Assembly (NCBI RefSeq): GCF_025526975.1
Contig: NW_026515672.1
Span: 434,001 to 498,000 of the forward strand
DNA from: Fimicolochytrium jonesii
Lineage: Eukaryota
Length of the DNA stretch: 64,000 nt
Direction of reading: 5' to 3'
A model generated the notes under the pieces. It worked only from the letters and a program-made list of their open reading frames with translations. It did no database searches and was not told where the DNA came from. Made by a program: the position numbers and the translations under genes. Shown here in pieces: positions 1-64,000 of the stretch. Within the stretch, counting starts at the first letter, position 1, and each line of letters opens with the position of its first letter.

Positions 1-1575
1 TCGACGTGCGAGACACTTTTGTTGCGTAGGTCGCTGCGGGACCGGCGAGCTTGAGGGCAGCTAGTCTGGGAGCCAAGTACAGGGGTGTGCTGGCGGCGCA
101 CACTGTCGTGCGGAATGCGACTTTCCGAGACAACGACCTCACGCAACGTTCGAGCCTCGCAGCTCTGCAAGCCGTGCTCGGCAGCATAATCGAGGGGCGT
201 CACGACACAAGCCTTTGGTAATATAAAGTGACCCTGCGCTTCCACCTACTAGCGTCTCAACGTACTGTAACCAACGCTGCTGTCGTCGGTCCTGCTCGTA
301 GGATGCTCTGGTGAACATTCGGGAAGTTGGGCGAGTTTTCCGTCGCGTTCAACCAGCGATTTCTTACCCTGTTTCCTAACAACCGCATTCCACATAAACA
401 ACAGCTCAGCAACAGCTCCAGGAGTCCAGACCGACTCCGGTTACATCGCTGGCTCCATCGGACGCAGTTTACTCCAACCTCGCCCAACGACCGTACCCTC
501 TGCAGCTCCGCCCATGTCCAGCCGCCAGCAGTAGTGACATCCCCAGTCATTAGCGGGAAACCGACAACGAGCGTTCCTTAGCTTACTCCTCAATCAAGTG
601 CACAGGTCACTCTTGTATTCAGCCATGTCGTCCACGACTCGGAAGCACCGTTCTCCTGGCGCCTGCAGTTCCATCGCGGGTTCGACGCCGCTAGTGCACT
701 GTGAAGACGGCACGTGGCTTAGATTCTGGGGCTCTGAAGGGAAGCGGAAGGACAACACTCCTGCATCACCCGCAAAGTTTTATCCGTCGTCCACTGTACG
801 AAACGGCTTGCGTTCTTGGAAACCTTGGCCGGTGGACAGCATGTATCGGTACGATTCATTGGACGACTGGTTTGAAGGCCGAAAGCAAGCCGTCCTCGCT
901 CAGCACACCGGCTTATTCGGCTGCCCATCCGAGCAATAACTTCCCTTACCTCTACCTTCCCTCACACCACAACAAGCGCCTTCCTTGTTCGCTTGGATGA
1001 AGGTCTCGCAATCATGTCGTGCCTGCGTGGGGCTGGATGAGAGCTTTACTGTACGCGCGGGATCGAACACTAACACTTTTCTCAACTCGCATATCACGAT
1101 TTGTGTCACTCACCCCCGGTCAACAAATGAACCTCGCGGTTCGAGCGCATTTGAAAAACCCGAAAGAGATCAATGTGCGAGAGGTGGGTCAGGGGCAGCA
1201 ATTCAGGCGACCCGAGGTGGTTGCGGGACACCAGATGTTGGGTAGCGTCTGGCTGGTGTCCCGCAACTATGTCAAACCTGTCACTTAGTGTCCGTAGTCC
1301 CCTCTCCGACATTGCATCCTGGTCGCCGGATCTTGCGGCGTGCCCAGGGAAAAAACTGTGAATTCTGGACGTAAGGAGCGGATTGCCGGAGTACGTGGCC
1401 CAAACAATAGTCATTAGTCCTAATTGGTTCTTTGTCGAAAGTTCCTCCTGAGACATGTTGAAATCCTACATACTGCGGGAAGCTGCTGGCCTAAATGCAG
1501 ACCCTCTCATGTCGTTTACATCAGTGCTGCCCGTCTCGCATCACGGGAACGACTTGAGAACAGGTGTGCAGCCGA

Positions 1576-1736
1576 TTGTAGTTCGCACCGCGAATAAATC
1601 GACCAAGGACACGTGACTGCGGTGGGGTGTGGATGACAAACGTACTGAGCTTTACCTCCTTCACCTTTTCTTTCCCTTTTCTGCAACCCATTCCTTTCCC
1701 ACGCACTGATCCGCAAATCGTAGACCTGTTTAAAAA
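1576..1736 (+). repeat. Ngaro split direct repeat A1 (161 bp)
   Basis: Matches 36817-36977 (TTGTAGTTCGCACC...GACCTGTTTAAAAA). Confidence 0.95.
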
Positions 1737-1874
1737 GTGGAGGAGTTATATACGGAAGGCATCAAGATATACCCTTCTCTACCGTCTTCACCGCCGTTAG
1801 CCGGTCTGCGTCCAACTGTCCGACGAATCGCCAACTTACGCAAGTCCAGAAGACAAGAGCTAGTATATGAATCA

Positions 1875-2262
1875 ATGGACCCCAGGCAAGACGACGATCA
1901 TGAACAAGACGTTGATCCTACTCAACGCGGTCGGCCTACGGCCAGCTCTCAGATTCAGGCTGCTACCTCCCTCGGAGCGAAACGGCCGGCCGGGAAAGGC
2001 AATCAGGGCACCAGAGGAACTGCTAGAACGACCCCAGCCGATTCCGGGTCGGAGGCGCTTCCCGCTGAACAACCTGCTTCCACCATTTTCAAACCTGCTT
2101 CCGCTGATCAACTCGCCCAAGATTTGCTGGACGCTGAAGAACTACGTCAACTACACAACCAACCAGGTGGCGACGACTCGGAAGCGGAGCACATTGAGCG
2201 TGAGAAAATTGAACGAATCGAACGAGCTTTCTTCCAGCGACTTCGCGATCAAGGGCTTATAC
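1875..2262 (+). CDS. Ngaro ORF1 (gag-like), 5' part, interrupted by the Gypsy element
   Basis: MDPRQDDDHEQ...QGLI continues in frame into 8147-9192 across TSD TATAC. The start ATG is inferred. Confidence 0.8.
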
Positions 2263-2793
2263 TGTTATGAATGGGCGGAGCCGATGGAAATAGAGGCGAC
2301 TTGTGGTGCAGGTTGTTGACAGGTAATGGTATTCAGACCGAAACGAGAACTAGAACAAGACTAGGAAGAACTGGTGTTGATCTGCTGGGGGATCAGGAAG
2401 TGGGGAGCTCAGGGGAGGCGGCTATTTATGTTTTTCTGGGAAGGCTGGGGAAGCGTGGGGAAGCAGAAGGGTACGGAATGAGAGGGAAGCCAAGAGAAGC
2501 GCCAAGGGTGGGGGAAGCATAGAAACAGAAGACTGGGGATGGGGTGGCTACGCTGAGGCTGTGGGCGGGTACGTGGGGAAGTATGGAGAAGCGTTTGTAA
2601 GCGCCGAGTGTTGGGAGGTGTGGCTACGTGCGGCTGCGTGGAGAAATGAAGGCAGTGGCAGGTGTGGGGTAGCGCGGCTGCGTGCGGCTGCGAGGTTTGG
2701 CAGATGTCAGGTTTTGACAGGGAATTGACATTGACTGACTGTTGGGATGCTGTCATGAGGTAAGCGCATGGTATGGACGCGTCGTCCATAACA
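2263..2793 (-). repeat. Gypsy 3' LTR
   Basis: Near-identical to 7611-8141; I noticed one substitution (GGAGGTG vs GGAGATG). Confidence 0.97.
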
Positions 2794-2807
2794 TCACCCC
2801 CTCCTTT
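2794..2807 (-). promoter_or_regulatory. Polypurine tract of the Gypsy element
   Basis: Minus strand reads AAAGGAGGGGGTGA immediately before the 3' LTR. Confidence 0.85.
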
Positions 2808-5800
2808 AGCCACGGCGTCCGGATGTTGTTTTGATGTTGGCAGGCTTTGGTCGGGGTTTGTCGGGGTACTTTTGGTGGAACTGGGCAACAAGCTCTTGAC
2901 GGCGGGCAAGGTGTTCCACTGGCTCCCATGTGTTCTCCGAGCTTGGCCAACCCTGCCACTTGATGAGGTACTGAAGGTGCGTGCGTCGAATACGGGAGTC
3001 AAGAATGTCTTCCACAATCCATTCCTCCTGTCCTTCGACTTCCTCTGGTGGGGTGGGTTCTGGCTCAGTTCGCTCCGGAATGGTGAAACGTGGTTCAAGA
3101 AGGGAGACATGGAAGACGTTGTGAATTTTGTAGGATGGGGGAAGCTTGAGGCGATATGTGACCGAGTTGATCTTCTCCGTGATTGTGAAGGGGCCAATCT
3201 TACGGTGATCAAGTTTCTGGGAAGGTCGGAGAGTCTTGAGATTCCGCTGTAAGAGCCAGACACTGTCCCCGGGTTTCATGTCTGGGCCAGGTGCCCTCTT
3301 AGCATCGGCAAAGCGCTTCATGCGTCCTTGGGCCTCCTTGAGCTCAGTGGCGAGCTGTTCATGGATTTCCTTGAGATGGTTGGCACGAGCTTCGGCTGCA
3401 GGATTAAGGGATTCGGTTGTGGTGGCGGAAGCCAGACTGAATCGAGGATGGAACCCATAGTTGGCGTAGAAGGGGGTTGTCTGGGTGGCGGAGTGGATGG
3501 TGTTGTTGTAAGAGAACTCAGCAGAAAACAAGAGTTCCTTCCAGTTATCTTGTTGATAGTTGCAAAAGCAGCGAAGGTATTGCTCAAGAATCTGATTGGT
3601 CCGCTCGGTTTGTCCATCGCTCTGGGGATGGAACGCCGATGAGAGGTTGACCTTGGTTCCCAGGAGAGCGAAGAGACGTTTCCAGAAGTGGGAGTTGAAC
3701 TGTGGGCCACGGTCAGATACAATATCGTCGGGGAGTCCATGGAGCCGGATGACATGGTGCCAGATCAGATCTGCAGTTGACTCAGCGGTGGCAGTTTTCC
3801 TGCACGGTACAAAGTGCGCCATCTTGGTGAACCGGCAGATGACAACGAGCACAGAATCAACCCCATCACTGGCGGGTAGATCCGTGATGAAGTCCATAGA
3901 AATTGACCCCCAGGGGCGGTCAGGGACCTGCAGGGGTTGGAGGAGTCCGTAGGGCTTGTGTCTGCTGGTCTTGGCTTGAGCACATACGTCACAGGACCTG
4001 ATGTAGGACTTGACAAAACGCCACTGGCTAGGCCACCAGTAGTGCGAGTAGATGAGCTCCAGGGTCTTTGACATGCCGTAGTGTCCTGCCAAACGCGTGT
4101 CATGCATGTCCCGGCAGATCTCAGCACGGAGCTTGTTGGTGGGGACGTAGACAAGGTTGTCGTACAGCAGAACCCCATTTTCCTCGGAGAATCGCTTTAT
4201 CCGTTCTTGGTCTTCTTGAGATTGCTGGGCAATGGGGGCCCTAAGCTGTCGCCGGATGGTTTGCGCAAACACATCGGATGCCAGGGCAGCTTTGATTTGG
4301 TCAAGGAGCGAGGAGTCCAGTGGGGTCAGATAAGTGGCGGCCAGGCGGAGATGGTCAGGGGTGAGGATCGTGGTTTCCTGGGAGCGGAATGCTTCTTCCC
4401 CCTCCCTTAGCTCGTATTCAGAGCGACGAGAGAGGGCGTCAGCTTGGTGTTGCTGGGTACCAGGGCGGTATGTGATGACAAAGTCGAAATCAGCAAAGAA
4501 GATTGACCAGCGGGATTGGCGGCGGTTGAGGGTCCGGGTAGTCATGAAGTACTGGAGGTTCTTGTGGTCACAGTAAACGATGACCTTGTGGCGGGCACCA
4601 ATGAGGTGGTGTCGCCATTGAGCAAATGAGTCTTGGATAGCCAGGAGTTCCTTGTCGTAGATCTCATAGTTGATTTCCTCAGGAGTAAATTTGCGGGAGT
4701 GAAAGGCCACGGGGTGGAGTTGATCTGTGTCATCAGGTTGAAGGAGGACGGCGCCAAGGGCAAAGTCGGAGGCATCGGATTCGACAATGAAGGACTTGTC
4801 AGGGTCGGGGTGAGTCAGGATAGGTGCGGAGGTGAAGGCTTTCTTGAGGGTTTCAAAAGCTAGGTGTGCAGCGTGGGTCCATTTGAATGGCAAGTCTTTG
4901 CGAGTGAGCGTGGTCAGGGGTGCAACGATCGCAGAGTACCCTTTGATGAATCGCCGGTAGAAGTTGGCAAAACCAAGGAAGCGCTGGATGCCTTTGACAT
5001 TCGTCGGGGGTTCCCATTCAGTAATGGCAGCCGTCTTCTTTGGGTCCATGGAAATGCCTTGCTGGGAGATGATAAACCCCAGGAACTCAACAGAGTCACG
5101 GTTGAATTTGCATTTTTCCGGTTTCGCATACAGCCCGTGCTGGCGGAGTCGTGAGAGCACCTCTCGGACGTGGTTGGGGTGGTCTTCTGGGTTTTTTGAG
5201 AAGATCAGAATGTCGTCAAGGTAGACCACAACAAAAACGTCAAGAATGTCACGGAATATGTCGTTCATGAGGTGTTGGAATACTCCAGGGGCATTGGTGA
5301 GCCCAAACGGCATGACATTATACTCGAATAGGCCGTAGCGACATCGGAACGCTGTCTTCCATTCATCCCCTGGCCGGATCCGAAGAAGGTTGTAGGCTCC
5401 CCGGAGGTCAATCTTGGTGAGCCGGCGTGCCCCTCGAAGACGATCCATGATGCTGTTAATCAAGGGCAAGGGATAGCGATTCTTGATGGTGATATTGTTG
5501 AGTCCACGATAGTCGACGCACAGACGGAGGGAACCATCCTTTTTCTTGACAAAGAGGACTGGGGCACCGGCGGGAGACTTGGAGTGCTTGATGAACCCCT
5601 TAGCTAGGTTCTCTTCAAGGTAGTCACAGAGTGCCCGCATTTCAGGCTCGCTGAGACTATAGATCGGGCCGAACGGTGGCTGTTTGCCCTCTTCTAAGTC
5701 GATGGGACAGTCGTAGGGTCGGTGCTCTGGGAGGGTATCCGCGTTCTTCTTGGCGAAGACGTCCGCAAAATCTTGGTATTCTTCAGGAATGATGGCCTTC

Positions 5801-6678
5801 GGATCTTTTGGAGGAGTGGTCGCCAGGGCTTGGGAATCTGACTTGGTCGAATTGGCGTAGGCAATGAATGCCTGGTCATGCCTTGCCGCCACACGGAAAT
5901 CTGGGGCGCTGATAAACGATACGTGGATCGGTGTGGGTGCTGGGTCCAGTGTGTTGGGTGTCTGGGCTAGGGAGACTGAAATCTCGTCTTGATGGATACG
6001 GATCAGAGGTTCAGGGGTTCTTGAAGGCTTCGGGCTAGGTTCTGTTGGCAGGGCATCCCAGGAGGCGTATTGTCCAAAACCGCAATGGCAGAGGACGCAA
6101 AGAGTGCGAGTCTTCCAGTGTAGCTCCACATCATGGAGCTCAAACCAGGGAAGCCCCAGGATGATTGGCGCATGCGGGGAACATGTCACATGGAATACCA
6201 CCTCCTCAAAATGGTCGTTGACCCACATGCCCAAAGGTTGGGTGTGATGGGTAATGGAGCCCGCATGGCTGGGACGTCCGTCAACCAGTTCAAGCGCAAT
6301 GGGGTCCTCCTTCTTGACAAGTGGGATGCGGTGCTTGCGGGCATAACTTTCGTCGATGAAGCACGACATTGCACCGGTGTCAAGTAGTGCTGAAAGCTGA
6401 ACTGGAGCTCGCTGGGCCGATATCTGCAGGGTAACAGGGTACTCGAATGGTGAGGATGGGCCCAAAATCCGCATGGGTGAGGGTATCTCAGATCGGAGAT
6501 TGACATTGTTGGTGGTCAGGAGAAGGGTGTTGCTGGAGATGCCAGGATCGGAGCAAGGTTTTGTGGCTTCTCCCTTGGCAGTACTTGCGTGGTGAGAAGG
6601 CCCAGGACAGGTGTTGCCCAGCTGCTCGGCCTTTACTGCAGCTGGACTTGGGCAAAATCCTGGGTGGGTGCAGGTTCC
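2806..6678 (-). CDS. pol: Gypsy Pol: aspartic protease, RT, RNase H, integrase, chromodomain
   Basis: Motifs LLDTGA, YLDD, ESDASD, HHCC zinc finger, integrase D-D-E (MDF, SDRG, QTER), GPF and C-terminal EWIVEDILDSR...YLIKWQGW...TWEP. The frame is open up to a stop at 6679-6681, overlapping gag; first ATG is at 6474. Confidence 0.96.
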   Translation of the reverse strand, partial: GTCTHPGFCPSPAAVKAEQLGNTCPGPSHHASTAKGEATKPCSDPGISSNTLLLTTNNVNLRSEIPSPMRILGPSSPFEYPVTLQISAQRAPVQLSALLDTGAMSCFIDESYARKHRIPLVKKEDPIALELVDGRPSHAGSITHHTQPLGMWVNDHFEEVVFHVTCSPHAPIILGLPWFELHDVELHWKTRTLCVLCHCGFGQYASWDALPTEPSPKPSRTPEPLIRIHQDEISVSLAQTPNTLDPAPTPIHVSFISAPDFRVAARHDQAFIAYANSTKSDSQALATTPPKDPKAIIPEEYQDFADVFAKKNADTLPEHRPYDCPIDLEEGKQPPFGPIYSLSEPEMRALCDYLEENLAKGFIKHSKSPAGAPVLFVKKKDGSLRLCVDYRGLNNITIKNRYPLPLINSIMDRLRGARRLTKIDLRGAYNLLRIRPGDEWKTAFRCRYGLFEYNVMPFGLTNAPGVFQHLMNDIFRDILDVFVVVYLDDILIFSKNPEDHPNHVREVLSRLRQHGLYAKPEKCKFNRDSVEFLGFIISQQGISMDPKKTAAITEWEPPTNVKGIQRFLGFANFYRRFIKGYSAIVAPLTTLTRKDLPFKWTHAAHLAFETLKKAFTSAPILTHPDPDKSFIVESDASDFALGAVLLQPDDTDQLHPVAFHSRKFTPEEINYEIYDKELLAIQDSFAQWRHHLIGARHKVIVYCDHKNLQYFMTTRTLNRRQSRWSIFFADFDFVITYRPGTQQHQADALSRRSEYELREGEEAFRSQETTILTPDHLRLAATYLTPLDSSLLDQIKAALASDVFAQTIRRQLRAPIAQQSQEDQERIKRFSEENGVLLYDNLVYVPTNKLRAEICRDMHDTRLAGHYGMSKTLELIYSHYWWPSQWRFVKSYIRSCDVCAQAKTSRHKPYGLLQPLQVPDRPWGSISMDFITDLPASDGVDSVLVVICRFTKMAHFVPCRKTATAESTADLIWHHVIRLHGLPDDIVSDRGPQFNSHFWKRLFALLGTKVNLSSAFHPQSDGQTERTNQILEQYLRCFCNYQQDNWKELLFSAEFSYNNTIHSATQTTPFYANYGFHPRFSLASATTTESLNPAAEARANHLKEIHEQLATELKEAQGRMKRFADAKRAPGPDMKPGDSVWLLQRNLKTLRPSQKLDHRKIGPFTITEKINSVTYRLKLPPSYKIHNVFHVSLLEPRFTIPERTEPEPTPPEEVEGQEEWIVEDILDSRIRRTHLQYLIKWQGWPSSENTWEPVEHLARRQELVAQFHQKYPDKPRPKPANIKTTSGRRG

Positions 6679-7580
6679 TTAACCGCGACATTCGCCGTGT
6701 GTATCTTGTTTGGGCAGAGTTTGGCTATGTGGCCAGGTTTACCACAATAGAGGCAAAGTTTGTTTGTGATGCGGTGTTGGCGCTCTAGCGGTGTGAGGGG
6801 TCCTCGCGGACGAGCAGCGTCAATGACCATAGGGTCGTTTGGGCGGTTGTCGGGGCTCATGAGGGTGGGGCTAGTGGTAACTGGCACATATGGCTGTCGG
6901 TTCCTGCTTCGCTCTAGACGGCGCTCAAACAATCGGTTGTCACATTGGATGGCCTGTTCCATCACGGTGTCGATTGAGGCGGTAGGGGGCATCGTGAGCA
7001 TTAAGTCCTTGACATCTTCTTTGAGGCCGCGACGGAAGGTGGCAATCAATGCCTGGTCATTCCACGACACATCGCATTGCAGCTGTCGGAATTCAGCTAC
7101 ATACTCTGTTGCTGCACGGGTTTGTCGAAGGTTCTGGAGCTTGTTTTCGGACGTGCGGATCCTGTCGCTGTCTCCAAAGACTGCTTGCATTTGCTGGATG
7201 AAATCATCCAGGTTCGTAAGGGAATGATGGTCTTGTTCGATAAGGGGCGCCAGCCAAGCCTGCGCGGTGCCAGTGAGGTAGGTGCCAATAGTTCGTATCT
7301 TGGTCTGATCGTTGGGGTAGCGCCTGGGTTGGAGGGCGAACATGAGCCGGATCTGGTTGAGGAACCCACGGAACTTGCTTCGGGTGCCATCAAATTTGTC
7401 TGGGAGACTGATTTTGGGTTCGGGGGCGTGAGTGGCAGGGGCAGTGGTCTGGGTTTGCGCTAGTTCGGCTTGTAGGGTGGTATTCTGCGCTCGAAGTTCG
7501 TCAATCGCATTGCACATGGCTTGCCAGGCTTCGGCCGTGAGGGGAAGGGCGTCGGACATGGTGATTTGGCGTGGAGGCAC
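6633..7580 (-). CDS. gag: Gypsy Gag (capsid plus CCHC zinc knuckle)
   Basis: PDKFDG motif, QTRAATEYVAEF homology region and CLYCGKPGHIAKLC. Confidence 0.95.
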   Translation of the reverse strand: MPPRQITMSDALPLTAEAWQAMCNAIDELRAQNTTLQAELAQTQTTAPATHAPEPKISLPDKFDGTRSKFRGFLNQIRLMFALQPRRYPNDQTKIRTIGTYLTGTAQAWLAPLIEQDHHSLTNLDDFIQQMQAVFGDSDRIRTSENKLQNLRQTRAATEYVAEFRQLQCDVSWNDQALIATFRRGLKEDVKDLMLTMPPTASIDTVMEQAIQCDNRLFERRLERSRNRQPYVPVTTSPTLMSPDNRPNDPMVIDAARPRGPLTPLERQHRITNKLCLYCGKPGHIAKLCPNKIHTANVAVKEPAPTQDFAQVQLQ

Positions 7581-7598
7581 AGCGGCTGGGGGTTGTTG

Positions 7599-7608
7599 AG
7601 CAGATCAA
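7599..7608 (-). promoter_or_regulatory. Putative self-priming primer-binding site
   Basis: Minus-strand TTGATCTGCT lies 2 nt inside the 5' LTR boundary, lacks the tRNA-type TGG, and is complementary to LTR positions 7725-7734. Confidence 0.7.
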
Positions 7609-7610
7609 AC

Positions 7611-8141
7611 TGTTATGAATGGGCGGAGCCGATGGAAATAGAGGCGACTTGTGGTGCAGGTTGTTGACAGGTAATGGTATTCAGACCGAAACGAGAACTA
7701 GAACAAGACTAGGAAGAACTGGTGTTGATCTGCTGGGGGATCAGGAAGTGGGGAGCTCAGGGGAGGCGGCTATTTATGTTTTTCTGGGAAGGCTGGGGAA
7801 GCGTGGGGAAGCAGAAGGGTACGGAATGAGAGGGAAGCCAAGAGAAGCGCCAAGGGTGGGGGAAGCATAGAAACAGAAGACTGGGGATGGGGTGGCTACG
7901 CTGAGGCTGTGGGCGGGTACGTGGGGAAGTATGGAGAAGCGTTTGTAAGCGCCGAGTGTTGGGAGATGTGGCTACGTGCGGCTGCGTGGAGAAATGAAGG
8001 CAGTGGCAGGTGTGGGGTAGCGCGGCTGCGTGCGGCTGCGAGGTTTGGCAGATGTCAGGTTTTGACAGGGAATTGACATTGACTGACTGTTGGGATGCTG
8101 TCATGAGGTAAGCGCATGGTATGGACGCGTCGTCCATAACA
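7611..8141 (-). repeat. Gypsy 5' LTR
   Basis: Direct repeat of 2263-2793. Confidence 0.97.
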
Positions 8142-8146
8142 TATAC

Positions 8147-9192
8147 GCACCCGTGAAGACTCCGATGACGATCGTGAGGGCGGTGCGGATGAGGCTCCTC
8201 CCAAGCCGAAGCGTCGCAAGGAAGATGTGGACACCGAAAACGCTGCCATGCGCTTCTTACAAAGCCTTGGCAACGTTCTATCCTCCGATATTCCCCAAGC
8301 CGCTGAAGACTCGCCATTCGCGATCGACTTCGCCCCTCAGTCGGACCGCGACCGCGCACTCGCAGAAGCATACGGCGTGCGTCAAGTCGGCACGGGTCCC
8401 GTCCAAGATGCCCTCTCGTCGGTTGACCCAGATGTACAACTCGCACTCGATCGACGCAATACGAACATCAAAGCTCTTACCAAAATTCGTCAGATGCTCC
8501 TACTCAAGGGGGCTCCGGTCCTCCCTGACTCCGAACTCAACGCCATCATTTCGCTGCGCTTCGTGGAATTGGAGAAAGTGCATCCCGATCTCCGCTACGC
8601 ATTCAATCGATCTGGCGAAATCTTCCTCGTCGGCGGTCCCTCCCAGTCCTTGCGCCTTTATGAAAAACAAGCCAAACGGCCCATCGGTACCTTGGGGGAC
8701 TGGATCATCTGTTGGAAACATATACGCAAGATATACGTTATGTTGTACGTCACCCTTCGCCATTTGCTCGACGCTTACGAAGAACACATCATCGATCTCG
8801 CCAACACCGCGGACCATTCTAACTGGCAAATTGTTTATGACTACAATCGCATGCGCCGACGGCACTGGGAAGACAATGCCCACATCCCTCTCCATCAGGA
8901 AGCGCCCCACGTCTACCAGAGACACTTCCTCACTCCGTTGGCCTTGCGCGCCTCTGCTCGCCATGTTCCTTTTAACCAGGGGCGATCAAGGACAACCAGC
9001 GCTTATACCCCACGATCAGGACCACAATACTGCATCCAATTCAACCAAGGAAGGTGTACGTACGGCAACGCTTGCAAATACACGCACCACTGCCGCATCT
9101 GTCAAACGACAACGCACGGCGCTGCCCGCTGCCCCAAAAGAACCTCGGAACGTCAAGAACCGCCCACTCAAGACCTCCCCGCCCGAGCATAA
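8147..9192 (+). CDS. Ngaro ORF1 (gag-like), 3' part, with tandem zinc fingers
   Basis: C-terminal CIQFNQGRCTYGNACKYTHHCRICQTTTHGAARC (CCCH plus CCHC type). Confidence 0.85.
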
Positions 9193-9253
9193 ATCAACTG
9201 AGCGCACGACGGCGGCGGCACCTTTCAGCTTCTCTGAGGATCGACCGTCGGAG

Positions 9254-11098
9254 ATGTCCTACAATACGATCAAAACGGACTCCGCCTTCAACATTGTTCC
9301 TCGAAACCTCCGCCCTATTTATGATAACCCCCCCACACGTCCTACTCGGGAGGCTATTCTTGCCGCACCTCCCTTACCTGAAGCCAGCCTTTCACCCGCC
9401 GAACTGACCACCGTCCACTATCTCGTTGCTGCAAATCTATACAAAGTTCCCACACCAATCAATACCAACGCCCTCCGCCGCCTCTGTCGAGATTTCCCCA
9501 ACCAGCCGGTACTGGATCAGCTGTGCCGCGGCTTCGAGTCGGGCTTCCCCTTGCAGTACCGTCTCAACGAGGAGCGCGCGCATCACACACTCCATAAGAA
9601 CCACCCCACTGCCGATATACACGCACAGGCCTTCAAGGATAATATGGAAGAGGAGGTTGCGCTCGGTCGTCGCACACATATACCCCACAGCGTCCTGCGC
9701 GCCCTACCGTACGCCAACTCGGTCCCAGTCGCCATTGTACCAAAGCCACCTGACCCCAACAAGTGGCGCGTTGTGAATGATGCTTCCTTTCCTCGTGGGA
9801 CGTCCATCAATGACCATATCCACCGCGCGGATCTCGGCGAATGCACCCTCGATCAAATCGGTCCGTTCATCGAAGAAATTATAACCCTCGTCAAGACTCA
9901 CGGACCACATAACGTTCACATTTGGATGACGGACACGACGGCAGCCTATCGCGTGCAACCCTGCCGACCTTCAGATCAAGTTCTCCAAATCATCTTGTAC
10001 GCAGCGCGCTACTTCATCGATCATGCTACCCAGTTCGGCAACCGCGCGTCAGGTTTTCACTGCTGCCGCTTCGGGGATGTCGTATGTTGGATTTTGCACC
10101 GTTTCGGGGTCGGGAACGCACGGCACTTCGTCGATAACTTCTACGGCGCCGTCCCACGATCTCGCATCGACGCTACACGCGCACAAGTCCATCGGATCTT
10201 TCAAATCCTCGGCATTCCCTTCGACCCGAGTAAAGACCTCTGGGGGCCGCAAGTCTTACTGCTTGGCTTCTTCCTGGACATTCCCGCCATGTCCATCTCC
10301 ATCTCGACACGCAAACGCACCACCCTCATGGATTTACTTTCTCACACACTCAGTGCCGATCATGTGCCATCCAAGCTTTTCCTTTGACTTCTCGGCATCC
10401 TCACCTGGGCCTCTTCCATCATCCCGTTTGGGCGCACCTTCCTCGCGCGCGCTTGGAAGTATGCAGCTATCGTCAACGACAAACGCTTGAAATTCGCCCG
10501 CTTGTCATGCGAGCTCCAACAAGACATGGCATGGTTTCAAGACTTATTCGCGCAGTGGTCAGGCACCTCTCTCTTGAGCGAACAAGAGTGGCGCTCCTCG
10601 ACCACCCTCGGCTTCGGCAGCGATAGCGGTGTCGGCGGCTTCGGTGTGTGCACAGACACCGAGTACATCCACGGTACATGGTGCGCACACTGCTACAAGG
10701 AGCTGGATACTGCCTCCGCCTTCGAGCTGGTAGCCATCAGCATCGGCGTTGAAACTTTCGGGCCTCAGCTATCCCGCGCCAAGATTCTGTGGGCAACCGA
10801 TAGCCAGACCAACGTCGCCGCGTGGGTCAATGGTCACAGCACCAACGTCGTTTCTACCCTAGCTATCCGACATATCACACACGCCGCCGTGCCCCTGCAG
10901 TTCGACATACGTCTCGTCCATCTCCCGCGCACATACCTGGATGGATGCGATTCGCTGACGCGTAACAAGATCGCCGAGTTTCAAGCCCGTTTCCCCGACA
11001 AGACCGTCCGCACGCCCCTTTTCCCCTCCTACCTCCAACACACGCCCTCGGGGGTACGTATTCGCGCTCTCCACGCTGGAGAGTGCGATGCGGAATGA
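9254..11098 (+). pseudogene. Ngaro ORF2 reverse transcriptase-RNase H with an internal stop
   Basis: RT motifs KWRVVNDAS, TDTTAAYR, QFGNRAS and FVDN; in-frame TGA at 10385-10387; the same frame continues into RNase H (SDSG, FELVAI, TDSQ, CDSLTR). The start is inferred. Confidence 0.88.
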
Positions 11099-11635
11099 CC
11101 TCAAGAAACCCCTCGTACGCGAAAGACGTCCGCGCGTACGAGCGCCTCGCCCGGGCCCACAATTGGGTAAATTTGGACGGCACCGTGTTCCCGATCTCCG
11201 CAGAGAATTTCGAACGCTACATTCTCTGGCAAATCGATCGCATCTTGGGAACCGGTGGGCAGCGGCCGATCCTTGCGTCCTCTGTCAATAAGGTTCTCTG
11301 CGCCTTGAAAGACTATCATAACTCTCTAGGTTTTCCTTTTCAGCACTTATACAAAAACGAGCTCATTCGTCATCGCCTCTCCATCGCCGCTGCTCAGGCG
11401 CCTATTCCTGCACCGGTTCAACAATCTACACCCGTTACATTGCAACATCTCGCACGGCTCAAGCTTCGGTTGAATATGGATAAACATAACCACCGCCTCC
11501 ACTGGACCATGTTGCTGGTTGGTTTTTGGGGCTTGGCTCGTCGACACGAACTTGTAACGGATGGAACGGCACAAACACATGGGGACATCATACTACTTTC
11601 GGACGTTACCCATATTGCCACCAGGAAAGGAGCGG
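11095..11635 (+). CDS. Ngaro tyrosine recombinase, 5' part, interrupted by the viral element
   Basis: GFWGLARRHEL catalytic-Arg box; rejoins 35851-36251 in frame. Confidence 0.88.
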
Positions 11636-11684
11636 TGGATCAGTGCATAGCATAAACCATTGGTTTATGCTATGCACTGATCCA
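11636..11684. repeat. Terminal perfect palindrome (24-bp arms, 1-nt centre)
   Basis: TGGATCAGTGCATAGCATAAACCA-T-TGGTTTATGCTATGCACTGATCCA. Confidence 0.97.
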
Positions 11685-12454
11685 CTATACAATTGCACTG
11701 TGCATTAACCGTACTGACTCCACTCAACACTGTGCATTAACCGTAACGGCTGCTGAAAGTGTAATGCATTAACCGTACTGGCGGGTGTATGGTGTAATGT
11801 ATTAACAATGTACCCTACACCTTCGGTGTTATGCATTAACCGCACAAGCCTTTCAGCCATTAACCACCCTTGCGCACTTTGGGAAAGGGGGCAAAGTCAA
11901 ATTTCCCCCCTACATGCGTCGAGTCCAACCAACCTTTCTACTACTTCCCCATTCCCTGTTCTATGTAGGGGGGCAAAAAGGCATTTTTCGAACCAACTCT
12001 CACCACCAAAAAGAGACATCCTTTTCTCATTCTTCTTTTCAAAACTCTTGGTACAGATGGTACATATGATACAGGTGTCACTTACACCTGTACCACCCGC
12101 TTCGCACACTCGACATATCTAGTAGAATACTCTTCTTCCATTACTACATATGGAGACCTTTTCACCGAGTCATTACACTTGGTACAGATGGTACAGATGA
12201 TACAGGTACTTTTCATTTCTTTTCTCCCCTTTTCCTTTTCCATTCCATTTTTCTAAAGAAGTTAAAAACTACTGTACCATCTGTACCATCTGTACCAACT
12301 CCATCAAACTCTCTCCTTCTCTAAAAAACAAAAAAAATATCTTACTACATTTGTCGAGACCGTCACAGTAAATGTCACAGTACACAAACTCATACTTCTA
12401 CTGTGACATCCACCTATACGAACATTCTTTCATTTTTCAAAATTACATTACATT
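11636..12454 (+). repeat. Left terminal inverted repeat (819 bp)
   Basis: Reverse complement of 35027-35845; the ORF-track translations inside both copies are identical. Confidence 0.96.
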
Positions 12455-12483
12455 GAAACCTATCATTACTTTCCCTCAGAACT

Positions 12484-12870
12484 CTAGTCTGCTTTATCAC
12501 GCACGGCAGCGGTAGTGGTTTCTGAACTATTTTCTTCAACTTTGCCAGTGCCAAAGGCCCACTCGTTGGGCATGGAGATACTCTCTGTGACAGCGTTATT
12601 CTTGACAAACTCTAATTTTCCCGGCTTGTCAAAGCAAGCCCATTCCTTTTTCTCGTTTTCAATCCAACGGTCGTATAGTTTTCGCCAGACAGGTTTCATG
12701 ATGGAATTGAATCTGCAAAAGTCCCGTTCGTATTCTTTGCATTCCCAACCTGAACCCATTATCGTACCAGTGATGAATCGGCAGCGAGTTATGAAGTCCT
12801 CGTCGGACATCTTTTCGCGGTGCGAAACTCCCGTTAACCTTTTGACAAGCGATTTATTGAAGAAAGACAT
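12484..12870 (-). CDS. Viral hypothetical protein (128 aa)
   Basis: ATG-initiated ORF ending just inside of the TIR; no family recognised. Confidence 0.6.
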   Translation of the reverse strand: MSFFNKSLVKRLTGVSHREKMSDEDFITRCRFITGTIMGSGWECKEYERDFCRFNSIMKPVWRKLYDRWIENEKKEWACFDKPGKLEFVKNNAVTESISMPNEWAFGTGKVEENSSETTTAAVRDKAD

Positions 12871-13393
12871 GTTTAATGCTCACGTCTCCAATCTGCACCT
12901 TGTCGCTTCTATATAAATCTTGGTGTGGGACCGAAACCAAATCCGATAACAACTTACATTCGATATCAACTGTCAAGAAATGAGGTTATATGACATGATC
13001 AGCGGTCATTGAACTCGAAACAAATCTATAAACGGTCAAGTAGGTATCTGAATACTATTCATCCTCCTAATTCTCTACGTTCCTCTAAGGGGCATTTTCA
13101 CTTTGCCCCACTTCTCAAAATGCCCCCGCCGTTCGTGTGATGGGCTTTGTAAAATCGCCCACCCCCAACGTAAAGAGGTTCGTAAAAATCGCCCCCAATG
13201 GGGGTGTTTTGTTCCGGACGCCTTGCATAATTTTGGAGTGGGCGATTTCGAGACGTAGTTCAAATTTGTGGGGGTGATTTTGTTGAGACCGGTTCCGCAG
13301 TGGTGGGGGCGATTTTGTTGCCATTCATCCCAAAATACCGTGGACGCATTTTCTTGAACAGCCAAAGTCAATTTCTTGAGCGAAGTCAAAACA

Positions 13394-13726
13394 ATGCCAA
13401 ACGTTTTTGAAATCAATTCACATATCAAGTGTATAGAGGGAGTTGTTGTTATTCGTTTTGTCGTAGCAGACCTCGATAGTCTGGAACGAATATGTCGGTC
13501 TATGTTAAACAAACCCGGTTATATGGCATATATCAAAGTAAATGACGAAAATCGGGAGATTTTTAAGCAGATCTATACCATTTTTAATAAGAAAAATAAT
13601 CGTCTCCGTAAAGATTTCATTTTCAAGAGCGGGTATCTAGGGATCACAGACGATAAGGGACAACTGAGAATGCTATGTGGAACAGACAAAGACCATCGAG
13701 CCTGTGTACTTGATGTCGAGATTTAG
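13394..13726 (+). CDS. Viral hypothetical protein (110 aa)
   Basis: ATG-initiated ORF convergent with the fibre gene, stops overlapping. Confidence 0.6.
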   Translation: MPNVFEINSHIKCIEGVVVIRFVVADLDSLERICRSMLNKPGYMAYIKVNDENREIFKQIYTIFNKKNNRLRKDFIFKSGYLGITDDKGQLRMLCGTDKDHRACVLDVEI

Positions 13727-16700
13727 TAGCACTGGGTCCAAAAGTTGAGATATGAATTTGATAATGTTATAGAAGTTGGTATGACAATTCGTGCGGAAAG
13801 TTGCGTATTCGTCGAAGAAAACAGCAACGGCACTTGAAAACTGAATGGGTAGCGAGTCTGATAATTGTTTATATCACAGTAGTACGAGACTGCTCTAGAG
13901 GCGACTACGGTAGAAGATTGGTCTAATATTTGAACAGTTATTGTTACCCGAGTGTTATTCGAATTCATATACCCCATAAAGGAAACATGCGCGACCACTC
14001 CCGACATACCTGCTTTCCAATTTATGGGACCGAAGCCCCCCGTGTAGCCATTTGCGTTTGTCAACAACGCATCAACAACACCGTCTTTTATGCAAACTGC
14101 AGATTGAATGATTTGTGAAGCATAGATGTTCGTACTACAAGTCAAATCATTCTTTACCAAGGCTGTTGTATTGCATGTCAAGGAATTCACAGTTGCTGAA
14201 CCACTTGATGAAACGGTTCCCGTAGTTATCGCACCCGAAACATCTATATTGTTTGCAGAAGCACTGACAAGGGTCGCTTTCGGAACAGCCTGATTGAACT
14301 GAATCTGGCGGATAGCGACCCCTCCTGTTGTTGTCTGATTCGCGTACTGCCATGCGATACCCCATACTACATAAGGCGTGGTGTTTGCAAAACTAAACGT
14401 ATTCCCATCAGTGGTCCAAGTAGAACCAGGTATATTCGAAAACGTTGCGATTGTTACCATAGCCGACTCGGTTGTTCCGGCAATCACGGAGAACGTAGTA
14501 GGCATCGCCACGGCGTCCATCAGGTAGGCGGTGAGTTTAAGAGAAGCCATAGCAATGGCCGACGGGAGTCTCAATAACGACCAATGCAAACTCTGTGTTG
14601 TTGAATCGAGTCCTAGGTTTGCTGTCGAAGTGCTCGCGGTTGCCCACCGCAGTCTGGAAGCAATACTTGCATTACTATAACAATCGAAAACATGTCCCGT
14701 ATATCCATCTACACCGTTTCCGTTTGCATACGTGTATTCGGAAGAACCAATAACTGAATACCCGGACCATGATTGACCTGTTGCTGGCGTCTGTGGATAT
14801 GGAACGAGAGTTGTGACAGAATTTAAGGCAGGAGTTTTCAAGTCCCCGGTCACATTAAGATTCGACCCCACATATAGAGATTTCGCTACAGATGCGCCTC
14901 CATTCACTTGAAGAGCGCCCGATGTGTTAGAAGTTGCATCAGAAGTGTTCAAGACCGATACAGTACCACTGTTGTTCAGATTTCCCCCAACATATACGTT
15001 TTTCGCCACAGAGGCGCCTCCAGACACTTGAAGAGCGCCTGATCCAACTCCTGTGCAATCGGTTGTGGTAAAGACCGCGACGTTACCACTGCTGGTGGAG
15101 ACTTTAAACCAAGTAGTGGTCTCGGCTGAATTCCATACGGAAAAATCTCCTACAGTTCTCAAGTCGTCCCATACCCGTACATAAGGGTTGGAACTTTGGT
15201 TCGGATCTATGGAGAGAGGACCTGCTGAACCAGATGCAGAAATTATTGCTTGATTTCCGGTGAAATTCATGTTTCCTGAAACTGTCAAATTGCCGATAGA
15301 ACCGGTAGGAATAGAAACTTTACCTGTTCCGTCCACTGTAAGACCTTGTGGTGCATTCCATAATCCCAAACCCAACGTATTGGTTGCAAGACCCGCTCCA
15401 ACATAGTTGAAATATACCCTGGCCATGTTATTTGTAGCCGCTCCTACTCCAATCTGTAAAGTCGTGAAACTCCCCGCTGCCAAATTAGGTGTTCCGAGAT
15501 GCGAAGATACAACAGGCCCGGTGGAGACGATATTGGAGTATATTGTCCCATTAACAGTCAAGTCTTTACCAAGATTGACATTCCCTGCGATACCCGCTCC
15601 ACCTCTCACCTGAAATGCACCTGATGTTGTCGAAGTAGAATCTATAGTGGAGAGAATCTGTACACTGGGGAGATTACTGTTTATCACAAAGTTAGCGCCA
15701 GACCCCGAATAAAGGAAAAAGTTCCCAGCGTTTGGAGCGTTCGTACCAGTTCCAGCATACCCGAAAGCCCCAACTATCGTTCCTGTGTTGTTAAGGAAAC
15801 CGATAGTAGAAAACCCCGATGCCGAAAGACTCTGGATCTTGAGAACATCAGTTGTAGTGGAGTTTAGTTGCAAAGTATGACTGGAAGTGGCAGAAGACCC
15901 AGCAAATAGAGATTTTGCAATTCCAACGCCACCAGACACTTGCAAAGCACCTGTTGTTGTAGAAGATGAATCAGTTGTCGTATTGATTAGAACATTTCCA
16001 TTTGTCAAGATATCAAGATTTGATACGCCGGGTGAGTTAGCGAATCGTAAGTTCGTCGGTGCATTATTGTACTGTGCCCTAATCACCATATCGCCAAGAG
16101 CCGAGTTTGAGGAAAAATACCCTGCTGCTGAAACGTTGCCCGTTATGCTGCTTCCGAATGTGGGGGATGATACTGAACCGTTGTACCAAAAGATACTTTG
16201 ATTTGACCCGACAAAACTCGCATCACTTCCTACCGTCAATTTCTTGGCGATACCAACACCTCCGGCGACCTGTATAGCGCCAGCATTTGTAGCGTTGGAG
16301 TCGGATACCGAATTGATAGTTAGTGCATTCGTTGTCACATTCACCGATAACGCAAGATTTGCGGCAGTATTGTTGTATAAGCCGAAATTATTAGTTCCAA
16401 GGCCACTAGTTTGACCTATATGCCACAAGGTCCAACCTCCACCGTTTGAGTTTATCAGACCTATAGTAGGGCCGTTTCCGGCGGTAGATTCCTTTATGAT
16501 TCCAAATCCACCGACGTATAATGATTTAGCAATTCCAACGCCGCCGGCAACTTGGAGAGAACCAGCATTTATAGCGTTGGAGTCAAGAGTAGAAGTAACT
16601 ACAGTCGATGCAGCGTTATTTATGTTCAGATTCTGTCCGGTTGTGGTATTGAGGTTCGCCGTTGTTCCGCCCAGGAATACGGTGCCGCCAACCACCACAC

Positions 16701-19700
16701 TTTTCCCTATACCAACTCCGCCAACAACTTGGAGCGAACCTGAATTTGTCGACGTAGAATCAGTCGTTCCGGCAATTTGAACATTGGATAAGTTCGCATT
16801 TCCACCAACATTCAGAGATGATAGAGTTCCAACGCTTGTAATTTGAGGCTGAGCAGGATTTACGCTGAACGAATTTCCACTACGTGTCAATCCTGTTCCA
16901 GCACTAAGAAGCGTATCAACATATGTCTTGTTCGCGAGATGTGTCCCCAATGTCGGTGCTGTTGAGACGACAGCGTTTCCTGACAACGTTAAGTCTCCAG
17001 CAAAGTTCGCATTTCCATTAACGTTCAATGATGATAAAGTTCCAACCGATGTTATCTGAGGTTGAGCCACATTGACAGAGAAATTGTTTCCTGTTCGTGT
17101 TAAGCCGGTTCCTGCACTTAGAAGCGTATCAACATAAGTCTTATTTGTGAGATGTGTATCTGCTGTTGGGGCTGTCGAGATGATGGCGTTCCCTGATATG
17201 GTCACGTCGCCTGTAACACTCAACCCCTGCAGAGTTCCAACTTTGGTGATAACAGCCGACTGGTCCGTGTTGACTGAAATGGCCGTGCCTGACTTTGACA
17301 ATCCTGCGCCAACTGTTGATGTCTGAGCATCGACGTAGGCTTTCGTGCTTACTTGGGCGTCTATATTGGCGAGAGGCAAGATACCTGTCACATCTGTTGT
17401 GAGCGTGATGGTGTTCTTTAACGCCACGGAACCGAGCCCAAGTGCTGTTCTAGATGCTGATGGAGTCGTTGAGGCAAAATTACTTCCATCTCCTACGAGA
17501 AAATTATTAACAGTTGGGGTAGATGAGGAAATAACAGTTAATTTAGGATTAAGAGGTTGAGCATTTCCGGATGTTGTAGAAATCAATCCATCCACATATG
17601 ATTTTGTTGCTGGGTTTGATGCGACGGTGGGAGCAGGAATCGTTACCGCTCCAGAAAATGTAGATGCACCACTAACTGAGAGGGAAGTAAGGGTTCCGAC
17701 CGTTGTGATTTGACTTTGTGAAGGAAGAACTGCCAATGTGACCCCTGTTTTCGAAAGTCCTGTACCGGCGAGAACAGTTTGTGCATCAACATAACTTTTC
17801 AAAGCCACGCTCTGATCAATATTTGCATATGGAAGAATCCCCGTAACGTCAGTCGTTAGCGTAACTGCGTTTTTGCTCGATAATGACCCCAATGTGGGCA
17901 GTCCACTCAAATTCGAGTAAGCAACTGCATTCAAGAGGGCGACTGAGCCTAGTCCTAAAGCCACTCTAGCATTGGCTGGAGTGGTGCTGATAAAATTTGA
18001 ATTATCGCCTACAAGGAAATTGTTGAGCGTGGGAGTAGATGCGGCAAGCGAACTTAATTTGGTGTTTAAAGGCTGATACGTTGTTGCAGCAGCACTCGAT
18101 AAGAGGTAGTTATTCAGAGTGGGACTGCTAATACTTCCTGATGTCAAAGCGCCTGTTACGTTAAGAGATGTGAGTGTCCCAAGAGTAGTGATATTTCCGG
18201 TATTGACCGAAACGGTATTAGATGTATCTCTGGAGAGGATAGGTCCAGCAAATGTTAATTTCTTCTCGTAGATGGTGAGATCTGGAGCACCCGTTATTCT
18301 CGCATATGGAATGGTATCCGTTTTTGCGACTTTACTATCGATAGCAGTTTGAAGAAGACTTGTATTCTGACTTATCAAATTTGAATACGTGGGCTGTATG
18401 ATTGTAGAATCGTATTCACGTAACATGCCCAAGTTGATTGCCTGCTGTGGGACCTCTCCTGCAATACCCAGATATGAACATGTAGGTGGAGTGTCAAAAA
18501 GTAATCTCGTAACATCACAGGATGTATCATCCGTTTTAGGGAAAGTTGCAATGATAACTTGACTTCCGTTCGGATCTGGAACGGGATTATTATGTGAATC
18601 AACCACATTGTTACCATTTGCATCTTTCTGGTTTTTCCTTTCTCGACCACTCGCAGCGATGAAACCACCAAGGATTCCGGCTGCTGCAGCAGGTCCTCCA
18701 AGAAGTCCCCCGACGGCTCCAATGGCGCTAGTGGCAAATGGAGCGGCAGCCGCGGATCCAATGAGGCCAATTGCGCCTCCAACAATTGTAGACAGCGGAC
18801 CAGTAACTGAAACCACTGGATTAGATCCAGATGCTGTTAAAGGATCAGATTCGCCAGATGGTTCCGAATCCTCATTCTTCTCTTCTGGATCATCGTCTTC
18901 CTTCCGGTTCTTGTAGGGCTGGATCGATGAGATATTGAAGCCGGTCTCCTCCGAGCCCACTACTAAAATCCCACTTCCGCCCGTTATGACTAAAGGTTGT
19001 TTTGCGATGTTATACTCCTTATCCGCTCCAGTAACAATGATAGGTAAAGCGCCGGTAATTACCGTGGGTGTTTCCGGTTCTGGTTGATATGTGCAACTGA
19101 TGCTTGACCCCGAAATGGATATGTTGTTTCCAGCCGTGTAGGCGCCGGAAATAGTGTTTCCCGTAACTGACACTCCATTAGATCCAGTATAGGCACCTTT
19201 TATTGAATTGCCTGTTACCGTAACAGTCGAATCACCAGCCTGTAAATCCAACTGCAAATCATTTTCTATGCGTTTAACTCCGTTACTTGCTGTGAGTTTC
19301 TCACCGAACGTGTTGTTACCATCGAATGTGATTGAACCTGAGACAGATGGAGCGAGTTTCACTTGATTCGAATTCTCTAATTTCAATCCGCCATTTCCTG
19401 GTTGGAAAGTTAGTCCTATCGCAATTTTATCATTTACGATGCGAACACCTTTATTGTCAACGATAGCCGACGGATTTACTGAAAGATTTTGTGAAGAGTC
19501 AATTGCTAAACTTGCATCTGTTCTAACATCGATAGTACGCCGACCATTGGACACTCCGGATATGTCTATACCTGACCCTGCTTGGTACAATTGCTCTATG
19601 TACCCGGATGTCACCACTTCATTATTAGCAGGGTTGAAGTTGCTTGTAACGTATACATGCGGAACACGTAATTCATTGAGTGTTTCATTATACGTAAAAC

Positions 19701-20700
19701 TACTGTCTCCATTCAACCCCGATAATGCAGAGTAGAATGGTACTTGCCCCATACCCTTCGAACGGATCGCTAGTTTTCCTCCTGTTTGTCGGAAATCATC
19801 AGATGTCTTCAAACGCACAACGGTTGTATCAACATCCGTTTCTGATCCCAGAAAGTCCGCTAGAGAATCGAAACCGGTCTCTAGAAGGTCATCGAGTGCA
19901 AGACTTCCTGCTTTATCATTGCTTATCGCCCCTCGTCCAACAATAACGGTATCGATGTCCGTCTCCAGTTTCCCTTCATCGCTGAGTTTCAAACCTTTCC
20001 CATAATTTAGGCAGATAGCCTTATCTGCATCTTTCGAAAGCGGAACTTCTACTCGAACAGCCTCGTCAACAATCGCTTCAATGTTCTCTTGAACAACTGA
20101 CAACTGACCGTTTTCAACTGTCAATGTCGAATCAAAGTCCAAGGAGATTCCGCTGATGCCCCGCGTCAACGGGGCTGTCAAAGGCTCTTTGACAACTTCC
20201 AATTTGCCATTATTCACCTCCAATGAATCCTCATCAAAATTCAATTTAAGTCCTTCATCGTCTCTTGACAAAGGTTCTTGCAGATTTTCCAGATCCGTTG
20301 GGGGAAAATTTACAGTCAAACCTTCATCGCCTACTGAAAGGGTCTGATTATGAAACAAAGTCAATCCGTCCTGACTTACTCCAAGAGGCAGGTTTGTTAC
20401 AAGGGAAACAGTTCGGCTTCCATCATCCCTTTGGAGGGGAAATTCCATATTGTCATGGACTACTTCAATTGAAGCCACTCCTTCGGTTTTGTGAATAATC
20501 GCGTCTTCGCTATCGACAAGGTCGTTGATTTTTAATTCGCCGTTTTCATTAGATATCTTTTGAAAGCCTGCTGAATGAAAATTATCAATTGATACGTTCT
20601 CTCCATTAGCACGAAGACTATTGGTCACTAAAGGAGAAACGAGATTTGTTCGTTCAAGCACTCTGATTCCGCTTGAGGTTCGGGAATTTAGACCGCTCAT
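13723..20700 (-). CDS. Giant fibre/spike-like protein (2325 aa)
   Basis: Gly/Ser/Thr/Asn-rich beta-repeat arrays: shaft-like PL...L.L.F repeats, K(S/T/A)YVD...AGTGL repeats and DS.S...GALQV.GG.GIAK repeats. Confidence 0.8.
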   Translation of the reverse strand: MSGLNSRTSSGIRVLERTNLVSPLVTNSLRANGENVSIDNFHSAGFQKISNENGELKINDLVDSEDAIIHKTEGVASIEVVHDNMEFPLQRDDGSRTVSLVTNLPLGVSQDGLTLFHNQTLSVGDEGLTVNFPPTDLENLQEPLSRDDEGLKLNFDEDSLEVNNGKLEVVKEPLTAPLTRGISGISLDFDSTLTVENGQLSVVQENIEAIVDEAVRVEVPLSKDADKAICLNYGKGLKLSDEGKLETDIDTVIVGRGAISNDKAGSLALDDLLETGFDSLADFLGSETDVDTTVVRLKTSDDFRQTGGKLAIRSKGMGQVPFYSALSGLNGDSSFTYNETLNELRVPHVYVTSNFNPANNEVVTSGYIEQLYQAGSGIDISGVSNGRRTIDVRTDASLAIDSSQNLSVNPSAIVDNKGVRIVNDKIAIGLTFQPGNGGLKLENSNQVKLAPSVSGSITFDGNNTFGEKLTASNGVKRIENDLQLDLQAGDSTVTVTGNSIKGAYTGSNGVSVTGNTISGAYTAGNNISISGSSISCTYQPEPETPTVITGALPIIVTGADKEYNIAKQPLVITGGSGILVVGSEETGFNISSIQPYKNRKEDDDPEEKNEDSEPSGESDPLTASGSNPVVSVTGPLSTIVGGAIGLIGSAAAAPFATSAIGAVGGLLGGPAAAAGILGGFIAASGRERKNQKDANGNNVVDSHNNPVPDPNGSQVIIATFPKTDDTSCDVTRLLFDTPPTCSYLGIAGEVPQQAINLGMLREYDSTIIQPTYSNLISQNTSLLQTAIDSKVAKTDTIPYARITGAPDLTIYEKKLTFAGPILSRDTSNTVSVNTGNITTLGTLTSLNVTGALTSGSISSPTLNNYLLSSAAATTYQPLNTKLSSLAASTPTLNNFLVGDNSNFISTTPANARVALGLGSVALLNAVAYSNLSGLPTLGSLSSKNAVTLTTDVTGILPYANIDQSVALKSYVDAQTVLAGTGLSKTGVTLAVLPSQSQITTVGTLTSLSVSGASTFSGAVTIPAPTVASNPATKSYVDGLISTTSGNAQPLNPKLTVISSSTPTVNNFLVGDGSNFASTTPSASRTALGLGSVALKNTITLTTDVTGILPLANIDAQVSTKAYVDAQTSTVGAGLSKSGTAISVNTDQSAVITKVGTLQGLSVTGDVTISGNAIISTAPTADTHLTNKTYVDTLLSAGTGLTRTGNNFSVNVAQPQITSVGTLSSLNVNGNANFAGDLTLSGNAVVSTAPTLGTHLANKTYVDTLLSAGTGLTRSGNSFSVNPAQPQITSVGTLSSLNVGGNANLSNVQIAGTTDSTSTNSGSLQVVGGVGIGKSVVVGGTVFLGGTTANLNTTTGQNLNINNAASTVVTSTLDSNAINAGSLQVAGGVGIAKSLYVGGFGIIKESTAGNGPTIGLINSNGGGWTLWHIGQTSGLGTNNFGLYNNTAANLALSVNVTTNALTINSVSDSNATNAGAIQVAGGVGIAKKLTVGSDASFVGSNQSIFWYNGSVSSPTFGSSITGNVSAAGYFSSNSALGDMVIRAQYNNAPTNLRFANSPGVSNLDILTNGNVLINTTTDSSSTTTGALQVSGGVGIAKSLFAGSSATSSHTLQLNSTTTDVLKIQSLSASGFSTIGFLNNTGTIVGAFGYAGTGTNAPNAGNFFLYSGSGANFVINSNLPSVQILSTIDSTSTTSGAFQVRGGAGIAGNVNLGKDLTVNGTIYSNIVSTGPVVSSHLGTPNLAAGSFTTLQIGVGAATNNMARVYFNYVGAGLATNTLGLGLWNAPQGLTVDGTGKVSIPTGSIGNLTVSGNMNFTGNQAIISASGSAGPLSIDPNQSSNPYVRVWDDLRTVGDFSVWNSAETTTWFKVSTSSGNVAVFTTTDCTGVGSGALQVSGGASVAKNVYVGGNLNNSGTVSVLNTSDATSNTSGALQVNGGASVAKSLYVGSNLNVTGDLKTPALNSVTTLVPYPQTPATGQSWSGYSVIGSSEYTYANGNGVDGYTGHVFDCYSNASIASRLRWATASTSTANLGLDSTTQSLHWSLLRLPSAIAMASLKLTAYLMDAVAMPTTFSVIAGTTESAMVTIATFSNIPGSTWTTDGNTFSFANTTPYVVWGIAWQYANQTTTGGVAIRQIQFNQAVPKATLVSASANNIDVSGAITTGTVSSSGSATVNSLTCNTTALVKNDLTCSTNIYASQIIQSAVCIKDGVVDALLTNANGYTGGFGPINWKAGMSGVVAHVSFMGYMNSNNTRVTITVQILDQSSTVVASRAVSYYCDINNYQTRYPFSFQVPLLFSSTNTQLSARIVIPTSITLSNSYLNFWTQCY

Positions 20701-20720
20701 TTACTAATTGCTAAAGAAAA

Positions 20721-21017
20721 TTATCCGATTGGAGTTTGCTGTAAATGTTCTAAGAATTGATCACCGCCTTTATGGAAATCTTCAACCCTCTTTATTCCTA
20801 AATCTGCAAACTGTTGCCCTTTTCGCGCAGTTTCTTTGATTTTATCGTGGAAGACGTCGTTCTGTTGAATCCCTTTGTTTACATGGCTTGCTATCGCATA
20901 TCCCTTTCGAGTAACGGAAACCGCTTTGTCTAGAAAATTCCTCGCCTTTCCGATATTTTGTGGCAGTTCGTTAAAAAATGTGCGCGCTTTTCCTCTCGCT
21001 TTTTGAAAGAATCCCAT
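20721..21017 (-). CDS. Small amphipathic-helical virion protein candidate (98 aa)
   Basis: MGFFQKARGKARTFF N-terminus; located in the structural gene block. Confidence 0.65.
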   Translation of the reverse strand: MGFFQKARGKARTFFNELPQNIGKARNFLDKAVSVTRKGYAIASHVNKGIQQNDVFHDKIKETARKGQQFADLGIKRVEDFHKGGDQFLEHLQQTPIG

Positions 21018-21065
21018 TGAATATTCTTTTTCTTAACATGTACTAAAGAATATATATTCCATTCT

Positions 21066-22529
21066 ATGTTGGTTCTTGACGACAAGTTTGCTCGATTGCC
21101 AAACAATACTTTTCCCTCCCCTCCAGTGTTGAATATCCATTCAAATCAGTTCGGTTACATACAGGGAAAGCCGGAAGAGACCTTTGACCGTTTATTCAAA
21201 ACTCCCTTCTTTGTTCCAGGCAAAGGGAAAATATCGGATGCATTCTCTATAAGACAGACTGTAGATCAACCACTCAAACTCCGTGAAGGAGAGTACCAGT
21301 CTCAGATTGGAAAACAGGCTGTGGAAGCGCTCCATGCTATCGATAAGGAACGGGCAAGACAGGCATACTTTGATGAACTGGATAAAGACAATCTTTTCCC
21401 TCGACAAGGTCGAACGGTTTCTTTGACCAAAACCACAGCGTCGAAAGGCGATACAATTTATCATCAGCCGAATTACATTCGCGCTCAACAGAATCAATTC
21501 ATTGGAGATGCATCATCCAATGTGCAACGAACCGGTGATGATCACCTTCCGGAAAAAGCAAACATGAGCGAAGCAAATACAATACTTGGTAACAACAAGG
21601 TGGTAACAAAAATGAACGATCGTGAAACAATGACGGACGAAATTGGTCGAATCGGTTCTGCTGAAAAGATAAGCATGTCAAATAGCCGCACACAGACAGA
21701 TATTCCTCTCCATCGGGTTCGAGATCTTAGAACAGTCGAAACGCAGAGTACAACACCGGATCTAGACAGCGATACGTTAGATCTTATTTTCTCGTCTGGA
21801 GGAAAATTTCAACATTTTATGGATGGAGTAACTCACGCGAATCAAACCTTGCAAACACAACTCCGATCTCAAGAGGAGCAACTTGGAAGAATGACAACAG
21901 CCACAATGTCTACGTTCAGAAGAATGTTAGAATCGGTAGGTTTTAAAAATGTTCCTTCGACAATGACTCCGGACGAGATGGAACGACTCCTCAGCCAAGT
22001 GCAAAGCGTCACACCTATCGCATTAAGTGAAGTAGGAGCGATGCAAAGATTGATAGAAACTTTAAGAAAGGAAAAGATTACAGAAAGCAAAGATGTAGGG
22101 ACACAATATTCTCTTGGAGATGTGCCGAGGGTTGCTAGACCACGCCCACCACCCATAATTACGAATTTCTCACCAACAATAAGTTATCCATCTGCCAGTT
22201 CAGCAGTCACTCAAAGCGACATTTTCCCGAATAGAAGTCCAAAATCTACCCTTTCAACTGGAACGGTAGGATCCCCTATGGATCTCTCCACACCAATTGA
22301 ACAGTTTGTTACCCCCGAGCCGGTTACTCATGTCCAAACACCAAGTGAGGATTCTGCAACACCAACACAGAGAGATATCTTCACCGATTCCCCAGCAGTG
22401 AGGGCTCCAGAAAATACACCCATTGCGCCAATAAGGAAAAACAAAAGTACACGAACAAGTTTACCTCCCGAGAGATTATCTTATGAACACGGCTGGGAAC
22501 AATCTTCAAAACGGGCACGAAAAGTATAA
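21066..22529 (+). CDS. Viral hypothetical protein (487 aa), helical middle and S/T/P-rich tail
   Basis: Long intact ORF ending in basic KRARKV. Confidence 0.75.
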   Translation: MLVLDDKFARLPNNTFPSPPVLNIHSNQFGYIQGKPEETFDRLFKTPFFVPGKGKISDAFSIRQTVDQPLKLREGEYQSQIGKQAVEALHAIDKERARQAYFDELDKDNLFPRQGRTVSLTKTTASKGDTIYHQPNYIRAQQNQFIGDASSNVQRTGDDHLPEKANMSEANTILGNNKVVTKMNDRETMTDEIGRIGSAEKISMSNSRTQTDIPLHRVRDLRTVETQSTTPDLDSDTLDLIFSSGGKFQHFMDGVTHANQTLQTQLRSQEEQLGRMTTATMSTFRRMLESVGFKNVPSTMTPDEMERLLSQVQSVTPIALSEVGAMQRLIETLRKEKITESKDVGTQYSLGDVPRVARPRPPPIITNFSPTISYPSASSAVTQSDIFPNRSPKSTLSTGTVGSPMDLSTPIEQFVTPEPVTHVQTPSEDSATPTQRDIFTDSPAVRAPENTPIAPIRKNKSTRTSLPPERLSYEHGWEQSSKRARKV

Positions 22530-22617
22530 GATAAAAAGATCATAATTGTATAGAAGATTATAATTGTAATATTTGAGAATCATAGAGGATTCTGAAATGT
22601 ACAAAAGCGCATAAGTT

Positions 22618-22755
22618 TCAAACGATCTTCTTCCCGGCTCGTCGAGCAAGGATAAATGGAAGCAGTTGTGGAGGTATTACACCTTTTTTAGGTTTTCCCG
22701 ATTTAGTTCTAGCAGGGATGCGAACTGGTTTCAAAACCTTTTGTTTTCTCGGCAT
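22618..22755 (-). CDS. 45-aa highly basic protein (core/DNA-condensing candidate), absent from the ORF track
   Basis: MPRKQKVLKPVRIPARTKSGKPKKGVIPPQLLPFILARRAGKKIV directly downstream of the MCP gene. Confidence 0.6.
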   Translation of the reverse strand: MPRKQKVLKPVRIPARTKSGKPKKGVIPPQLLPFILARRAGKKIV

Positions 22756-22783
22756 TGGTTTCTACTATATGATTAGAAGATTT

Positions 22784-24007
22784 TCATACGATATCGACGG
22801 TTGCCCCAACAAGGATGGTGCGTTGTGCATAGACGGTTGTTTGCAATGAAACACTGGTACTCGGGGCCGGGAGACTGTGATTTGTGATTAGATGTACGTT
22901 TCCAGAGCCTCCGAGTAGGTTCAAAGCGCTACTGGAATCTTCATCTGCGCTTTGCCACGAATAACGCATTACGAACTGTTTGTTGTAAAAGTTATCAATG
23001 TCCAGGTCTTCAGAGGCGTATGATGTGTTGTCGTTCATGGAGAGGTTTCCTATCATAATGGCATCGCTTGCCTCGAAGTCTTCTGTGAGCGGTAATCTAT
23101 ATTGGCCTATCTGGTAACGCCATGACTTTAAGTTGGCTGTATCATAAATCAAACTTTTGTCCCCTGATGTAGTGGCGTATTTATTATCGTCTCTAAACCT
23201 ATGTGTTAATCCGACAATCCGGCCGTTTGTGAGTGGAAGAATAAAGTTGTTCTGAGACGCACCACTACATACATTGGAGAGTTGTTGAACGCCTACTACA
23301 TCAATTTCCAGATACTTCCCTGCCCGAATTCCGGACCACAATGCGGACATATAAGCGGCACTCGGGGTCACAAGTTGTGCTACATAACGAAGATTTGAAA
23401 CTTCAAAGTATACTCCAGAACCTACATTGGTAAAGGCTTGCTGCGGGGTGTTCAAAGTAAATGTCAATTCCACCGATTGATTCGGCAAAATCGCTAGTGG
23501 AATCGGGTTTCCGTTCAAATTTCTCATGGACCCTGCCAACAAATGGTGTTTGAATGTGAAAGTTCCGTTCGGATTTTTGAAAGCATCCGGGTTACCTGCA
23601 CCTTCGTTATATTTTAGATATTTTCGTTTCTCAGCCTCCACAAACTGGAGAGTGTCCGCAACAAAACTTGGCATATCTTCAATTTCGTCAACCACTTTCC
23701 CTCCGAATTTCACGGACATCGTTCGGAAGCAAGCCATTGCACCGATTTGAGAAATCTGCGCATCCGTGACGGGGCTGCCATCAGCGTTTTTCACAGAAAT
23801 TGTTCCCGATAGATACGAACGTTGAGGTCTCAAAAAGGAACTATTGGAATCAACTACGATCTTTATAGCATTTCCAGGTGATTTTGAACTAAACGTCTCC
23901 TTGATTGTGCGATATACAGCAATATTTTCGCTGAGAGCGTCTGAATGCATCGAAAACTGTCTGCTACTATAGATCCAGTTTGAAGGAACAACGGGATTTG
24001 TTGACAT
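22784..24007 (-). CDS. Major capsid protein, double jelly-roll, PLV type (407 aa)
   Basis: N-terminal FLRPQRSYLSGTI and FRTMSVKFGGKVVDEIED patterns resemble PLV MCPs; size and position near the penton and ATPase fit. Confidence 0.82.
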   Translation of the reverse strand: MSTNPVVPSNWIYSSRQFSMHSDALSENIAVYRTIKETFSSKSPGNAIKIVVDSNSSFLRPQRSYLSGTISVKNADGSPVTDAQISQIGAMACFRTMSVKFGGKVVDEIEDMPSFVADTLQFVEAEKRKYLKYNEGAGNPDAFKNPNGTFTFKHHLLAGSMRNLNGNPIPLAILPNQSVELTFTLNTPQQAFTNVGSGVYFEVSNLRYVAQLVTPSAAYMSALWSGIRAGKYLEIDVVGVQQLSNVCSGASQNNFILPLTNGRIVGLTHRFRDDNKYATTSGDKSLIYDTANLKSWRYQIGQYRLPLTEDFEASDAIMIGNLSMNDNTSYASEDLDIDNFYNKQFVMRYSWQSADEDSSSALNLLGGSGNVHLITNHSLPAPSTSVSLQTTVYAQRTILVGATVDIV

Positions 24008-24062
24008 TATTTTAAGTTATAATGGTTTAACATATCTCTTAGAAAAAAATAATCAACGTCCA

Positions 24063-24533
24063 TCAACGTCCACCAAAGATTCCCATATACGGATCATCAT
24101 CTGCTTCGGGAGGATCGAATTCTACAAACGTGTTTTCCTCCACAGAGTCGTCTTTGTACGCAGCAGGTTGAAGCGCTTTAGGCATTCGATTGATTTTCGC
24201 TATACGCTCTTGTCGCTTTTGTTCAGCAATTTTCTTTTTTTCCGCTTCATATTTCTCAATTATCTTTCTTGCTTCGTCCTTTTTAGATTCTTTTGCCCTT
24301 TTCTCTTGCTCCTTTTTCTGTTCTGTATCTGCTTTCTCTTTGAGTTCCTTCATCTTCTTCAAGTTCTCGGTACGTTTCTCTTGCGCTCGACGCATCGCCT
24401 CGATCTGTTTTTCAGATCGCGGCTTTTTGACCTTCACCTTTTCAATAACAGCCTCGGTGATCGGGTCGTCAACAATTGGTTTTTCTTCCTGTACAGAAGG
24501 GTTTTCAGTAGATACGCTTTCGTTTTCTGACAT
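24063..24533 (-). CDS. K/E-rich coiled-coil protein
   Basis: KKPRSEKQIEAMRRAQEKR followed by a long charged helix; lies between penton and MCP genes. Confidence 0.75.
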   Translation of the reverse strand: MSENESVSTENPSVQEEKPIVDDPITEAVIEKVKVKKPRSEKQIEAMRRAQEKRTENLKKMKELKEKADTEQKKEQEKRAKESKKDEARKIIEKYEAEKKKIAEQKRQERIAKINRMPKALQPAAYKDDSVEENTFVEFDPPEADDDPYMGIFGGR

Positions 24534-24574
24534 TTTGTTCAATGTTTTACTGTACAGAAGAGAAAAAAAATTCG

Positions 24575-25324
24575 TTATACAACGAGATCACTAGGGTCGT
24601 CTAAAATTCCCAGATGAATTGTTATTGGAGCGGATGTTCTCACAACTTGCAACGATGCACTATCGACGATCTGGAAGTCAATTTGATTGAGTGTAAGATC
24701 TTCGGCTCGATGAAAGTTGTCACTCGGGTTGACCCATGTCAAGATATCTCCATACGAATCAGGATTTATCGCCGCTAAACAATTGATGTCCGAGTCAATA
24801 CCAGCCGGATAAAGAATCGCTCCATTTGTCTGTAGAGTCCTTGAAGTTATTAGAATTGGTTGTGATGCGGATAGATTGAGTGTGTTTGGAAATGTTATAC
24901 TTGATCCGTATCCGGTTTCATTGACTTTATCGATCCCAAGTTGCAGAAAAGCGCTTGAACCACGGGATCCTCCAAGAATCTTGAACGTTTTACTTCCAGA
25001 AGTTGAAACAGTTAGTCGTCGAGTCACTCCATCGTAAGAAACACTGTACGGTTGAGACCCCGCTGCAGTCATCGCGCTTCCAAGAGCACCCAAAACGTTT
25101 GTTGAGTCATAGGTCCCTTCGGGCAAAGTTGCTTTTCTTAAAGTCGTAGATCCTGACTCTGCAAAAACAACTGCGTTGTTGAAATCCGATGTCGCACTCC
25201 ATGACTGCAGTAGAGATACCGAAATCAGTCTCCATGCATAGCACGGGACGGTATTTTGAAGACGAAATGTACAATTATTCATATCTGGTAACGTACCAGA
25301 ATTGAGGATAATATCTCGAAACAT
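24575..25324 (-). CDS. Minor capsid (penton) protein candidate (249 aa)
   Basis: Beta-rich, LPEGTYD motif, C-terminal IDFQIVD...ITIHLGI strands; adjacent to the ATPase. Confidence 0.72.
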   Translation of the reverse strand: MFRDIILNSGTLPDMNNCTFRLQNTVPCYAWRLISVSLLQSWSATSDFNNAVVFAESGSTTLRKATLPEGTYDSTNVLGALGSAMTAAGSQPYSVSYDGVTRRLTVSTSGSKTFKILGGSRGSSAFLQLGIDKVNETGYGSSITFPNTLNLSASQPILITSRTLQTNGAILYPAGIDSDINCLAAINPDSYGDILTWVNPSDNFHRAEDLTLNQIDFQIVDSASLQVVRTSAPITIHLGILDDPSDLVV

Positions 25325-25379
25325 CGATTTCTTATCTTTTGTATAATGTAAAGAGATTAATTTTACGAGTGCGCTAAAT

Positions 25380-26114
25380 ATGAGAATTGCTAAACCAAAA
25401 ATACCTTGTGAATATCAGATACACATAAAGGACAAGACGCCCGATGACTATCCGAAGAAATTCTTCACTTTGACTCTAGTCGGGAGTTCAAGAGCAGGGA
25501 AAACTACTTGTATTATCAATCTCATCCAGAATTGTGCAAAAGCGTATGAAAATGTTGTGGTTTTCTCTCCAAGCGCTGACTCGCCGGAATGGACCAGTTT
25601 GAAGAAATGCGATAATGTGTACATGTCCAGCATTGTGTCGAATCACATTCTGAACAACCTTTTCGAGAAGCAGAAAAGTCTTTATAAACAAGACAAATCC
25701 AAAAATCACCTTCTTCTCGTCTTGGACGATTTCGGAATTCTCGCAAAAGAAAATGGCCCCGCAATCGGAAAGGAGCCTAAAGAACCGGAACTGATATCGA
25801 GCGGGATTCGGCAGATGTTAGACTTACTTTACTCGCGCTTTCGACACGCAGGGGGGAGTCTTTTATGCAGCCTGCATGACACGAAACAATTGACTCCGCT
25901 CCAGCGAGTCAACAGCACTCATTGGATATTGTATCGACTTAATCAGAAACAGTATGAGAAGATTGCAGGTGAGATTCGCTGTCATTTGTCAGAATCGGAG
26001 TTTGTAAATTTAGCAGAGAAATATACTGTCAAACCTTATCATGCGCTCTACGTCGATTTGAAAAGCCCGACAAACGAAGGAGTCTTTAAAGAATTGCAAC
26101 CAGAAACGCATTAA
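25380..26114 (+). CDS. A32/FtsK-HerA-type DNA packaging ATPase (244 aa)
   Basis: Walker A GSSRAGKTT, Walker B LLLVLDD, RFRH motif and R.NS motif. Confidence 0.9.
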   Translation: MRIAKPKIPCEYQIHIKDKTPDDYPKKFFTLTLVGSSRAGKTTCIINLIQNCAKAYENVVVFSPSADSPEWTSLKKCDNVYMSSIVSNHILNNLFEKQKSLYKQDKSKNHLLLVLDDFGILAKENGPAIGKEPKEPELISSGIRQMLDLLYSRFRHAGGSLLCSLHDTKQLTPLQRVNSTHWILYRLNQKQYEKIAGEIRCHLSESEFVNLAEKYTVKPYHALYVDLKSPTNEGVFKELQPETH

Positions 26115-26142
26115 AAAAAATTTCGTGGACTAAAAGTATAGG

Positions 26143-26364
26143 ATGATTGATAACATTTTCTATTTGCCAAATTCGCTAACCAAAGAATCTTTTGACAAAC
26201 TTCTAGAAGACCTATCACAGGATAGGCTTTGGTTAGACATGCCGGAGGACGTAAGGACGAGAACTTTACAACAATGTAAGGAAGAAATAGTTGTGAATAT
26301 TGTTCAGTCGCATTTGGACAAGCAAGTTCCAGTCAAAACTCCAAGAAGAAAAAAGGCCGCTTGA
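26143..26364 (+). CDS. Viral hypothetical protein (73 aa)
   Basis: ATG ORF with a basic C-terminus, preceded by a variant of the shared upstream motif. Confidence 0.55.
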   Translation: MIDNIFYLPNSLTKESFDKLLEDLSQDRLWLDMPEDVRTRTLQQCKEEIVVNIVQSHLDKQVPVKTPRRKKAA

Positions 26365-26652
26365 AAATTTCAAAGTTTTCCAAGATTTCCGTCCGGAATA
26401 TGACGTAAAACTATTCTACAAGTTGAGCAACAAAAGACTTCCGCGCGACCAAACTCCTGAACAAATTAGTGCCATTTTACTATTTGGGTTGTGCTTTTTC
26501 AGGTTGATTCGGGCTTTACCTATACAGTTTGACTTCTTAATTGACTGCATCAAGCCCAAGAAACAAGCCCAGGTGTTTTTCTCAATTTTTTACCGAACAA
26601 TGACAAAAAAATTGACCACAACATTAATTTGTGGTCAATTGATAAACGAAAG

Positions 26653-27891
26653 ATGGACTCCGACAACAAAGGCCCTTCATCTCTCAGATATGACCCCATC
26701 ACTCCGGAGGATCTCCGGAACCTCACCAAGTTTTACTATCAGAATCAAAACTTTCTAGGACGAGACAAATTGTGGTATGCATATAGAAAAGCGTTTCCAA
26801 ATAGCAGGATTTCGCAAAGAACCCTTCTTAACGACTTTCTCAAGAAGCAAGAGATTTGGCAGAGATCGACAAAAGTTATGGGATCCCGAGGCTCGATAAA
26901 ACCGATTTTGGCCAGAAAGGAAGGAAACTACCAGATCGATTGTATAAATCTGACGTCGGTAGCATACGGTGGGTACAAGTATTCGGTCAATGCTTCGGAT
27001 ATTCTCACTAAAAAAGTGTATAGTATGGCGATGAAGACACAAGATCAAGCCACTGTTGTCAAGTTTCTAGAAACAATGAAACGGGATGGCGCTGTATTAG
27101 TAAGTTTCACATCCGATGTAGGTACGGAATTTCAAGGTCAGGTACAAGAGTGGGCCGACTCGAATAACGTGGAGTGGAAGTTCGGACAACCCGGTGTCCC
27201 CCAAGGTCAAGGACAGATTGAATCCGTTAACAAAAATATAAAAAATCTGATCTATTCCTCGATACGTTTCGGAAAACGGGATTGGCCAAATTATCTTCAA
27301 AAACTCATAGATAATTTAAACAACACGAAAACGTATGCGACAGGGAAGGCTTCAAATGAAATCTTACAAGATGAACATGAAGCCATCTTTGATCGCATAC
27401 GGAACAAGAAATTGAAAGGGGTGAAATCAACAGTTTTGAACGAATTTAAGGTGGGAGATATTGTAAGAAAGATAATACCGTTACCAAGTGGTATTAAAAG
27501 ACGCGCAAAGGTGGGGTATTTCTCGTCACAAACCTATAGAATTGGAGGGAAAGTGCAAAGTAATTATGCAGGTTATGTTTCATCGTACAAATTAAACAGA
27601 ATGGATGGAACAAGACTTCCCGGTTTAATATCGGCCAACGATCTTCGCTTGGTTCCATCAGGGACCGTCAACGTACCAAACATGGCTTCCCAGCCAGATC
27701 CAAATGAAAATGACGAATACGAAATCGAATCAATACTTGATAGTAGAGTAGTACGTAGAGGCAACAGAAGGATAAAGCAGTACAAGGTTCTATGGAGTGG
27801 TTATGATGCGTCCCAATCAACTTGGGAAGATGAAGGGAATCTCGAAAATGCACGGGAGGCCATAGCCGAGTATGAAGAGCAAAATGGATAA
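26653..27891 (+). CDS. Retroviral-type (rve) DDE integrase with C-terminal chromodomain
   Basis: YQIDC, TSDVGTEF and QGQIESVN triad; EYEIESILDSR...YKVLWSGY...STWEDEGNL chromodomain. Confidence 0.92.
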   Translation: MDSDNKGPSSLRYDPITPEDLRNLTKFYYQNQNFLGRDKLWYAYRKAFPNSRISQRTLLNDFLKKQEIWQRSTKVMGSRGSIKPILARKEGNYQIDCINLTSVAYGGYKYSVNASDILTKKVYSMAMKTQDQATVVKFLETMKRDGAVLVSFTSDVGTEFQGQVQEWADSNNVEWKFGQPGVPQGQGQIESVNKNIKNLIYSSIRFGKRDWPNYLQKLIDNLNNTKTYATGKASNEILQDEHEAIFDRIRNKKLKGVKSTVLNEFKVGDIVRKIIPLPSGIKRRAKVGYFSSQTYRIGGKVQSNYAGYVSSYKLNRMDGTRLPGLISANDLRLVPSGTVNVPNMASQPDPNENDEYEIESILDSRVVRRGNRRIKQYKVLWSGYDASQSTWEDEGNLENAREAIAEYEEQNG

Positions 27892-27898
27892 TAGGTTC

Positions 27899-29059
27899 TC
27901 AAAACTTGTCATCTAGATTTAAATCGTCATTAAGATCGTCGATATCCATCGCATCATCATCATTAGATGAGCCTTCGTTCTTCTCCCTGTGAAGATTATA
28001 ATAAACTTGTCGTGTTGCATAGGAATGACCATGCTTTTTAGCGAACTCTTTTTGAACCCGAGGATCTCCGTTATCCAATTTGATCGAGTCAATCACTACA
28101 ATTTTTCTAAGTTCATTGACTCCGAGTTCTTTTCCGATATGTTGTTTACAAGCGATCTTCATAGCCCTTCCAAAACCTCCGCCTTCATAGGGTTTACTTG
28201 CGTTGCGCGCTTTTTCAAACAATTTACTCTGTCCTTTAGCCTTACGAATATCAACCAGATTATCAATGTGCCTTTTGACAATGTCATCGATAACCGTAAT
28301 AAGAACATCGGTGTCTCCCTTATTCTTATTACATGCTTTTATCAGAAACGTATGGGTTTCCGTATTAAATGTGACGTTATCCGTTTCGGTAATGTCCACA
28401 AACTTCGCTTCGCCAATGTCTGCTCTTCGAATAACATCTGAACCAACGAAACAAGCCGCTGCAATGAGCAACCCATACTTATATGGATCTTTGACGGCCT
28501 TTTCTTTAAGTTGATCCAATTTCTCGTAAAGAGCGTTGATTAAAGGGTCTTTTTCAATGAAGCGCTTCGTTTCATATTCTTTATCCATTACGAGATCGCG
28601 GGCTTGTATCTCTTTACAACGATCGCCGTTGATCTTGAGATAGAAATGTCCCATTTCGTCAATATGCGTAAGTTTGTCCATTGTGCACGCATCTAGGAAT
28701 CGTTTCTTTGCAGTTTCACCATAGAGGCTAGACGAGAGCCAATCGTACAATCCTATTTTTTCCTCGTTTGTCATAATTTTGAACATAGCGGACAACACCT
28801 TTGTACAATTCGCTCCATCGTCTTTAGGGTAATTCTTTTTCAAGATTTTCATGACATCGGTCGGAGATGATAGGACATTCGGATCAAAAATCCCGTATGC
28901 TTCAAGTCCATTACAAGCCGACAGATATACCTTTCGGCTACTCGGAGCCAATCCTATCTTTCCATTCTTTTGTTGGACGGTATCGGCATATCGGTTGATA
29001 AGTTTCTTGGCTATTTCAATATTCATTGCTGTGTCGTTCTTTGGTTGTGCATAAACCAT
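27899..29059 (-). CDS. Tyrosine-recombinase-fold protein (386 aa)
   Basis: IRRADI (Arg), ACNKNK (Lys), NELRK and HGHSYATRQVYY (His...Tyr) in YR order and spacing. Confidence 0.75.
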   Translation of the reverse strand: MVYAQPKNDTAMNIEIAKKLINRYADTVQQKNGKIGLAPSSRKVYLSACNGLEAYGIFDPNVLSSPTDVMKILKKNYPKDDGANCTKVLSAMFKIMTNEEKIGLYDWLSSSLYGETAKKRFLDACTMDKLTHIDEMGHFYLKINGDRCKEIQARDLVMDKEYETKRFIEKDPLINALYEKLDQLKEKAVKDPYKYGLLIAAACFVGSDVIRRADIGEAKFVDITETDNVTFNTETHTFLIKACNKNKGDTDVLITVIDDIVKRHIDNLVDIRKAKGQSKLFEKARNASKPYEGGGFGRAMKIACKQHIGKELGVNELRKIVVIDSIKLDNGDPRVQKEFAKKHGHSYATRQVYYNLHREKNEGSSNDDDAMDIDDLNDDLNLDDKF

Positions 29060-29626
29060 TACTCGTTTTTACTCTTTAAATAAGAAATTTAATCACATCG
29101 TTAATATCGATATTAAACGCATGTTTATGTCATCGCGCGCGAATACTTACAGGTGGAACTCCGATTTCATCAGGATTCAAGAAAACACCCACCCCCAAAC
29201 AAAACTTTAATCAGTACAGAACCACCCCCACTTCCCCGAGTATGATCATGCAGAATCGCCCACACCTGCGCCGTCTATTCAGCCGAAACCACCCCCGCGG
29301 CAAGGTTACTAAAATTAAGCATTCACCCACATGAGGAGTGAGTAAAAATGGTACAGAAACAAATCACCCCCTCTTGGGGGTGATTTGACTCTTCTCGAAA
29401 CAAAAAACGGTGGGTGTTTTCTTTCCATAACTGAGCAAAGCAAGCGGGGGTGTTTTTTACCTCCCGTTTTCCAACGCCCGCGGGGGCGTTTCCTGTCGGT
29501 TACCACCTGGGTACTGTTTCTACATGTTGATATCATTTACTTTACAGTTAGGTGAGGTTGCAGATGTTGTTCTTTCCCGTTTGCGGAAAGGAAAACCGCC
29601 ACGAAAAAATATAAAAGGGTAAAAAA

Positions 29627-31918
29627 ATGTTTGTTTCCCTTCAAAAAATTTCAAACAGTTCCTCACTCTTAACAACTATTGCACACAACCGCTTTCGCCA
29701 TAACTTTCAACCAACGCACGTTCTCAACATGCAAAAACGCCAAAACACCATGGAATTGGCTCCGAAGCGCATCAAAAAAGCCAAACGTACCGTCCAAAGG
29801 GCTGAACCGGGCTCTTTGAATGTGATCAATAACGAAGTGAATTGCAATGAAGACCATATCGACTTCCCAGTTGCGTTGGACTTGGACAATATTTTCGATA
29901 TCGATCCTATGAATTTGAGCATCGAGCCATTGGATTCTCCTTCGACTCAAAACACTCCGACGATCAACAAGCCCGGTCTCGTTGGCTTGCAGATGGATGT
30001 CAATCAAAGTGAAAACGTCATGATTGACAACCAAACCGATGTCAATAACGATCATCCCCAGGAACGTCTGGACGATGTGCCTGACCGAATCCTTCCGGGC
30101 ACTCCGAGTGTCAACCCGCCCGATATCCCTGGATTGCAGATGAAAGTCAATGAAAACGAAGAGATCCAGATTGACAACAACCAAATCGCCGCCAACAATG
30201 ATGACCCCCAGGAACGTCACAAATCTATCGATGGCAGCACCGCGCTTGTTTCTCATGAAGATCTGGCTTCTTCGCAGAAGGCAGGATCGACTCATGATAT
30301 GTTCCAGTGTCAATGCAAACCGTGCACTATCCGTGTTTCGTTTTGGGAATTTGGCCATGCTTTGATAGCACACATAAACCCGAAATCAACAGAGGACAAA
30401 AAGAAAAAGGGTCAATGGGTAACCCCTGCCGCCGAGTTCTTCGAACGGTTTTATGGGCATCTCATTCGATTGAACGACACCAAAGGCTTCGTACGATGGA
30501 ATCCTGCGACGCGCACAAACACCCACTTCGACAAAACAGCCTTCACCGCGTACGTTGGTCAAGTATTATTCGATTGTTTTAATACCACCGACAAGAATCA
30601 AAGCGAAGGCGCAAAGCATGAAATTGGTAAAGGAGCCAAGAAGGTTGTCGACATCATATTCGGACGATTGCGATGGAGGGAGGCTGAGGACGCCAAGCCT
30701 CCTGTGGACAACAGCCATCTGATCGCTTTCAGAAACGGCCTTGTTTACGACCGAAAAGTCGGTGAATATCGGGAGCGCACCGATGAAGACGGCGATATTG
30801 AAGCGTTTGACTATGATCTTGTTGAGTGGGATCCCGAGAAGTATCCCAAACAGCGGTACTTGTGGGATGCCTTTTGCAAAATGTGGCCTGACTCCTCCGA
30901 TCGTTTCTTCGGGCTCACCAATCTCAGTACCATCCTGGGAAGCAGACGCGGTCTTCGTGAACTGCTTATACTTTACGGTCCAAGTTCCAATGGCAAAAGT
31001 TTGGTTGGAAGATTGATGAAACTTATGACATGTTATCGGTTTCTGGGAGCGACCGCCAGCAGCCTACAAAGCAAACCGGGGAACGGAAATAAGCCGTCTG
31101 ACATTCACTGGAAAATGGGGCAAAAATCAACACTTATCACTTGGTTTTCTGAAGGGGATGAGAAGGATTTGTATTCCGGTTCGGCAGTCAAAATGGCTGT
31201 CGGAGGAGATTCTGCGTACCTTAGGAGGGCTTATGGCAAGAATGAAGAACTTACGATAACGGGATTGGTTGTTCTCGCTACAAATCATCTTCCATATTTC
31301 GATTGTGGACTCTACGACAACGATCACAGAGATATTACGGACAAGTTGGTTGTAATACCTTGCAAATCGAAGTTCGTCAGCGCTCATGAACATGAAGATC
31401 CGAGTCAACATGTATATTATAAGGACGGTGAACTCGACCGGCTCATCAACAACGAAGACCGGGACTTAGCGAGTGCCATGATGGCACTCATGGTTTCTTT
31501 GCATCACGATCATCTTCAAACGGAAGAATATCCATTACTGAGCAAGCCCGCGTCAGTGATTTCAGCGACTGCAGATTTAGTCACAAGAGTGCATCCGTAT
31601 CGAACTTTTGTAAAAGAAATGTGCGTTATTGAAGAAGGCGCCAAAATGCGACAATGCATGGCTATGGCGTGCCTCCAAAATTGGACAAAACAGCATCCAG
31701 TATGGCGCAAATGCTCACCGCGGACCCAGGATTTCAAGGCTTTCCTGCTTCACGCGTACCCTGCCGTCTCCTTTGGTACGAACCGACGAATCGACGGGGT
31801 CCAAACAACCGGGTTTTACGGGATCCGGTTGAAGGAAGAGGAGGGGGACAAACATGGAGGACGTGATAAGTTCCTACTGAGCGATATTGACATCCTATCA
31901 AAAGCCATTGAAGAGTAG
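29627..31918 (+). CDS. D5-like superfamily 3 helicase (763 aa)
   Basis: IAFRNGLVYD (D5_N-like), Walker A GPSSNGKS, WFSE, LATNHLP and C-terminal GFYGIRLK. Confidence 0.88.
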   Translation: MFVSLQKISNSSSLLTTIAHNRFRHNFQPTHVLNMQKRQNTMELAPKRIKKAKRTVQRAEPGSLNVINNEVNCNEDHIDFPVALDLDNIFDIDPMNLSIEPLDSPSTQNTPTINKPGLVGLQMDVNQSENVMIDNQTDVNNDHPQERLDDVPDRILPGTPSVNPPDIPGLQMKVNENEEIQIDNNQIAANNDDPQERHKSIDGSTALVSHEDLASSQKAGSTHDMFQCQCKPCTIRVSFWEFGHALIAHINPKSTEDKKKKGQWVTPAAEFFERFYGHLIRLNDTKGFVRWNPATRTNTHFDKTAFTAYVGQVLFDCFNTTDKNQSEGAKHEIGKGAKKVVDIIFGRLRWREAEDAKPPVDNSHLIAFRNGLVYDRKVGEYRERTDEDGDIEAFDYDLVEWDPEKYPKQRYLWDAFCKMWPDSSDRFFGLTNLSTILGSRRGLRELLILYGPSSNGKSLVGRLMKLMTCYRFLGATASSLQSKPGNGNKPSDIHWKMGQKSTLITWFSEGDEKDLYSGSAVKMAVGGDSAYLRRAYGKNEELTITGLVVLATNHLPYFDCGLYDNDHRDITDKLVVIPCKSKFVSAHEHEDPSQHVYYKDGELDRLINNEDRDLASAMMALMVSLHHDHLQTEEYPLLSKPASVISATADLVTRVHPYRTFVKEMCVIEEGAKMRQCMAMACLQNWTKQHPVWRKCSPRTQDFKAFLLHAYPAVSFGTNRRIDGVQTTGFYGIRLKEEEGDKHGGRDKFLLSDIDILSKAIEE

Positions 31919-31980
31919 TTTGTGGAAATATGCGTTACAATTGTAAATAAGTAAATAGTTCCTTGTACATATCAATTTGA

Positions 31981-32187
31981 ATGAATTTCAAAGAAACAAT
32001 GCGTCCTTGGTATCCAAAGCGCTCTCCTTCAGGCAAAATTAATTACCCGGAAGGAACTCGAAAATGCAAGACCGCTGAATGCCAATCAGAACCTATTCCC
32101 TACATCAAAAATCGGCCATACTGCTACGATTGTTGGGTCAAGTCAAAGGAACCTAAAGGTTTCAAGATAGAATTCGATTCGGATTGA
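31981..32187 (+). CDS. Small Cys-motif protein (68 aa)
   Basis: CKTAEC...CYDC, a possible zinc ribbon. Confidence 0.5.
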   Translation: MNFKETMRPWYPKRSPSGKINYPEGTRKCKTAECQSEPIPYIKNRPYCYDCWVKSKEPKGFKIEFDSD

Positions 32188-32405
32188 TCCAGATCATCTG
32201 ATTTCGAACTCAAAGGCTCCTTCAATGTCCTTTTGATGGTGATGTGTCTCCGCGTCCTGCATGATTCTACATTACCCAAAATTCGCGCAACAGTGGATGC
32301 GGCAATATCTAGTTTTCTAGCAAGATCACGGACGCTCCGGCCTGTGACAGTCTTGATTTCTCCATCCTCAAAGAGTGATGCAATATAGTTGTAAGGAATG
32401 TACAT
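32124..32405 (-). CDS. Small helix-turn-helix DNA-binding protein (93 aa)
   Basis: SVRDLARKLDIAASTVARIL fits an HTH pattern. Confidence 0.6.
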   Translation of the reverse strand: MYIPYNYIASLFEDGEIKTVTGRSVRDLARKLDIAASTVARILGNVESCRTRRHITIKRTLKEPLSSKSDDLDQSESNSILKPLGSFDLTQQS

Positions 32406-32510
32406 CTTTGTAGCAATAACGATGCTTCTTTATTGGTACATATATGTTTATTTTTGTTACTTGCGTTTAAATGCCATTTAAACTTCTAAGTGTATTCTTA
32501 GTAAAGCACC

Positions 32511-35024
32511 ATGTCTTCCAAATTTGCTGCTCACGTTGAATCCAAACCTATCAGAGACATCTATCATTTCAAGGAATCTTACTTCGGAGGTGTTCCCGAG
32601 TTCAATTGGACACTCGAAGAATACGAAAAGAAACATATGGAACACAAGTGCCTTACCGAAAACTTTACAAAATTAGGCGCCAATGACAAGATCAAATTGT
32701 TTGTCGATTTCGATCTGAGATTTGAGGAAGAATCCGATCTGCCCTCTGAAGAAGTCGAGACTGAAATCCGTAAAGGTGTTGATAAAGTATTTACCTCCTT
32801 GTATTTAAATGAGGATATTACTTTTCATTCTGCGTTCCGTACAATGGGATACGCTCCTAAGCACACCAAGGACAAAAATGGTAAATACGTCGAAACCGGT
32901 GGTGGATATAAAGTCTCTTATCGCCTATGGGCAGACGGTATGTATACGACCCGGAATGAAATGAAGAAGAAACTCAAGAAATTCATCCCAGATTTGTCCG
33001 ACTTCCCGGATGTTGTTCGAGACTACAATTTCAAGGATGGATTTTTTGATCTTTCTGTCTATGACAACAATCGGTCCATGGTGATGGTGGACAAAGTCAA
33101 AAATCGTTGGGATAACCGACTTCTCATCAAAAGCGAACCGGATGCACCGATCTCTTCGTATATCATTCAATATGTAGAGGCGGACTGGACCCCGGTTGAA
33201 TGGACAATTCAATCTGATAGTAGAAAGCGTCCTGCCAATGATGAATTTGTCCTGGTTCCGGACTCGGACCTTGAAGACCAACCGCAACCAAAGAAGAAAA
33301 AGGTCACTCCATCCCGAGGTGAAGAGAACGTGACTTCAATTGCTCATGATATTATTAGAAAGCATTACCCAAACGCTTACCTTCTACGGGATCTGAGTGA
33401 AGCGAAGATACTCGACCACGCTGTTACCGTATTCGTCAAGGGGAAATACTGCATGGTCGAGAAGGCTGACCACGAAGTGTCAGTCTCTAAAATGTACTTC
33501 ACTCTAACTACAAAGAGGCTCAAATTCAATTGTACTCACTGTAACGGAACCCGAAATTCAGAACATGGGGACAAACGTCTCGATGAGTGTTTCGACAACG
33601 ATGTGGAAATTGTAAAACCTGGTGAGCGCCTGAGTATCAAACGTGCTGCTCAAGTGTACAAAACCCATGACTATGAAGGAGTCATCATGTATCTGAATAA
33701 CTATTGGGCAAAAGTCACCGAGGAATCCTCCGTCTTCATTGCCTCTAGAACAACAATAGATTCACCGTGGCTTCTCAGAAAGCCGTCTGAATTTGAATCA
33801 GCCTTCGGCCATTTGAAGTTCACCTATTTAGAAGAATCTTTGGGAAACGATGGAAAAACCACATACACACAGCAAGTCTTCCCTTTGGTCGCAAACTGGA
33901 AAATTGATAACAAAATGCGAACATTCAGGCACGTGAAATTTAGGCCGGACCATGTAGGGGACCACGAAGACGAATACTTGAATCTCTTTCAGGGATTTCA
34001 GGGAAAAAAGTTGCTAGCATTTGATGAAGCAAAGTTCAAACTGCTTTTAGATCATGCCAAGAACATTCTCTGCTCAGGCGATGAGGAATTCTACTCGTAC
34101 TTGATACATTGGTTAGCGCATATAGTTCAATTCCCGGGACAAAAGACACAAACAGCACCGGTTTTCTTTAGCAAACAAGGGACGGGAAAGAACATCTTTT
34201 TTGACTTCTTCGCCAAATTCATTATCGGAACCGCTCATTCGTTTTACACCAATGATATTGATCAAGTTACAGGGAGGTTCAACGCGGCTCAAGCGGTCTG
34301 TATTTTCATGGTATGTGATGAGGTTACCTTCGCGGGTGCTCATAAACAGAACAATAAATTGAAAAGCATCATCACCTCAGCGCAAACAGCACTTGAGCGG
34401 AAAGGTCGGGACATCATCATGGTAGATTCTTGCCTCAACGCTGTGTTTCTCTCCAACAATGAAGATGCCATGCGGATTGAAAACACTTGCCGACGATACG
34501 GCGTCAAACGAGCGGCCTCCTCGCGGATCGGTGATGAGGTGTATTTCAAAACGCTTGGTGCACATCTGACACAAGAAGTTGCAGATCACTTTTACACATA
34601 TCTTTTGTCGCTGGATCTTTCTGATTTCAATGCGCGGAAAGTCCCTGATACCGAAGAAAAACGGGAGATGGCAGGATATTCGAGATCCCCTTTAGATCTG
34701 TTTATTGACGACATATTGGCAGGGAATATCGCGTACAAGGTAGTGAACGGACATTTCGTAGAAGAGGACATGGAGAGCAAGTGGGTTCCTGGACATACGG
34801 AATATTTTGAACTAGGTGTCTCATACGATTTAACAATGAATGAACTATTTGACCTGTTCACCACTTTCTGCAAAACCGAACAAGGTGGTCGAGTGGAGTC
34901 AAAATTGACCAAAGCCATTTTTTCAAAACGGATTAGAAGGATACTAAACATCGAGAACCGGTTGTGCAACAGACGAGGAGGAACCCCCATAACAATGGTA
35001 CTGGAGCGCATAGATACTGAGTGA
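32511..35024 (+). CDS. AEP primase(-polymerase)-SF3 helicase fusion (837 aa)
   Basis: KLFVDFD, SYRL and FDLSVY AEP-like motifs; C..H..C..C zinc site; Walker A SKQGTGKN, VCDE, FLSNN and RRY. Confidence 0.87.
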   Translation: MSSKFAAHVESKPIRDIYHFKESYFGGVPEFNWTLEEYEKKHMEHKCLTENFTKLGANDKIKLFVDFDLRFEEESDLPSEEVETEIRKGVDKVFTSLYLNEDITFHSAFRTMGYAPKHTKDKNGKYVETGGGYKVSYRLWADGMYTTRNEMKKKLKKFIPDLSDFPDVVRDYNFKDGFFDLSVYDNNRSMVMVDKVKNRWDNRLLIKSEPDAPISSYIIQYVEADWTPVEWTIQSDSRKRPANDEFVLVPDSDLEDQPQPKKKKVTPSRGEENVTSIAHDIIRKHYPNAYLLRDLSEAKILDHAVTVFVKGKYCMVEKADHEVSVSKMYFTLTTKRLKFNCTHCNGTRNSEHGDKRLDECFDNDVEIVKPGERLSIKRAAQVYKTHDYEGVIMYLNNYWAKVTEESSVFIASRTTIDSPWLLRKPSEFESAFGHLKFTYLEESLGNDGKTTYTQQVFPLVANWKIDNKMRTFRHVKFRPDHVGDHEDEYLNLFQGFQGKKLLAFDEAKFKLLLDHAKNILCSGDEEFYSYLIHWLAHIVQFPGQKTQTAPVFFSKQGTGKNIFFDFFAKFIIGTAHSFYTNDIDQVTGRFNAAQAVCIFMVCDEVTFAGAHKQNNKLKSIITSAQTALERKGRDIIMVDSCLNAVFLSNNEDAMRIENTCRRYGVKRAASSRIGDEVYFKTLGAHLTQEVADHFYTYLLSLDLSDFNARKVPDTEEKREMAGYSRSPLDLFIDDILAGNIAYKVVNGHFVEEDMESKWVPGHTEYFELGVSYDLTMNELFDLFTTFCKTEQGGRVESKLTKAIFSKRIRRILNIENRLCNRRGGTPITMVLERIDTE

Positions 35025-35026
35025 AG

Positions 35027-35845
35027 AATGTAATGTAATTTTGAAAAATGAAAGAATGTTCGTATAGGTGGATGTCACAGTAGAAGTATGAGTTTGTGTA
35101 CTGTGACATTTACTGTGACGGTCTCGACAAATGTAGTAAGATATTTTTTTTGTTTTTTAGAGAAGGAGAGAGTTTGATGGAGTTGGTACAGATGGTACAG
35201 ATGGTACAGTAGTTTTTAACTTCTTTAGAAAAATGGAATGGAAAAGGAAAAGGGGAGAAAAGAAATGAAAAGTACCTGTATCATCTGTACCATCTGTACC
35301 AAGTGTAATGACTCGGTGAAAAGGTCTCCATATGTAGTAATGGAAGAAGAGTATTCTACTAGATATGTCGAGTGTGCGAAGCGGGTGGTACAGGTGTAAG
35401 TGACACCTGTATCATATGTACCATCTGTACCAAGAGTTTTGAAAAGAAGAATGAGAAAAGGATGTCTCTTTTTGGTGGTGAGAGTTGGTTCGAAAAATGC
35501 CTTTTTGCCCCCCTACATAGAACAGGGAATGGGGAAGTAGTAGAAAGGTTGGTTGGACTCGACGCATGTAGGGGGGAAATTTGACTTTGCCCCCTTTCCC
35601 AAAGTGCGCAAGGGTGGTTAATGGCTGAAAGGCTTGTGCGGTTAATGCATAACACCGAAGGTGTAGGGTACATTGTTAATACATTACACCATACACCCGC
35701 CAGTACGGTTAATGCATTACACTTTCAGCAGCCGTTACGGTTAATGCACAGTGTTGAGTGGAGTCAGTACGGTTAATGCACAGTGCAATTGTATAGTGGA
35801 TCAGTGCATAGCATAAACCAATGGTTTATGCTATGCACTGATCCA
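35027..35845 (-). repeat. Right terminal inverted repeat (819 bp), including terminal palindrome 35797-35845
   Basis: Reverse complement of 11636-12454. Confidence 0.96.
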
Positions 35846-35850
35846 AGCGG

Positions 35851-36251
35851 CCTACGCCTTACGCATCAAACGGCCGAAGATCAGAACACCTCATATGCAA
35901 CATCTCGCTCTTTATCCGCGCAACGATCCTCTTTGCCCAGCTATGGCACTTTCTCGTCTCTTGCACTGGCACGCTGAACGCCACTCGCCCGCATACCAAC
36001 CTTTGTGGACGCTGGAAAATGGGACACACGCCACGTTAGCTTGGTTCGCGGGGATGTGGGCACACTTGGCCGGCATTCAACTGGGAGTTTCGTCGTTGCG
36101 GTCTGGAGGCGCTACGCAGTACGCATTCGAGGGATATCCGTTTGATGCAATACAGAGATACGGAAGGTGGAGCTCAGAAGCGTTTCAGCTTTACATCCGC
36201 TCGCACCCGCAGTTTTTAGTCGAGATCATGCTGCGGTACCATGGAAATTAG
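35851..36251 (+). CDS. Ngaro tyrosine recombinase, 3' part
   Basis: KRPK, LCP, SSLRSGGAT and GRWSSEAFQLYIR. Confidence 0.9.
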
Positions 36252-36384
36252 AGGAAACTAGAGGACAATGCTCGGTATTTAGCTGCCCATCCCCCTTCTC
36301 TCCGTTGTTCTGTATATCTGGTGTAAAGCGCGCGAATAAGAATTGATGTCTCGAATTCTTCGTTTACTGCTCGCCCGCAACGCC

Positions 36385-36567
36385 CTGCCCGTGCTCTGCA
36401 CTGCCCGCGCAAAGTCACAACTTGTGCTTTCGCAATGCCCTTAGCTCTCTGCCCGTGCTCTGCACTGCCCGCGCAAAGTCACACCTCGTGCTTTCGCAAT
36501 GCCCTTAGCTCTCTGCCCGTGCTCTGCACTGCCCGCGCAAAGTTACACTCGTGCTTTCGCAATGCCC
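36385..36567 (+). repeat. 64-bp tandem repeat, about 2.9 copies, in the Ngaro 3' non-coding region
   Basis: CTGCCCGTGCTCTGCACTGCCCGCGCAAAGT... starts at 36385, 36449 and 36513. Confidence 0.9.
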
Positions 36568-36737
36568 ATGCGGGCACACCGCCCGTGTTCTCACACTGCC
36601 TGGTTTGGATGCGCTGCTTTTACTTATCTCGGTTTTTAGGTTCGGGTCGAACATCGCCACGGACGCAGCCGGAGGAGGAGGCCCGAACATCGCCACAGAC
36701 GCAGCCGGAGGGGGAGTGATTCCGAGCGACCATGGAC

Positions 36738-36816
36738 GGTGTGAAGTCGCTGCGCAATACACATTCCCTCTCTCCGATTCTCGCTTGATACAATTTGCGG
36801 AAAGTGGACGAGGTCG
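36738..36816 (+). repeat. Ngaro split direct repeat B1 (79 bp)
   Basis: Matches 37018-37096 with one mismatch and directly abuts A2. Confidence 0.95.
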
Positions 36817-36977
36817 TTGTAGTTCGCACCGCGAATAAATCGACCAAGGACACGTGACTGCGGTGGGGTGTGGATGACAAACGTACTGAGCTTTACCTCC
36901 TTCACCTTTTCTTTCCCTTTTCTGCAACCCATTCCTTTCCCACGCACTGATCCGCAAATCGTAGACCTGTTTAAAAA
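36817..36977 (+). repeat. Ngaro split direct repeat A2
   Basis: Copy of 1576-1736. Confidence 0.95.
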
Positions 36978-37017
36978 CCCACCCACCTCCCTGCTTATTA
37001 TTGTATTATATATTAGT

Positions 37018-37096
37018 GGTGTGAAGTCGCTGCGCAATACACATTCCCTCTCTCCGATTCTCGCTTGATACGATTTGCGGAAAGTGGACGAGGTCG
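37018..37096 (+). repeat. Ngaro split direct repeat B2 (element 3' end)
   Basis: Copy of 36738-36816. Confidence 0.95.
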
Positions 37097-37265
37097 AAAG
37101 AGTGGGGCAAAACGCGGTTATCGACGCGAACTCCGCATCCTGTCAAAAAACAAACAAATGTAATTGCCAGCATCTACGCTCATGGAGAGGCATACCTGAC
37201 GCTCCACAATCAAACCAAAAAGAGCGGACCAGTTCTAACGACTCGCAAGCTTTGCCGCATTGCTC

Positions 37266-40200
37266 ATGAACGTCCGTCGCGCAAAACCTGCCGATGTCGC
37301 AGGCATCAATCAGCTCCTGCAACGCTCATCGCAGGCTGGTACCGACGAGCCCGCAGCCGCACTGAAACGTCGATTCGGAAAGCATTACAACGTTGCTGCG
37401 ATTGTGTATGTGTGGATAGTAGTGCTTTGATTCTTCAATATGAATCTCTGTTAACGGTTTGCCATCATAATTCCCAGAGATGCATCTCCGTTCAGCTTGG
37501 TCACCGCAAACGAGGACGGAAGTGAGATTCAGGGATTTTACTCTGTCACCAGTGGACCGCCATCATACATAGACGATGAGGGTAGCTCTGGGGAATTTGT
37601 TGGATCTGGGGCTACGGCGCGTGGGGACTGGACAGCCTGGATTAAGCGTTCTTATGATTGCCCAGACGATATGCAGGTGAGGGTAGACTGTGGTGCATGT
37701 TTCGGAATGGGCAAGCAGCTGACCGACGTTTGCGCAGATCCACAATACGACGTTCGTCAACTTCTTCCATGCTGAAAGCAGCCAATCCTCATCATTTCTA
37801 GATTCCTCTCTTTTATCAACCGTTCAACATCTGCCGCACATCCGATACATTTGCTATTTCCTTCCTGAGGGCAACGCACTCTTCGCTCCGTTTTCCATGC
37901 CCCGCATCAAATCATCCGATGGGCTGACATCCCGCGGAGCACAGAGTGCCAAAGACGCCAATGGCCGAAAAGCGGACGCAAAGTACTTCGCGGAAGTCGC
38001 GGCAACCAACAGCAGTTCCGCCTTCAAGTTGTTCGTGTGTGCTGCGGCGGACTTGCTGCCGAAGTTGAGGGTTAGGAATGCAAAAGTGGAGGATGCGGAT
38101 GATTTACTCCCGATGTTCAAGAAGCAGAGGGTTAGTCCATCACGTTGAGCGGACCATGTGCCCTATAACGCCGGTCTGATGCCGAAAAAATCACTGCAGT
38201 TGATCAACGACGATGAGGCGGACTACTACCTTTCAAGTCTGCTGGAATCGCAGACTGCAAATGTGAAGACTCTAGTAGCGGAGGTAGGTATAGTGGATGC
38301 TATATCTTATGAGGAACGACAATACGGAGGTCTAATCACGGTTTGTTTCCCAACTACGTAGGCCGATGGCGATGTTGTCGGCTTCATAACCATCAATCGA
38401 GACGTGCAGGAAGTTGCGCTCACCCATAACTTTCAGCTGGAGCCGTTTGATCTCTTGCTCAAAGGTGTGAAACAAGCTCTGGCCTCCCACTTTCTCCTTT
38501 TTCTCTTGAGCTGAAGTTTAGGATGTTCTGGCAGAGGCTCCACTTAAAAATCGACCGCTGACGACGGGCGTCTTGAGCGGACATAGTGGGAGTTCAGAGG
38601 GTACACCCTCCAGACCAACATCCGGACGTGCTGGGGAGGACAAGGATGCAGATGAGGAGGGTAGCGGAGCAAGGCAGGCCGAGCAGGCAGGCGGTGACTT
38701 GCTGGTCAGCCGACCTGCCTCCATTCTCAAGAACCCGCACACTCCGAAGGATACTTCCCGGCCTCAGTCAAGTACCACATTCGGTCCTACAACGCAGCCT
38801 GATGGATCACGATCGCATTCCGTACAACAGAACGTCTTCAATGGTTCACGTCCACTCACCGCGGCATCAGATAGCACCATGGAGTCTGACCAGCAGCCTC
38901 ATCAGGAGGAACCGCAAGGCTCCATCCCCAATGCGTTTTGCATTGAATTGTTCTCAATGGCAGATTCGTACGCTTCTCAAGCGATGGAGCTTGTACGTGC
39001 GGCGTACAAACAGTTCCCAGACTTAGATTACTGCGTGGTCACAGTCCCGACAACCATGCCAGAAGTTCCGCTATTTAGACAGTTTGCGAGGGTGTATGTC
39101 AAGACTGGAATGTCGGATCAGTAAGTGTTTGTGATACTGAGGACTCATCAATCTGGTGTGTTGTTGAATGGATTTCTCAACAACGCATCCCCAGAAACGC
39201 TTTGTACCTATCGAATCGTTTCGGGGTGACAGATGTGGTGAAGGTTGAAAAAGCGGCTGCAGAAGAAGCGGGCAGCATCGATTTCTTGTTGGATGGCGTT
39301 GCAGGCCGGGATAGCATCTTTTCCGACTACCAGACAGCAACGCAATCTCAGGGCTCGAAAGGTGACAACCTATAATACATCAGCAGTTTCTCAATCTCGC
39401 CGCTTGGGCTAACACCGGACTTTTCAAATCATTTGTAGCCAACCTGAACGCTTTCTCAATCACGTGCGCCCGTCAGATCATAGGTCTTGCGATCCTCGAG
39501 ACGTGCGCGGACGCCAAACAATGGACAGACCAGTTTGCGATTCATGACTTCGTCAATCCAAAGCTGCACAAGCTTGAAGGAAAGGCTTGCATGCTGAGAC
39601 ATTTTGTCATCAACCCGTTGTTTGAGCACGAGTCTCGATGGGTGTTCGAGGTAGGGAAACGGTGGAAGGGTATAGGTTCTCGACACAGACCTCTGAAAAA
39701 AAAATGTGAACTACATTTTGGGTACGAAGGAACTACTTCGCTTAAACGGAACCACATGCATCATGTATCCGCTTCAAGAGGCGACAAATGAGGATCCATC
39801 GACACGGAGGATCTGCGCACGGGAGATGGTCCCCGTCAAGCCCAGACGCGAGTACGTTGCGAGCTCTTGGTAGCCTGCGGGAACCATATGATGAATGACG
39901 AGCACCTCCCCCTAGGATCCAGTTCCCGAACAATATCCGGGATGGAACTCGCGTTCCCGCACCTCTGCTTTGCGCATTACAGCTGATTTCCACCAATCTC
40001 CTCTATGAACCAAAGGTATGGATTCTCTTGAATTCACAAGCAGAAGCCCTTCTAAATCAGTATATGATCAACAGATCACTGTCAACTCTCGAATAGTGAT
40101 CGTAGGAGGGTCGGATTGCGGCACTGCGGTGATAGAGAAGTTGATTTATGTACGTTCACTGGGCACGACGTTGAATTCATGCATCCGAGCTCATCATGTT

Positions 40201-42444
40201 CTTCGGATAGAACCCACGCTTCTGGTACCCCAACCTCACCCTGATAAGTGAGCAAGGCGCCCCAAAGCAGCCAGAAGGAAGGCCGTTTGTAAGCTCCAGG
40301 TGCTACAGCAATGTGCAGCTCAGACAACTCGGTATCCCCGACTACGTGAAGATCGTCCGCGGAACCGTCTCCGAGATTGATCGAATGATCAAACGTGTTC
40401 GAATGGTCAATGATTCATTTGCAAAGTGTGTAGCGGATGAGATCACACAACAGCGAAAGCCTATGTGATAGGTCCCTGATTTTTCACACCTCCCTCTTGA
40501 TACAGCTACGACTATTTGGTGCTCACTCCGGGTCTCCAATTCCGCGCGGAATCAATCAGTCAGGAGTTCGGTGCTCTTGAAGGAGTGTTTTCGGTGAGCA
40601 GTTTCAATGAAAAGCAGATCGTCGACGGAGTCGAGTACGCTCTGGGAAACCGTGGAATCTTCGTGGTGTAGGTATGATGATGCAAGCGTGAGATCAGGCT
40701 TCGACTGATCCATTGGCCATCCATCTTAGATACGGACGACATCTACAAGCATACGCGGGCATCCAGTGTACGTGCTAATCAAATCTGCCTATGAGGGCTT
40801 CCTTCTGATAGCTTTTCCACAGTGCTATTGGAGAATAAGGTGCCTGGCAATCGCATCGCTCTCGTTGTTCCCCCTCGGCGAGACCCTAGAACTGCTCTCG
40901 ACAATACAGTTTTGGATCAGAAGGTTTGTGCGAACTCGAAAGATCACAGACTGCAATGACGTCTAACACTCTCCATGTTCTCAGGTTGATAGCATCGTCC
41001 AAGCATTGGGCGTCAAAATATACAAAAACTGTTTCGTGAGCACCTGGGAGAACGACGAAGGGCTTCTCACCGGAGTCAATTTCAGAAAAATCGAAGCAGA
41101 TGGGAGTACGAGTCTGATGACACTGTCAGAGGTTTCCCTGTTTCTCTATGCGGATGCCCAATCCGTATCACCGGAGACGTTCAGTAGCATGAACGATAGT
41201 TCCTTGGTCATCGACGGCAAGCTTGTCATTGATAAGTATTTCCGTACCCAGGACCCCTTCATGTGAGTCCGGGTCTTCGTAACCTGCTTGAGCTTGATTT
41301 AATGGCCTCCGTAGCTAAACCTTTGGCATCAGCTACGCTGCCGGAAAAGTGACAAAGTATTCCAGCGTCTACCGCACGCATTGGTCACAATCGCTTTACG
41401 ATGCGAAGGAAGTTGGGCATAGGGTATGTGTGTGCACCCCGAGATCATTCTCAGTGTAACGGACTTTTGAGATCGTTCATCTGTAGCTGGCCAACGAACT
41501 GGTACCAAACTTCAATCCCGAGACAAAAGTTGAACGGATAGATGACGAGCGCATACTACGCTTTGAGGACGCAAAGAAAACGTTGGCCATCCTCCCAGGT
41601 ACAAATGAGTGGTATTTTGGAAGAGATGCGAGGTTTTTTTTAACCGCAGATTCGGTCCATGCATGTAGGGAATCTGCTGTATTTTCATTTTGATGAACCA
41701 CATCTTATTAGCCATACCCATGAGCATCGGAAGAAACTGGCCAACTACGTACGTGCTGCGTGATATTCTTCATCTTTGCAACTCACTGACCGTATTCGTT
41801 TTCGAAATTCAAGGGTCAAGACTTGGTGATAGACAAGCTTACCAAGCCGGGCCAAAAAGGGTCTTACTTCCGAATACATGTCGACACTGACGGTATCATC
41901 CGATCCATGACATATCTTGGCGAACAAAGGATACCAATCGACAACTACCTCCGGCTGTATGGATTACATGAAAAGTATCTCAACAGGCTGGTATCCAGAT
42001 TCAATGAAGGAATCATACCAGATTTCGTAAGGTGCGTTTCCCGCTGACTATACTCGAGAGCTTGTACTACCTTTAAGCTCATGCGGCATGCTCAACAGCT
42101 TCTTGTCTGGTACTTGGGCGCTGCCTCTCTTCTACGACCGCTTCCCGGGGTTTGTGAATGATTTGGGCCAAGAAGTCATTGCGTTGAGAGGAAGCGGAGA
42201 GGGGGAGATAGATGACATCCTGAAGGAACTGGCCGAACAGATTGATACCGGGTTGAAGGTGCGAGGCATCATTGATGATGAGCATCATTTCAGCCTGTTT
42301 ATACTGACAACGATGGCTCAGCTGACTGCTGAGGATCAGAGGGGTCTGTACAAAGCATTCGACAATGCGCCCGCACGGCGCACTTTAGACAGCAAGGTCT
42401 TCAACTATTTGGCGGAGACTGAAATTTACAGATCGTACCCATGA
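37266..42444 (+). CDS. CFAP61: Cilia- and flagella-associated protein 61, multi-exon
   Basis: Exons encode NAFCIELF...FPDLDYCVVTVP, VNSRIVIVGGSDCG, SSLVIDGKLVID and LYGLHEKYLNRLVSRF; many GT-AG introns. Exon limits were not fully resolved. Confidence 0.8.
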
Positions 42445-43038
42445 GGGTAGGTACATTCCGGGCCTGATTTTTGTTTGCTAGAAGGACGAAGAGCTCATGG
42501 CTCCATTCCGTTGGCTTTTCAATCTTCCAGAAAGCTGCAGAAGTTTGTTGACGCGCCGCAACTTCACAGCACTGACGAAGTTATGCAAGCGCATGTGCAC
42601 GCATGGGAATACCAATGAAAGCGACCACGTAGATCCTTCCCTCATCTGGACCTTCACAAGTCGGACCTGCTTAACACAGTGTGTCTCGCTTTTGGCTGCG
42701 CCACAGCCTACATCACCGATATCTTGAGGAATGACCATTAACTGTGTATAGAGAAATTGTGCTTCTTGTTTAATAGCTACTTGGCGTGCCACTGCAGAGT
42801 TCGGAATGGAGTGCTCGGAGTCGGAGTTTCGCGCTTGCAAATTATTTTGCAATCGGACTTTCGGTCAAAACTTTGTCCGAAAGCTGCCAAACCTCGCCAA
42901 GCAGAATTCCTGACGAACGTTCCCCTACGTATCTATACAGCAAGGAATCTGTACAGCGTTTCGGAAGAACCAAAGCTTCGAAAAGGTCCCCCTATCCGGC
43001 TTTACCGCACACACGATTCTCGGTTACTTGAGCGGCAA

Positions 43039-44413
43039 ATGTCAGCAAATAGGAGGACCTCCATTTCGGAGCCACTCAACCAGGTCCTGCAATCAAACAG
43101 CCTTCATATAAAGAACCGTGAGAAAGTCCTTGAGAAGATCAACCGCATCTTAGAAGATGGAGTGCAAAATGTTCATGTCATCAGTGGTGAGGAAATACAA
43201 CCCCGCCGGATACTGATCTGGCGGAGTTCGGAAAATCCGGGTCCGAAAAACCGCCTTCCTGACCTGCGCTCTCTCTCCGTTCTAGACTTCGATATGACGA
43301 TCAGCAAGTAAGCGTGAGCGATTCGAGGTCGCTGAGACATCTTGAATTGAGGCTGACCAACGTTGGCGATTAGATACTGGGTAAATGGAGAACGCAACGT
43401 AGGGTCGCATAGGTTACTGGCACTCAGCAGCCGCGTAACAGCAGAGGTGAGAGGCAAGATCTGTCAACGTAGTCGCAATGCCCATTGCTGAAGCTGGTCA
43501 ACAGTTTAGAGAAAAAACCGACGCGGTATATCGACACTACTATCCAATAGAGATATCGCGGACTGTGTCACACGAAGACAAAGTTCAGGCTATGGTGGAA
43601 TGGTGGAGTCAGTCTCAGCAACTCAAACCTGATTCCACAACGAACGCATGTCCTGAAATGTCCATCCAATAGCGAAGGCACACGAATCCATTCTTGAATT
43701 GAAACTCACCAAGGATGATCTGGAGAGGATAGCTCACGAAGTGCAAATAGTGTTGCGCGAGGGAGCCGTGGACTTTGCCGATCTATGCGCCAAAATGGAT
43801 GTGCCATTATTGGTGTTCTCTGCCGGCCTGGGAGGTGCGGGTGTATGCGGCTAGCCACAAACGACTGCAACTGTGCTGATCGGGTCATCACAATACCAGA
43901 CGCAATAGAGGCGGTCTTGAAGAACAAGGGCATGTTGAAGCCAAATGTGCATATTGTATCGAATATGTTACGATTCGACTCGAAGGGCGTAGGCGGTGCG
44001 TGTTCCGTCGGCTTCTTCGTCGCATCAGGTCCTAACTCTTAAAGCAAATCACAGTCGCATTCCATGAGCCTCTCATTCACACCTTCAACAAGAACGAAGC
44101 CGCTGTGGGAGGCCCGTATATTGAAGCGATCATAGGGAGGACGAATGTGGTACGTAATACGTATAAGGCGCACTAGACTCACGAAGCAATGAAGTTCCGG
44201 CTAATGCTTGTGTCCGCGTAGATTCTGATGGGTGATTCCATAGGGGATCTGCAGATGGGCGAAGGACTAAAGCACGACGTTCAATTGACGATAGGATTCC
44301 TGAACCATGATAAGGATGCCTTGATAGATGAGTATGCCTCCGCGTTTGATATTGTAGTTTTAGACGACGGGCCCATGAGTATAGCCATAGAAATATTATC
44401 TTTCATGAAATGA
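43039..44413 (+). CDS. NT5C3: Pyrimidine 5'-nucleotidase (cytosolic 5'-nucleotidase III, HAD family), multi-exon
   Basis: VISDFDMT after splicing, MVEWW, FSAG, IVSN and MGDSIGDLQM. Confidence 0.88.
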
Positions 44414-44827
44414 GATACTTTCAGCCTCACATTTGTTATGCATCGTCTTTCGCTGATCGAAGATTTTGGGTTGCGGGCATCTTAACGTAATTCAAGAGTA
44501 AGCCACATGGTCGAAGGGTGATGTCTAGCATCCCGCAATGAAGTGGAACAAACTCCGGTCTATGCAGCTGATGTGCAATAGCCGAGAATCAAACCTGGGT
44601 CTATGTTGGGCTCGCTCTGGAGGACAGCCTCTCAGATTTATCGTACGCTCACAGTCGTTCAATTGCCGAAAATCGACCTCGGGGTCCACCTGGGCGGCCC
44701 TCCTCAACGACGCATTCTTGCAAAAATGGAACCTTCCCTACGCATCAGACCTTCTTTCTGACAAAAAGGTTTTTCGGACGCCAGAAGAAACAACTGGAAT
44801 GCATCCCAGGCGTCCCCGATGCTACTT

Positions 44828-44898
44828 TGCAATGGCCGAGAATCGAACTCGGGTCTACCGCGTGGCAGGCGGTAATTATGCCACTAAACCACCATTGC
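44828..44898 (-). tRNA. tRNA-Gly(GCC)
   Basis: Acceptor stem GCAATGG/CCATTGC, anticodon arm ACCGC-CTGCCAC-GCGGT, T-loop TTCGATT. Confidence 0.93.
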
Positions 44899-45004
44899 GC
44901 CGATGTGTGCGGCACGTTTCCATGGCGTTGAAATCTTAGGGTGCCAAACTTCCCGCATGGAGGCGCGCTTGGGATCCGAGAGAGTGGAAACGCGCGAGAC
45001 TGCG

Positions 45005-45430
45005 CGAGTCGTCGTCGTGCCTTGGGTCCATCGATTCATATACCAGCTCCTGGCGACGAGACTTGCGCAAGTTGACGATTCTTCGGACAGAAGAACGCAG
45101 ACCAGCTAAGGGCGGTGAAGACGGTAGACAAGGGTATATCGTGGTATGTGTAGTCTGCGGATAGAGCGTAGGAAGGAACGACAATGTGCGCGGCGAACTG
45201 GTAGGTGGGGTTCCGAGACAAGCAAGGGAACCTCTGCAGCATCCAGAAACGTTGCTCAACAATGTCGCTACGAGAGCTACGAGATCTTTCAAAGAGATCG
45301 CTACGATTTGCGGATAACGTTCGTGGGAAAAAGGGAAACGAAGTAGAAGGAGCTCAGTAACACGTTTGTCATCCAAACACAACCTACAGTCACGTGCCCT
45401 TGGTCGATTTATTCGCGGGGCGAAAGGCAA
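45005..45430 (-). mobile_element. Truncated, diverged 5' fragment of a related Ngaro element
   Basis: Diverged A repeat (CGCGAATAAATCGACCAAGG.CACGTGACTG) plus a translation closely matching the region up to the ORF1 start (LPSSPPLAGLR...RQELVYESMDPR). The left limit is approximate. Confidence 0.85.
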
Positions 45431-45772
45431 TCGGCGAAAGTGGTGTTCGCTGCCTGTGGCGACCGTCGGTGAAAGAGTCAAGCGCTCTAATCAAGTACGG
45501 AGTACAAATTGTGGGCCTCATCTTTCAACAGAAGTGTAGATAGAAATGTGGTGAGGAAGATGGACCGCCGGCGAAGAGGGACTAGCGAGGGAACACGTTT
45601 TACGCTTATTCCAAACAAGATGGGCAATAACGCGCGCGAGTTTCCTCAACAGGAGGAGACAATGCCGGTCGTCCACACGGTCCAGCCTCCTCAAGACGGT
45701 GACAGGGGTGGGATAGTCTGCGTCACCTGCGTCCAACTTCGACAGGAGTTGCCACTACGATAACAGGCAGCC

Positions 45773-46832
45773 ATGAGTTTCATGAGAAAGCAGCCGACGG
45801 TCAAAGGTAAGCTAAGACCCCATGTCGCGGTGAATAGGGAGATTCTGTGTTTTGACCTTGTTCTTCCCAAAGAGCAAGTCCGGACAACCAATCGCGAAGT
45901 GCGAGGGATACAGCGCGACCTAGGCAGGGATAGGACGGCTCTTGAACGGCAGGAGCGGCAGCTGGTGGGTTGCTTTATATCGGAGCTGAGACCGGAACAG
46001 AGAAAAAGCTTGGCGTTGTCCAGCTGACGAGGGCCTTGCTTCTGCCAGATTGCCGATGTCAAGAAATGCGCGAAGCAAGGGCGCACGGCGGAAGCGAAGA
46101 TGCTGGCGAAGCAGGTACATCAACTGCGGCAGCAAATGGACAAGAACACGAAAGTGAAGTGTCAGGTTGGAGGGTTGAATGTGCGGGCGGCGGTAAGTAA
46201 CATGCAGATGCTCGTCTTCTCGTCGCCGTACGGGAGTTTGCTGATTCGTACCGAACAACAGGCAATGGCATCTGGTGTAGCGAACGCCAAAGCGATGGCA
46301 GGCGCCACCCGAATAATGGCGGCTTCAAATAAAATGAACGACATGCAAGCATTGCAATCGACGCTGAGCGAATTTGAGCGGCAAAACCTGGCTATGGACA
46401 TGAAGGATGAGATGAGTATGTCGAACACCTAGTGTTGCGTATCCCGGGGATCATCGTATCGTGAAATGCATAACGGTTTCATTAATCCTAGTAAGCGACG
46501 TACTGGATGGCCTCATGGATGAATCTGATGACGAACAAGAGTCTGCGGACGTCTTGAACGCCGTGCTTGACGAAATTGGATTGGATCTGACAACAAATGT
46601 AATGCCTGGTAATGCCAGGGCGAACGGGTCAGCCCTTTCTCTGACGCGTAATGTTCACACTTGGCGCTGATCCAATTCTCTCGCCTGTTCAATACGTTCG
46701 ATCTCCACCATTTAGGCTGCCCAAGTACCACGCACAAAATTATCATCCGGACAAAGCACACCCGCCGCTTCCGTCGGTGATCGCGATACGGATCCTTTGA
46801 TGAAGCGATTGGCGGATTTACGTGCCCAGTGA
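45773..46832 (+). CDS. ESCRT-III Snf7-family protein (CHMP2/Vps2-like), multi-exon
   Basis: RDLGRDRTALERQERQL, LAKQVHQLRQQ, EFERQNLAMDMKDEM, VLDEIGLD and terminal LMKRLADLR. Confidence 0.85.
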
Positions 46833-47221
46833 TGGGAACACACAGAGATCCTGCGCGGAGGGCTTCATATCACGAAAACTTCCTACATATGCAGAAAGTC
46901 GATATAAGCACGTCTCCAACTTTCTGCCGATCCTTGCATAGTGTAATAGCCAGTGTAATAGCCAGTGTATTTCTTTCGAAGGCCCAAAAATCATTCAGGA
47001 AAGAAAAGTGGTAGCGACATCGGGGTATCATGCCAAAGGGCCACAAGTCTATAGGGCCCAGGAAGTAACAAACGACTAGCCTACAGGCGGGTATCGCCGA
47101 TCGCCGGCCAAAGCGAAACCGGGTTCGGGGGGGATTGTTGTCAAAACAACACGGTTCAAATATAAGTCTGGCTGCCCAAAACGCTGACCCCACTCGGAGC
47201 CCACTCAAAATCCAGCATGCC

Positions 47222-48400
47222 TCAATGGGGCATTACGTGCATGTAATGTCCGGGCACGCCCTGCCGACACTTCTCGCAGTCTTTCCTAAACCCCATGCTG
47301 AATAGCGTCCGTTGCGGCGTTCCGGGACTGGACGTCAATGCCCGCCCTAGTGGCTCGGGTCCCTCCATCATATACGAGCTTCCAGTGCTTAACGTCCGCT
47401 GGGGTGAGGGAACGGGTGTCGATACAGGGGCGAGACCTGGTCGACGACCCATTGGAGGAGACATGCATATTGACATGGAATCCGATGCTGATCTCCTCAT
47501 TTGCGGTGATGGTACAGAAAGCTGTACGAAAGGTACAAAGTTTAGTATGCGGTACGTAAAACCGTGCGGAGGTCACCGAACACGAAGATTGGCATAAGAT
47601 CTTACCATCTCATCATCCACCTGCATAGGATCATAGTTTCTGCAAGCCAGCAGCTCCCTCTGCACGTCTCCGAACCCGTACGTGCCTTCGCCCATTCGCC
47701 CTTCCTCCGATATCGACCCCAGAGGCTGTGACGGGAGTAGCTGCTGCAAATGCCGGGATAGTTCGTTTTGGAGAAGCTGCGGATCAAGCCCTTCAGAACT
47801 CCGTCGGGGGTGGTCCGGAAATGGATATGCCATCGTTCCTTCCGCCGGCGGTAGGAATGGGTAGACGGTATTCATGTCGTTCGGCTCACGGTGTACACGT
47901 TTCTATAAGAGTTCAGAAACGAAGCGTCTGGTTCAGGATCAGGCAGTCGCAAGCCAATTTCTTCGCCTCCAGCCAAAGATCTCTAAGCTTTCAACGTACA
48001 TAACAGCCCAGCTCCTCGACGTCGTCTTCCATGCCTTTCCGTTTTCGCCGCGGGGACGGAGGAGTTCGAAGCGGGCTGCGTGGGAAAGTTCCTGGTGGCC
48101 CTGGCGCTGATAGTGTTTCCATCGCCGTCGGCGAGCTGTAAGCCATTATGGAAGTACGGCTGACACCGCTGCAAGGTTTAAAGTACCGTACACGGCGCTG
48201 ATATTCAAAATGTCAAGGACATGACCGAGTGGAATTCTGCATTGACTGAGCTCGTCCCTGAGCTCGTCCAGGAGCTCGTCTTCGACTCCGGGTCCTCGAA
48301 CTCCTCGAACGCGTCCACTCTTTCTGGGTGTTTCTTCCCTCTGGATTCTTTGCCTTCGGGACGTCCAATGCCATCGGTGCACTGTGAGTGAGAAACCGCA
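47222..48400 (-). CDS. Hypothetical multi-exon protein with a C-terminal Cys/His motif
   Basis: Last exon ends FSMGFRKDCEKCRQGVPGHYMH; the 5' end is uncertain. Confidence 0.45.
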
Positions 48401-51178
48401 TCATCAGCTTTCATCTGACAAGCCGCAAGTTTCACTGTTGAGAACCGCTTCACAGACGGAAGCAGTAGCAGACCGAACGCCGGAGTCAAGCATGGAAGTG
48501 CTTCTACGGAACGTTCTCCGCACCGCTAGAGTAAGATGCAACATAGTACGAGTCTGACAATAGGAATCGGACGTAAGGGGAGGCGGGGCTGCTCCAATTT
48601 TGAGTGTACATACAAACTAACAAGGAGAAGTAAAAGGAGCGGGCGCGGAGGATCCCAGATTCAAGAGGCGGTCAGGCACCTCGACAGAAACCGCAGGACT
48701 CATACGAAGGGCAGAGCTTCAATAGACACAGCAAGGGATGCATAAGCATGGCAGAACATTAAAGGCACTATAAGCAGAGCGGAATATTTACGCGAGTGGA
48801 TATACGTGGCTGACAAAGGACGAAAAAAATGAGCAGCGACACGTTGAGCGGGAGAAGAACCGACTGCTCGTAGGGTTCTATGGTGACTGCGCTGACTTCC
48901 ATCAGCATCACATTGCACAGATGGATCAGCGCCGGTGTTGATCCACCTGTGCAATGGATTAGTGGACGCTGGTCAGGGATCATCCGCGAGGATTTCACAT
49001 ACAAAGACCATTCCATTGCAATCAACACAACGGGTTACGCCGACGGGAATAAAGGACCACGTTCGTCGTCCACCCTTGGGGCCTCGGATGGAAAAATGGC
49101 GAGTTGGCCTTTCCTTTTGCTAGTTGCGGATGCGGAGCGATCGACAACATGTAGATGTCGCAATTGGGGTAACAGCACAAGATTCGAAATTGAAGAAGAT
49201 GCTACGGTGCTTCTTGAAATGAGCGGTGATTTCTTCTCACAGAGACCCCGCTTCCCGCCTTGGTTGTCGGGAGGAAGAGCAGTCGGCGGCGCAATCGCGG
49301 AGGATTATGAACAACAGGAATTGAATCGAAAGCGGTGTTTGCGCGTGCGATGGATCGAACATGTCTCCCTCCATGATGTAGAGGACTCGTCGCTTGGCAT
49401 CTCCGCCTGACTGAACTCCAAGGTCATCCTGCTATAACACAACGCGGAGAAGATCTCGACATTGCGGAAGAAGCTATGGAGATCGTTGGGCAGGGCGGTG
49501 AAGGCCTTTCCCGGTTGACCGCTACTTATGGCGATTCCTGCGAGTATCTGGTATCGAGACTGACAATGAATATAGTTTGAGACAATGGAAGGGATTGGTA
49601 TGATGAGTGCTCCAGTCAGCTGTTGGTGTCCCAATTGATTTCATTGTGTCTGCTTAGGCGGGTGATGTTCTGGGCGACCTGATGGCTTTGTCGAAGGAGA
49701 TCCCATGCGCAGGCAGTACCAATACTATCCTGTCTTTTTCACATAGCTCGCGCTGATATGCTGGTGAGAATGTTTCCGTATTTCCTTTCTGTGCAAAGCG
49801 CGTTCTTCTGATTACTGAATCTTTCCGTCGTCTCGATCTGCGTCTTCTAGTTGAGAAAGCTTTTCCAGTATACAAGTGCTTGGAACCCCAGGAGCACGGA
49901 AACGGTCTCCGTTGGGGTCACCAGGGTCGTGGTAACAGTCGTATGGTGAGAGCCAATCCCGGCCGTACAGGATTACAGGGCGGTAGACGCTGAGTGTGCA
50001 GAGAACCCTGGCGAAGCGAGCCATTGACGTCCTCGTCGCGTTTGAGATGTCGGTGGGGCTCGATAGGGAAATCCGAAAAAGCGCGGCAGGATTCCAGTCT
50101 CTGGTTGGCTTTGTGTGCATCCCCGTTTGTTGCTTCAATGACGCTTTCTGATCACTTTCCCCATGTTGATTCAGCGATTGCGGGATACGGCAACCAACTG
50201 CACGAGACCGCTCACAAACGGATATGAACGCCATCTCGCATATTTGCTGCACGGAACCGTGTGCGAGAAACATGTTGGAAACGAGGAACCTTGTCTTCCA
50301 AGCGTTTGTGCTCTGGTTTCACTTTCTCGATCGTACTGTAAGTTGTTCCAGATTGGTACCACGGGATGCACAGCAACTCGGCATGATGGAGAGCGGAGTA
50401 GCATCCGGCCGAAACGAGAGTTCCCATCATTCTGCTCCTCAAAGGCGTAGCTAGACTCGAGTAGTAAGAATTGGTTACGGAGGACGAGGCTCTACAGTAC
50501 ACAGTCAGTGAAATGAAAAAGTGGATGCCTGTGAATCCCTCATGTAACACATTTTCCCACGGCTTTCCGTCCCCGTTGCGTGTCGGACGTGGCGGATCGA
50601 ACGGGGAAGCCAAAACGAAACGGCCGACCGACCCTTTCTTTGGACACCCGAAGATTGAGGTGGATGGTTCGCAGGGATCCTGGGAACCGTCGCTCACCAT
50701 TGGGATTGGTGGAGTCGTGATTCGTGAAGAGGCCCCTGGAAACTGCCCTGGAAAACCCTCTTTTAAGGCGCACATGCCGGTAAGGTCGCGTGGGGATCGC
50801 AAATTGAGGGTGTCACACTCTTTGATTGTCCATCCAGATAAGGCCTTGCAATTGCCAAAAAGCACATGCGAATGCGATTGTTACATGCGGGTGGCTGTGC
50901 CGCGGACAAGAAACTTGAAAGTTGGGAAGATGGGCGATGGGTGGTGATTGTGATGATTCATCCATTCGACTCGGGCAGCACCCGCAGGAAAAAAGTCATA
51001 ATTCTCAGTGCGGTCCCTGGACAAATATCCGTCTCGCAATCAGCACCGCCCCTCCTTAACGCACATTCGTAAGAGTACTCCCGTCGCTGCTGCTCGACCT
51101 CGCCAACGGACTCTCTCCGCTCGTTATCGCAACAGGCCTTGGCTTCACAGATCATCACCTTCCGTATCAACAAGTACA

Positions 51179-53658
51179 ATGTCCGCGGTTACAGCGCGTT
51201 GTGCGCGGTCCAGAAAAGGAGTGCTGAGCCTTTCCTCAAAGGTTCCTTCCCCGTCAGCATGTGCGAACGTTTTGGGCGCAAGTCGCTATCCGTTATGTCA
51301 GAGAAGACAGCAAAGCTCCATCGCAAGGTAAGTCGAAATGGGCCCTGCAACTGACTCTGGCGCGGAAGAAGTCCGTGGGAAATATCCTAACTCGGCCCTT
51401 TTTCCCCCTACTTCGGAACAGCCCTCAGCACGAAGACGTTTCCCACGATGCATCGCCTCAGTTCTCGTCGTCGCAGCATATCAAGGCCAATCCCGTTACG
51501 GCATCGAGAACCTCCGCGCAGGTCCACTCCCCGGCACGCAACCGCTTCACTCAGCAAGGAAATTCCCCAGACGTTGATACGTCGTTTATTGGGATGACGG
51601 GAGGGGAGATCTTCCACGAAATGATGCTGCGACATGGAGTAAAAACTGTTTTTGGATACCCAGGGGGTGCAATTCTGCCCGTTTACGACGCAATCTACAA
51701 CTCGGACTACTTTGACTTCGTCTTGCCTCGGCACGAACAAGGCGCAGGGCATATGGCAGAAGGCTACGCTCGCGTAACGTAAGTGATTTCTAAGTGCCGT
51801 GGTTTTTATCGTTTGAAGTTCGATCCTAATCTAACGAACTTTGGTTCCATACAGAGGGAAGCCTGGTGTGATCCTTGTGACATCAGGGCCCGGGGCCACA
51901 AATGTCATCACGCCCATGCAGGATGCCTTGATGGATGGAACACCGTTGGTCGTGTTCTGTGGTCAAGTCCCTACCACCGCTCTCGGAACCGATGCTTTTC
52001 AGGAAGCTGACATCGTTGGCATCAGTCGTGCGTGCTCGAAGTGGAATGTTCAGGTCAAAGACATTGCCGAATTACCACGCCGCATCAACGAAGCTTTCCA
52101 CATTGCGACAACGGGCCGACCAGGGCCCGTTCTCGTTGATCTTCCCAAGGACGTGACAGCGGGAACCTTACATAAACCGATCGTTGGCGGCGTTGGACCA
52201 GCTATTCCTGGAACAAGACCTCCGGCAGCCAATCACGCACCATCTCGCATTACAATGGAGGCCATCGCCAAGGTCGCCAAAGCCCTCAATCGCGCGGAGA
52301 AGCCCATATTGTACGTCGGACAAGGAATTCTCAACTCTGACGAAGGGCCGGCAATTCTTCGGCAGTTGGTCGAGAAGGCCAACGTGCCCGTTACAACTAC
52401 GTTGCAAGGTCTTGGGGCATTCGACGAAGAGGACCCACGGAGTTTGCATATGCTCGGAATGCATGGCTCGGCATACGCAAACCTGGCCATGCAAACTGCC
52501 GATGTAATCATTGCTCTGGGAGCACGCTTCGATGATCGTGTGACGGGAAATCTGAGGAGTAAGTTGGGCAACCTTCGGTCAAATGTCTTCTGTCGGACAG
52601 CAAGTAACCTTTATCCCGCCACAGAGTTTGCCCCTGCCGCCAAACAAGCCGCTCTGAAAGGCAAGGGAGGAATCTACCACTTTGAGATCATGCCAAAGAA
52701 CATCAACAAGGTCGTTGAGCCCACCGTCGCTGTCGAGGGTGACGTAACAGCCAATCTGAAGCATCTTATTGGGATGGTCGACCATCGACCAAGAGAATCA
52801 TGGTTCAACACGTTGGCTGACTGGAAACAGAAATACCCCTTTTCGTTCTCTAAAGCGGAACCTGGAGCGCCGATCAAGCCTCAAGCCGTCATCGCCGAGT
52901 TAAATAGGCAGGTTGCTAACCGGAAGGAGGAAGTCATCATCACCACCGGTGTCGGCCAGCACCAAATGTGGGCCGCTCAGTATTACCGGTGGAGGTCGCC
53001 AAGAACTTTTGTCACTTCTGGGGGTTTGGGAACCATGGGTTTCGGTTTGCCTGCCGCCATCGGCGCCAAAGTTGCTGCACCAGAGAAAATTGTTATCGAT
53101 ATTGACGGCGACGCGTCGTTCTCTATGACCGGAATGGAGCTTATGACTGCCAGACAATTCGACATCGGCGTCAAGGTGTTAATTCTGAACAACGACTTCC
53201 AGGGAATGGTATGCATCTCACTCGCGGGAAGATCTTCTCCTTGTTATACTATGCTGAAGTCACACGTCCCTTTCGAATAGGTCAAACAATGGCAAGACCT
53301 GTTCTACGACAAGCGATACTCTGCCACAAAAATGCACAACCCCGATTTCGTCAAGTTCGCCGAGTCCATGGGATGCAAGGGTCTCCGGGCACGCACAATG
53401 GAGGAGCTGCCAGCCGTGATGGCGGAGTTCCTCGAACACGACGGACCTGTCCTCCTCGACGCTGTTGTATGCAAGAACGAGCACGTGTACCCTATGGTGC
53501 CTGCTGGAAAGGCTTTGCATGAGGTGTGTAGCATGTAATTCATCGCAGCAGCCATGGGTAGTACTGATATTCAACGTTTCCCTTCGCAGATGGAACTGGG
53601 CCACACGGAGATCCACGAGCCAAATCACAAGTTCAACAACTCGTATATGGCACCGTGA
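51179..53658 (+). CDS. ILV2: Acetolactate synthase catalytic subunit, mitochondrial, multi-exon
   Basis: FGYPGGAILP, RHEQGAGHMAEGYAR, TSGPGATN, GQHQMWAAQ and GDASF...NN; Arg/Ser-rich presequence. Confidence 0.95.
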
Positions 53659-54090
53659 TTGCCCGTCCTGCTCTGATCGGCGGTCTCACAGCCCACCCCA
53701 TCGACCTAGATATGACCATTGTCCATATGTTTGTGTATTTATTCTTTGAGAGGTTTCAGGCGGTGTGACCGGGTGACGAATTGGGGATATTGGGCTTGTC
53801 GACATCCTCGTCAATTTTTGCTAGCATTACTTTCGCATGTCTTCTTGTTGACACCTTGTACAGCCCTTTATTTGTGAACAACATGAAAACTCGTTTAATG
53901 CCCGTTAAAGTGGACCTCTGTCGACTATGTCCATTGTGCGTGCGGGTGGATGCTAAGAAAGCGTCATTGAACTACGTGCTCCAGGCCTTAGCCTTATCAC
54001 ACCCTTGCCCAGAACGTCCACAGCACTGCACGCAAACATCCCCGTCGTATGCGTGCCGCGAGCGAAAGTTTGGGAAAGGGAAAAAAAAAA

Positions 54091-54194
54091 CGCTCCTGGG
54101 CAGGCTTGAACTGCCAACCTCTCGATTGCTGCTTGGTGACACAATGTCGCACAAGATAACAGTCGAACGCGCTAACCAATTGCGCCACAGAAGC
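54091..54194 (-). tRNA. tRNA-Asn(GTT) with a 30-nt intron (54127-54156)
   Basis: Cloverleaf stems present, intron one base after the anticodon, downstream T-run terminator (A-run at 54081-54090). Confidence 0.9.
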
Positions 54195-54859
54195 TTGGAT
54201 GAAAGTTAGACCTTCAGCGTACATTATATAATGTACGTTGCCCGGAGGACATTTCAGTTGATGCATTCATCGTTCGCAGAAGGCCTGGAGGCGTTGCGAG
54301 GTATACAGTACTGCCAATTATTCGGCAAGCCACGATCTCACGCGTAAGAGGGTTCCCATAGCATGGGCGGCTTGTGTGCCACACACTGGTGCTCACTGAG
54401 GGAATCTTTTGTGAAGGCGATGGACATAAAGATTATGTATCGTCGGCGTGTGTAGGGAAGATGTCTTCGCACTCATGAGGGATGCATTGAATACCCCTCC
54501 GTCGAGGCGAGATAATCCCTCGTTGCCCGAACTGATCGAACATGCCCCATCCAGCGTAATAAGCACCGAAGGACGTCTACTTTGATTATGAAGCATACAT
54601 GAAATGTAGGTGACAAACGTACATAAACGTCACGCAACGACGAGAATACGGAAAACAGCCGTAGACATTTGGTTGGAGGCGTTCAACAAGTCTAGGTGGG
54701 GATGCTTTTCCCCAACATTATGCCTCCACAAAAGATGCGGAACGGCTGGGTCACGCGGCCTACGAACGTGTGGAAGATTTGGCGACTGTTGAATCGGGAG
54801 CCCCAAATTCCGACGGCGAATGTCGTCCCAGTTGCGCTAAATGGTGGTGCGATCTACTT

Positions 54860-55984
54860 TCAGCAGCATCCTCCGGCTTGTTGCGTTTGTACCTTTGATC
54901 CGGCGCCGACTTGGATGTTTCCCTTGTTCGGCGCCGCGGCCGGGGCTGACATGCCCATCCTACAAGAGAAACCGTATGTCAACAGGGTTTCCGCGCGTCT
55001 CCTTTAAGCAAGAAAGATATCCACCTATCCTTGATCTGCTTTGCCATTGTCAAGAAAGCTTGCTCTACGTTTGTAGCGTTCTTTGCACTAGTCTCCAGGA
55101 ATGGGATTTGCAAGTTGTCCGAGAATTCCTATGGAATCCCACGAGATTAGCACTGTGTTTGGTTACACGCTGTTGTCTGCAAGCCTATCAATGTAGATCA
55201 CGAACCTTCGCGGATTCGTATTCCACCACTTTCTTGTTTGTAAGATCGCTCTTGTTTCCGACCAAGAGCTTGTTCACGCCCTCGCACGCGTACCGGTCGA
55301 TCTCCTGAAGCCATTGCTTCACGTTGTTGAACGTGTCCTGGTCCGTCACGTCGTACACAACAATGATACCGTGGGCTCCGCGGTAGTAACTAGAGGTGAT
55401 GGTACGGAAACGTTCCTGACCAGCCGTGTCCCACTTTTTTCCCCGATGTCCGAAAGTAAGCGTCTGCAGATAGCTGTAGTTTCGGAACTCGAGAACGTGC
55501 CACTCACGATTTGGAGCTTCACAGTCTTGCCCTCCAGCTCGATAGTGCGAATTTTCTGCAACGTTATTATCGTCAGCCTTTAGTATAACTTCCGCTTGCG
55601 GCCTGATCAACTCACAAAATCTACTCCGATGGTGCTGATGTAGCTCTCAGTGTAGGTGTCGTCCTATATTTCCAACGTTCCAGGTCAGCCGTCCATTTCC
55701 CCACATGCCAAGATATCTGCTTGCAAATACGAACCGCAAAACGCAGCAACAAGCAAGACTTTCCGACGCCAGAATCACCGATGAGGAGAAGCTTGAAGAG
55801 GTAATCGCTAAAAAGTAGGTTCGTTCGCACAGTGAGCATTATGTCCGTGACCCCGTTATCGCGTCGGCCCGAGAGGAACCAGAAGACCACATCCTCCTCG
55901 ATCCATCTCCTCCTCGATCCACGCCAAGACCTCAACCGCCATTGAGCGTCTCCGCCTCTCTCGTACTCACTATTCGGGGTTCAT
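54860..55984 (-). CDS. YPT1: Rab1/Ypt1 GTPase, multi-exon
   Basis: [36 protein letters not shown] and C-terminal GGCC. Confidence 0.95.
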
Positions 55985-56853
55985 GTTGCAGATGTGGAGA
56001 TGGTATCAAAGACTAGGTGTCGAAGTTGAAATGTGAATGTGCCCCTCCCTTTCCCACGCAGTCCAGCAGGCTCGCGACGCCACCTCCTCTAAAGTCGAAC
56101 CGCTTATAACTCACTCTTGAGGGAAGTCGTATATGTGTAACGTCTACTTGGGAAAGATCCCCGCCGCGTCAGAAGATGGTTAGCGGAGTTTTCCCTTTCG
56201 CAGACGTCGGACAGCTCCAAGCATAATAGATAGCTACCCTGTGGTCGCAGATACGAGCCTGAAGTGATGGAAGGGGTTTAGGGCGGTGTTTGCCGTGAGA
56301 AAGTAAGTCTGAGATATTTGCGGAGTTGGTAGCGAATCGTAAATGGAGCGGCGGGGAACCGTTAGTGCAGCTGCCTCCTTTTGTTCCCTCATCATGATTT
56401 ACCCATGCTAAATCCCATGAGGATGTGATGACGAACTGCCGCTAATCGAGAAAGCGCGATTCTCAACTTCGGCCTCCGCCACATTTCGCAACCTTCCATG
56501 TGCACTGTCAGTGTGCACATGGTTAGCGTTACCCCGCAGCACAGTCTCGCAAGCAGCCTTTGTGGGAGGAAGCCCTCGCTTTGCATGCCACTGTGTCCAT
56601 ATGCTGCAAGCCTTTCGAGCAGCAGTACTCGAATTATGGACTTTGTGAGCGTGATGCCTCATGAAACTTCGCAAATGTAACTCATGGCAGTGGCAGCGGT
56701 ACGCAAGATATCTGTCTTAAGTCCCGGCTTCCGTTATGCCTCCCCGTCGCTACATGAGCTAAGCTAATTCGATCAAAAAGGAACTCCGGCCACATGTAAT
56801 GCAAGGATCGGTCCACGCAGGTATCAGTGAGCGGATGCTGTTACAGATAATGA

Positions 56854-57802
56854 CTACGCCGATTCGGCCTCGGCCTTCTTCAATGCATCTCGTTGGGACA
56901 CCGATAATGGACCGCAAAGACCATGATACGCCCGCACAAACTCATCGAAAAGCTGCATAAAGAGTTGGTCTGGGTTAGGAGGACGTGTTTCCTTGAAAAG
57001 CGAGTCGGATATCCATACCGTTTGCGCATTGGCAGAGTCCTCGAAATGTTCGTCGATTACCGTCCTGAATCCTTTCCACAGAGCGGGGTCCTTCCCCTTC
57101 GCCTGAAATACCGCCGCGCTCTCCGTCTCCTCCGGTTTCTTCGCAGCCGTCTTCTCGGCGTCAGTCGTGGGCACAACCGGCTTGGCATCTGCGCTAACAC
57201 CAGGCTTCCTCAACAGATGAATAGTCGCCCCCGTTTCAATCCCATAATCCAGCAGAGTCTTGTTATCTGACAGGCCCTTCCCACTGAAAACAAGGCGTTG
57301 CGCTGCAATAGCCACACCGGATTCAGCTGCAATACGGGCCTTGAGGTCTCCGATCGGTTCCAGGCGGGATACTCGAAGCGTGAAGGGTTTGTCCCCACCC
57401 TTCAAAGCTTTGATGGTGATTTCGGCCTCATTCGCGGAAGCGGGTGTTGCCGAGGTTTCCTGAATTGGAGGTTGGAGGTAAAATGTACGTCAGGTCTTGT
57501 CTGCTTAGAATCCCCAACACTGTACTTTACAAATTGGTTTCATACCCTCAGTGGAAATGGTCTACTCGCCGGAGGTAGCTGTGCTGTGCACTCTGCCGGA
57601 GAAGGCTCGTAAGTCGGCTCATATCGACGTGGCCGACTGGCGATCTGCGATAGCCAGTTGCTGAAGAAAGCGGCCTGGGCAGAATGCGGTTTAGTATTTT
57701 GACTTCTTGAACGATTCAGGACCCCACCCAATCTTAAGTGGATTCCCACAGTTCTCAACTGAGAACGCTCACCTCGTCCGCTGGGTTCAGTGTCAAGTTC
57801 AT
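56854..57802 (-). CDS. Ubiquitin-like domain protein, Get5/Mdy2/UBL4A-like
   Basis: UBL QRLVFSGKGLSDNKTLLDYGI; upstream exon FFSNWLSQIASRPRRYEPTY resembles the Get5 N-terminus. Exon structure is inferred. Confidence 0.7.
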
Positions 57803-58507
57803 GTTGTCGTTGTTGCGTTCAGAAGTTACGAGACGGGAGTGTTGTTATTATTGACGTTGAGGCGAGTTACAGGACTGGAGCAATCGAGCATCGAGTTACT
57901 GTAGAAGACGCGTGACGGGCAGTCGGACTTTCAAAATTCGAAGACGAACGATGCTGGGAACGACACCGTGTAGCTTGTAGTTACTTTAGTAGGCTTCGTT
58001 CTCACAGAAGGGATCTGACAAAACCACTCGCTTCGGATTCCAAAGACGAAATAGGAAATAACGGCTCAGAGTGTTCACACGCCCCGTATGGCTTGGATGA
58101 GCACTTTTCATCAAATCTTCTCAATCTCGGGCCTTCGCAAGATGCCCAGTACGCCACGACGGCCGGCACTTGGGTATAGAGGTAGGCATTGTGATTTGGA
58201 AAGTCTGTGGTCCACTCCCACGACTTCATTGTCTCCGGGTCAGCGATGCGTGTGACTGACGGTGTCCAGGTTCCTACGTACTTACGCGGAGGATTTGTCG
58301 ATTGCGCTAATGTGGAGATGTAATTTAACAGCTGAGCGAGGTATGTTTCCACCTTCCTATCGCCTACAAGGGAATTTTTTGCCTCCCGACATGCCTGGAC
58401 ATGTTGCTGCGAACACTTCGCCGCGGTGATACTGGGGTTTGTCTGCTCTCGCATCTGCTCGTTCCTGATACATGTTAGGGACCTGACGCTCTGGCAGTCT
58501 CGAAAAT

Positions 58508-59087
58508 ATGCTCGACTTCCATAAGTCTCCTCAACCCATACATACTTCGCACCCCAAGGAAGAATTCAACCTTATTTACGAAGCGACCGTGACGGATACA
58601 TCTGGGAACGACTTCCATTTCATCGCCGAAAAGTTTCTGCCCACAAGGATCCGGTTCCACTATGGTCACGCCGCTGCAAACCCCGTCGTGGCGCAGTTCG
58701 TGCGTCGCATCGCCTTTGAGCACAAGGTTACGTTGGTTACCGTGAAGCCTTGGAAATGCAGTGCTTGCAAAGACGACTGCACCATCCTCCTTAAAAGCCG
58801 AGCATTCGTTTATCATCTACCGATACAATACATTATCGGCAGTGCGATGCATTGCTGCCGGCAAGGGGGCGAGTGCGAGAGCGGAGCTCGTTTGGCGGTG
58901 TCACGAAACGCATTGCGAGGGAAGTGGATGCGGGTGCCACCACATTGCGGGTGAACTTCTGCGTGGAATGTGGGTCGATACCGAACTCAAGTGCCGCCGG
59001 TACAAGAAGGTATGGTATTGCGAGCAGGCTTGCCACGAGCATCATTGGCCCACACACAAGTTGGAGTGCCGTAGGCCGGACAAGTGA
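58508..59087 (+). pseudogene. Degenerate MYND zinc-finger gene
   Basis: CVECG and KCRRYKKVWYCEQACHEHHWPTHKLEC fall in different frames from each other and from the upstream ORF. Confidence 0.55.
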
Positions 59088-59549
59088 ACATGGTGGCGTT
59101 AGAGATGACATGTCTAGAAAAATTCCTTTCCAAGTATGCTAATGTACACATAGTTGGTAATTTTCACAATGACGTCCCTTCTAAGCCAGTGCAGAAGGCC
59201 AGTTGGAAGGAATGTCTAATATATGGTGTGGAGGAGTGCTACATGCGGCTTTCCGCGAGGCTCCTTGTATCCGCTCCCAAATTGCACAGCCCATACGCAG
59301 GCTGACGGGACCAGCGGGTTTCCCAAGCAGAGACGTTTCCTCACCCCAACGCTGAAGGAACAGGTTTGTTTCCATTCCGACTAGCTGGGATGTCGCCACC
59401 GATCACGGAAGACGTCATGCGGTCTTGTCCGGGCACACTGCCGCTGGACAGATATCGAGAATTGGTATGCTGGTGATACCGGGCTGGCTCATGATTCTTG
59501 TGTCGGCGCGGAACAGGTATGTTCGTTCACCTTCTCGTCGGTGCGGCCA

Positions 59550-60149
59550 TCATCCTACAGCCCGCGATTTGCCCTTTTTGGAATTGCTCTTCTTCGACTC
59601 CGGTGCGGCGACAGGTGGTATTATATCTTCCAAGAACATCAACTCGACGTTTTCCGCCACGGCTTTTGCTGCAAGTCATTCCCAGTTCGCATTAGCAAGG
59701 GATGTCCGACGCAAACTGCCAAATTGTGCGGGAAACATACCAAGATCAGCATGACTCACGGTCTTCCGGCCTGCCTCACGAGTGTATGCATAACTTTGAA
59801 CCGCGAAATGTTCAAGGAACTTCTGAGCCGCGACGCTGACGGCCAGCACGGCTTCAGTTCCGACCATTTGAACGTCCCTGTCGATTTTCATGACCGACCT
59901 CACCCTTGCCTGCGGAAACATCGTTTTCGTGGGGTCGGACTCTTCGCCGTCTTTTGGATCTGAGGCTTCCTTTGGCTCTGAGGGCTCCTGTTCTGAGGCT
60001 ACCTTCGGCTCTGAGGGTTCATCTGCCGTGTCCGTGTCAGCTTCATTCATCAAGGTTGCCGCGACTGGTGGAGATGTTGGAGCCACTTGCTTCCTAAGAT
60101 CTTCCATCGGCGCTTGGTCCTCTGGTGGGGCGGGGATCGAGGAGGTCAT
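59550..60149 (-). CDS. H2A-type histone-fold protein (Dpb3/CHRAC1/NF-YC-like), two exons
   Basis: FPQARVRSVMKID...RKTVSHADL spliced to AKAVAENVELMFLEDII. Confidence 0.85.
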
Positions 60150-60508
60150 GCTTCGCTATACGGGGGTGCTGTGCTGTGTGTATTTTGATGCAACGGGCTT
60201 CAGAATTGAGCAAAGGGACGAACGAACAAAAAGCGCAATGCAGGACTGCGTTGGAATAGATGCCCGAAATGTGTCCGAATCCACCCGGAAACACGGAACG
60301 CGCGGAAATGGGCGACTTGTGTGTGCCAGTGCGGGTGCCAGTCTGCCACTTCGTGCATATAAAAGCGTCCCTCTCCGTGACGAACTCCGAATGGGCGAGT
60401 TCTTGGTTCTTGGTCTCTGTCCCAAAAGAAAAGCCTTTAGTCCTTCTGAACCACCTTCTATCGATCACTCGTCCTCGTCCGCCAAGGTATACATAATCCT
60501 CCGGCAAA

Positions 60509-61171
60509 ATGGCGGACCTATCCCACTTCCAAGATATCAAGCTTTACGGCCCTCGACTATCCTTTCGCAACACCTCTCTCGAAGACGTCCGCAACTTTAC
60601 TGCTACAAACTCAGACCCGCGGGCAATGCAACACCTTCCCATGATGCTGAAACAGTGGAAGGAGGAGGAGATAGCACAGCAAATTACCTCCCGAGTGGAA
60701 GAGCAGAAGCTCGGCAAAGCCATTGGCCTTACGATAGAGACGAAAGACTTTGATCGCCAGTTCGTGGGGAAAACAGGATTCCGTCAGATCGATATTGGAG
60801 CCAAGATCGGCGAGTGGGGCTTGATCTTGGACCCAAATCATCATGGAAAGGGGTACGCCTATGAGGCGATGGCTGTAGTGATTGGCTTTGCTTTCGAGAA
60901 GTTGGGGCTGAAGCAAGTCATCATCATCACCGCCGAAGGGAACCTACCCATGCGCACGGCGTGCTCATCTGTGGGCATCAAGGAGAGCAATTTGAAGGAG
61001 GTGATAGAGGCATTAGGCACCGTGCCAGAAGAGGTGACGACCGCTGGCGGAACAGAGACTTTACAGTTTCAACTGGAAGGACAGGTCTTGTATGCGGTCT
61101 CCTCTACCGAGTGGCCTGCGGTGCAGGAGCAGCTGAAGAAGAAGATAGAAAAGCGGCTGGCATTCCAATAG
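60509..61171 (+). CDS. GNAT acetyltransferase, RimJ/RimL-like, intronless
   Basis: RLSFR, GEWGLILDPNHHGKGYAYEA and GN..MR motifs. Confidence 0.85.
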   Translation: MADLSHFQDIKLYGPRLSFRNTSLEDVRNFTATNSDPRAMQHLPMMLKQWKEEEIAQQITSRVEEQKLGKAIGLTIETKDFDRQFVGKTGFRQIDIGAKIGEWGLILDPNHHGKGYAYEAMAVVIGFAFEKLGLKQVIIITAEGNLPMRTACSSVGIKESNLKEVIEALGTVPEEVTTAGGTETLQFQLEGQVLYAVSSTEWPAVQEQLKKKIEKRLAFQ

Positions 61172-61715
61172 TATACATTCATCCGTATACCTTTTTAGAC
61201 ATTAGACTTTCATATGTAATGCACAAAGGACCCTCTTTTCCATCTCAATGATCGCTCCTGCCTGTCCTCGTGGCATGGTTGGTAATAGCGGCCCGGGATG
61301 GCATCAAGCATCCCGTTGTAGCGGGGATGCAACGCCGTCCGCAACTTGTTCATAGTCAATCTCAATAGGTTCAAAATGGAATAGTTTTTACCAGGGAACA
61401 GGTTCTCAGCGCGGGTTTCCGGTTCTCGGTAAACCCTGAATTTTTCAACTTGGTGCTGTTGGCGATTCGAACATCCTTCCCAACTTTGCACCTCCCTCTC
61501 ATAATTCTTCCAACCTCACACTGTCAGTCTGCACATCTGCGTGCAAAAATCCCTTTCCCCCTTCTGGTAGCCCATCTGTGTAAGTGTCGTCGCCTATTCT
61601 CCCGTCCTCAACTCCTCCCCGGAAGACTCACACGGTTGTCTGATCTGTGTTCCCCAGGCTTTCTGCAACTCAACTCTCTCCCCGGGGGTCCCGAGCCCTA
61701 CTTGCTAAAATCATT

Positions 61716-62653
61716 ATGGTACGTGGGGCAGATGAAACTAAAAGTGTTGAAGGATGTCCCGGAGTTAGCACCTTTATTTTTGTTCACTCTGTGTCCACCT
61801 TGTCAGTCGGTCACGTTACATACCGACCTAGGCGACATCAAGATTGAGCTCTTTTGCGAAGGTATGTGAGTGATCATACGGACTTCGCCAGGGATGCCTT
61901 CTGAGTCCATATTGAATTGCTTTCCATGGTATTTCTTTGTCTCTTATAGCAACACCAAAAACAGCCGAGGTATGTTTGAGTAAAGATGGGCGAATTGACG
62001 GCCTCTGAACATCAATGTTATCTTGCAGAACTTCCTAGCGCTATGTGCATCCGGATACTACAACAACAACCTGTTTCACCGGAATATAAGAGGGTTTATG
62101 GTGCAGACCGGTGACCCAACTGGTATGTCGGGAATTGCAAATGGGCTTTGCAGCCTTAAAACCCAAGAATGCTCTGCTTATGGTTTATGACTTGAAAGGC
62201 ACGGGGAAAGGTGGAACCTCCATTTGGGGTCGCAAGTTCGATGACGAGATCAAAGCAACATTGAAGGTACGTTCAGGAAATGCCTTTCCGCGCAGGAGTG
62301 CTTGCAACTAACGCCCCAGAATCACCATAGCATAACGCACGAGGAATAGTGTCGATGGCCAACAAAGGCCCCAATACAAACCTGTCACAGTTCTTCATTA
62401 CGTACGGTAAACAATCCCATCTGGACTCGAAATACACTGTGTTTGCAAAGTACGTCAAATACCTTGTGAGATCATATCCTTGATGCCACTGGGGCGACCC
62501 CTAACGCCTATTTCCAGAGTGATAGATGGATGGGAGACACTGGATTCTTTGGAGAAGGTGCCTGTGGACGAAAAGTCGAGACCGGTGCAGGAGGTTAGGA
62601 TACGGAACGTGACGATACACGCGAACCCGATTGCGGATGCTGTAGGGAGATAG
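61716..62653 (+). CDS. PPIL3: Cyclophilin-type PPIase, PPIL3/Cyp10-like, multi-exon
   Basis: [44 protein letters not shown] and TIHANPIA. Confidence 0.9.
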
Positions 62654-62997
62654 GAGACGTTGAGCGATTGTATATATATGGCGTGATGCCCAAGGCGTAT
62701 TCACCAGGCAAGATTTGGGGCGGTGTGAATTCTATTGACATGACATGGGCGAGTCGTGCTGTGCTCAAGGCGTATTCAACAGACAGCAACGCGCAGATTT
62801 GACGTCTATTGACATGATATGGGTGTCGCATGAGTCCTGTCTGAGCCTATTCAAAACAATCGGAGTGCCTTCTACTGACATGATGTGGGTGTCGCATGAG
62901 TCCATGTATCGATCGATACAGTAGGCAGCATCCCCAAACCAAAACTGGGTATCATCCGCGCGAAATAGATGTTAGATCCGGCGACCAGATGAGTGTA

Positions 62998-64000
62998 TCA
63001 ATCACTCAAACCCGAGCTTTCGCCGTTATCCCTCCGCATCTCCTCGACCTGCCGCGCGCTCCCAGCGCCATTCCCTAATATACTCCTCAGAGCCTGGGCC
63101 ATCAAGTCGTTCCCTTCCAAACTGTCATCCATATCTGTACCTCCACCACGCTCCACTGGGCTACGACTACCATACGGACTATCTGCTAGCGACAGATCAT
63201 CAACGATTGCACTTCCCGTTTCGGAGAAATCGGGAACGTCCGATGCAATTGTTCTGGGTGATGCGATAGCGCTGCCGGTGTTTGAGGGCAGCATCAGAGC
63301 TTTCTTGGCGGAAGGCTTCAACCCGGGGTTGTCTGGCGGTGACGCGGATGATTGTCTTGTGCTGGATTTATCGCCTTTCGTCCCTCCTCGCTTTATCGGT
63401 TCCTGTTCCTCAAACTAAGAAGACGTGACGATTAGCATCTACATGCGTTTACATATTCATGTTGGCGACTCAAGTCAACAAACCTTTTGTGCCACGTAGT
63501 TTTTGCAAAGCTCCACCCCTGGAAGCTCCTGTATCAGCGACGCTATCGTAGGGTGCGCAAAGCCGAAGTAGTCTGGTCCGGATGCGCTGTTGCTGTGTTC
63601 CCGCTTCCGGAGGGCATTCGCCACCTTGATCACTGCCGTCCATGCTCCAGTTGCCGAGGTTGCCGTTACGGCTTTTTCTGGAGCGTCCTCCGGTACGATG
63701 TTGAACCGTGGACCATCTCCCCCGTCAGTAATTGAGCAAGTGTAAACGGTGCCTCTCTCAGGGTTCACCATGCTTGCATAGGTCCTGCGAGGTACGGTCA
63801 ACCAAATGCCGTGGCGATATGTCATGATGCGGCGGCTCACCTCGACGCTTTGTATCCGACGGGATAGATATATCGCTCAGTATGGAAGTTCTTCCGGTCA
63901 TGCACGATAGTGCCCAGAGCGTAAAGAGTAGTAATTCCCAGATGTAGAGGAAGGACAGGGTTGCCGAACTCATCCCTGGGCACAGGCTGTATCTTGCGTA
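62998..64000 (-). CDS. FYRN/FYRC domain protein (TBRG1-like), 5'-partial
   Basis: FHTERYIYPVGY, YTCSITDGGDGPRF and SGPDYFGFAHPTIASLIQELPG. Confidence 0.8.

What the first reader, a model, noticed from the sequence alone, without database searches (positions are those of the whole stretch)
11636..35845. Apparently intact 24-kb endogenous virus: PolB-less, palindrome-ended, with two recombinases and two helicases
Seen: 819-bp TIRs, 5-bp TSD, TG...CA ends and about 16 uninterrupted intronless ORFs, including MCP-, penton-, ATPase- and fibre-like genes. Established: canonical Polintons/Mavericks have pPolB, a cysteine protease and usually 6-bp TSDs. Neither gene is recognisable here. Instead the element has an AEP-SF3 fusion, a second D5-like helicase, a chromo-integrase and a YR. 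Inference: a distinct lineage of fungal Polinton-like virus, recently inserted and possibly still active.
Basis: partly seen in the sequence, partly recalled or inferred. Interest (0 to 1): 0.93.

Follow-up and report, generated by a model that had tools for sequence, protein, structure and literature searches.

The report
Palindrome-ended Polinton-like virus of chytrid fungi
A 24-kb DNA virus with unbroken genes sits inside a jumping gene of what is most likely a soil chytrid fungus; it has a capsid gene, palindromic ends, an integrase and a probable second recombinase, and it likely copies itself as a hairpin-ended DNA, making it an unusual variant of the known Polinton-like viruses.

Summary
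Observation confirmed: 24,210-bp element, identical 819-bp TIRs, TG...CA ends, 5-bp TSD, perfect 49-bp terminal palindromes, 15 clear unbroken ORFs. The 407-aa protein folds as a double jelly-roll (PBCV-1 Vp54, Z 24.9). A32 ATPase, rve-chromo integrase (D,D35E intact), two unrelated SF3 helicases and a fibre are supported. AEP, penton and tyrosine recombinase (YR) are supported more weakly. No pPolB was found, and no protease was recognised. The capsid lies in a chytrid clade found, often multi-copy, in seven named genera, apart from the published Spizellomyces PLV. The virus split the YR gene of a young Ngaro retroelement. Lack of pPolB and protease and an AEP-SF3 are ordinary for Polinton-like viruses (PLVs). 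Chytrid PLVs, terminal palindromes (2026 preprint) and rve+YR (in virophages) are in print. Unusual: stand-alone rve plus YR in a PLV (no genuine case among 8,300 elements in one survey), two helicases, and a primase domain 99% identical to Fimicolochytrium proteins fused to another helicase, i.e. recent module swapping. Likely mechanism: hairpin-ended linear genome copied in the nucleus, integrated by rve. Activity is untested. New variant of a known kind.

The parts
11631..11635 (.). left copy of 5-bp target-site duplication (AGCGG)
11636..12454 (+). left TIR, 819 bp
11636..11684 (.). terminal palindrome, 24-bp arms plus 1-nt centre; predicted hairpin end
11701..11841 (+). five copies of a TG(C/T)ATTAAC motif at 32, 32, 33, 34-bp spacing next to the palindrome; likely protein-binding (origin) array
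   Evidence: function inferred
12048..12298 (.). second TIR repeat set (9-bp GGTACAGAT-type units, partly as an inverted pair 12179-12222 / 12255-12298)
12484..12870 (-). 128-aa ORF, unassigned
13394..13726 (+). 110-aa ORF, unassigned (loose H..D..Q-x4-CG look-alike by eye, no protease profile hit)
13723..20700 (-). 2325-aa fibre-like protein
   Evidence: Pfam Av_adeno_fibre E 4e-10; 40% over 603 aa to the part that follows the MCP in a fused Powellomyces gene model
20721..21017 (-). 98-aa ORF, unassigned
21066..22529 (+). 487-aa Ser/Thr/Pro-rich ORF, unassigned, no Cys
22784..24007 (-). major capsid protein, double jelly-roll, 407 aa
   Evidence: AF2 pLDDT 74; Foldseek E 3e-14; VIA Z 24.9, rmsd 3.2, 317 aligned
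24063..24533 (-). 156-aa charged protein conserved between penton and MCP
   Evidence: 57% over 91 aa to fused Geranomyces gene models
24575..25324 (-). probable penton (minor capsid protein), 249 aa
   Evidence: ESM Atlas 0.98 to viral DUF5901 clusters; synteny in Geranomyces; not folded
25380..26114 (+). A32-like packaging ATPase, 244 aa
   Evidence: Pfam Pox_A32 E 5e-7; Walker A 35, Walker B 113
26143..26364 (+). 73-aa ORF with basic C-terminus, unassigned
26653..27891 (+). rve integrase with C-terminal chromodomain, D96-D155-E190
27899..29059 (-). probable tyrosine recombinase, 386 aa (R211/212, K245/247, N315-x-x-R318, H345, Y354)
   Evidence: ESM Atlas 0.96-0.97 to Preplasmiviricota clusters, one with PF00589 in 16% of members; motif positions; no profile hit, fold failed
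29627..31918 (+). second SF3 helicase, D5/C962R type, no primase domain recognised; D-K where the arginine pair is expected (expected position recalled)
   Evidence: PHROG E 1e-15; TIGR01613 E 9e-9
32124..32405 (-). 93-aa helix-turn-helix protein
   Evidence: weak Pfam and NCBIfam HTH hits, all below cut-off
32511..35024 (+). AEP primase - Cys/His (probable zinc) domain - SF3 helicase (DUF5906/NrS-1 type), 837 aa, ending 2 bp before the right TIR
35027..35845 (-). right TIR, with terminal palindrome 35797-35845
35846..35850 (.). right copy of the TSD
11095..36251 (+). host Ngaro-type retroelement YR gene split by the virus (11095-11635 and 35851-36251)
   Evidence: reads as one 313-aa frame once the element and one TSD copy are left out; split direct repeats A1 1576-1736, B1-A2-B2 36738-37096

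Best explanation
This is an integrated Polinton-like virus with a double jelly-roll capsid gene and unbroken reading frames, most likely of a spizellomycetalean chytrid, that was likely inserted recently by its own rve integrase and likely replicates as a linear DNA with hairpin ends. Shown: capsid fold, packaging ATPase, integrase with intact D,D(35)E, 5-bp duplication and TG...CA ends, perfect terminal palindromes, no pPolB. Inferred steps: (1) The palindromes fold back or extrude as cruciforms, so the freed genome ends in 24-bp hairpins, which removes the need for a protein-primed polymerase. (2) The AEP-SF3 protein loads at the repeat arrays in the TIRs and primes and unwinds in the nucleus, with host polymerases doing most synthesis; a basic NLS-like cluster is kept in 4 of 4 aligned homologues. 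(3) The rve enzyme nicks after CA, 24 nt past the hairpin tip, joins that end to target DNA with a 5-bp stagger, and gap filling opens the hairpin into the palindrome seen; its chromodomain probably steers it to silenced, transposon-rich chromatin. (4) The YR is most likely a second, site-specific recombinase acting on replication dimers or on a giant-virus genome, as proposed for virophages that carry both enzymes. The second helicase is most likely a recently acquired part of a replication module in turnover. Odds: PLV identity about 0.95; rve-made insertion 0.9; hairpin-ended episome 0.6; nuclear and helper-free 0.55.
For: Capsid. Module of penton-156aa-MCP and MCP-fibre is kept in fused gene models of Geranomyces and Powellomyces. 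Host: 8 of 13 close MCP hits carry a name and all 8 are chytrids. A 14-row clade (SH 100) holds the query and 8 of 8 rows labelled as named chytrids in a 119-row tree. Multi-copy clusters occur in Gaertneriomyces, Phlyctochytrium arcticum and Spizellomyces. Insertion: TSD, ends and frame restoration of the host gene; D,D35E and chromodomain aromatics; rve goes with TSDs in a PLV survey. Youth: 0 differences in 819 bp of TIR; surrounding Ngaro repeats identical (161 nt) or 1 of 79 different; nested Gypsy LTRs 1 of 532 different. Hairpins; 52-nt palindromes next to TSDs go with non-pPolB replicases in Halocafeteria. Module turnover: residues 1-262 of the AEP protein match a Fimicolochytrium jonesii protein at 259 of 262, after which that protein (a cluster of 4) carries a different, D5-type helicase; the second helicase gene has the highest GC3 of the 9 element genes measured (0.51 against 0.34-0.47).
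Against: No episome, virion or transcript was seen, and only one copy was examined. The YR has no phmmer, Pfam, PHROG, NCBIfam or PDB hit and its single-sequence model failed (pLDDT 36). The AEP hit is below cut-off (16.4 against 23 bits) and an alignment search of PDB found nothing. The penton was not folded. A YR/helicase oomycete PLV is listed with a 7-bp TSD, so a TSD alone does not prove rve action. The Halocafeteria authors offer accidental annealing as another origin of the palindromes. Chytrids host giant viruses, so helper dependence is open.
Confidence: 0.6

Rival explanations
1. A helper-dependent, virophage-like PLV: silent in the chytrid genome until a Mycodnaviridae giant virus infects, then copied in its factory. 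rve serves the host genome and YR the giant-virus genome; the primase-less D5-like helicase may interfere with the helper's own D5 helicase.
For: Giant viruses persist in zoosporic fungi and five of their MCP contigs carry polinton-like integrases. rve+YR is described in virophages with this proposed split of roles. The element has no recognised processive polymerase or transcription genes. The second helicase is most like ASFV C962R among solved structures, weakly (E 0.018).
Against: NLS-like basic clusters in both helicases. No shared upstream motif beyond T-rich words in 15 upstream regions. The family is multi-copy in many chytrid genomes, which fits autonomous spread as well.
Confidence: 0.3
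2. A recent chimera caught during replacement of its replication and integration modules. One recombinase and one helicase are passengers, the double set is not a lineage trait, and the palindrome is an integration by-product.
For: Near-identical AEP fused to different helicases in two elements. No relative of the YR was found although MCP relatives occur in seven genera. The second helicase differs in GC3 and has D-K at the arginine position. Such transient states are proposed in print.
Against: All four genes are full length with catalytic residues in place or nearly so. The palindrome is perfect at both ends and flanked by a phased repeat array. This reading is compatible with the best explanation for the helicase.
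Confidence: 0.35
3. A capsid-encoding but intracellular transposon (no infectious virions), moving only within genomes.
For: No close relative of MCP, ATPase, YR, integrase or either helicase was confirmed in IMG/VR scans or in JGI metagenome scans; these scans reach close relatives only.
Against: Intact 7-kb fibre gene and full morphogenetic module; 165 MCP relatives at E<=0.001, many from environmental assemblies; 99% identical AEP in a named chytrid genus.
Confidence: 0.1

Closest known systems
Polinton-like viruses with AEP-SF3 replicase (Aquintoviricetes in the broad sense; PMC11161782, PMC12220804, bioRxiv 10.64898/2026.06.19.733378)
   Same: DJR MCP, penton-like gene, A32 ATPase, no recognised protease, AEP-SF3 in place of pPolB, TIRs, 5-bp TSD, 24 kb
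   Different: Stand-alone rve and probable YR together (co-occurrence in 12 of 8,300 elements in PMC12220804, all 12 put down to inserted retrotransposons); second free SF3 helicase; fungal host; MCP clade not placed in a named group here
Palindrome-ended virophages (subtypes 1, 2, 5, 6) and PLV subtype 4 of Halocafeteria seosinensis (bioRxiv 10.64898/2026.07.28.741278)
   Same: About 50-nt palindrome at the TIR tip next to the TSD, non-pPolB replicase, rve; hairpin priming proposed; some virophages there have two replication genes and rve+YR
   Different: There rve+YR occurs in virophages 'but not PLVs'; here it is on a PLV-type capsid, in a fungus
Mid-GC EMALEs (types 5-8) of Cafeteria burkhardae (PMC8547959)
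   Same: No pPolB, long primase/helicase, rve plus YR, 3-5-bp TSDs, association with Ngaro elements
   Different: They are mavirus-like virophages with a protease; there Ngaro inserts into the virus, here the virus inserted into Ngaro; the word palindrome did not occur in that paper's main text
Spizellomyces punctatus integrated PLV and the 'S. punctatus group' (PMC7805220)
   Same: Integrated PLV in a spizellomycetalean chytrid
   Different: Its capsid SPPG_00925 is the 51%-identical hit of a 554-aa MCP, and nearby SPPG_00918 is the hit of a pPolB; 52% of the group carry a chitinase. The present MCP is 407 aa and its S. punctatus relatives are other genes (SPPG_02195, 07203, 08453)
Canonical Polintons/Mavericks (Polintoviricetes)
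   Same: TIRs, rve integrase with chromodomain (reported for adintoviruses, PMC8502044), MCP, ATPase
   Different: No pPolB, no recognised Ulp1 protease, 5-bp TSD, TG...CA palindromic ends

Membership tests
Polinton-like viruses (umbrella group) | [quoted passage not shown] | tested here: met
Polinton-like viruses (umbrella group) | A32-like packaging ATPase | tested here: met
   Pox_A32 above cut-off
Polinton-like viruses (umbrella group) | single jelly-roll penton | tested here: inconclusive
   ESM Atlas 0.98 to viral DUF5901 clusters, conserved position, by-eye likeness to a 'possible mCP' family in a supplement; no fold
Polinton-like viruses (umbrella group) | 15-40 kb genome with TIRs | tested here: met
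   24.2 kb, 819-bp TIRs
Polinton-like viruses (umbrella group) | replicase other than canonical pPolB (PolA-, AEP- or SF1/SF3-based) | tested here: met
   SF3 strong; AEP weak, E 0.011, motifs conserved
Aquintoviricetes (class placement) | MCP/ATPase phylogeny among named PLV groups | not testable with these tools
   No labelled reference set; the HMM set and supplements of the 2026 preprint are closed; tree has names only for chytrids
Polintons/Mavericks (Polintoviricetes) | protein-primed PolB | tested here: not met
   No PolB motif in six frames (motifs recalled); no profile hit; the three ORFs over 600 aa are assigned otherwise
Polintons/Mavericks (Polintoviricetes) | rve integrase | tested here: met
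Polintons/Mavericks (Polintoviricetes) | Ulp1/adenain maturation protease | tested here: inconclusive
   No hit in Pfam up to E 10 for 8 small ORFs or in PDB for the 110-aa ORF; small ORFs not folded
Polintons/Mavericks (Polintoviricetes) | 6-bp TSD | tested here: not met
   5 bp
Virophages (Sputnik/mavirus class) | virophage-type MCP | tested here: not met
   Z 17.6 (rmsd 3.8, 331 aligned) to Sputnik and 16.7 (rmsd 4.5, 329) to mavirus against 24.9 (rmsd 3.2, 317) to PBCV-1
Virophages (Sputnik/mavirus class) | dependence on a giant virus | not testable with these tools
   needs culture
S. punctatus group of PLVs (PMC7805220) | MCP of the SPPG_00925 cluster | tested here: inconclusive
   SPPG_00925 was not among named hits, but only 30 stored proteins were looked up by name; length differs; a motif from that cluster was absent from 9 of 9 long hits checked
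S. punctatus group of PLVs (PMC7805220) | chitinase in about half of members; pPolB near the S. punctatus capsid gene | tested here: not met
Palindrome-ended virophages/PLVs (Halocafeteria type) | palindrome at TIR tip next to TSD, with non-pPolB replicase | tested here: met
Palindrome-ended virophages/PLVs (Halocafeteria type) | 'particular' rve clade | not tested
   sequences not available
Tyrosine recombinases | R-K-HxxR-H-Y catalytic set | tested here: inconclusive
   R, K, N-x-x-R, H, Y at fitting spacing (consensus recalled); Atlas neighbours; no profile hit; fold failed
Protelomerases (hairpin telomere resolvases) | TelN/ResT-type catalytic domain and cleavage of a palindromic junction | tested here: inconclusive
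   No Pfam recombinase or resolvase family hit on the catalytic region up to E 10; no direct comparison made

The most novel reading that the evidence does not exclude
An active, horizontally moving family of chytrid DNA viruses with a two-enzyme life cycle new for PLVs. The YR is a hairpin-telomere resolvase that cuts the 49-bp palindromes to free the provirus and resolve replication dimers, while the rve-chromo integrase inserts the hairpin-ended genome by nicking 24 nt from the tip. These would be culturable small dsDNA viruses of fungi that are swapping primase and helicase modules between chytrid genera today.
Probability: 0.2. Interest if true: 0.82.

Novelty: new variant of a known kind. 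Interest (0 to 1): 0.55.

Why it matters
A 2026 preprint states that no dsDNA (Baltimore class I) virus has been isolated from fungi, and a 2026 paper describes persistent giant viruses of zoosporic fungi. An unbroken, very young PLV in a chytrid group that is grown in culture (recalled) gives a direct handle on three open questions: whether fungal PLVs make virions, whether they depend on or defend against chytrid giant viruses, and how pPolB-less PLVs solve end replication. It extends the palindromic-end architecture from a stramenopile to fungi, and shows rve and a probable YR together on a PLV capsid, which two surveys did not see. The parts are each known, so this is a good model system and an undescribed clade, not a new kind of element.

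Tried and rejected
No whole genome is held, so further copies and their TSDs could not be sought. No sequencing run was listed for 22700-26200; this is no evidence on expression. IMG/VR scans with the MCP alignment, YR, ATPase, integrase and both helicases confirmed no relative; a scan with distant MCP P0029 gave 1 match and 0 loci. JGI metagenome scans with MCP and with the AEP alignment confirmed none. So no relative's DNA, ends or full gene set was read. YR: phmmer of 5.8 billion proteins 0 hits among 3181 candidates; PDB sequence hits only at chance level; phage tblastn none; single-sequence fold unusable, so it was not sent to a fold search. Penton: no PDB sequence hit; 'DUF5901' occurs in 0 papers of the library, so reading DUF5901 as a penton is recall. 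Integrase: no phage tblastn hit; it shares only the chromodomain with the neighbouring Gypsy (33% over 57 aa), so it is not a piece of that retrotransposon. The two helicases show no significant likeness to each other (best E 0.89), so duplication is rejected; the second is only 25% like the Fimicolochytrium helicase. The 110-aa ORF as a protease: by-eye look-alike, too short, no hit. A 4-bp TSD parse was rejected because the right end stops at CA. No CpG depletion in the element (o/e 1.03). No shared promoter motif. The first tree run did not finish; FastTree was used on 119 rows: the query, stored proteins of 340-480 aa, P0008, and trimmed P0004 and P0024; shorter and longer hits were left out. 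Look-ups of earlier findings by sequence, by full word list and by genome returned nothing. Paper searches found no description of this MCP clade or of a fungal PLV with palindromic ends; closed preprint supplements and subscription papers (PMC11426020 not held) may hold one. No complex prediction was run.

Full report
1. Observation. The element spans 11636-35845 (24,210 bp). Its TIRs are 819 nt and exact reverse complements. AGCGG flanks both ends, and the ends read TG...CA. The outer 49 bp of each TIR are a palindrome of 24-bp arms around one base; the best other perfect inverted repeat in the three stretches scanned has 8-10-bp arms, and 0 of 200 shuffles fold as well as the left end. Next to it lie five copies of a 9-bp motif spaced 32, 32, 33 and 34 bp. 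GC is 0.43 against 0.51 in host DNA. Fifteen clear ORFs and two doubtful ones cover 92% of the interior.

2. Genes. The 407-aa ORF, folded with a 14-row alignment (pLDDT 74), matches PBCV-1 Vp54 (Foldseek E 3e-14; Z 24.9, rmsd 3.2, 317 aligned) better than the Sputnik or mavirus capsids (Z 17.6, 16.7). Pfam gives Pox_A32, rve, Chromo, an adenovirus fibre repeat and DUF5906 above cut-off. The integrase keeps D96, D155, E190. Both large ORFs near the right end are SF3 helicases and are not alike. The N-terminus of the 837-aa protein hits the C962R AEP family below cut-off (E 0.011) and keeps DxD and later motifs in 4 of 4 aligned rows. The 249-aa ORF scores 0.98 to viral DUF5901 clusters and sits before the 156-aa ORF and MCP in 2 fused Geranomyces gene models as well; penton is likely, not shown. 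The 386-aa ORF has R, K, N-x-x-R, H, Y at recombinase spacing (consensus recalled) and scores 0.96-0.97 to Preplasmiviricota clusters, one with PF00589 in 16% of members, but has no sequence or profile hit and did not fold; YR is likely, not shown. No PolB motif occurs in six frames and no protease was recognised.

3. Host and lineage. Of 13 close MCP relatives, 8 are named and all 8 are chytrids. Look-ups of 30 stored proteins added Spizellomyces, Thoreauomyces and Borealophlyctis and showed clusters of 2-4 gene models in several species; the 10 distant representatives named no organism. A profile search gave 165 proteins at E<=0.001. In a FastTree of 119 rows the query lies in a 14-row clade (SH 100) with 8 of 8 rows labelled as named chytrids and 5 unnamed rows. 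The host is therefore most likely a spizellomycetalean chytrid (inference). The published S. punctatus PLV appears to be another lineage: its capsid gene SPPG_00925 matches a 554-aa MCP and lies near a pPolB hit, whereas the S. punctatus relatives found here are SPPG_02195, 07203 and 08453.

4. Insertion site and age. Leaving out the element and one TSD copy restores a 313-aa frame that ends in a DIRS/Ngaro-type YR motif (recalled), inside an element with A1...B1-A2-B2 split repeats. A Gypsy chromovirus sits in the same Ngaro. Ngaro A repeats are identical, B repeats differ at 1 of 79, Gypsy LTRs at 1 of 532. With 0 of 819 TIR differences (upper bound about 0.4% by the rule of three, my arithmetic), all layers are young.

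5. Module swapping. Residues 1-262 of the AEP protein match a Fimicolochytrium jonesii protein at 259 positions; identity then collapses and that protein, one of a cluster of 4, ends in a D5-type helicase, while Geranomyces and P. arcticum homologues (50%, 41%) share the query's helicase type. This is direct sequence evidence of recent exchange in the end module, as modelled for other PLVs.

6. Mechanism. Best reading (0.6): a PLV integrated by rve that replicates as a hairpin-ended linear DNA in the nucleus using AEP-SF3 and host polymerases. A palindrome with a one-base centre is what filling in an opened hairpin leaves; a nick after CA 24 nt beyond the tip followed by strand transfer with a 5-bp stagger would give the junction seen (inference). 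The YR probably acts on dimers or on a giant-virus target, and the second helicase is probably a newcomer. Rivals: helper-dependent virophage-like life with chytrid giant viruses (0.3), a transient chimera with passenger genes (0.35, partly compatible), a non-infectious transposon (0.1).

7. Comparison with print. PLVs mostly lack pPolB and often carry AEP-S3H (PMC11161782, passages; PMC12220804, passages, which also calls a protease-less module typical of Aquintoviricetes). Chytrid PLVs: PMC7805220 (passages and supplement rows) and bioRxiv 10.64898/2026.06.19.733378 (abstract, passages, sections 7 and 13), which places chytrid ATPases in two positions without describing the elements in the text read. 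Terminal 52-nt palindromes with non-pPolB replicases, double replication genes, and rve+YR in virophages 'but not PLVs': bioRxiv 10.64898/2026.07.28.741278 (passages and section 7). rve+YR without pPolB in EMALEs: PMC8547959 (passages). In PMC12220804 rve and YR co-occurred in 12 of 8,300 elements, all through inserted retrotransposons. Also read as passages: PMC10120064 (fungi were excluded from that survey), PMC11296320, PMC13533422, PMC3671162, PMC8502044 (chromodomain in adintovirus integrases), bioRxiv 10.1101/2025.04.19.649669 (122). Searches found no description of this clade; preprint supplements could not be seen and may bear on this. Unchecked notes of this scan report 50- and 44-bp terminal palindromes on viruses in another chytrid genome; they are leads only.

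8. Verdict. Real, intact by sequence, young. It works like a palindrome-ended, pPolB-less PLV and is filed as a PLV; it is not a canonical Polinton or a virophage. New: the combination on a PLV capsid, the fungal host for this end type, the chytrid clade and the caught-in-the-act domain swap. New variant of a known kind; interest 0.55.

Noticed in passing
window 2263-8142 (-): Intact-looking Ty3/Gypsy chromovirus with 532-bp LTRs (1 mismatch) and TATAC TSD, inserted in the gag region of the same Ngaro element, so one Ngaro carries two chromodomain-integrase elements.
   Followed up: partly
window 1576-37096: Ngaro-type YR retrotransposon with A1...B1-A2-B2 split repeats; here the virus is inside Ngaro, the reverse of the Cafeteria case.
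   Followed up: partly
window 44936-45490: Short diverged relic of the same Ngaro family in inverted orientation (85-95% to 1571-1897).
   Followed up: no
proteins P0163, P0166-P0168 (Fimicolochytrium jonesii): Four AEP-helicase gene models with an AEP nearly identical to the query's, two on one contig; no F. jonesii MCP was among the named MCP hits, so they may sit on another capsid lineage or a capsid-less element.
   Followed up: partly
proteins P0018, P0160, P0161 (Spizellomyces punctatus): Three copies of a 417-aa MCP of this clade, separate from the published S. punctatus PLV; P0160 is a gene model fused to an HNH/AP2-like part by its source name and look.
   Followed up: partly
window about 14200-14800 (-), fibre C-terminal region: Stretch that looks by eye like a galactose-binding/discoidin domain, a possible receptor-binding tip; Pfam gave no hit.
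   Followed up: partly
window 12920-13390 and 29060-29620: Two intergenic regions with GC-rich inverted repeats (ACCCCC-type arms), at divergent gene pairs; possible regulatory or origin sites.
   Followed up: no
one search hits P0025-P0159: A large set of unnamed 390-440-aa MCPs from environmental assemblies related to this capsid, with no host name in the 16 or so looked up.
   Followed up: partly
window 37200-64000: Host genes with introns, among them acetolactate synthase, a Snf7 protein and a FYR-domain protein, and by eye a Rab1-like GTPase and a CFAP61-like flagellar gene.
   Followed up: no

What the first reader, a model, noticed from the sequence alone, without database searches (positions are those of the whole stretch)
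11636..11684. Perfect 49-bp terminal palindromes look like unfolded hairpin telomeres
Seen: each end (also 35797-35845) is a 24-bp/1-nt/24-bp perfect palindrome abutting the TSD and finishing in CA-3'. Inference: if the free genome were linear with covalently closed hairpin ends, an integrase nick after the CA 24 nt beyond the hairpin tip, followed by strand transfer and fill-in, would give exactly this structure. Hairpin ends would also solve end replication without a protein-primed PolB.
Basis: partly seen in the sequence, partly recalled or inferred. Interest (0 to 1): 0.92.

Follow-up and report, generated by a model that had tools for sequence, protein, structure and literature searches.

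The report
Palindromic ends of integrated chytrid virus
A 24-kb virus-like element inserted in a fungal (likely chytrid) genome ends on both sides in a perfect 49-base palindrome that likely forms a hairpin tip in the free virus, a kind of end already noted in one 2026 preprint, and here with extra sequence clues that would let the mechanism be tested.

Summary
Observation confirmed. 11636-11684 and 35797-35845 are perfect 24/1/24 palindromes, the outermost part of 819-bp perfect terminal inverted repeats, flanked by a 5-bp target duplication. The 24,210-bp insert splits a host retrotransposon gene, so it is no assembly fold-back. It is a Polinton-like virus without protein-primed PolB, with an rve integrase, a tyrosine recombinase (YR) and two primase/helicases; capsid relatives are in chytrids. 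Such ends are not new: a 2026 preprint reports them in Halocafeteria virophages and PLVs lacking pPolB, and this scan noted them in other chytrid and protist DNA. Added here: an 11-bp motif beside each palindrome centre recurs four times per TIR and once inside the element, on the YR start codon, so the YR likely binds the tips; and the odd centre base argues against copying both ends from one circle junction and gives a flip/flop tracer. Against: the YR folds like XerA/Cre rather than protelomerases, and the preprint's palindromic PLV has no YR. New member of a barely described kind; mechanism untested.

The parts
11631..11635 (+). Target-site duplication, left copy (5 bp)
11636..11684 (.). 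Left terminal palindrome, 24/1/24, centre T at 11660
11636..12454 (+). Left terminal inverted repeat, 819 bp
11701..11842 (-). Four subterminal copies of the 11-bp motif YGGTTWATGCW (11701, 11733, 11765, 11832; first three 32 bp apart); the same motif lies on both sides of the palindrome centre
12050..12296 (.). Second repeat set in the TIR: 9-mer at 12050, 12181, 12190 (+) and 12279, 12288 (-); possible origin repeats (inference)
13723..20700 (-). 2325-aa fibre-like protein
   Evidence: Pfam Av_adeno_fibre E 3.9e-10
22784..24007 (-). Likely double jelly-roll major capsid protein, 407 aa
   Evidence: No Pfam hit; Atlas features nearest to viral capsid clusters, score 0.97-0.98 but low recognition value; 13 homologs, the 8 named ones from chytrids; not folded
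24575..25324 (-). 249-aa ORF, possible minor capsid protein (by position and size only)
   Evidence: No family hit; inference
25380..26114 (+). A32-like packaging ATPase
   Evidence: Pfam Pox_A32 E 5.4e-07
26653..27891 (+). rve (DDE) integrase with C-terminal chromodomain; D96, D155, E190
27899..29059 (-). Tyrosine recombinase, 386 aa; R212, K245, R318, H345, Y354; XerA/Cre-like fold
29048..29058 (-). Only interior copy of the 11-bp terminal motif, over the first ATG of the YR gene; 12 nt identical to palindrome centre plus arm (29049-29060)
29627..31918 (+). 763-aa D5/P4-type primase-helicase-like protein
   Evidence: PHROG 6088 E 1.4e-15; TIGR01613 below cut-off
32511..35024 (+). 837-aa primase-helicase (DUF5906; N-terminal primase-polymerase inferred from motifs)
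   Evidence: Pfam DUF5906 E 3.7e-19; PHROG 1156 E 9.9e-27
35027..35845 (-). Right terminal inverted repeat, 819 bp, identical to the left one
35797..35845 (.). Right terminal palindrome, 24/1/24, centre A at 35821, ends in CA
35846..35850 (+). Target-site duplication, right copy
11095..11635 (+). 5' part of the interrupted host gene (YR of a likely Ngaro retrotransposon)
   Evidence: split direct repeats
35853..36251 (+). 3' part of the interrupted host gene

Best explanation
The two palindromes are the true ends of an integrated Polinton-like virus that lacks a protein-primed polymerase, and they are likely the unfolded form of closed hairpin tips of a linear free genome. Shown: the anatomy, the 5-bp duplication, the gene set, and an 11-bp motif shared by the palindrome centres, the subterminal repeats and the YR start. 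Inferred cycle: (1) each integrated palindrome equals a replicated telomere junction; the YR dimer would bind the two half-sites at its centre, cut with an odd stagger and reseal hairpins, releasing the virus; (2) the primase-helicases would copy it from an internal or TIR origin and the YR would resolve the dimer junctions; (3) the rve integrase would nick after the CA 24 nt past each tip, join that 3' end to host DNA with a 5-bp stagger, and host fill-in would unfold the hairpin. I put some hairpin role at about 0.75, closed hairpins with an internal integrase nick at about 0.45, and the YR as the resolvase at about 0.25-0.3.
For: Exact palindromes at both ends, abutting the duplication and ending in CA. 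No PolB in any of the nine frames of 250 codons or more; largest gap between genes 567 bp. Palindromic ends go with non-pPolB replication genes in Halocafeteria (10.64898/2026.07.28.741278). Nicked-hairpin model reproduces the window for 1 of 4 tip pairs and 1 of 55 nick offsets, though CA occurs at 5 offsets in the first 60 nt, so the site is specific (consistency only). Motif: 13 matches in the window against 0.25 expected, 12 in the TIRs. The consensus can be written from the TIR copies alone; the one interior match lies on the YR start codon, chance about 2e-4 for that gene and 3e-3 for any of 15 genes (noticed after the fact). YR catalytic residues kept in 24-26 of 26 aligned sequences. 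Resolvase and Cre-like activities can be interconverted by mutation in TelA (PMC12270096). Retroviral integrases can cut internally at their own palindromic junction (PMC1905944, abstract).
Against: The YR model matches XerA, Cre and Tn1549 Int (Z 11.7-12.5) well above TelK and TelA (Z 6.4-6.8); no protelomerase is among the listed Foldseek rows. It has neither the Tyr of TelA/ResT nor the His of recombinases at the position three before R318 (PMC3558466 passage; equivalence inferred). Studied resolvases cut a fully symmetric 6-bp core, while this centre is odd. Halocafeteria PLVs carry no YR, yet subtype 4 has palindromes, so a YR is not needed in general. rve plus YR also co-occur in Cafeteria virophages, where the YR is read as a giant-virus integrase and the paper does not mention palindromes (PMC8547959). 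Resolving a provirus this way would leave two hairpin-capped breaks in the host chromosome. Homologs suggest the YR may start at Met13, which moves the motif about 36 nt upstream. Another protein, such as the 93-aa HTH, could be the motif's reader. One copy only.
Confidence: 0.45

Rival explanations
1. Open palindromic ends that self-prime. The free genome is linear and ends in the whole 49-bp palindrome; the 3' CA end folds back and primes strand-displacement synthesis, as in parvoviruses, and the integrase joins an ordinary CA-3' end. This is the Halocafeteria preprint's model.
For: Gives the same provirus; needs no unusual integrase geometry; a single strand folds as a 23-bp stem with a 3-nt loop at -26 kcal/mol; proposed in 10.64898/2026.07.28.741278; works without a YR, as in that paper's PLV subtype 4.
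Against: Needs an enzyme to reopen the closed end that self-priming creates; no HUH or other nuclease family was detected among the ORFs scanned (several ORFs stay unassigned). Does not explain the motif copy on the YR start.
Confidence: 0.3
2. The palindrome is only a duplex binding or recombination site for a dimeric protein (the YR, for integration into a giant virus or for inverting or resolving genomes); it forms no hairpin in the life cycle.
For: YR is Cre/Xer-like; the dyad is built from a motif that also occurs as direct repeats and at the YR start; YRs of virophages are read as giant-virus integrases.
Against: The symmetry is perfect for 24 bp, twice the 11-bp motif, and stops exactly at the integration junction; protein sites seldom need that (inference). 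Palindromic ends also occur without a YR. It leaves end replication without pPolB unexplained.
Confidence: 0.17
3. The free genome is a monomer circle with one palindromic TIR-TIR junction; the integrase (or a resolvase, as in phage N15 or Ectocarpus viruses) opens that junction and both proviral ends are copied from it.
For: Retroviral integrases cut palindromic circle junctions (PMC1905944); circular PLV contigs are reported (PMC7805220); circle-to-hairpin conversion is proposed for phaeoviruses (PMC13236599).
Against: Copying one junction to both ends makes the centre base the same on the + strand; observed T and A (strand logic). It survives only if the TIRs were homogenised later, by replication, gene conversion or assembly.
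Confidence: 0.05
4. Artefact: fold-back chimeric reads, or accidental snap-back repair at the ends.
For: Raw reads could not be examined; the preprint names accidental annealing as an alternative.
Against: Same length at both ends, unique host DNA beyond each, a 5-bp duplication and a restored host frame; like ends in unrelated hosts.
Confidence: 0.03

Closest known systems
Terminal palindromes of endogenous virophages (subtypes 1, 2, 5, 6) and PLV subtype 4 of Halocafeteria seosinensis (bioRxiv 10.64898/2026.07.28.741278; passages and parts 2-3 of 5 read)
   Same: Palindrome at the outer end of long TIRs next to the duplication (52 nt in subtype 5), about 24 kb, TIRs about 0.5-0.8 kb, rve integrase, non-pPolB replication genes, hairpin role proposed and untested.
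   Different: Fungal host; odd-length palindrome with a marker base; a PLV with both rve and YR (their PLVs have no YR); motif link to the YR gene. The preprint has no nick, resolvase or flip step.
Chytrid Polinton-like viruses (Spizellomyces punctatus group; PMC7805220 and 10.64898/2026.06.19.733378, passages read)
   Same: Capsid/ATPase module, TIRs, 5-7 bp duplications, rve or YR, no pPolB; named homologs of the capsid and YR proteins are from chytrids.
   Different: Neither main text contains 'palindrom' or 'hairpin'. Placement in a named PLV group was not tested.
Hairpin-telomere replicons with protelomerase (N15 TelN, TelK, TelA, ResT; cyanobacterial PAST transposons; phaeovirus telRL)
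   Same: Perfect palindrome of similar size (56 bp in N15, at least 28-bp arms for TelT) beside a tyrosine-nucleophile enzyme; PAST joins a DDE transposase to hairpin telomeres.
   Different: Enzyme here is Cre/Xer-like; the core is odd, not a symmetric 6 bp; the unfolded palindromes are themselves the integration ends.
Parvovirus (AAV) and poxvirus hairpin ends with flip/flop forms (from established knowledge; vaccinia paper seen in a search listing only)
   Same: Terminal palindrome with an asymmetric centre that would alternate between two forms.
   Different: No HUH Rep or RuvC-like resolvase was detected here; these viruses do not integrate through an rve integrase.

Membership tests
Polinton-like virus (pPolB-less) | Double jelly-roll major capsid protein | tested here: inconclusive
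   No Pfam or PDB sequence hit; Atlas features nearest to capsid clusters at 0.97-0.98 with low recognition; not folded
Polinton-like virus (pPolB-less) | A32-like packaging ATPase | tested here: met
   Pox_A32 29.8 bits, cut-off 22.8
Polinton-like virus (pPolB-less) | 15-40 kb, TIRs, target duplication, integrase | tested here: met
   24,210 bp, 819-bp TIRs, 5-bp duplication, rve and YR
Polinton/Maverick | Protein-primed PolB | tested here: not met
   All nine frames of 250 codons or more scanned, no PolB family; no gap over 567 bp; the 487-aa ORF is unassigned
Halocafeteria-type palindromic ends | Palindrome in the TIR adjacent to the duplication, with rve and non-pPolB replication genes | tested here: met
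Tyrosine recombinase superfamily | Catalytic fold with R-K-(H)-R-H/W-Y and a core-binding domain | tested here: met
   Model pLDDT 85; XerA Z 12.5, Cre Z 11.7 with rmsd 5.1 over 272 residues; first His position is variable
Protelomerase / telomere resolvase | Fold closer to TelK/TelA than to recombinases | tested here: not met
   TelK Z 6.8 (rmsd 4.9, 176 aligned), TelA Z 6.4-6.8, against 11.7-12.5 for XerA/Cre/Tn1549
Protelomerase / telomere resolvase | Tyr in place of the recombinase His (TelA, ResT) | tested here: not met
   Position 315 is N, D, K, T, S, G, Q, L or R in 25 sequences, gap in 1, never Y or H; feature from PMC3558466; position equivalence inferred
Protelomerase / telomere resolvase | Converts a duplex palindrome into two hairpins | not testable with these tools
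   Needs purified enzyme
Hairpin-ended linear replicon | Covalently closed ends in the free genome; flip/flop tips | not testable with these tools
   No genome, runs or related loci

The most novel reading that the evidence does not exclude
A two-enzyme cycle not described for any virus in the searches made here: a Cre-fold tyrosine recombinase has independently become a telomere resolvase that lifts the provirus out as a hairpin-ended linear genome, and a retroviral-type integrase puts it back by nicking inside the closed hairpin, so that integration rebuilds the excision signal.
Probability: 0.25. Interest if true: 0.88.

Novelty: new member of a known kind. Interest (0 to 1): 0.55.

Why it matters
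How Polinton-like viruses without a protein-primed polymerase copy their ends and leave the host chromosome is open. Palindromic ends now appear in unrelated hosts, so they are likely a general solution. This copy is a good test case: it is recent and looks intact, its odd centre base marks which strand each tip came from, and a sequence motif points to a named enzyme. If the YR resolves the palindrome, it is a new origin of hairpin-telomere formation, and an integrase that accepts closed hairpins would be a new reaction.

Tried and rejected
No whole genome is held and no sequencing run was listed, so other copies, centre-base flips and raw reads are untested. Palindrome patterns: 0 matches in viral contigs and metagenome contigs. 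Protein-led locus scans gave no confirmed relative: integrase, primase-helicase, capsid alignments, YR subgroup. The YR had no hit by word search, PDB sequence search (only weak, Tn1549 Int E 0.52) or Pfam (Phage_integrase in 2 of 26 members); the single-sequence fold failed (pLDDT 36). The Atlas did not answer for the YR. A motif-like site at the start of the 128-aa ORF (12870, one mismatch) is within chance (20 one-mismatch hits seen, 6 expected, 13 of them the exact set); not used. A monomer-circle junction as the source of both ends was set aside on the centre base. Host hairpin opening with palindromic nucleotides, as in V(D)J joining, was set aside by reasoning: equal length at both ends, CA ends and a clean duplication. 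I recall that Tetrahymena Tlr elements have a conserved terminal sequence of about 47 bp; the two primary papers are not held and the search listing gave nothing on it, so this is unchecked. No complex prediction was run, as the question is protein-DNA.

Full report
1. Observation. The two 49-mers are as described: 24-nt arms, one central base, T on the left and A on the right of the + strand. They form the outer ends of 819-bp perfect inverted repeats. The element begins TG, ends CA and is flanked by a 5-bp duplication, the only length of 2-9 that matches. No other perfect palindrome in the window has an arm over 12 bp. The window has no N.

2. The insertion is real. The insert is 43% GC against 55% and 52% in the flanks. 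It interrupts an ORF that starts at 11095; without the element and one duplication copy the frame stays open for 313 codons, and the right flank carries the C-terminal half of a tyrosine-recombinase-like protein (my motif reading, with no family hit). Split direct repeats at 1576-1736/36817-36977 and 36738-36816/37018-37096 fit a Ngaro retrotransposon (split-repeat layout in PMC8547959, passage, and recalled). Identical TIRs suggest a recent event. A host acetolactate synthase scores 526-568 bits against its top seven PDB sequences, which include the mitochondrial entries, and 316-324 against chloroplast ones, so the host is likely a fungus.

3. What the element is. It encodes a fibre-like protein, an A32 ATPase, an rve integrase with chromodomain and two primase/helicase proteins. 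The 407-aa ORF is the likely capsid protein (weak); 8 of its 13 homologs are named, all from chytrid genera. None of the nine frames of 250 codons or more matches a PolB family and no gap could hold one. It is a Polinton-like virus without pPolB. Chytrid PLVs are known (PMC7805220; 10.64898/2026.06.19.733378; passages only).

4. The second recombinase. The 386-aa ORF had 29 relatives at E up to 0.001; 25 were aligned, four short fragments left out. Of nine looked up, four are named from chytrids. R212 and K245 are kept in 26 of 26 rows, R318 in 25, H345 and Y354 in 24. The model (pLDDT 85) matches XerA, Cre and Tn1549 integrase best; TelK and TelA score about half as high. It is a tyrosine recombinase and fails two tests for the protelomerase family. 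That lowers membership, not necessarily function: TelA can be mutated into a Cre-like recombinase (PMC12270096, introduction and passages).

5. A motif ties the tips to the YR gene. The 11 bases on each side of the palindrome centre resemble a repeat found four times further inside each TIR. Their joint consensus, YGGTTWATGCW, has 13 matches in the window against 0.25 expected; 12 are in the TIRs, by construction. The thirteenth was not needed to write the consensus and overlaps the first ATG of the YR gene, where 12 bases equal the palindrome centre plus arm. Chance of any interior hit is about 4-7%; of one within 100 bp of this start about 2e-4, of any of 15 starts about 3e-3. I noticed this after the fact. 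The simplest reading is that the YR binds the tips and regulates its own gene; another binding protein is possible.

6. Mechanism. This is consistency, not proof; open palindromic ends give the same result. The centre base does discriminate against one class of model: if both ends were copied from a single circle junction, the + strand centres would be equal, and they are T and A. Resolution of dimer junctions would shuffle tips among all four pairs over generations, which makes the centre base a tracer that even-length palindromes lack. My preferred cycle is YR resolution for release and replication, with rve nicking for integration. The YR step is the weakest: fold and core differ from known resolvases, and the Halocafeteria PLV with palindromes has no YR. 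Integrase cutting at an internal palindromic site has a retroviral precedent (PMC1905944, abstract), but I saw none for a closed hairpin.

7. Prior knowledge. The preprint 10.64898/2026.07.28.741278 (passages and parts 2-3 of 5; supplements closed) reports palindromes next to the duplication in four virophage subtypes and one PLV subtype, linked to non-pPolB genes, and proposes hairpin priming. It does not use the words nick, resolvase or flip. Ten literature searches listed no other description of such ends in PLVs and no resolvase model for them; the library lacks most subscription papers. Other passages read without relevant content: PMC11296320 (which does raise YR action on poxvirus-like ends), 10.1101/2022.05.25.493380 (14), PMC11071308, 10.64898/2026.10.13.758929 (23), PMC5182062. 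Analogues: phaeovirus telRL (PMC13236599, passages) and PAST transposons (10.1101/2024.11.13.623437, abstract and two sections). This scan's own notes list 50- and 44-base palindromic ends in other chytrid DNA and similar ends in a protist; I could not check them.

8. Limits. One copy, no reads, no related loci. The centre bases rest on the assembly alone.

9. Verdict. Real and well formed; a new member of a kind of viral end described once, with two added handles for testing. Interest 0.55; the resolvase-plus-integrase cycle has probability about 0.25 and would merit 0.88.

Noticed in passing
window 1576-37096: Likely Ngaro retrotransposon (split direct repeats 1576-1736/36817-36977 and 36738-36816/37018-37096) hosting both the virus and a Ty3/gypsy element; the reverse of the Cafeteria case, where Ngaro inserts into virophages.
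   Followed up: partly
window 2261-7908 and a little beyond: Ty3/gypsy chromovirus with gag (6633-7559) and an intact 1222-aa pol (2806-6474); at least 300 bp of its LTRs are identical, so it is recent.
   Followed up: no
window 26610-26640 and 29360-29387: Internal palindromes, 12/7/12 just upstream of the integrase start and 12/4/12 in the divergent region between YR and helicase; possible operators or transcript-end hairpins.
   Followed up: no
window 12050-12296 and 35185-35431: Inverted clusters of a 9-mer around an AT-rich spacer inside each TIR; looks like an origin or helicase-loading site.
   Followed up: no
window 26653-27891: The viral integrase carries a chromodomain, as does the neighbouring gypsy integrase; it may steer insertion into silenced repeats, fitting the nested site. 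Only one relative was found (49% identity).
   Followed up: partly
window 29627-35024: Two different primase/helicase genes side by side with an HTH gene between; may reflect replacement of the replication module.
   Followed up: no
P0033: A 1046-aa Spizellomyces protein named DNA cytosine methyltransferase clusters with the YR homolog P0006, suggesting a fusion or merged gene model.
   Followed up: no
window 36373-36564: Three 64-bp tandem copies between the host YR stop and the terminal repeats of the retrotransposon.
   Followed up: no
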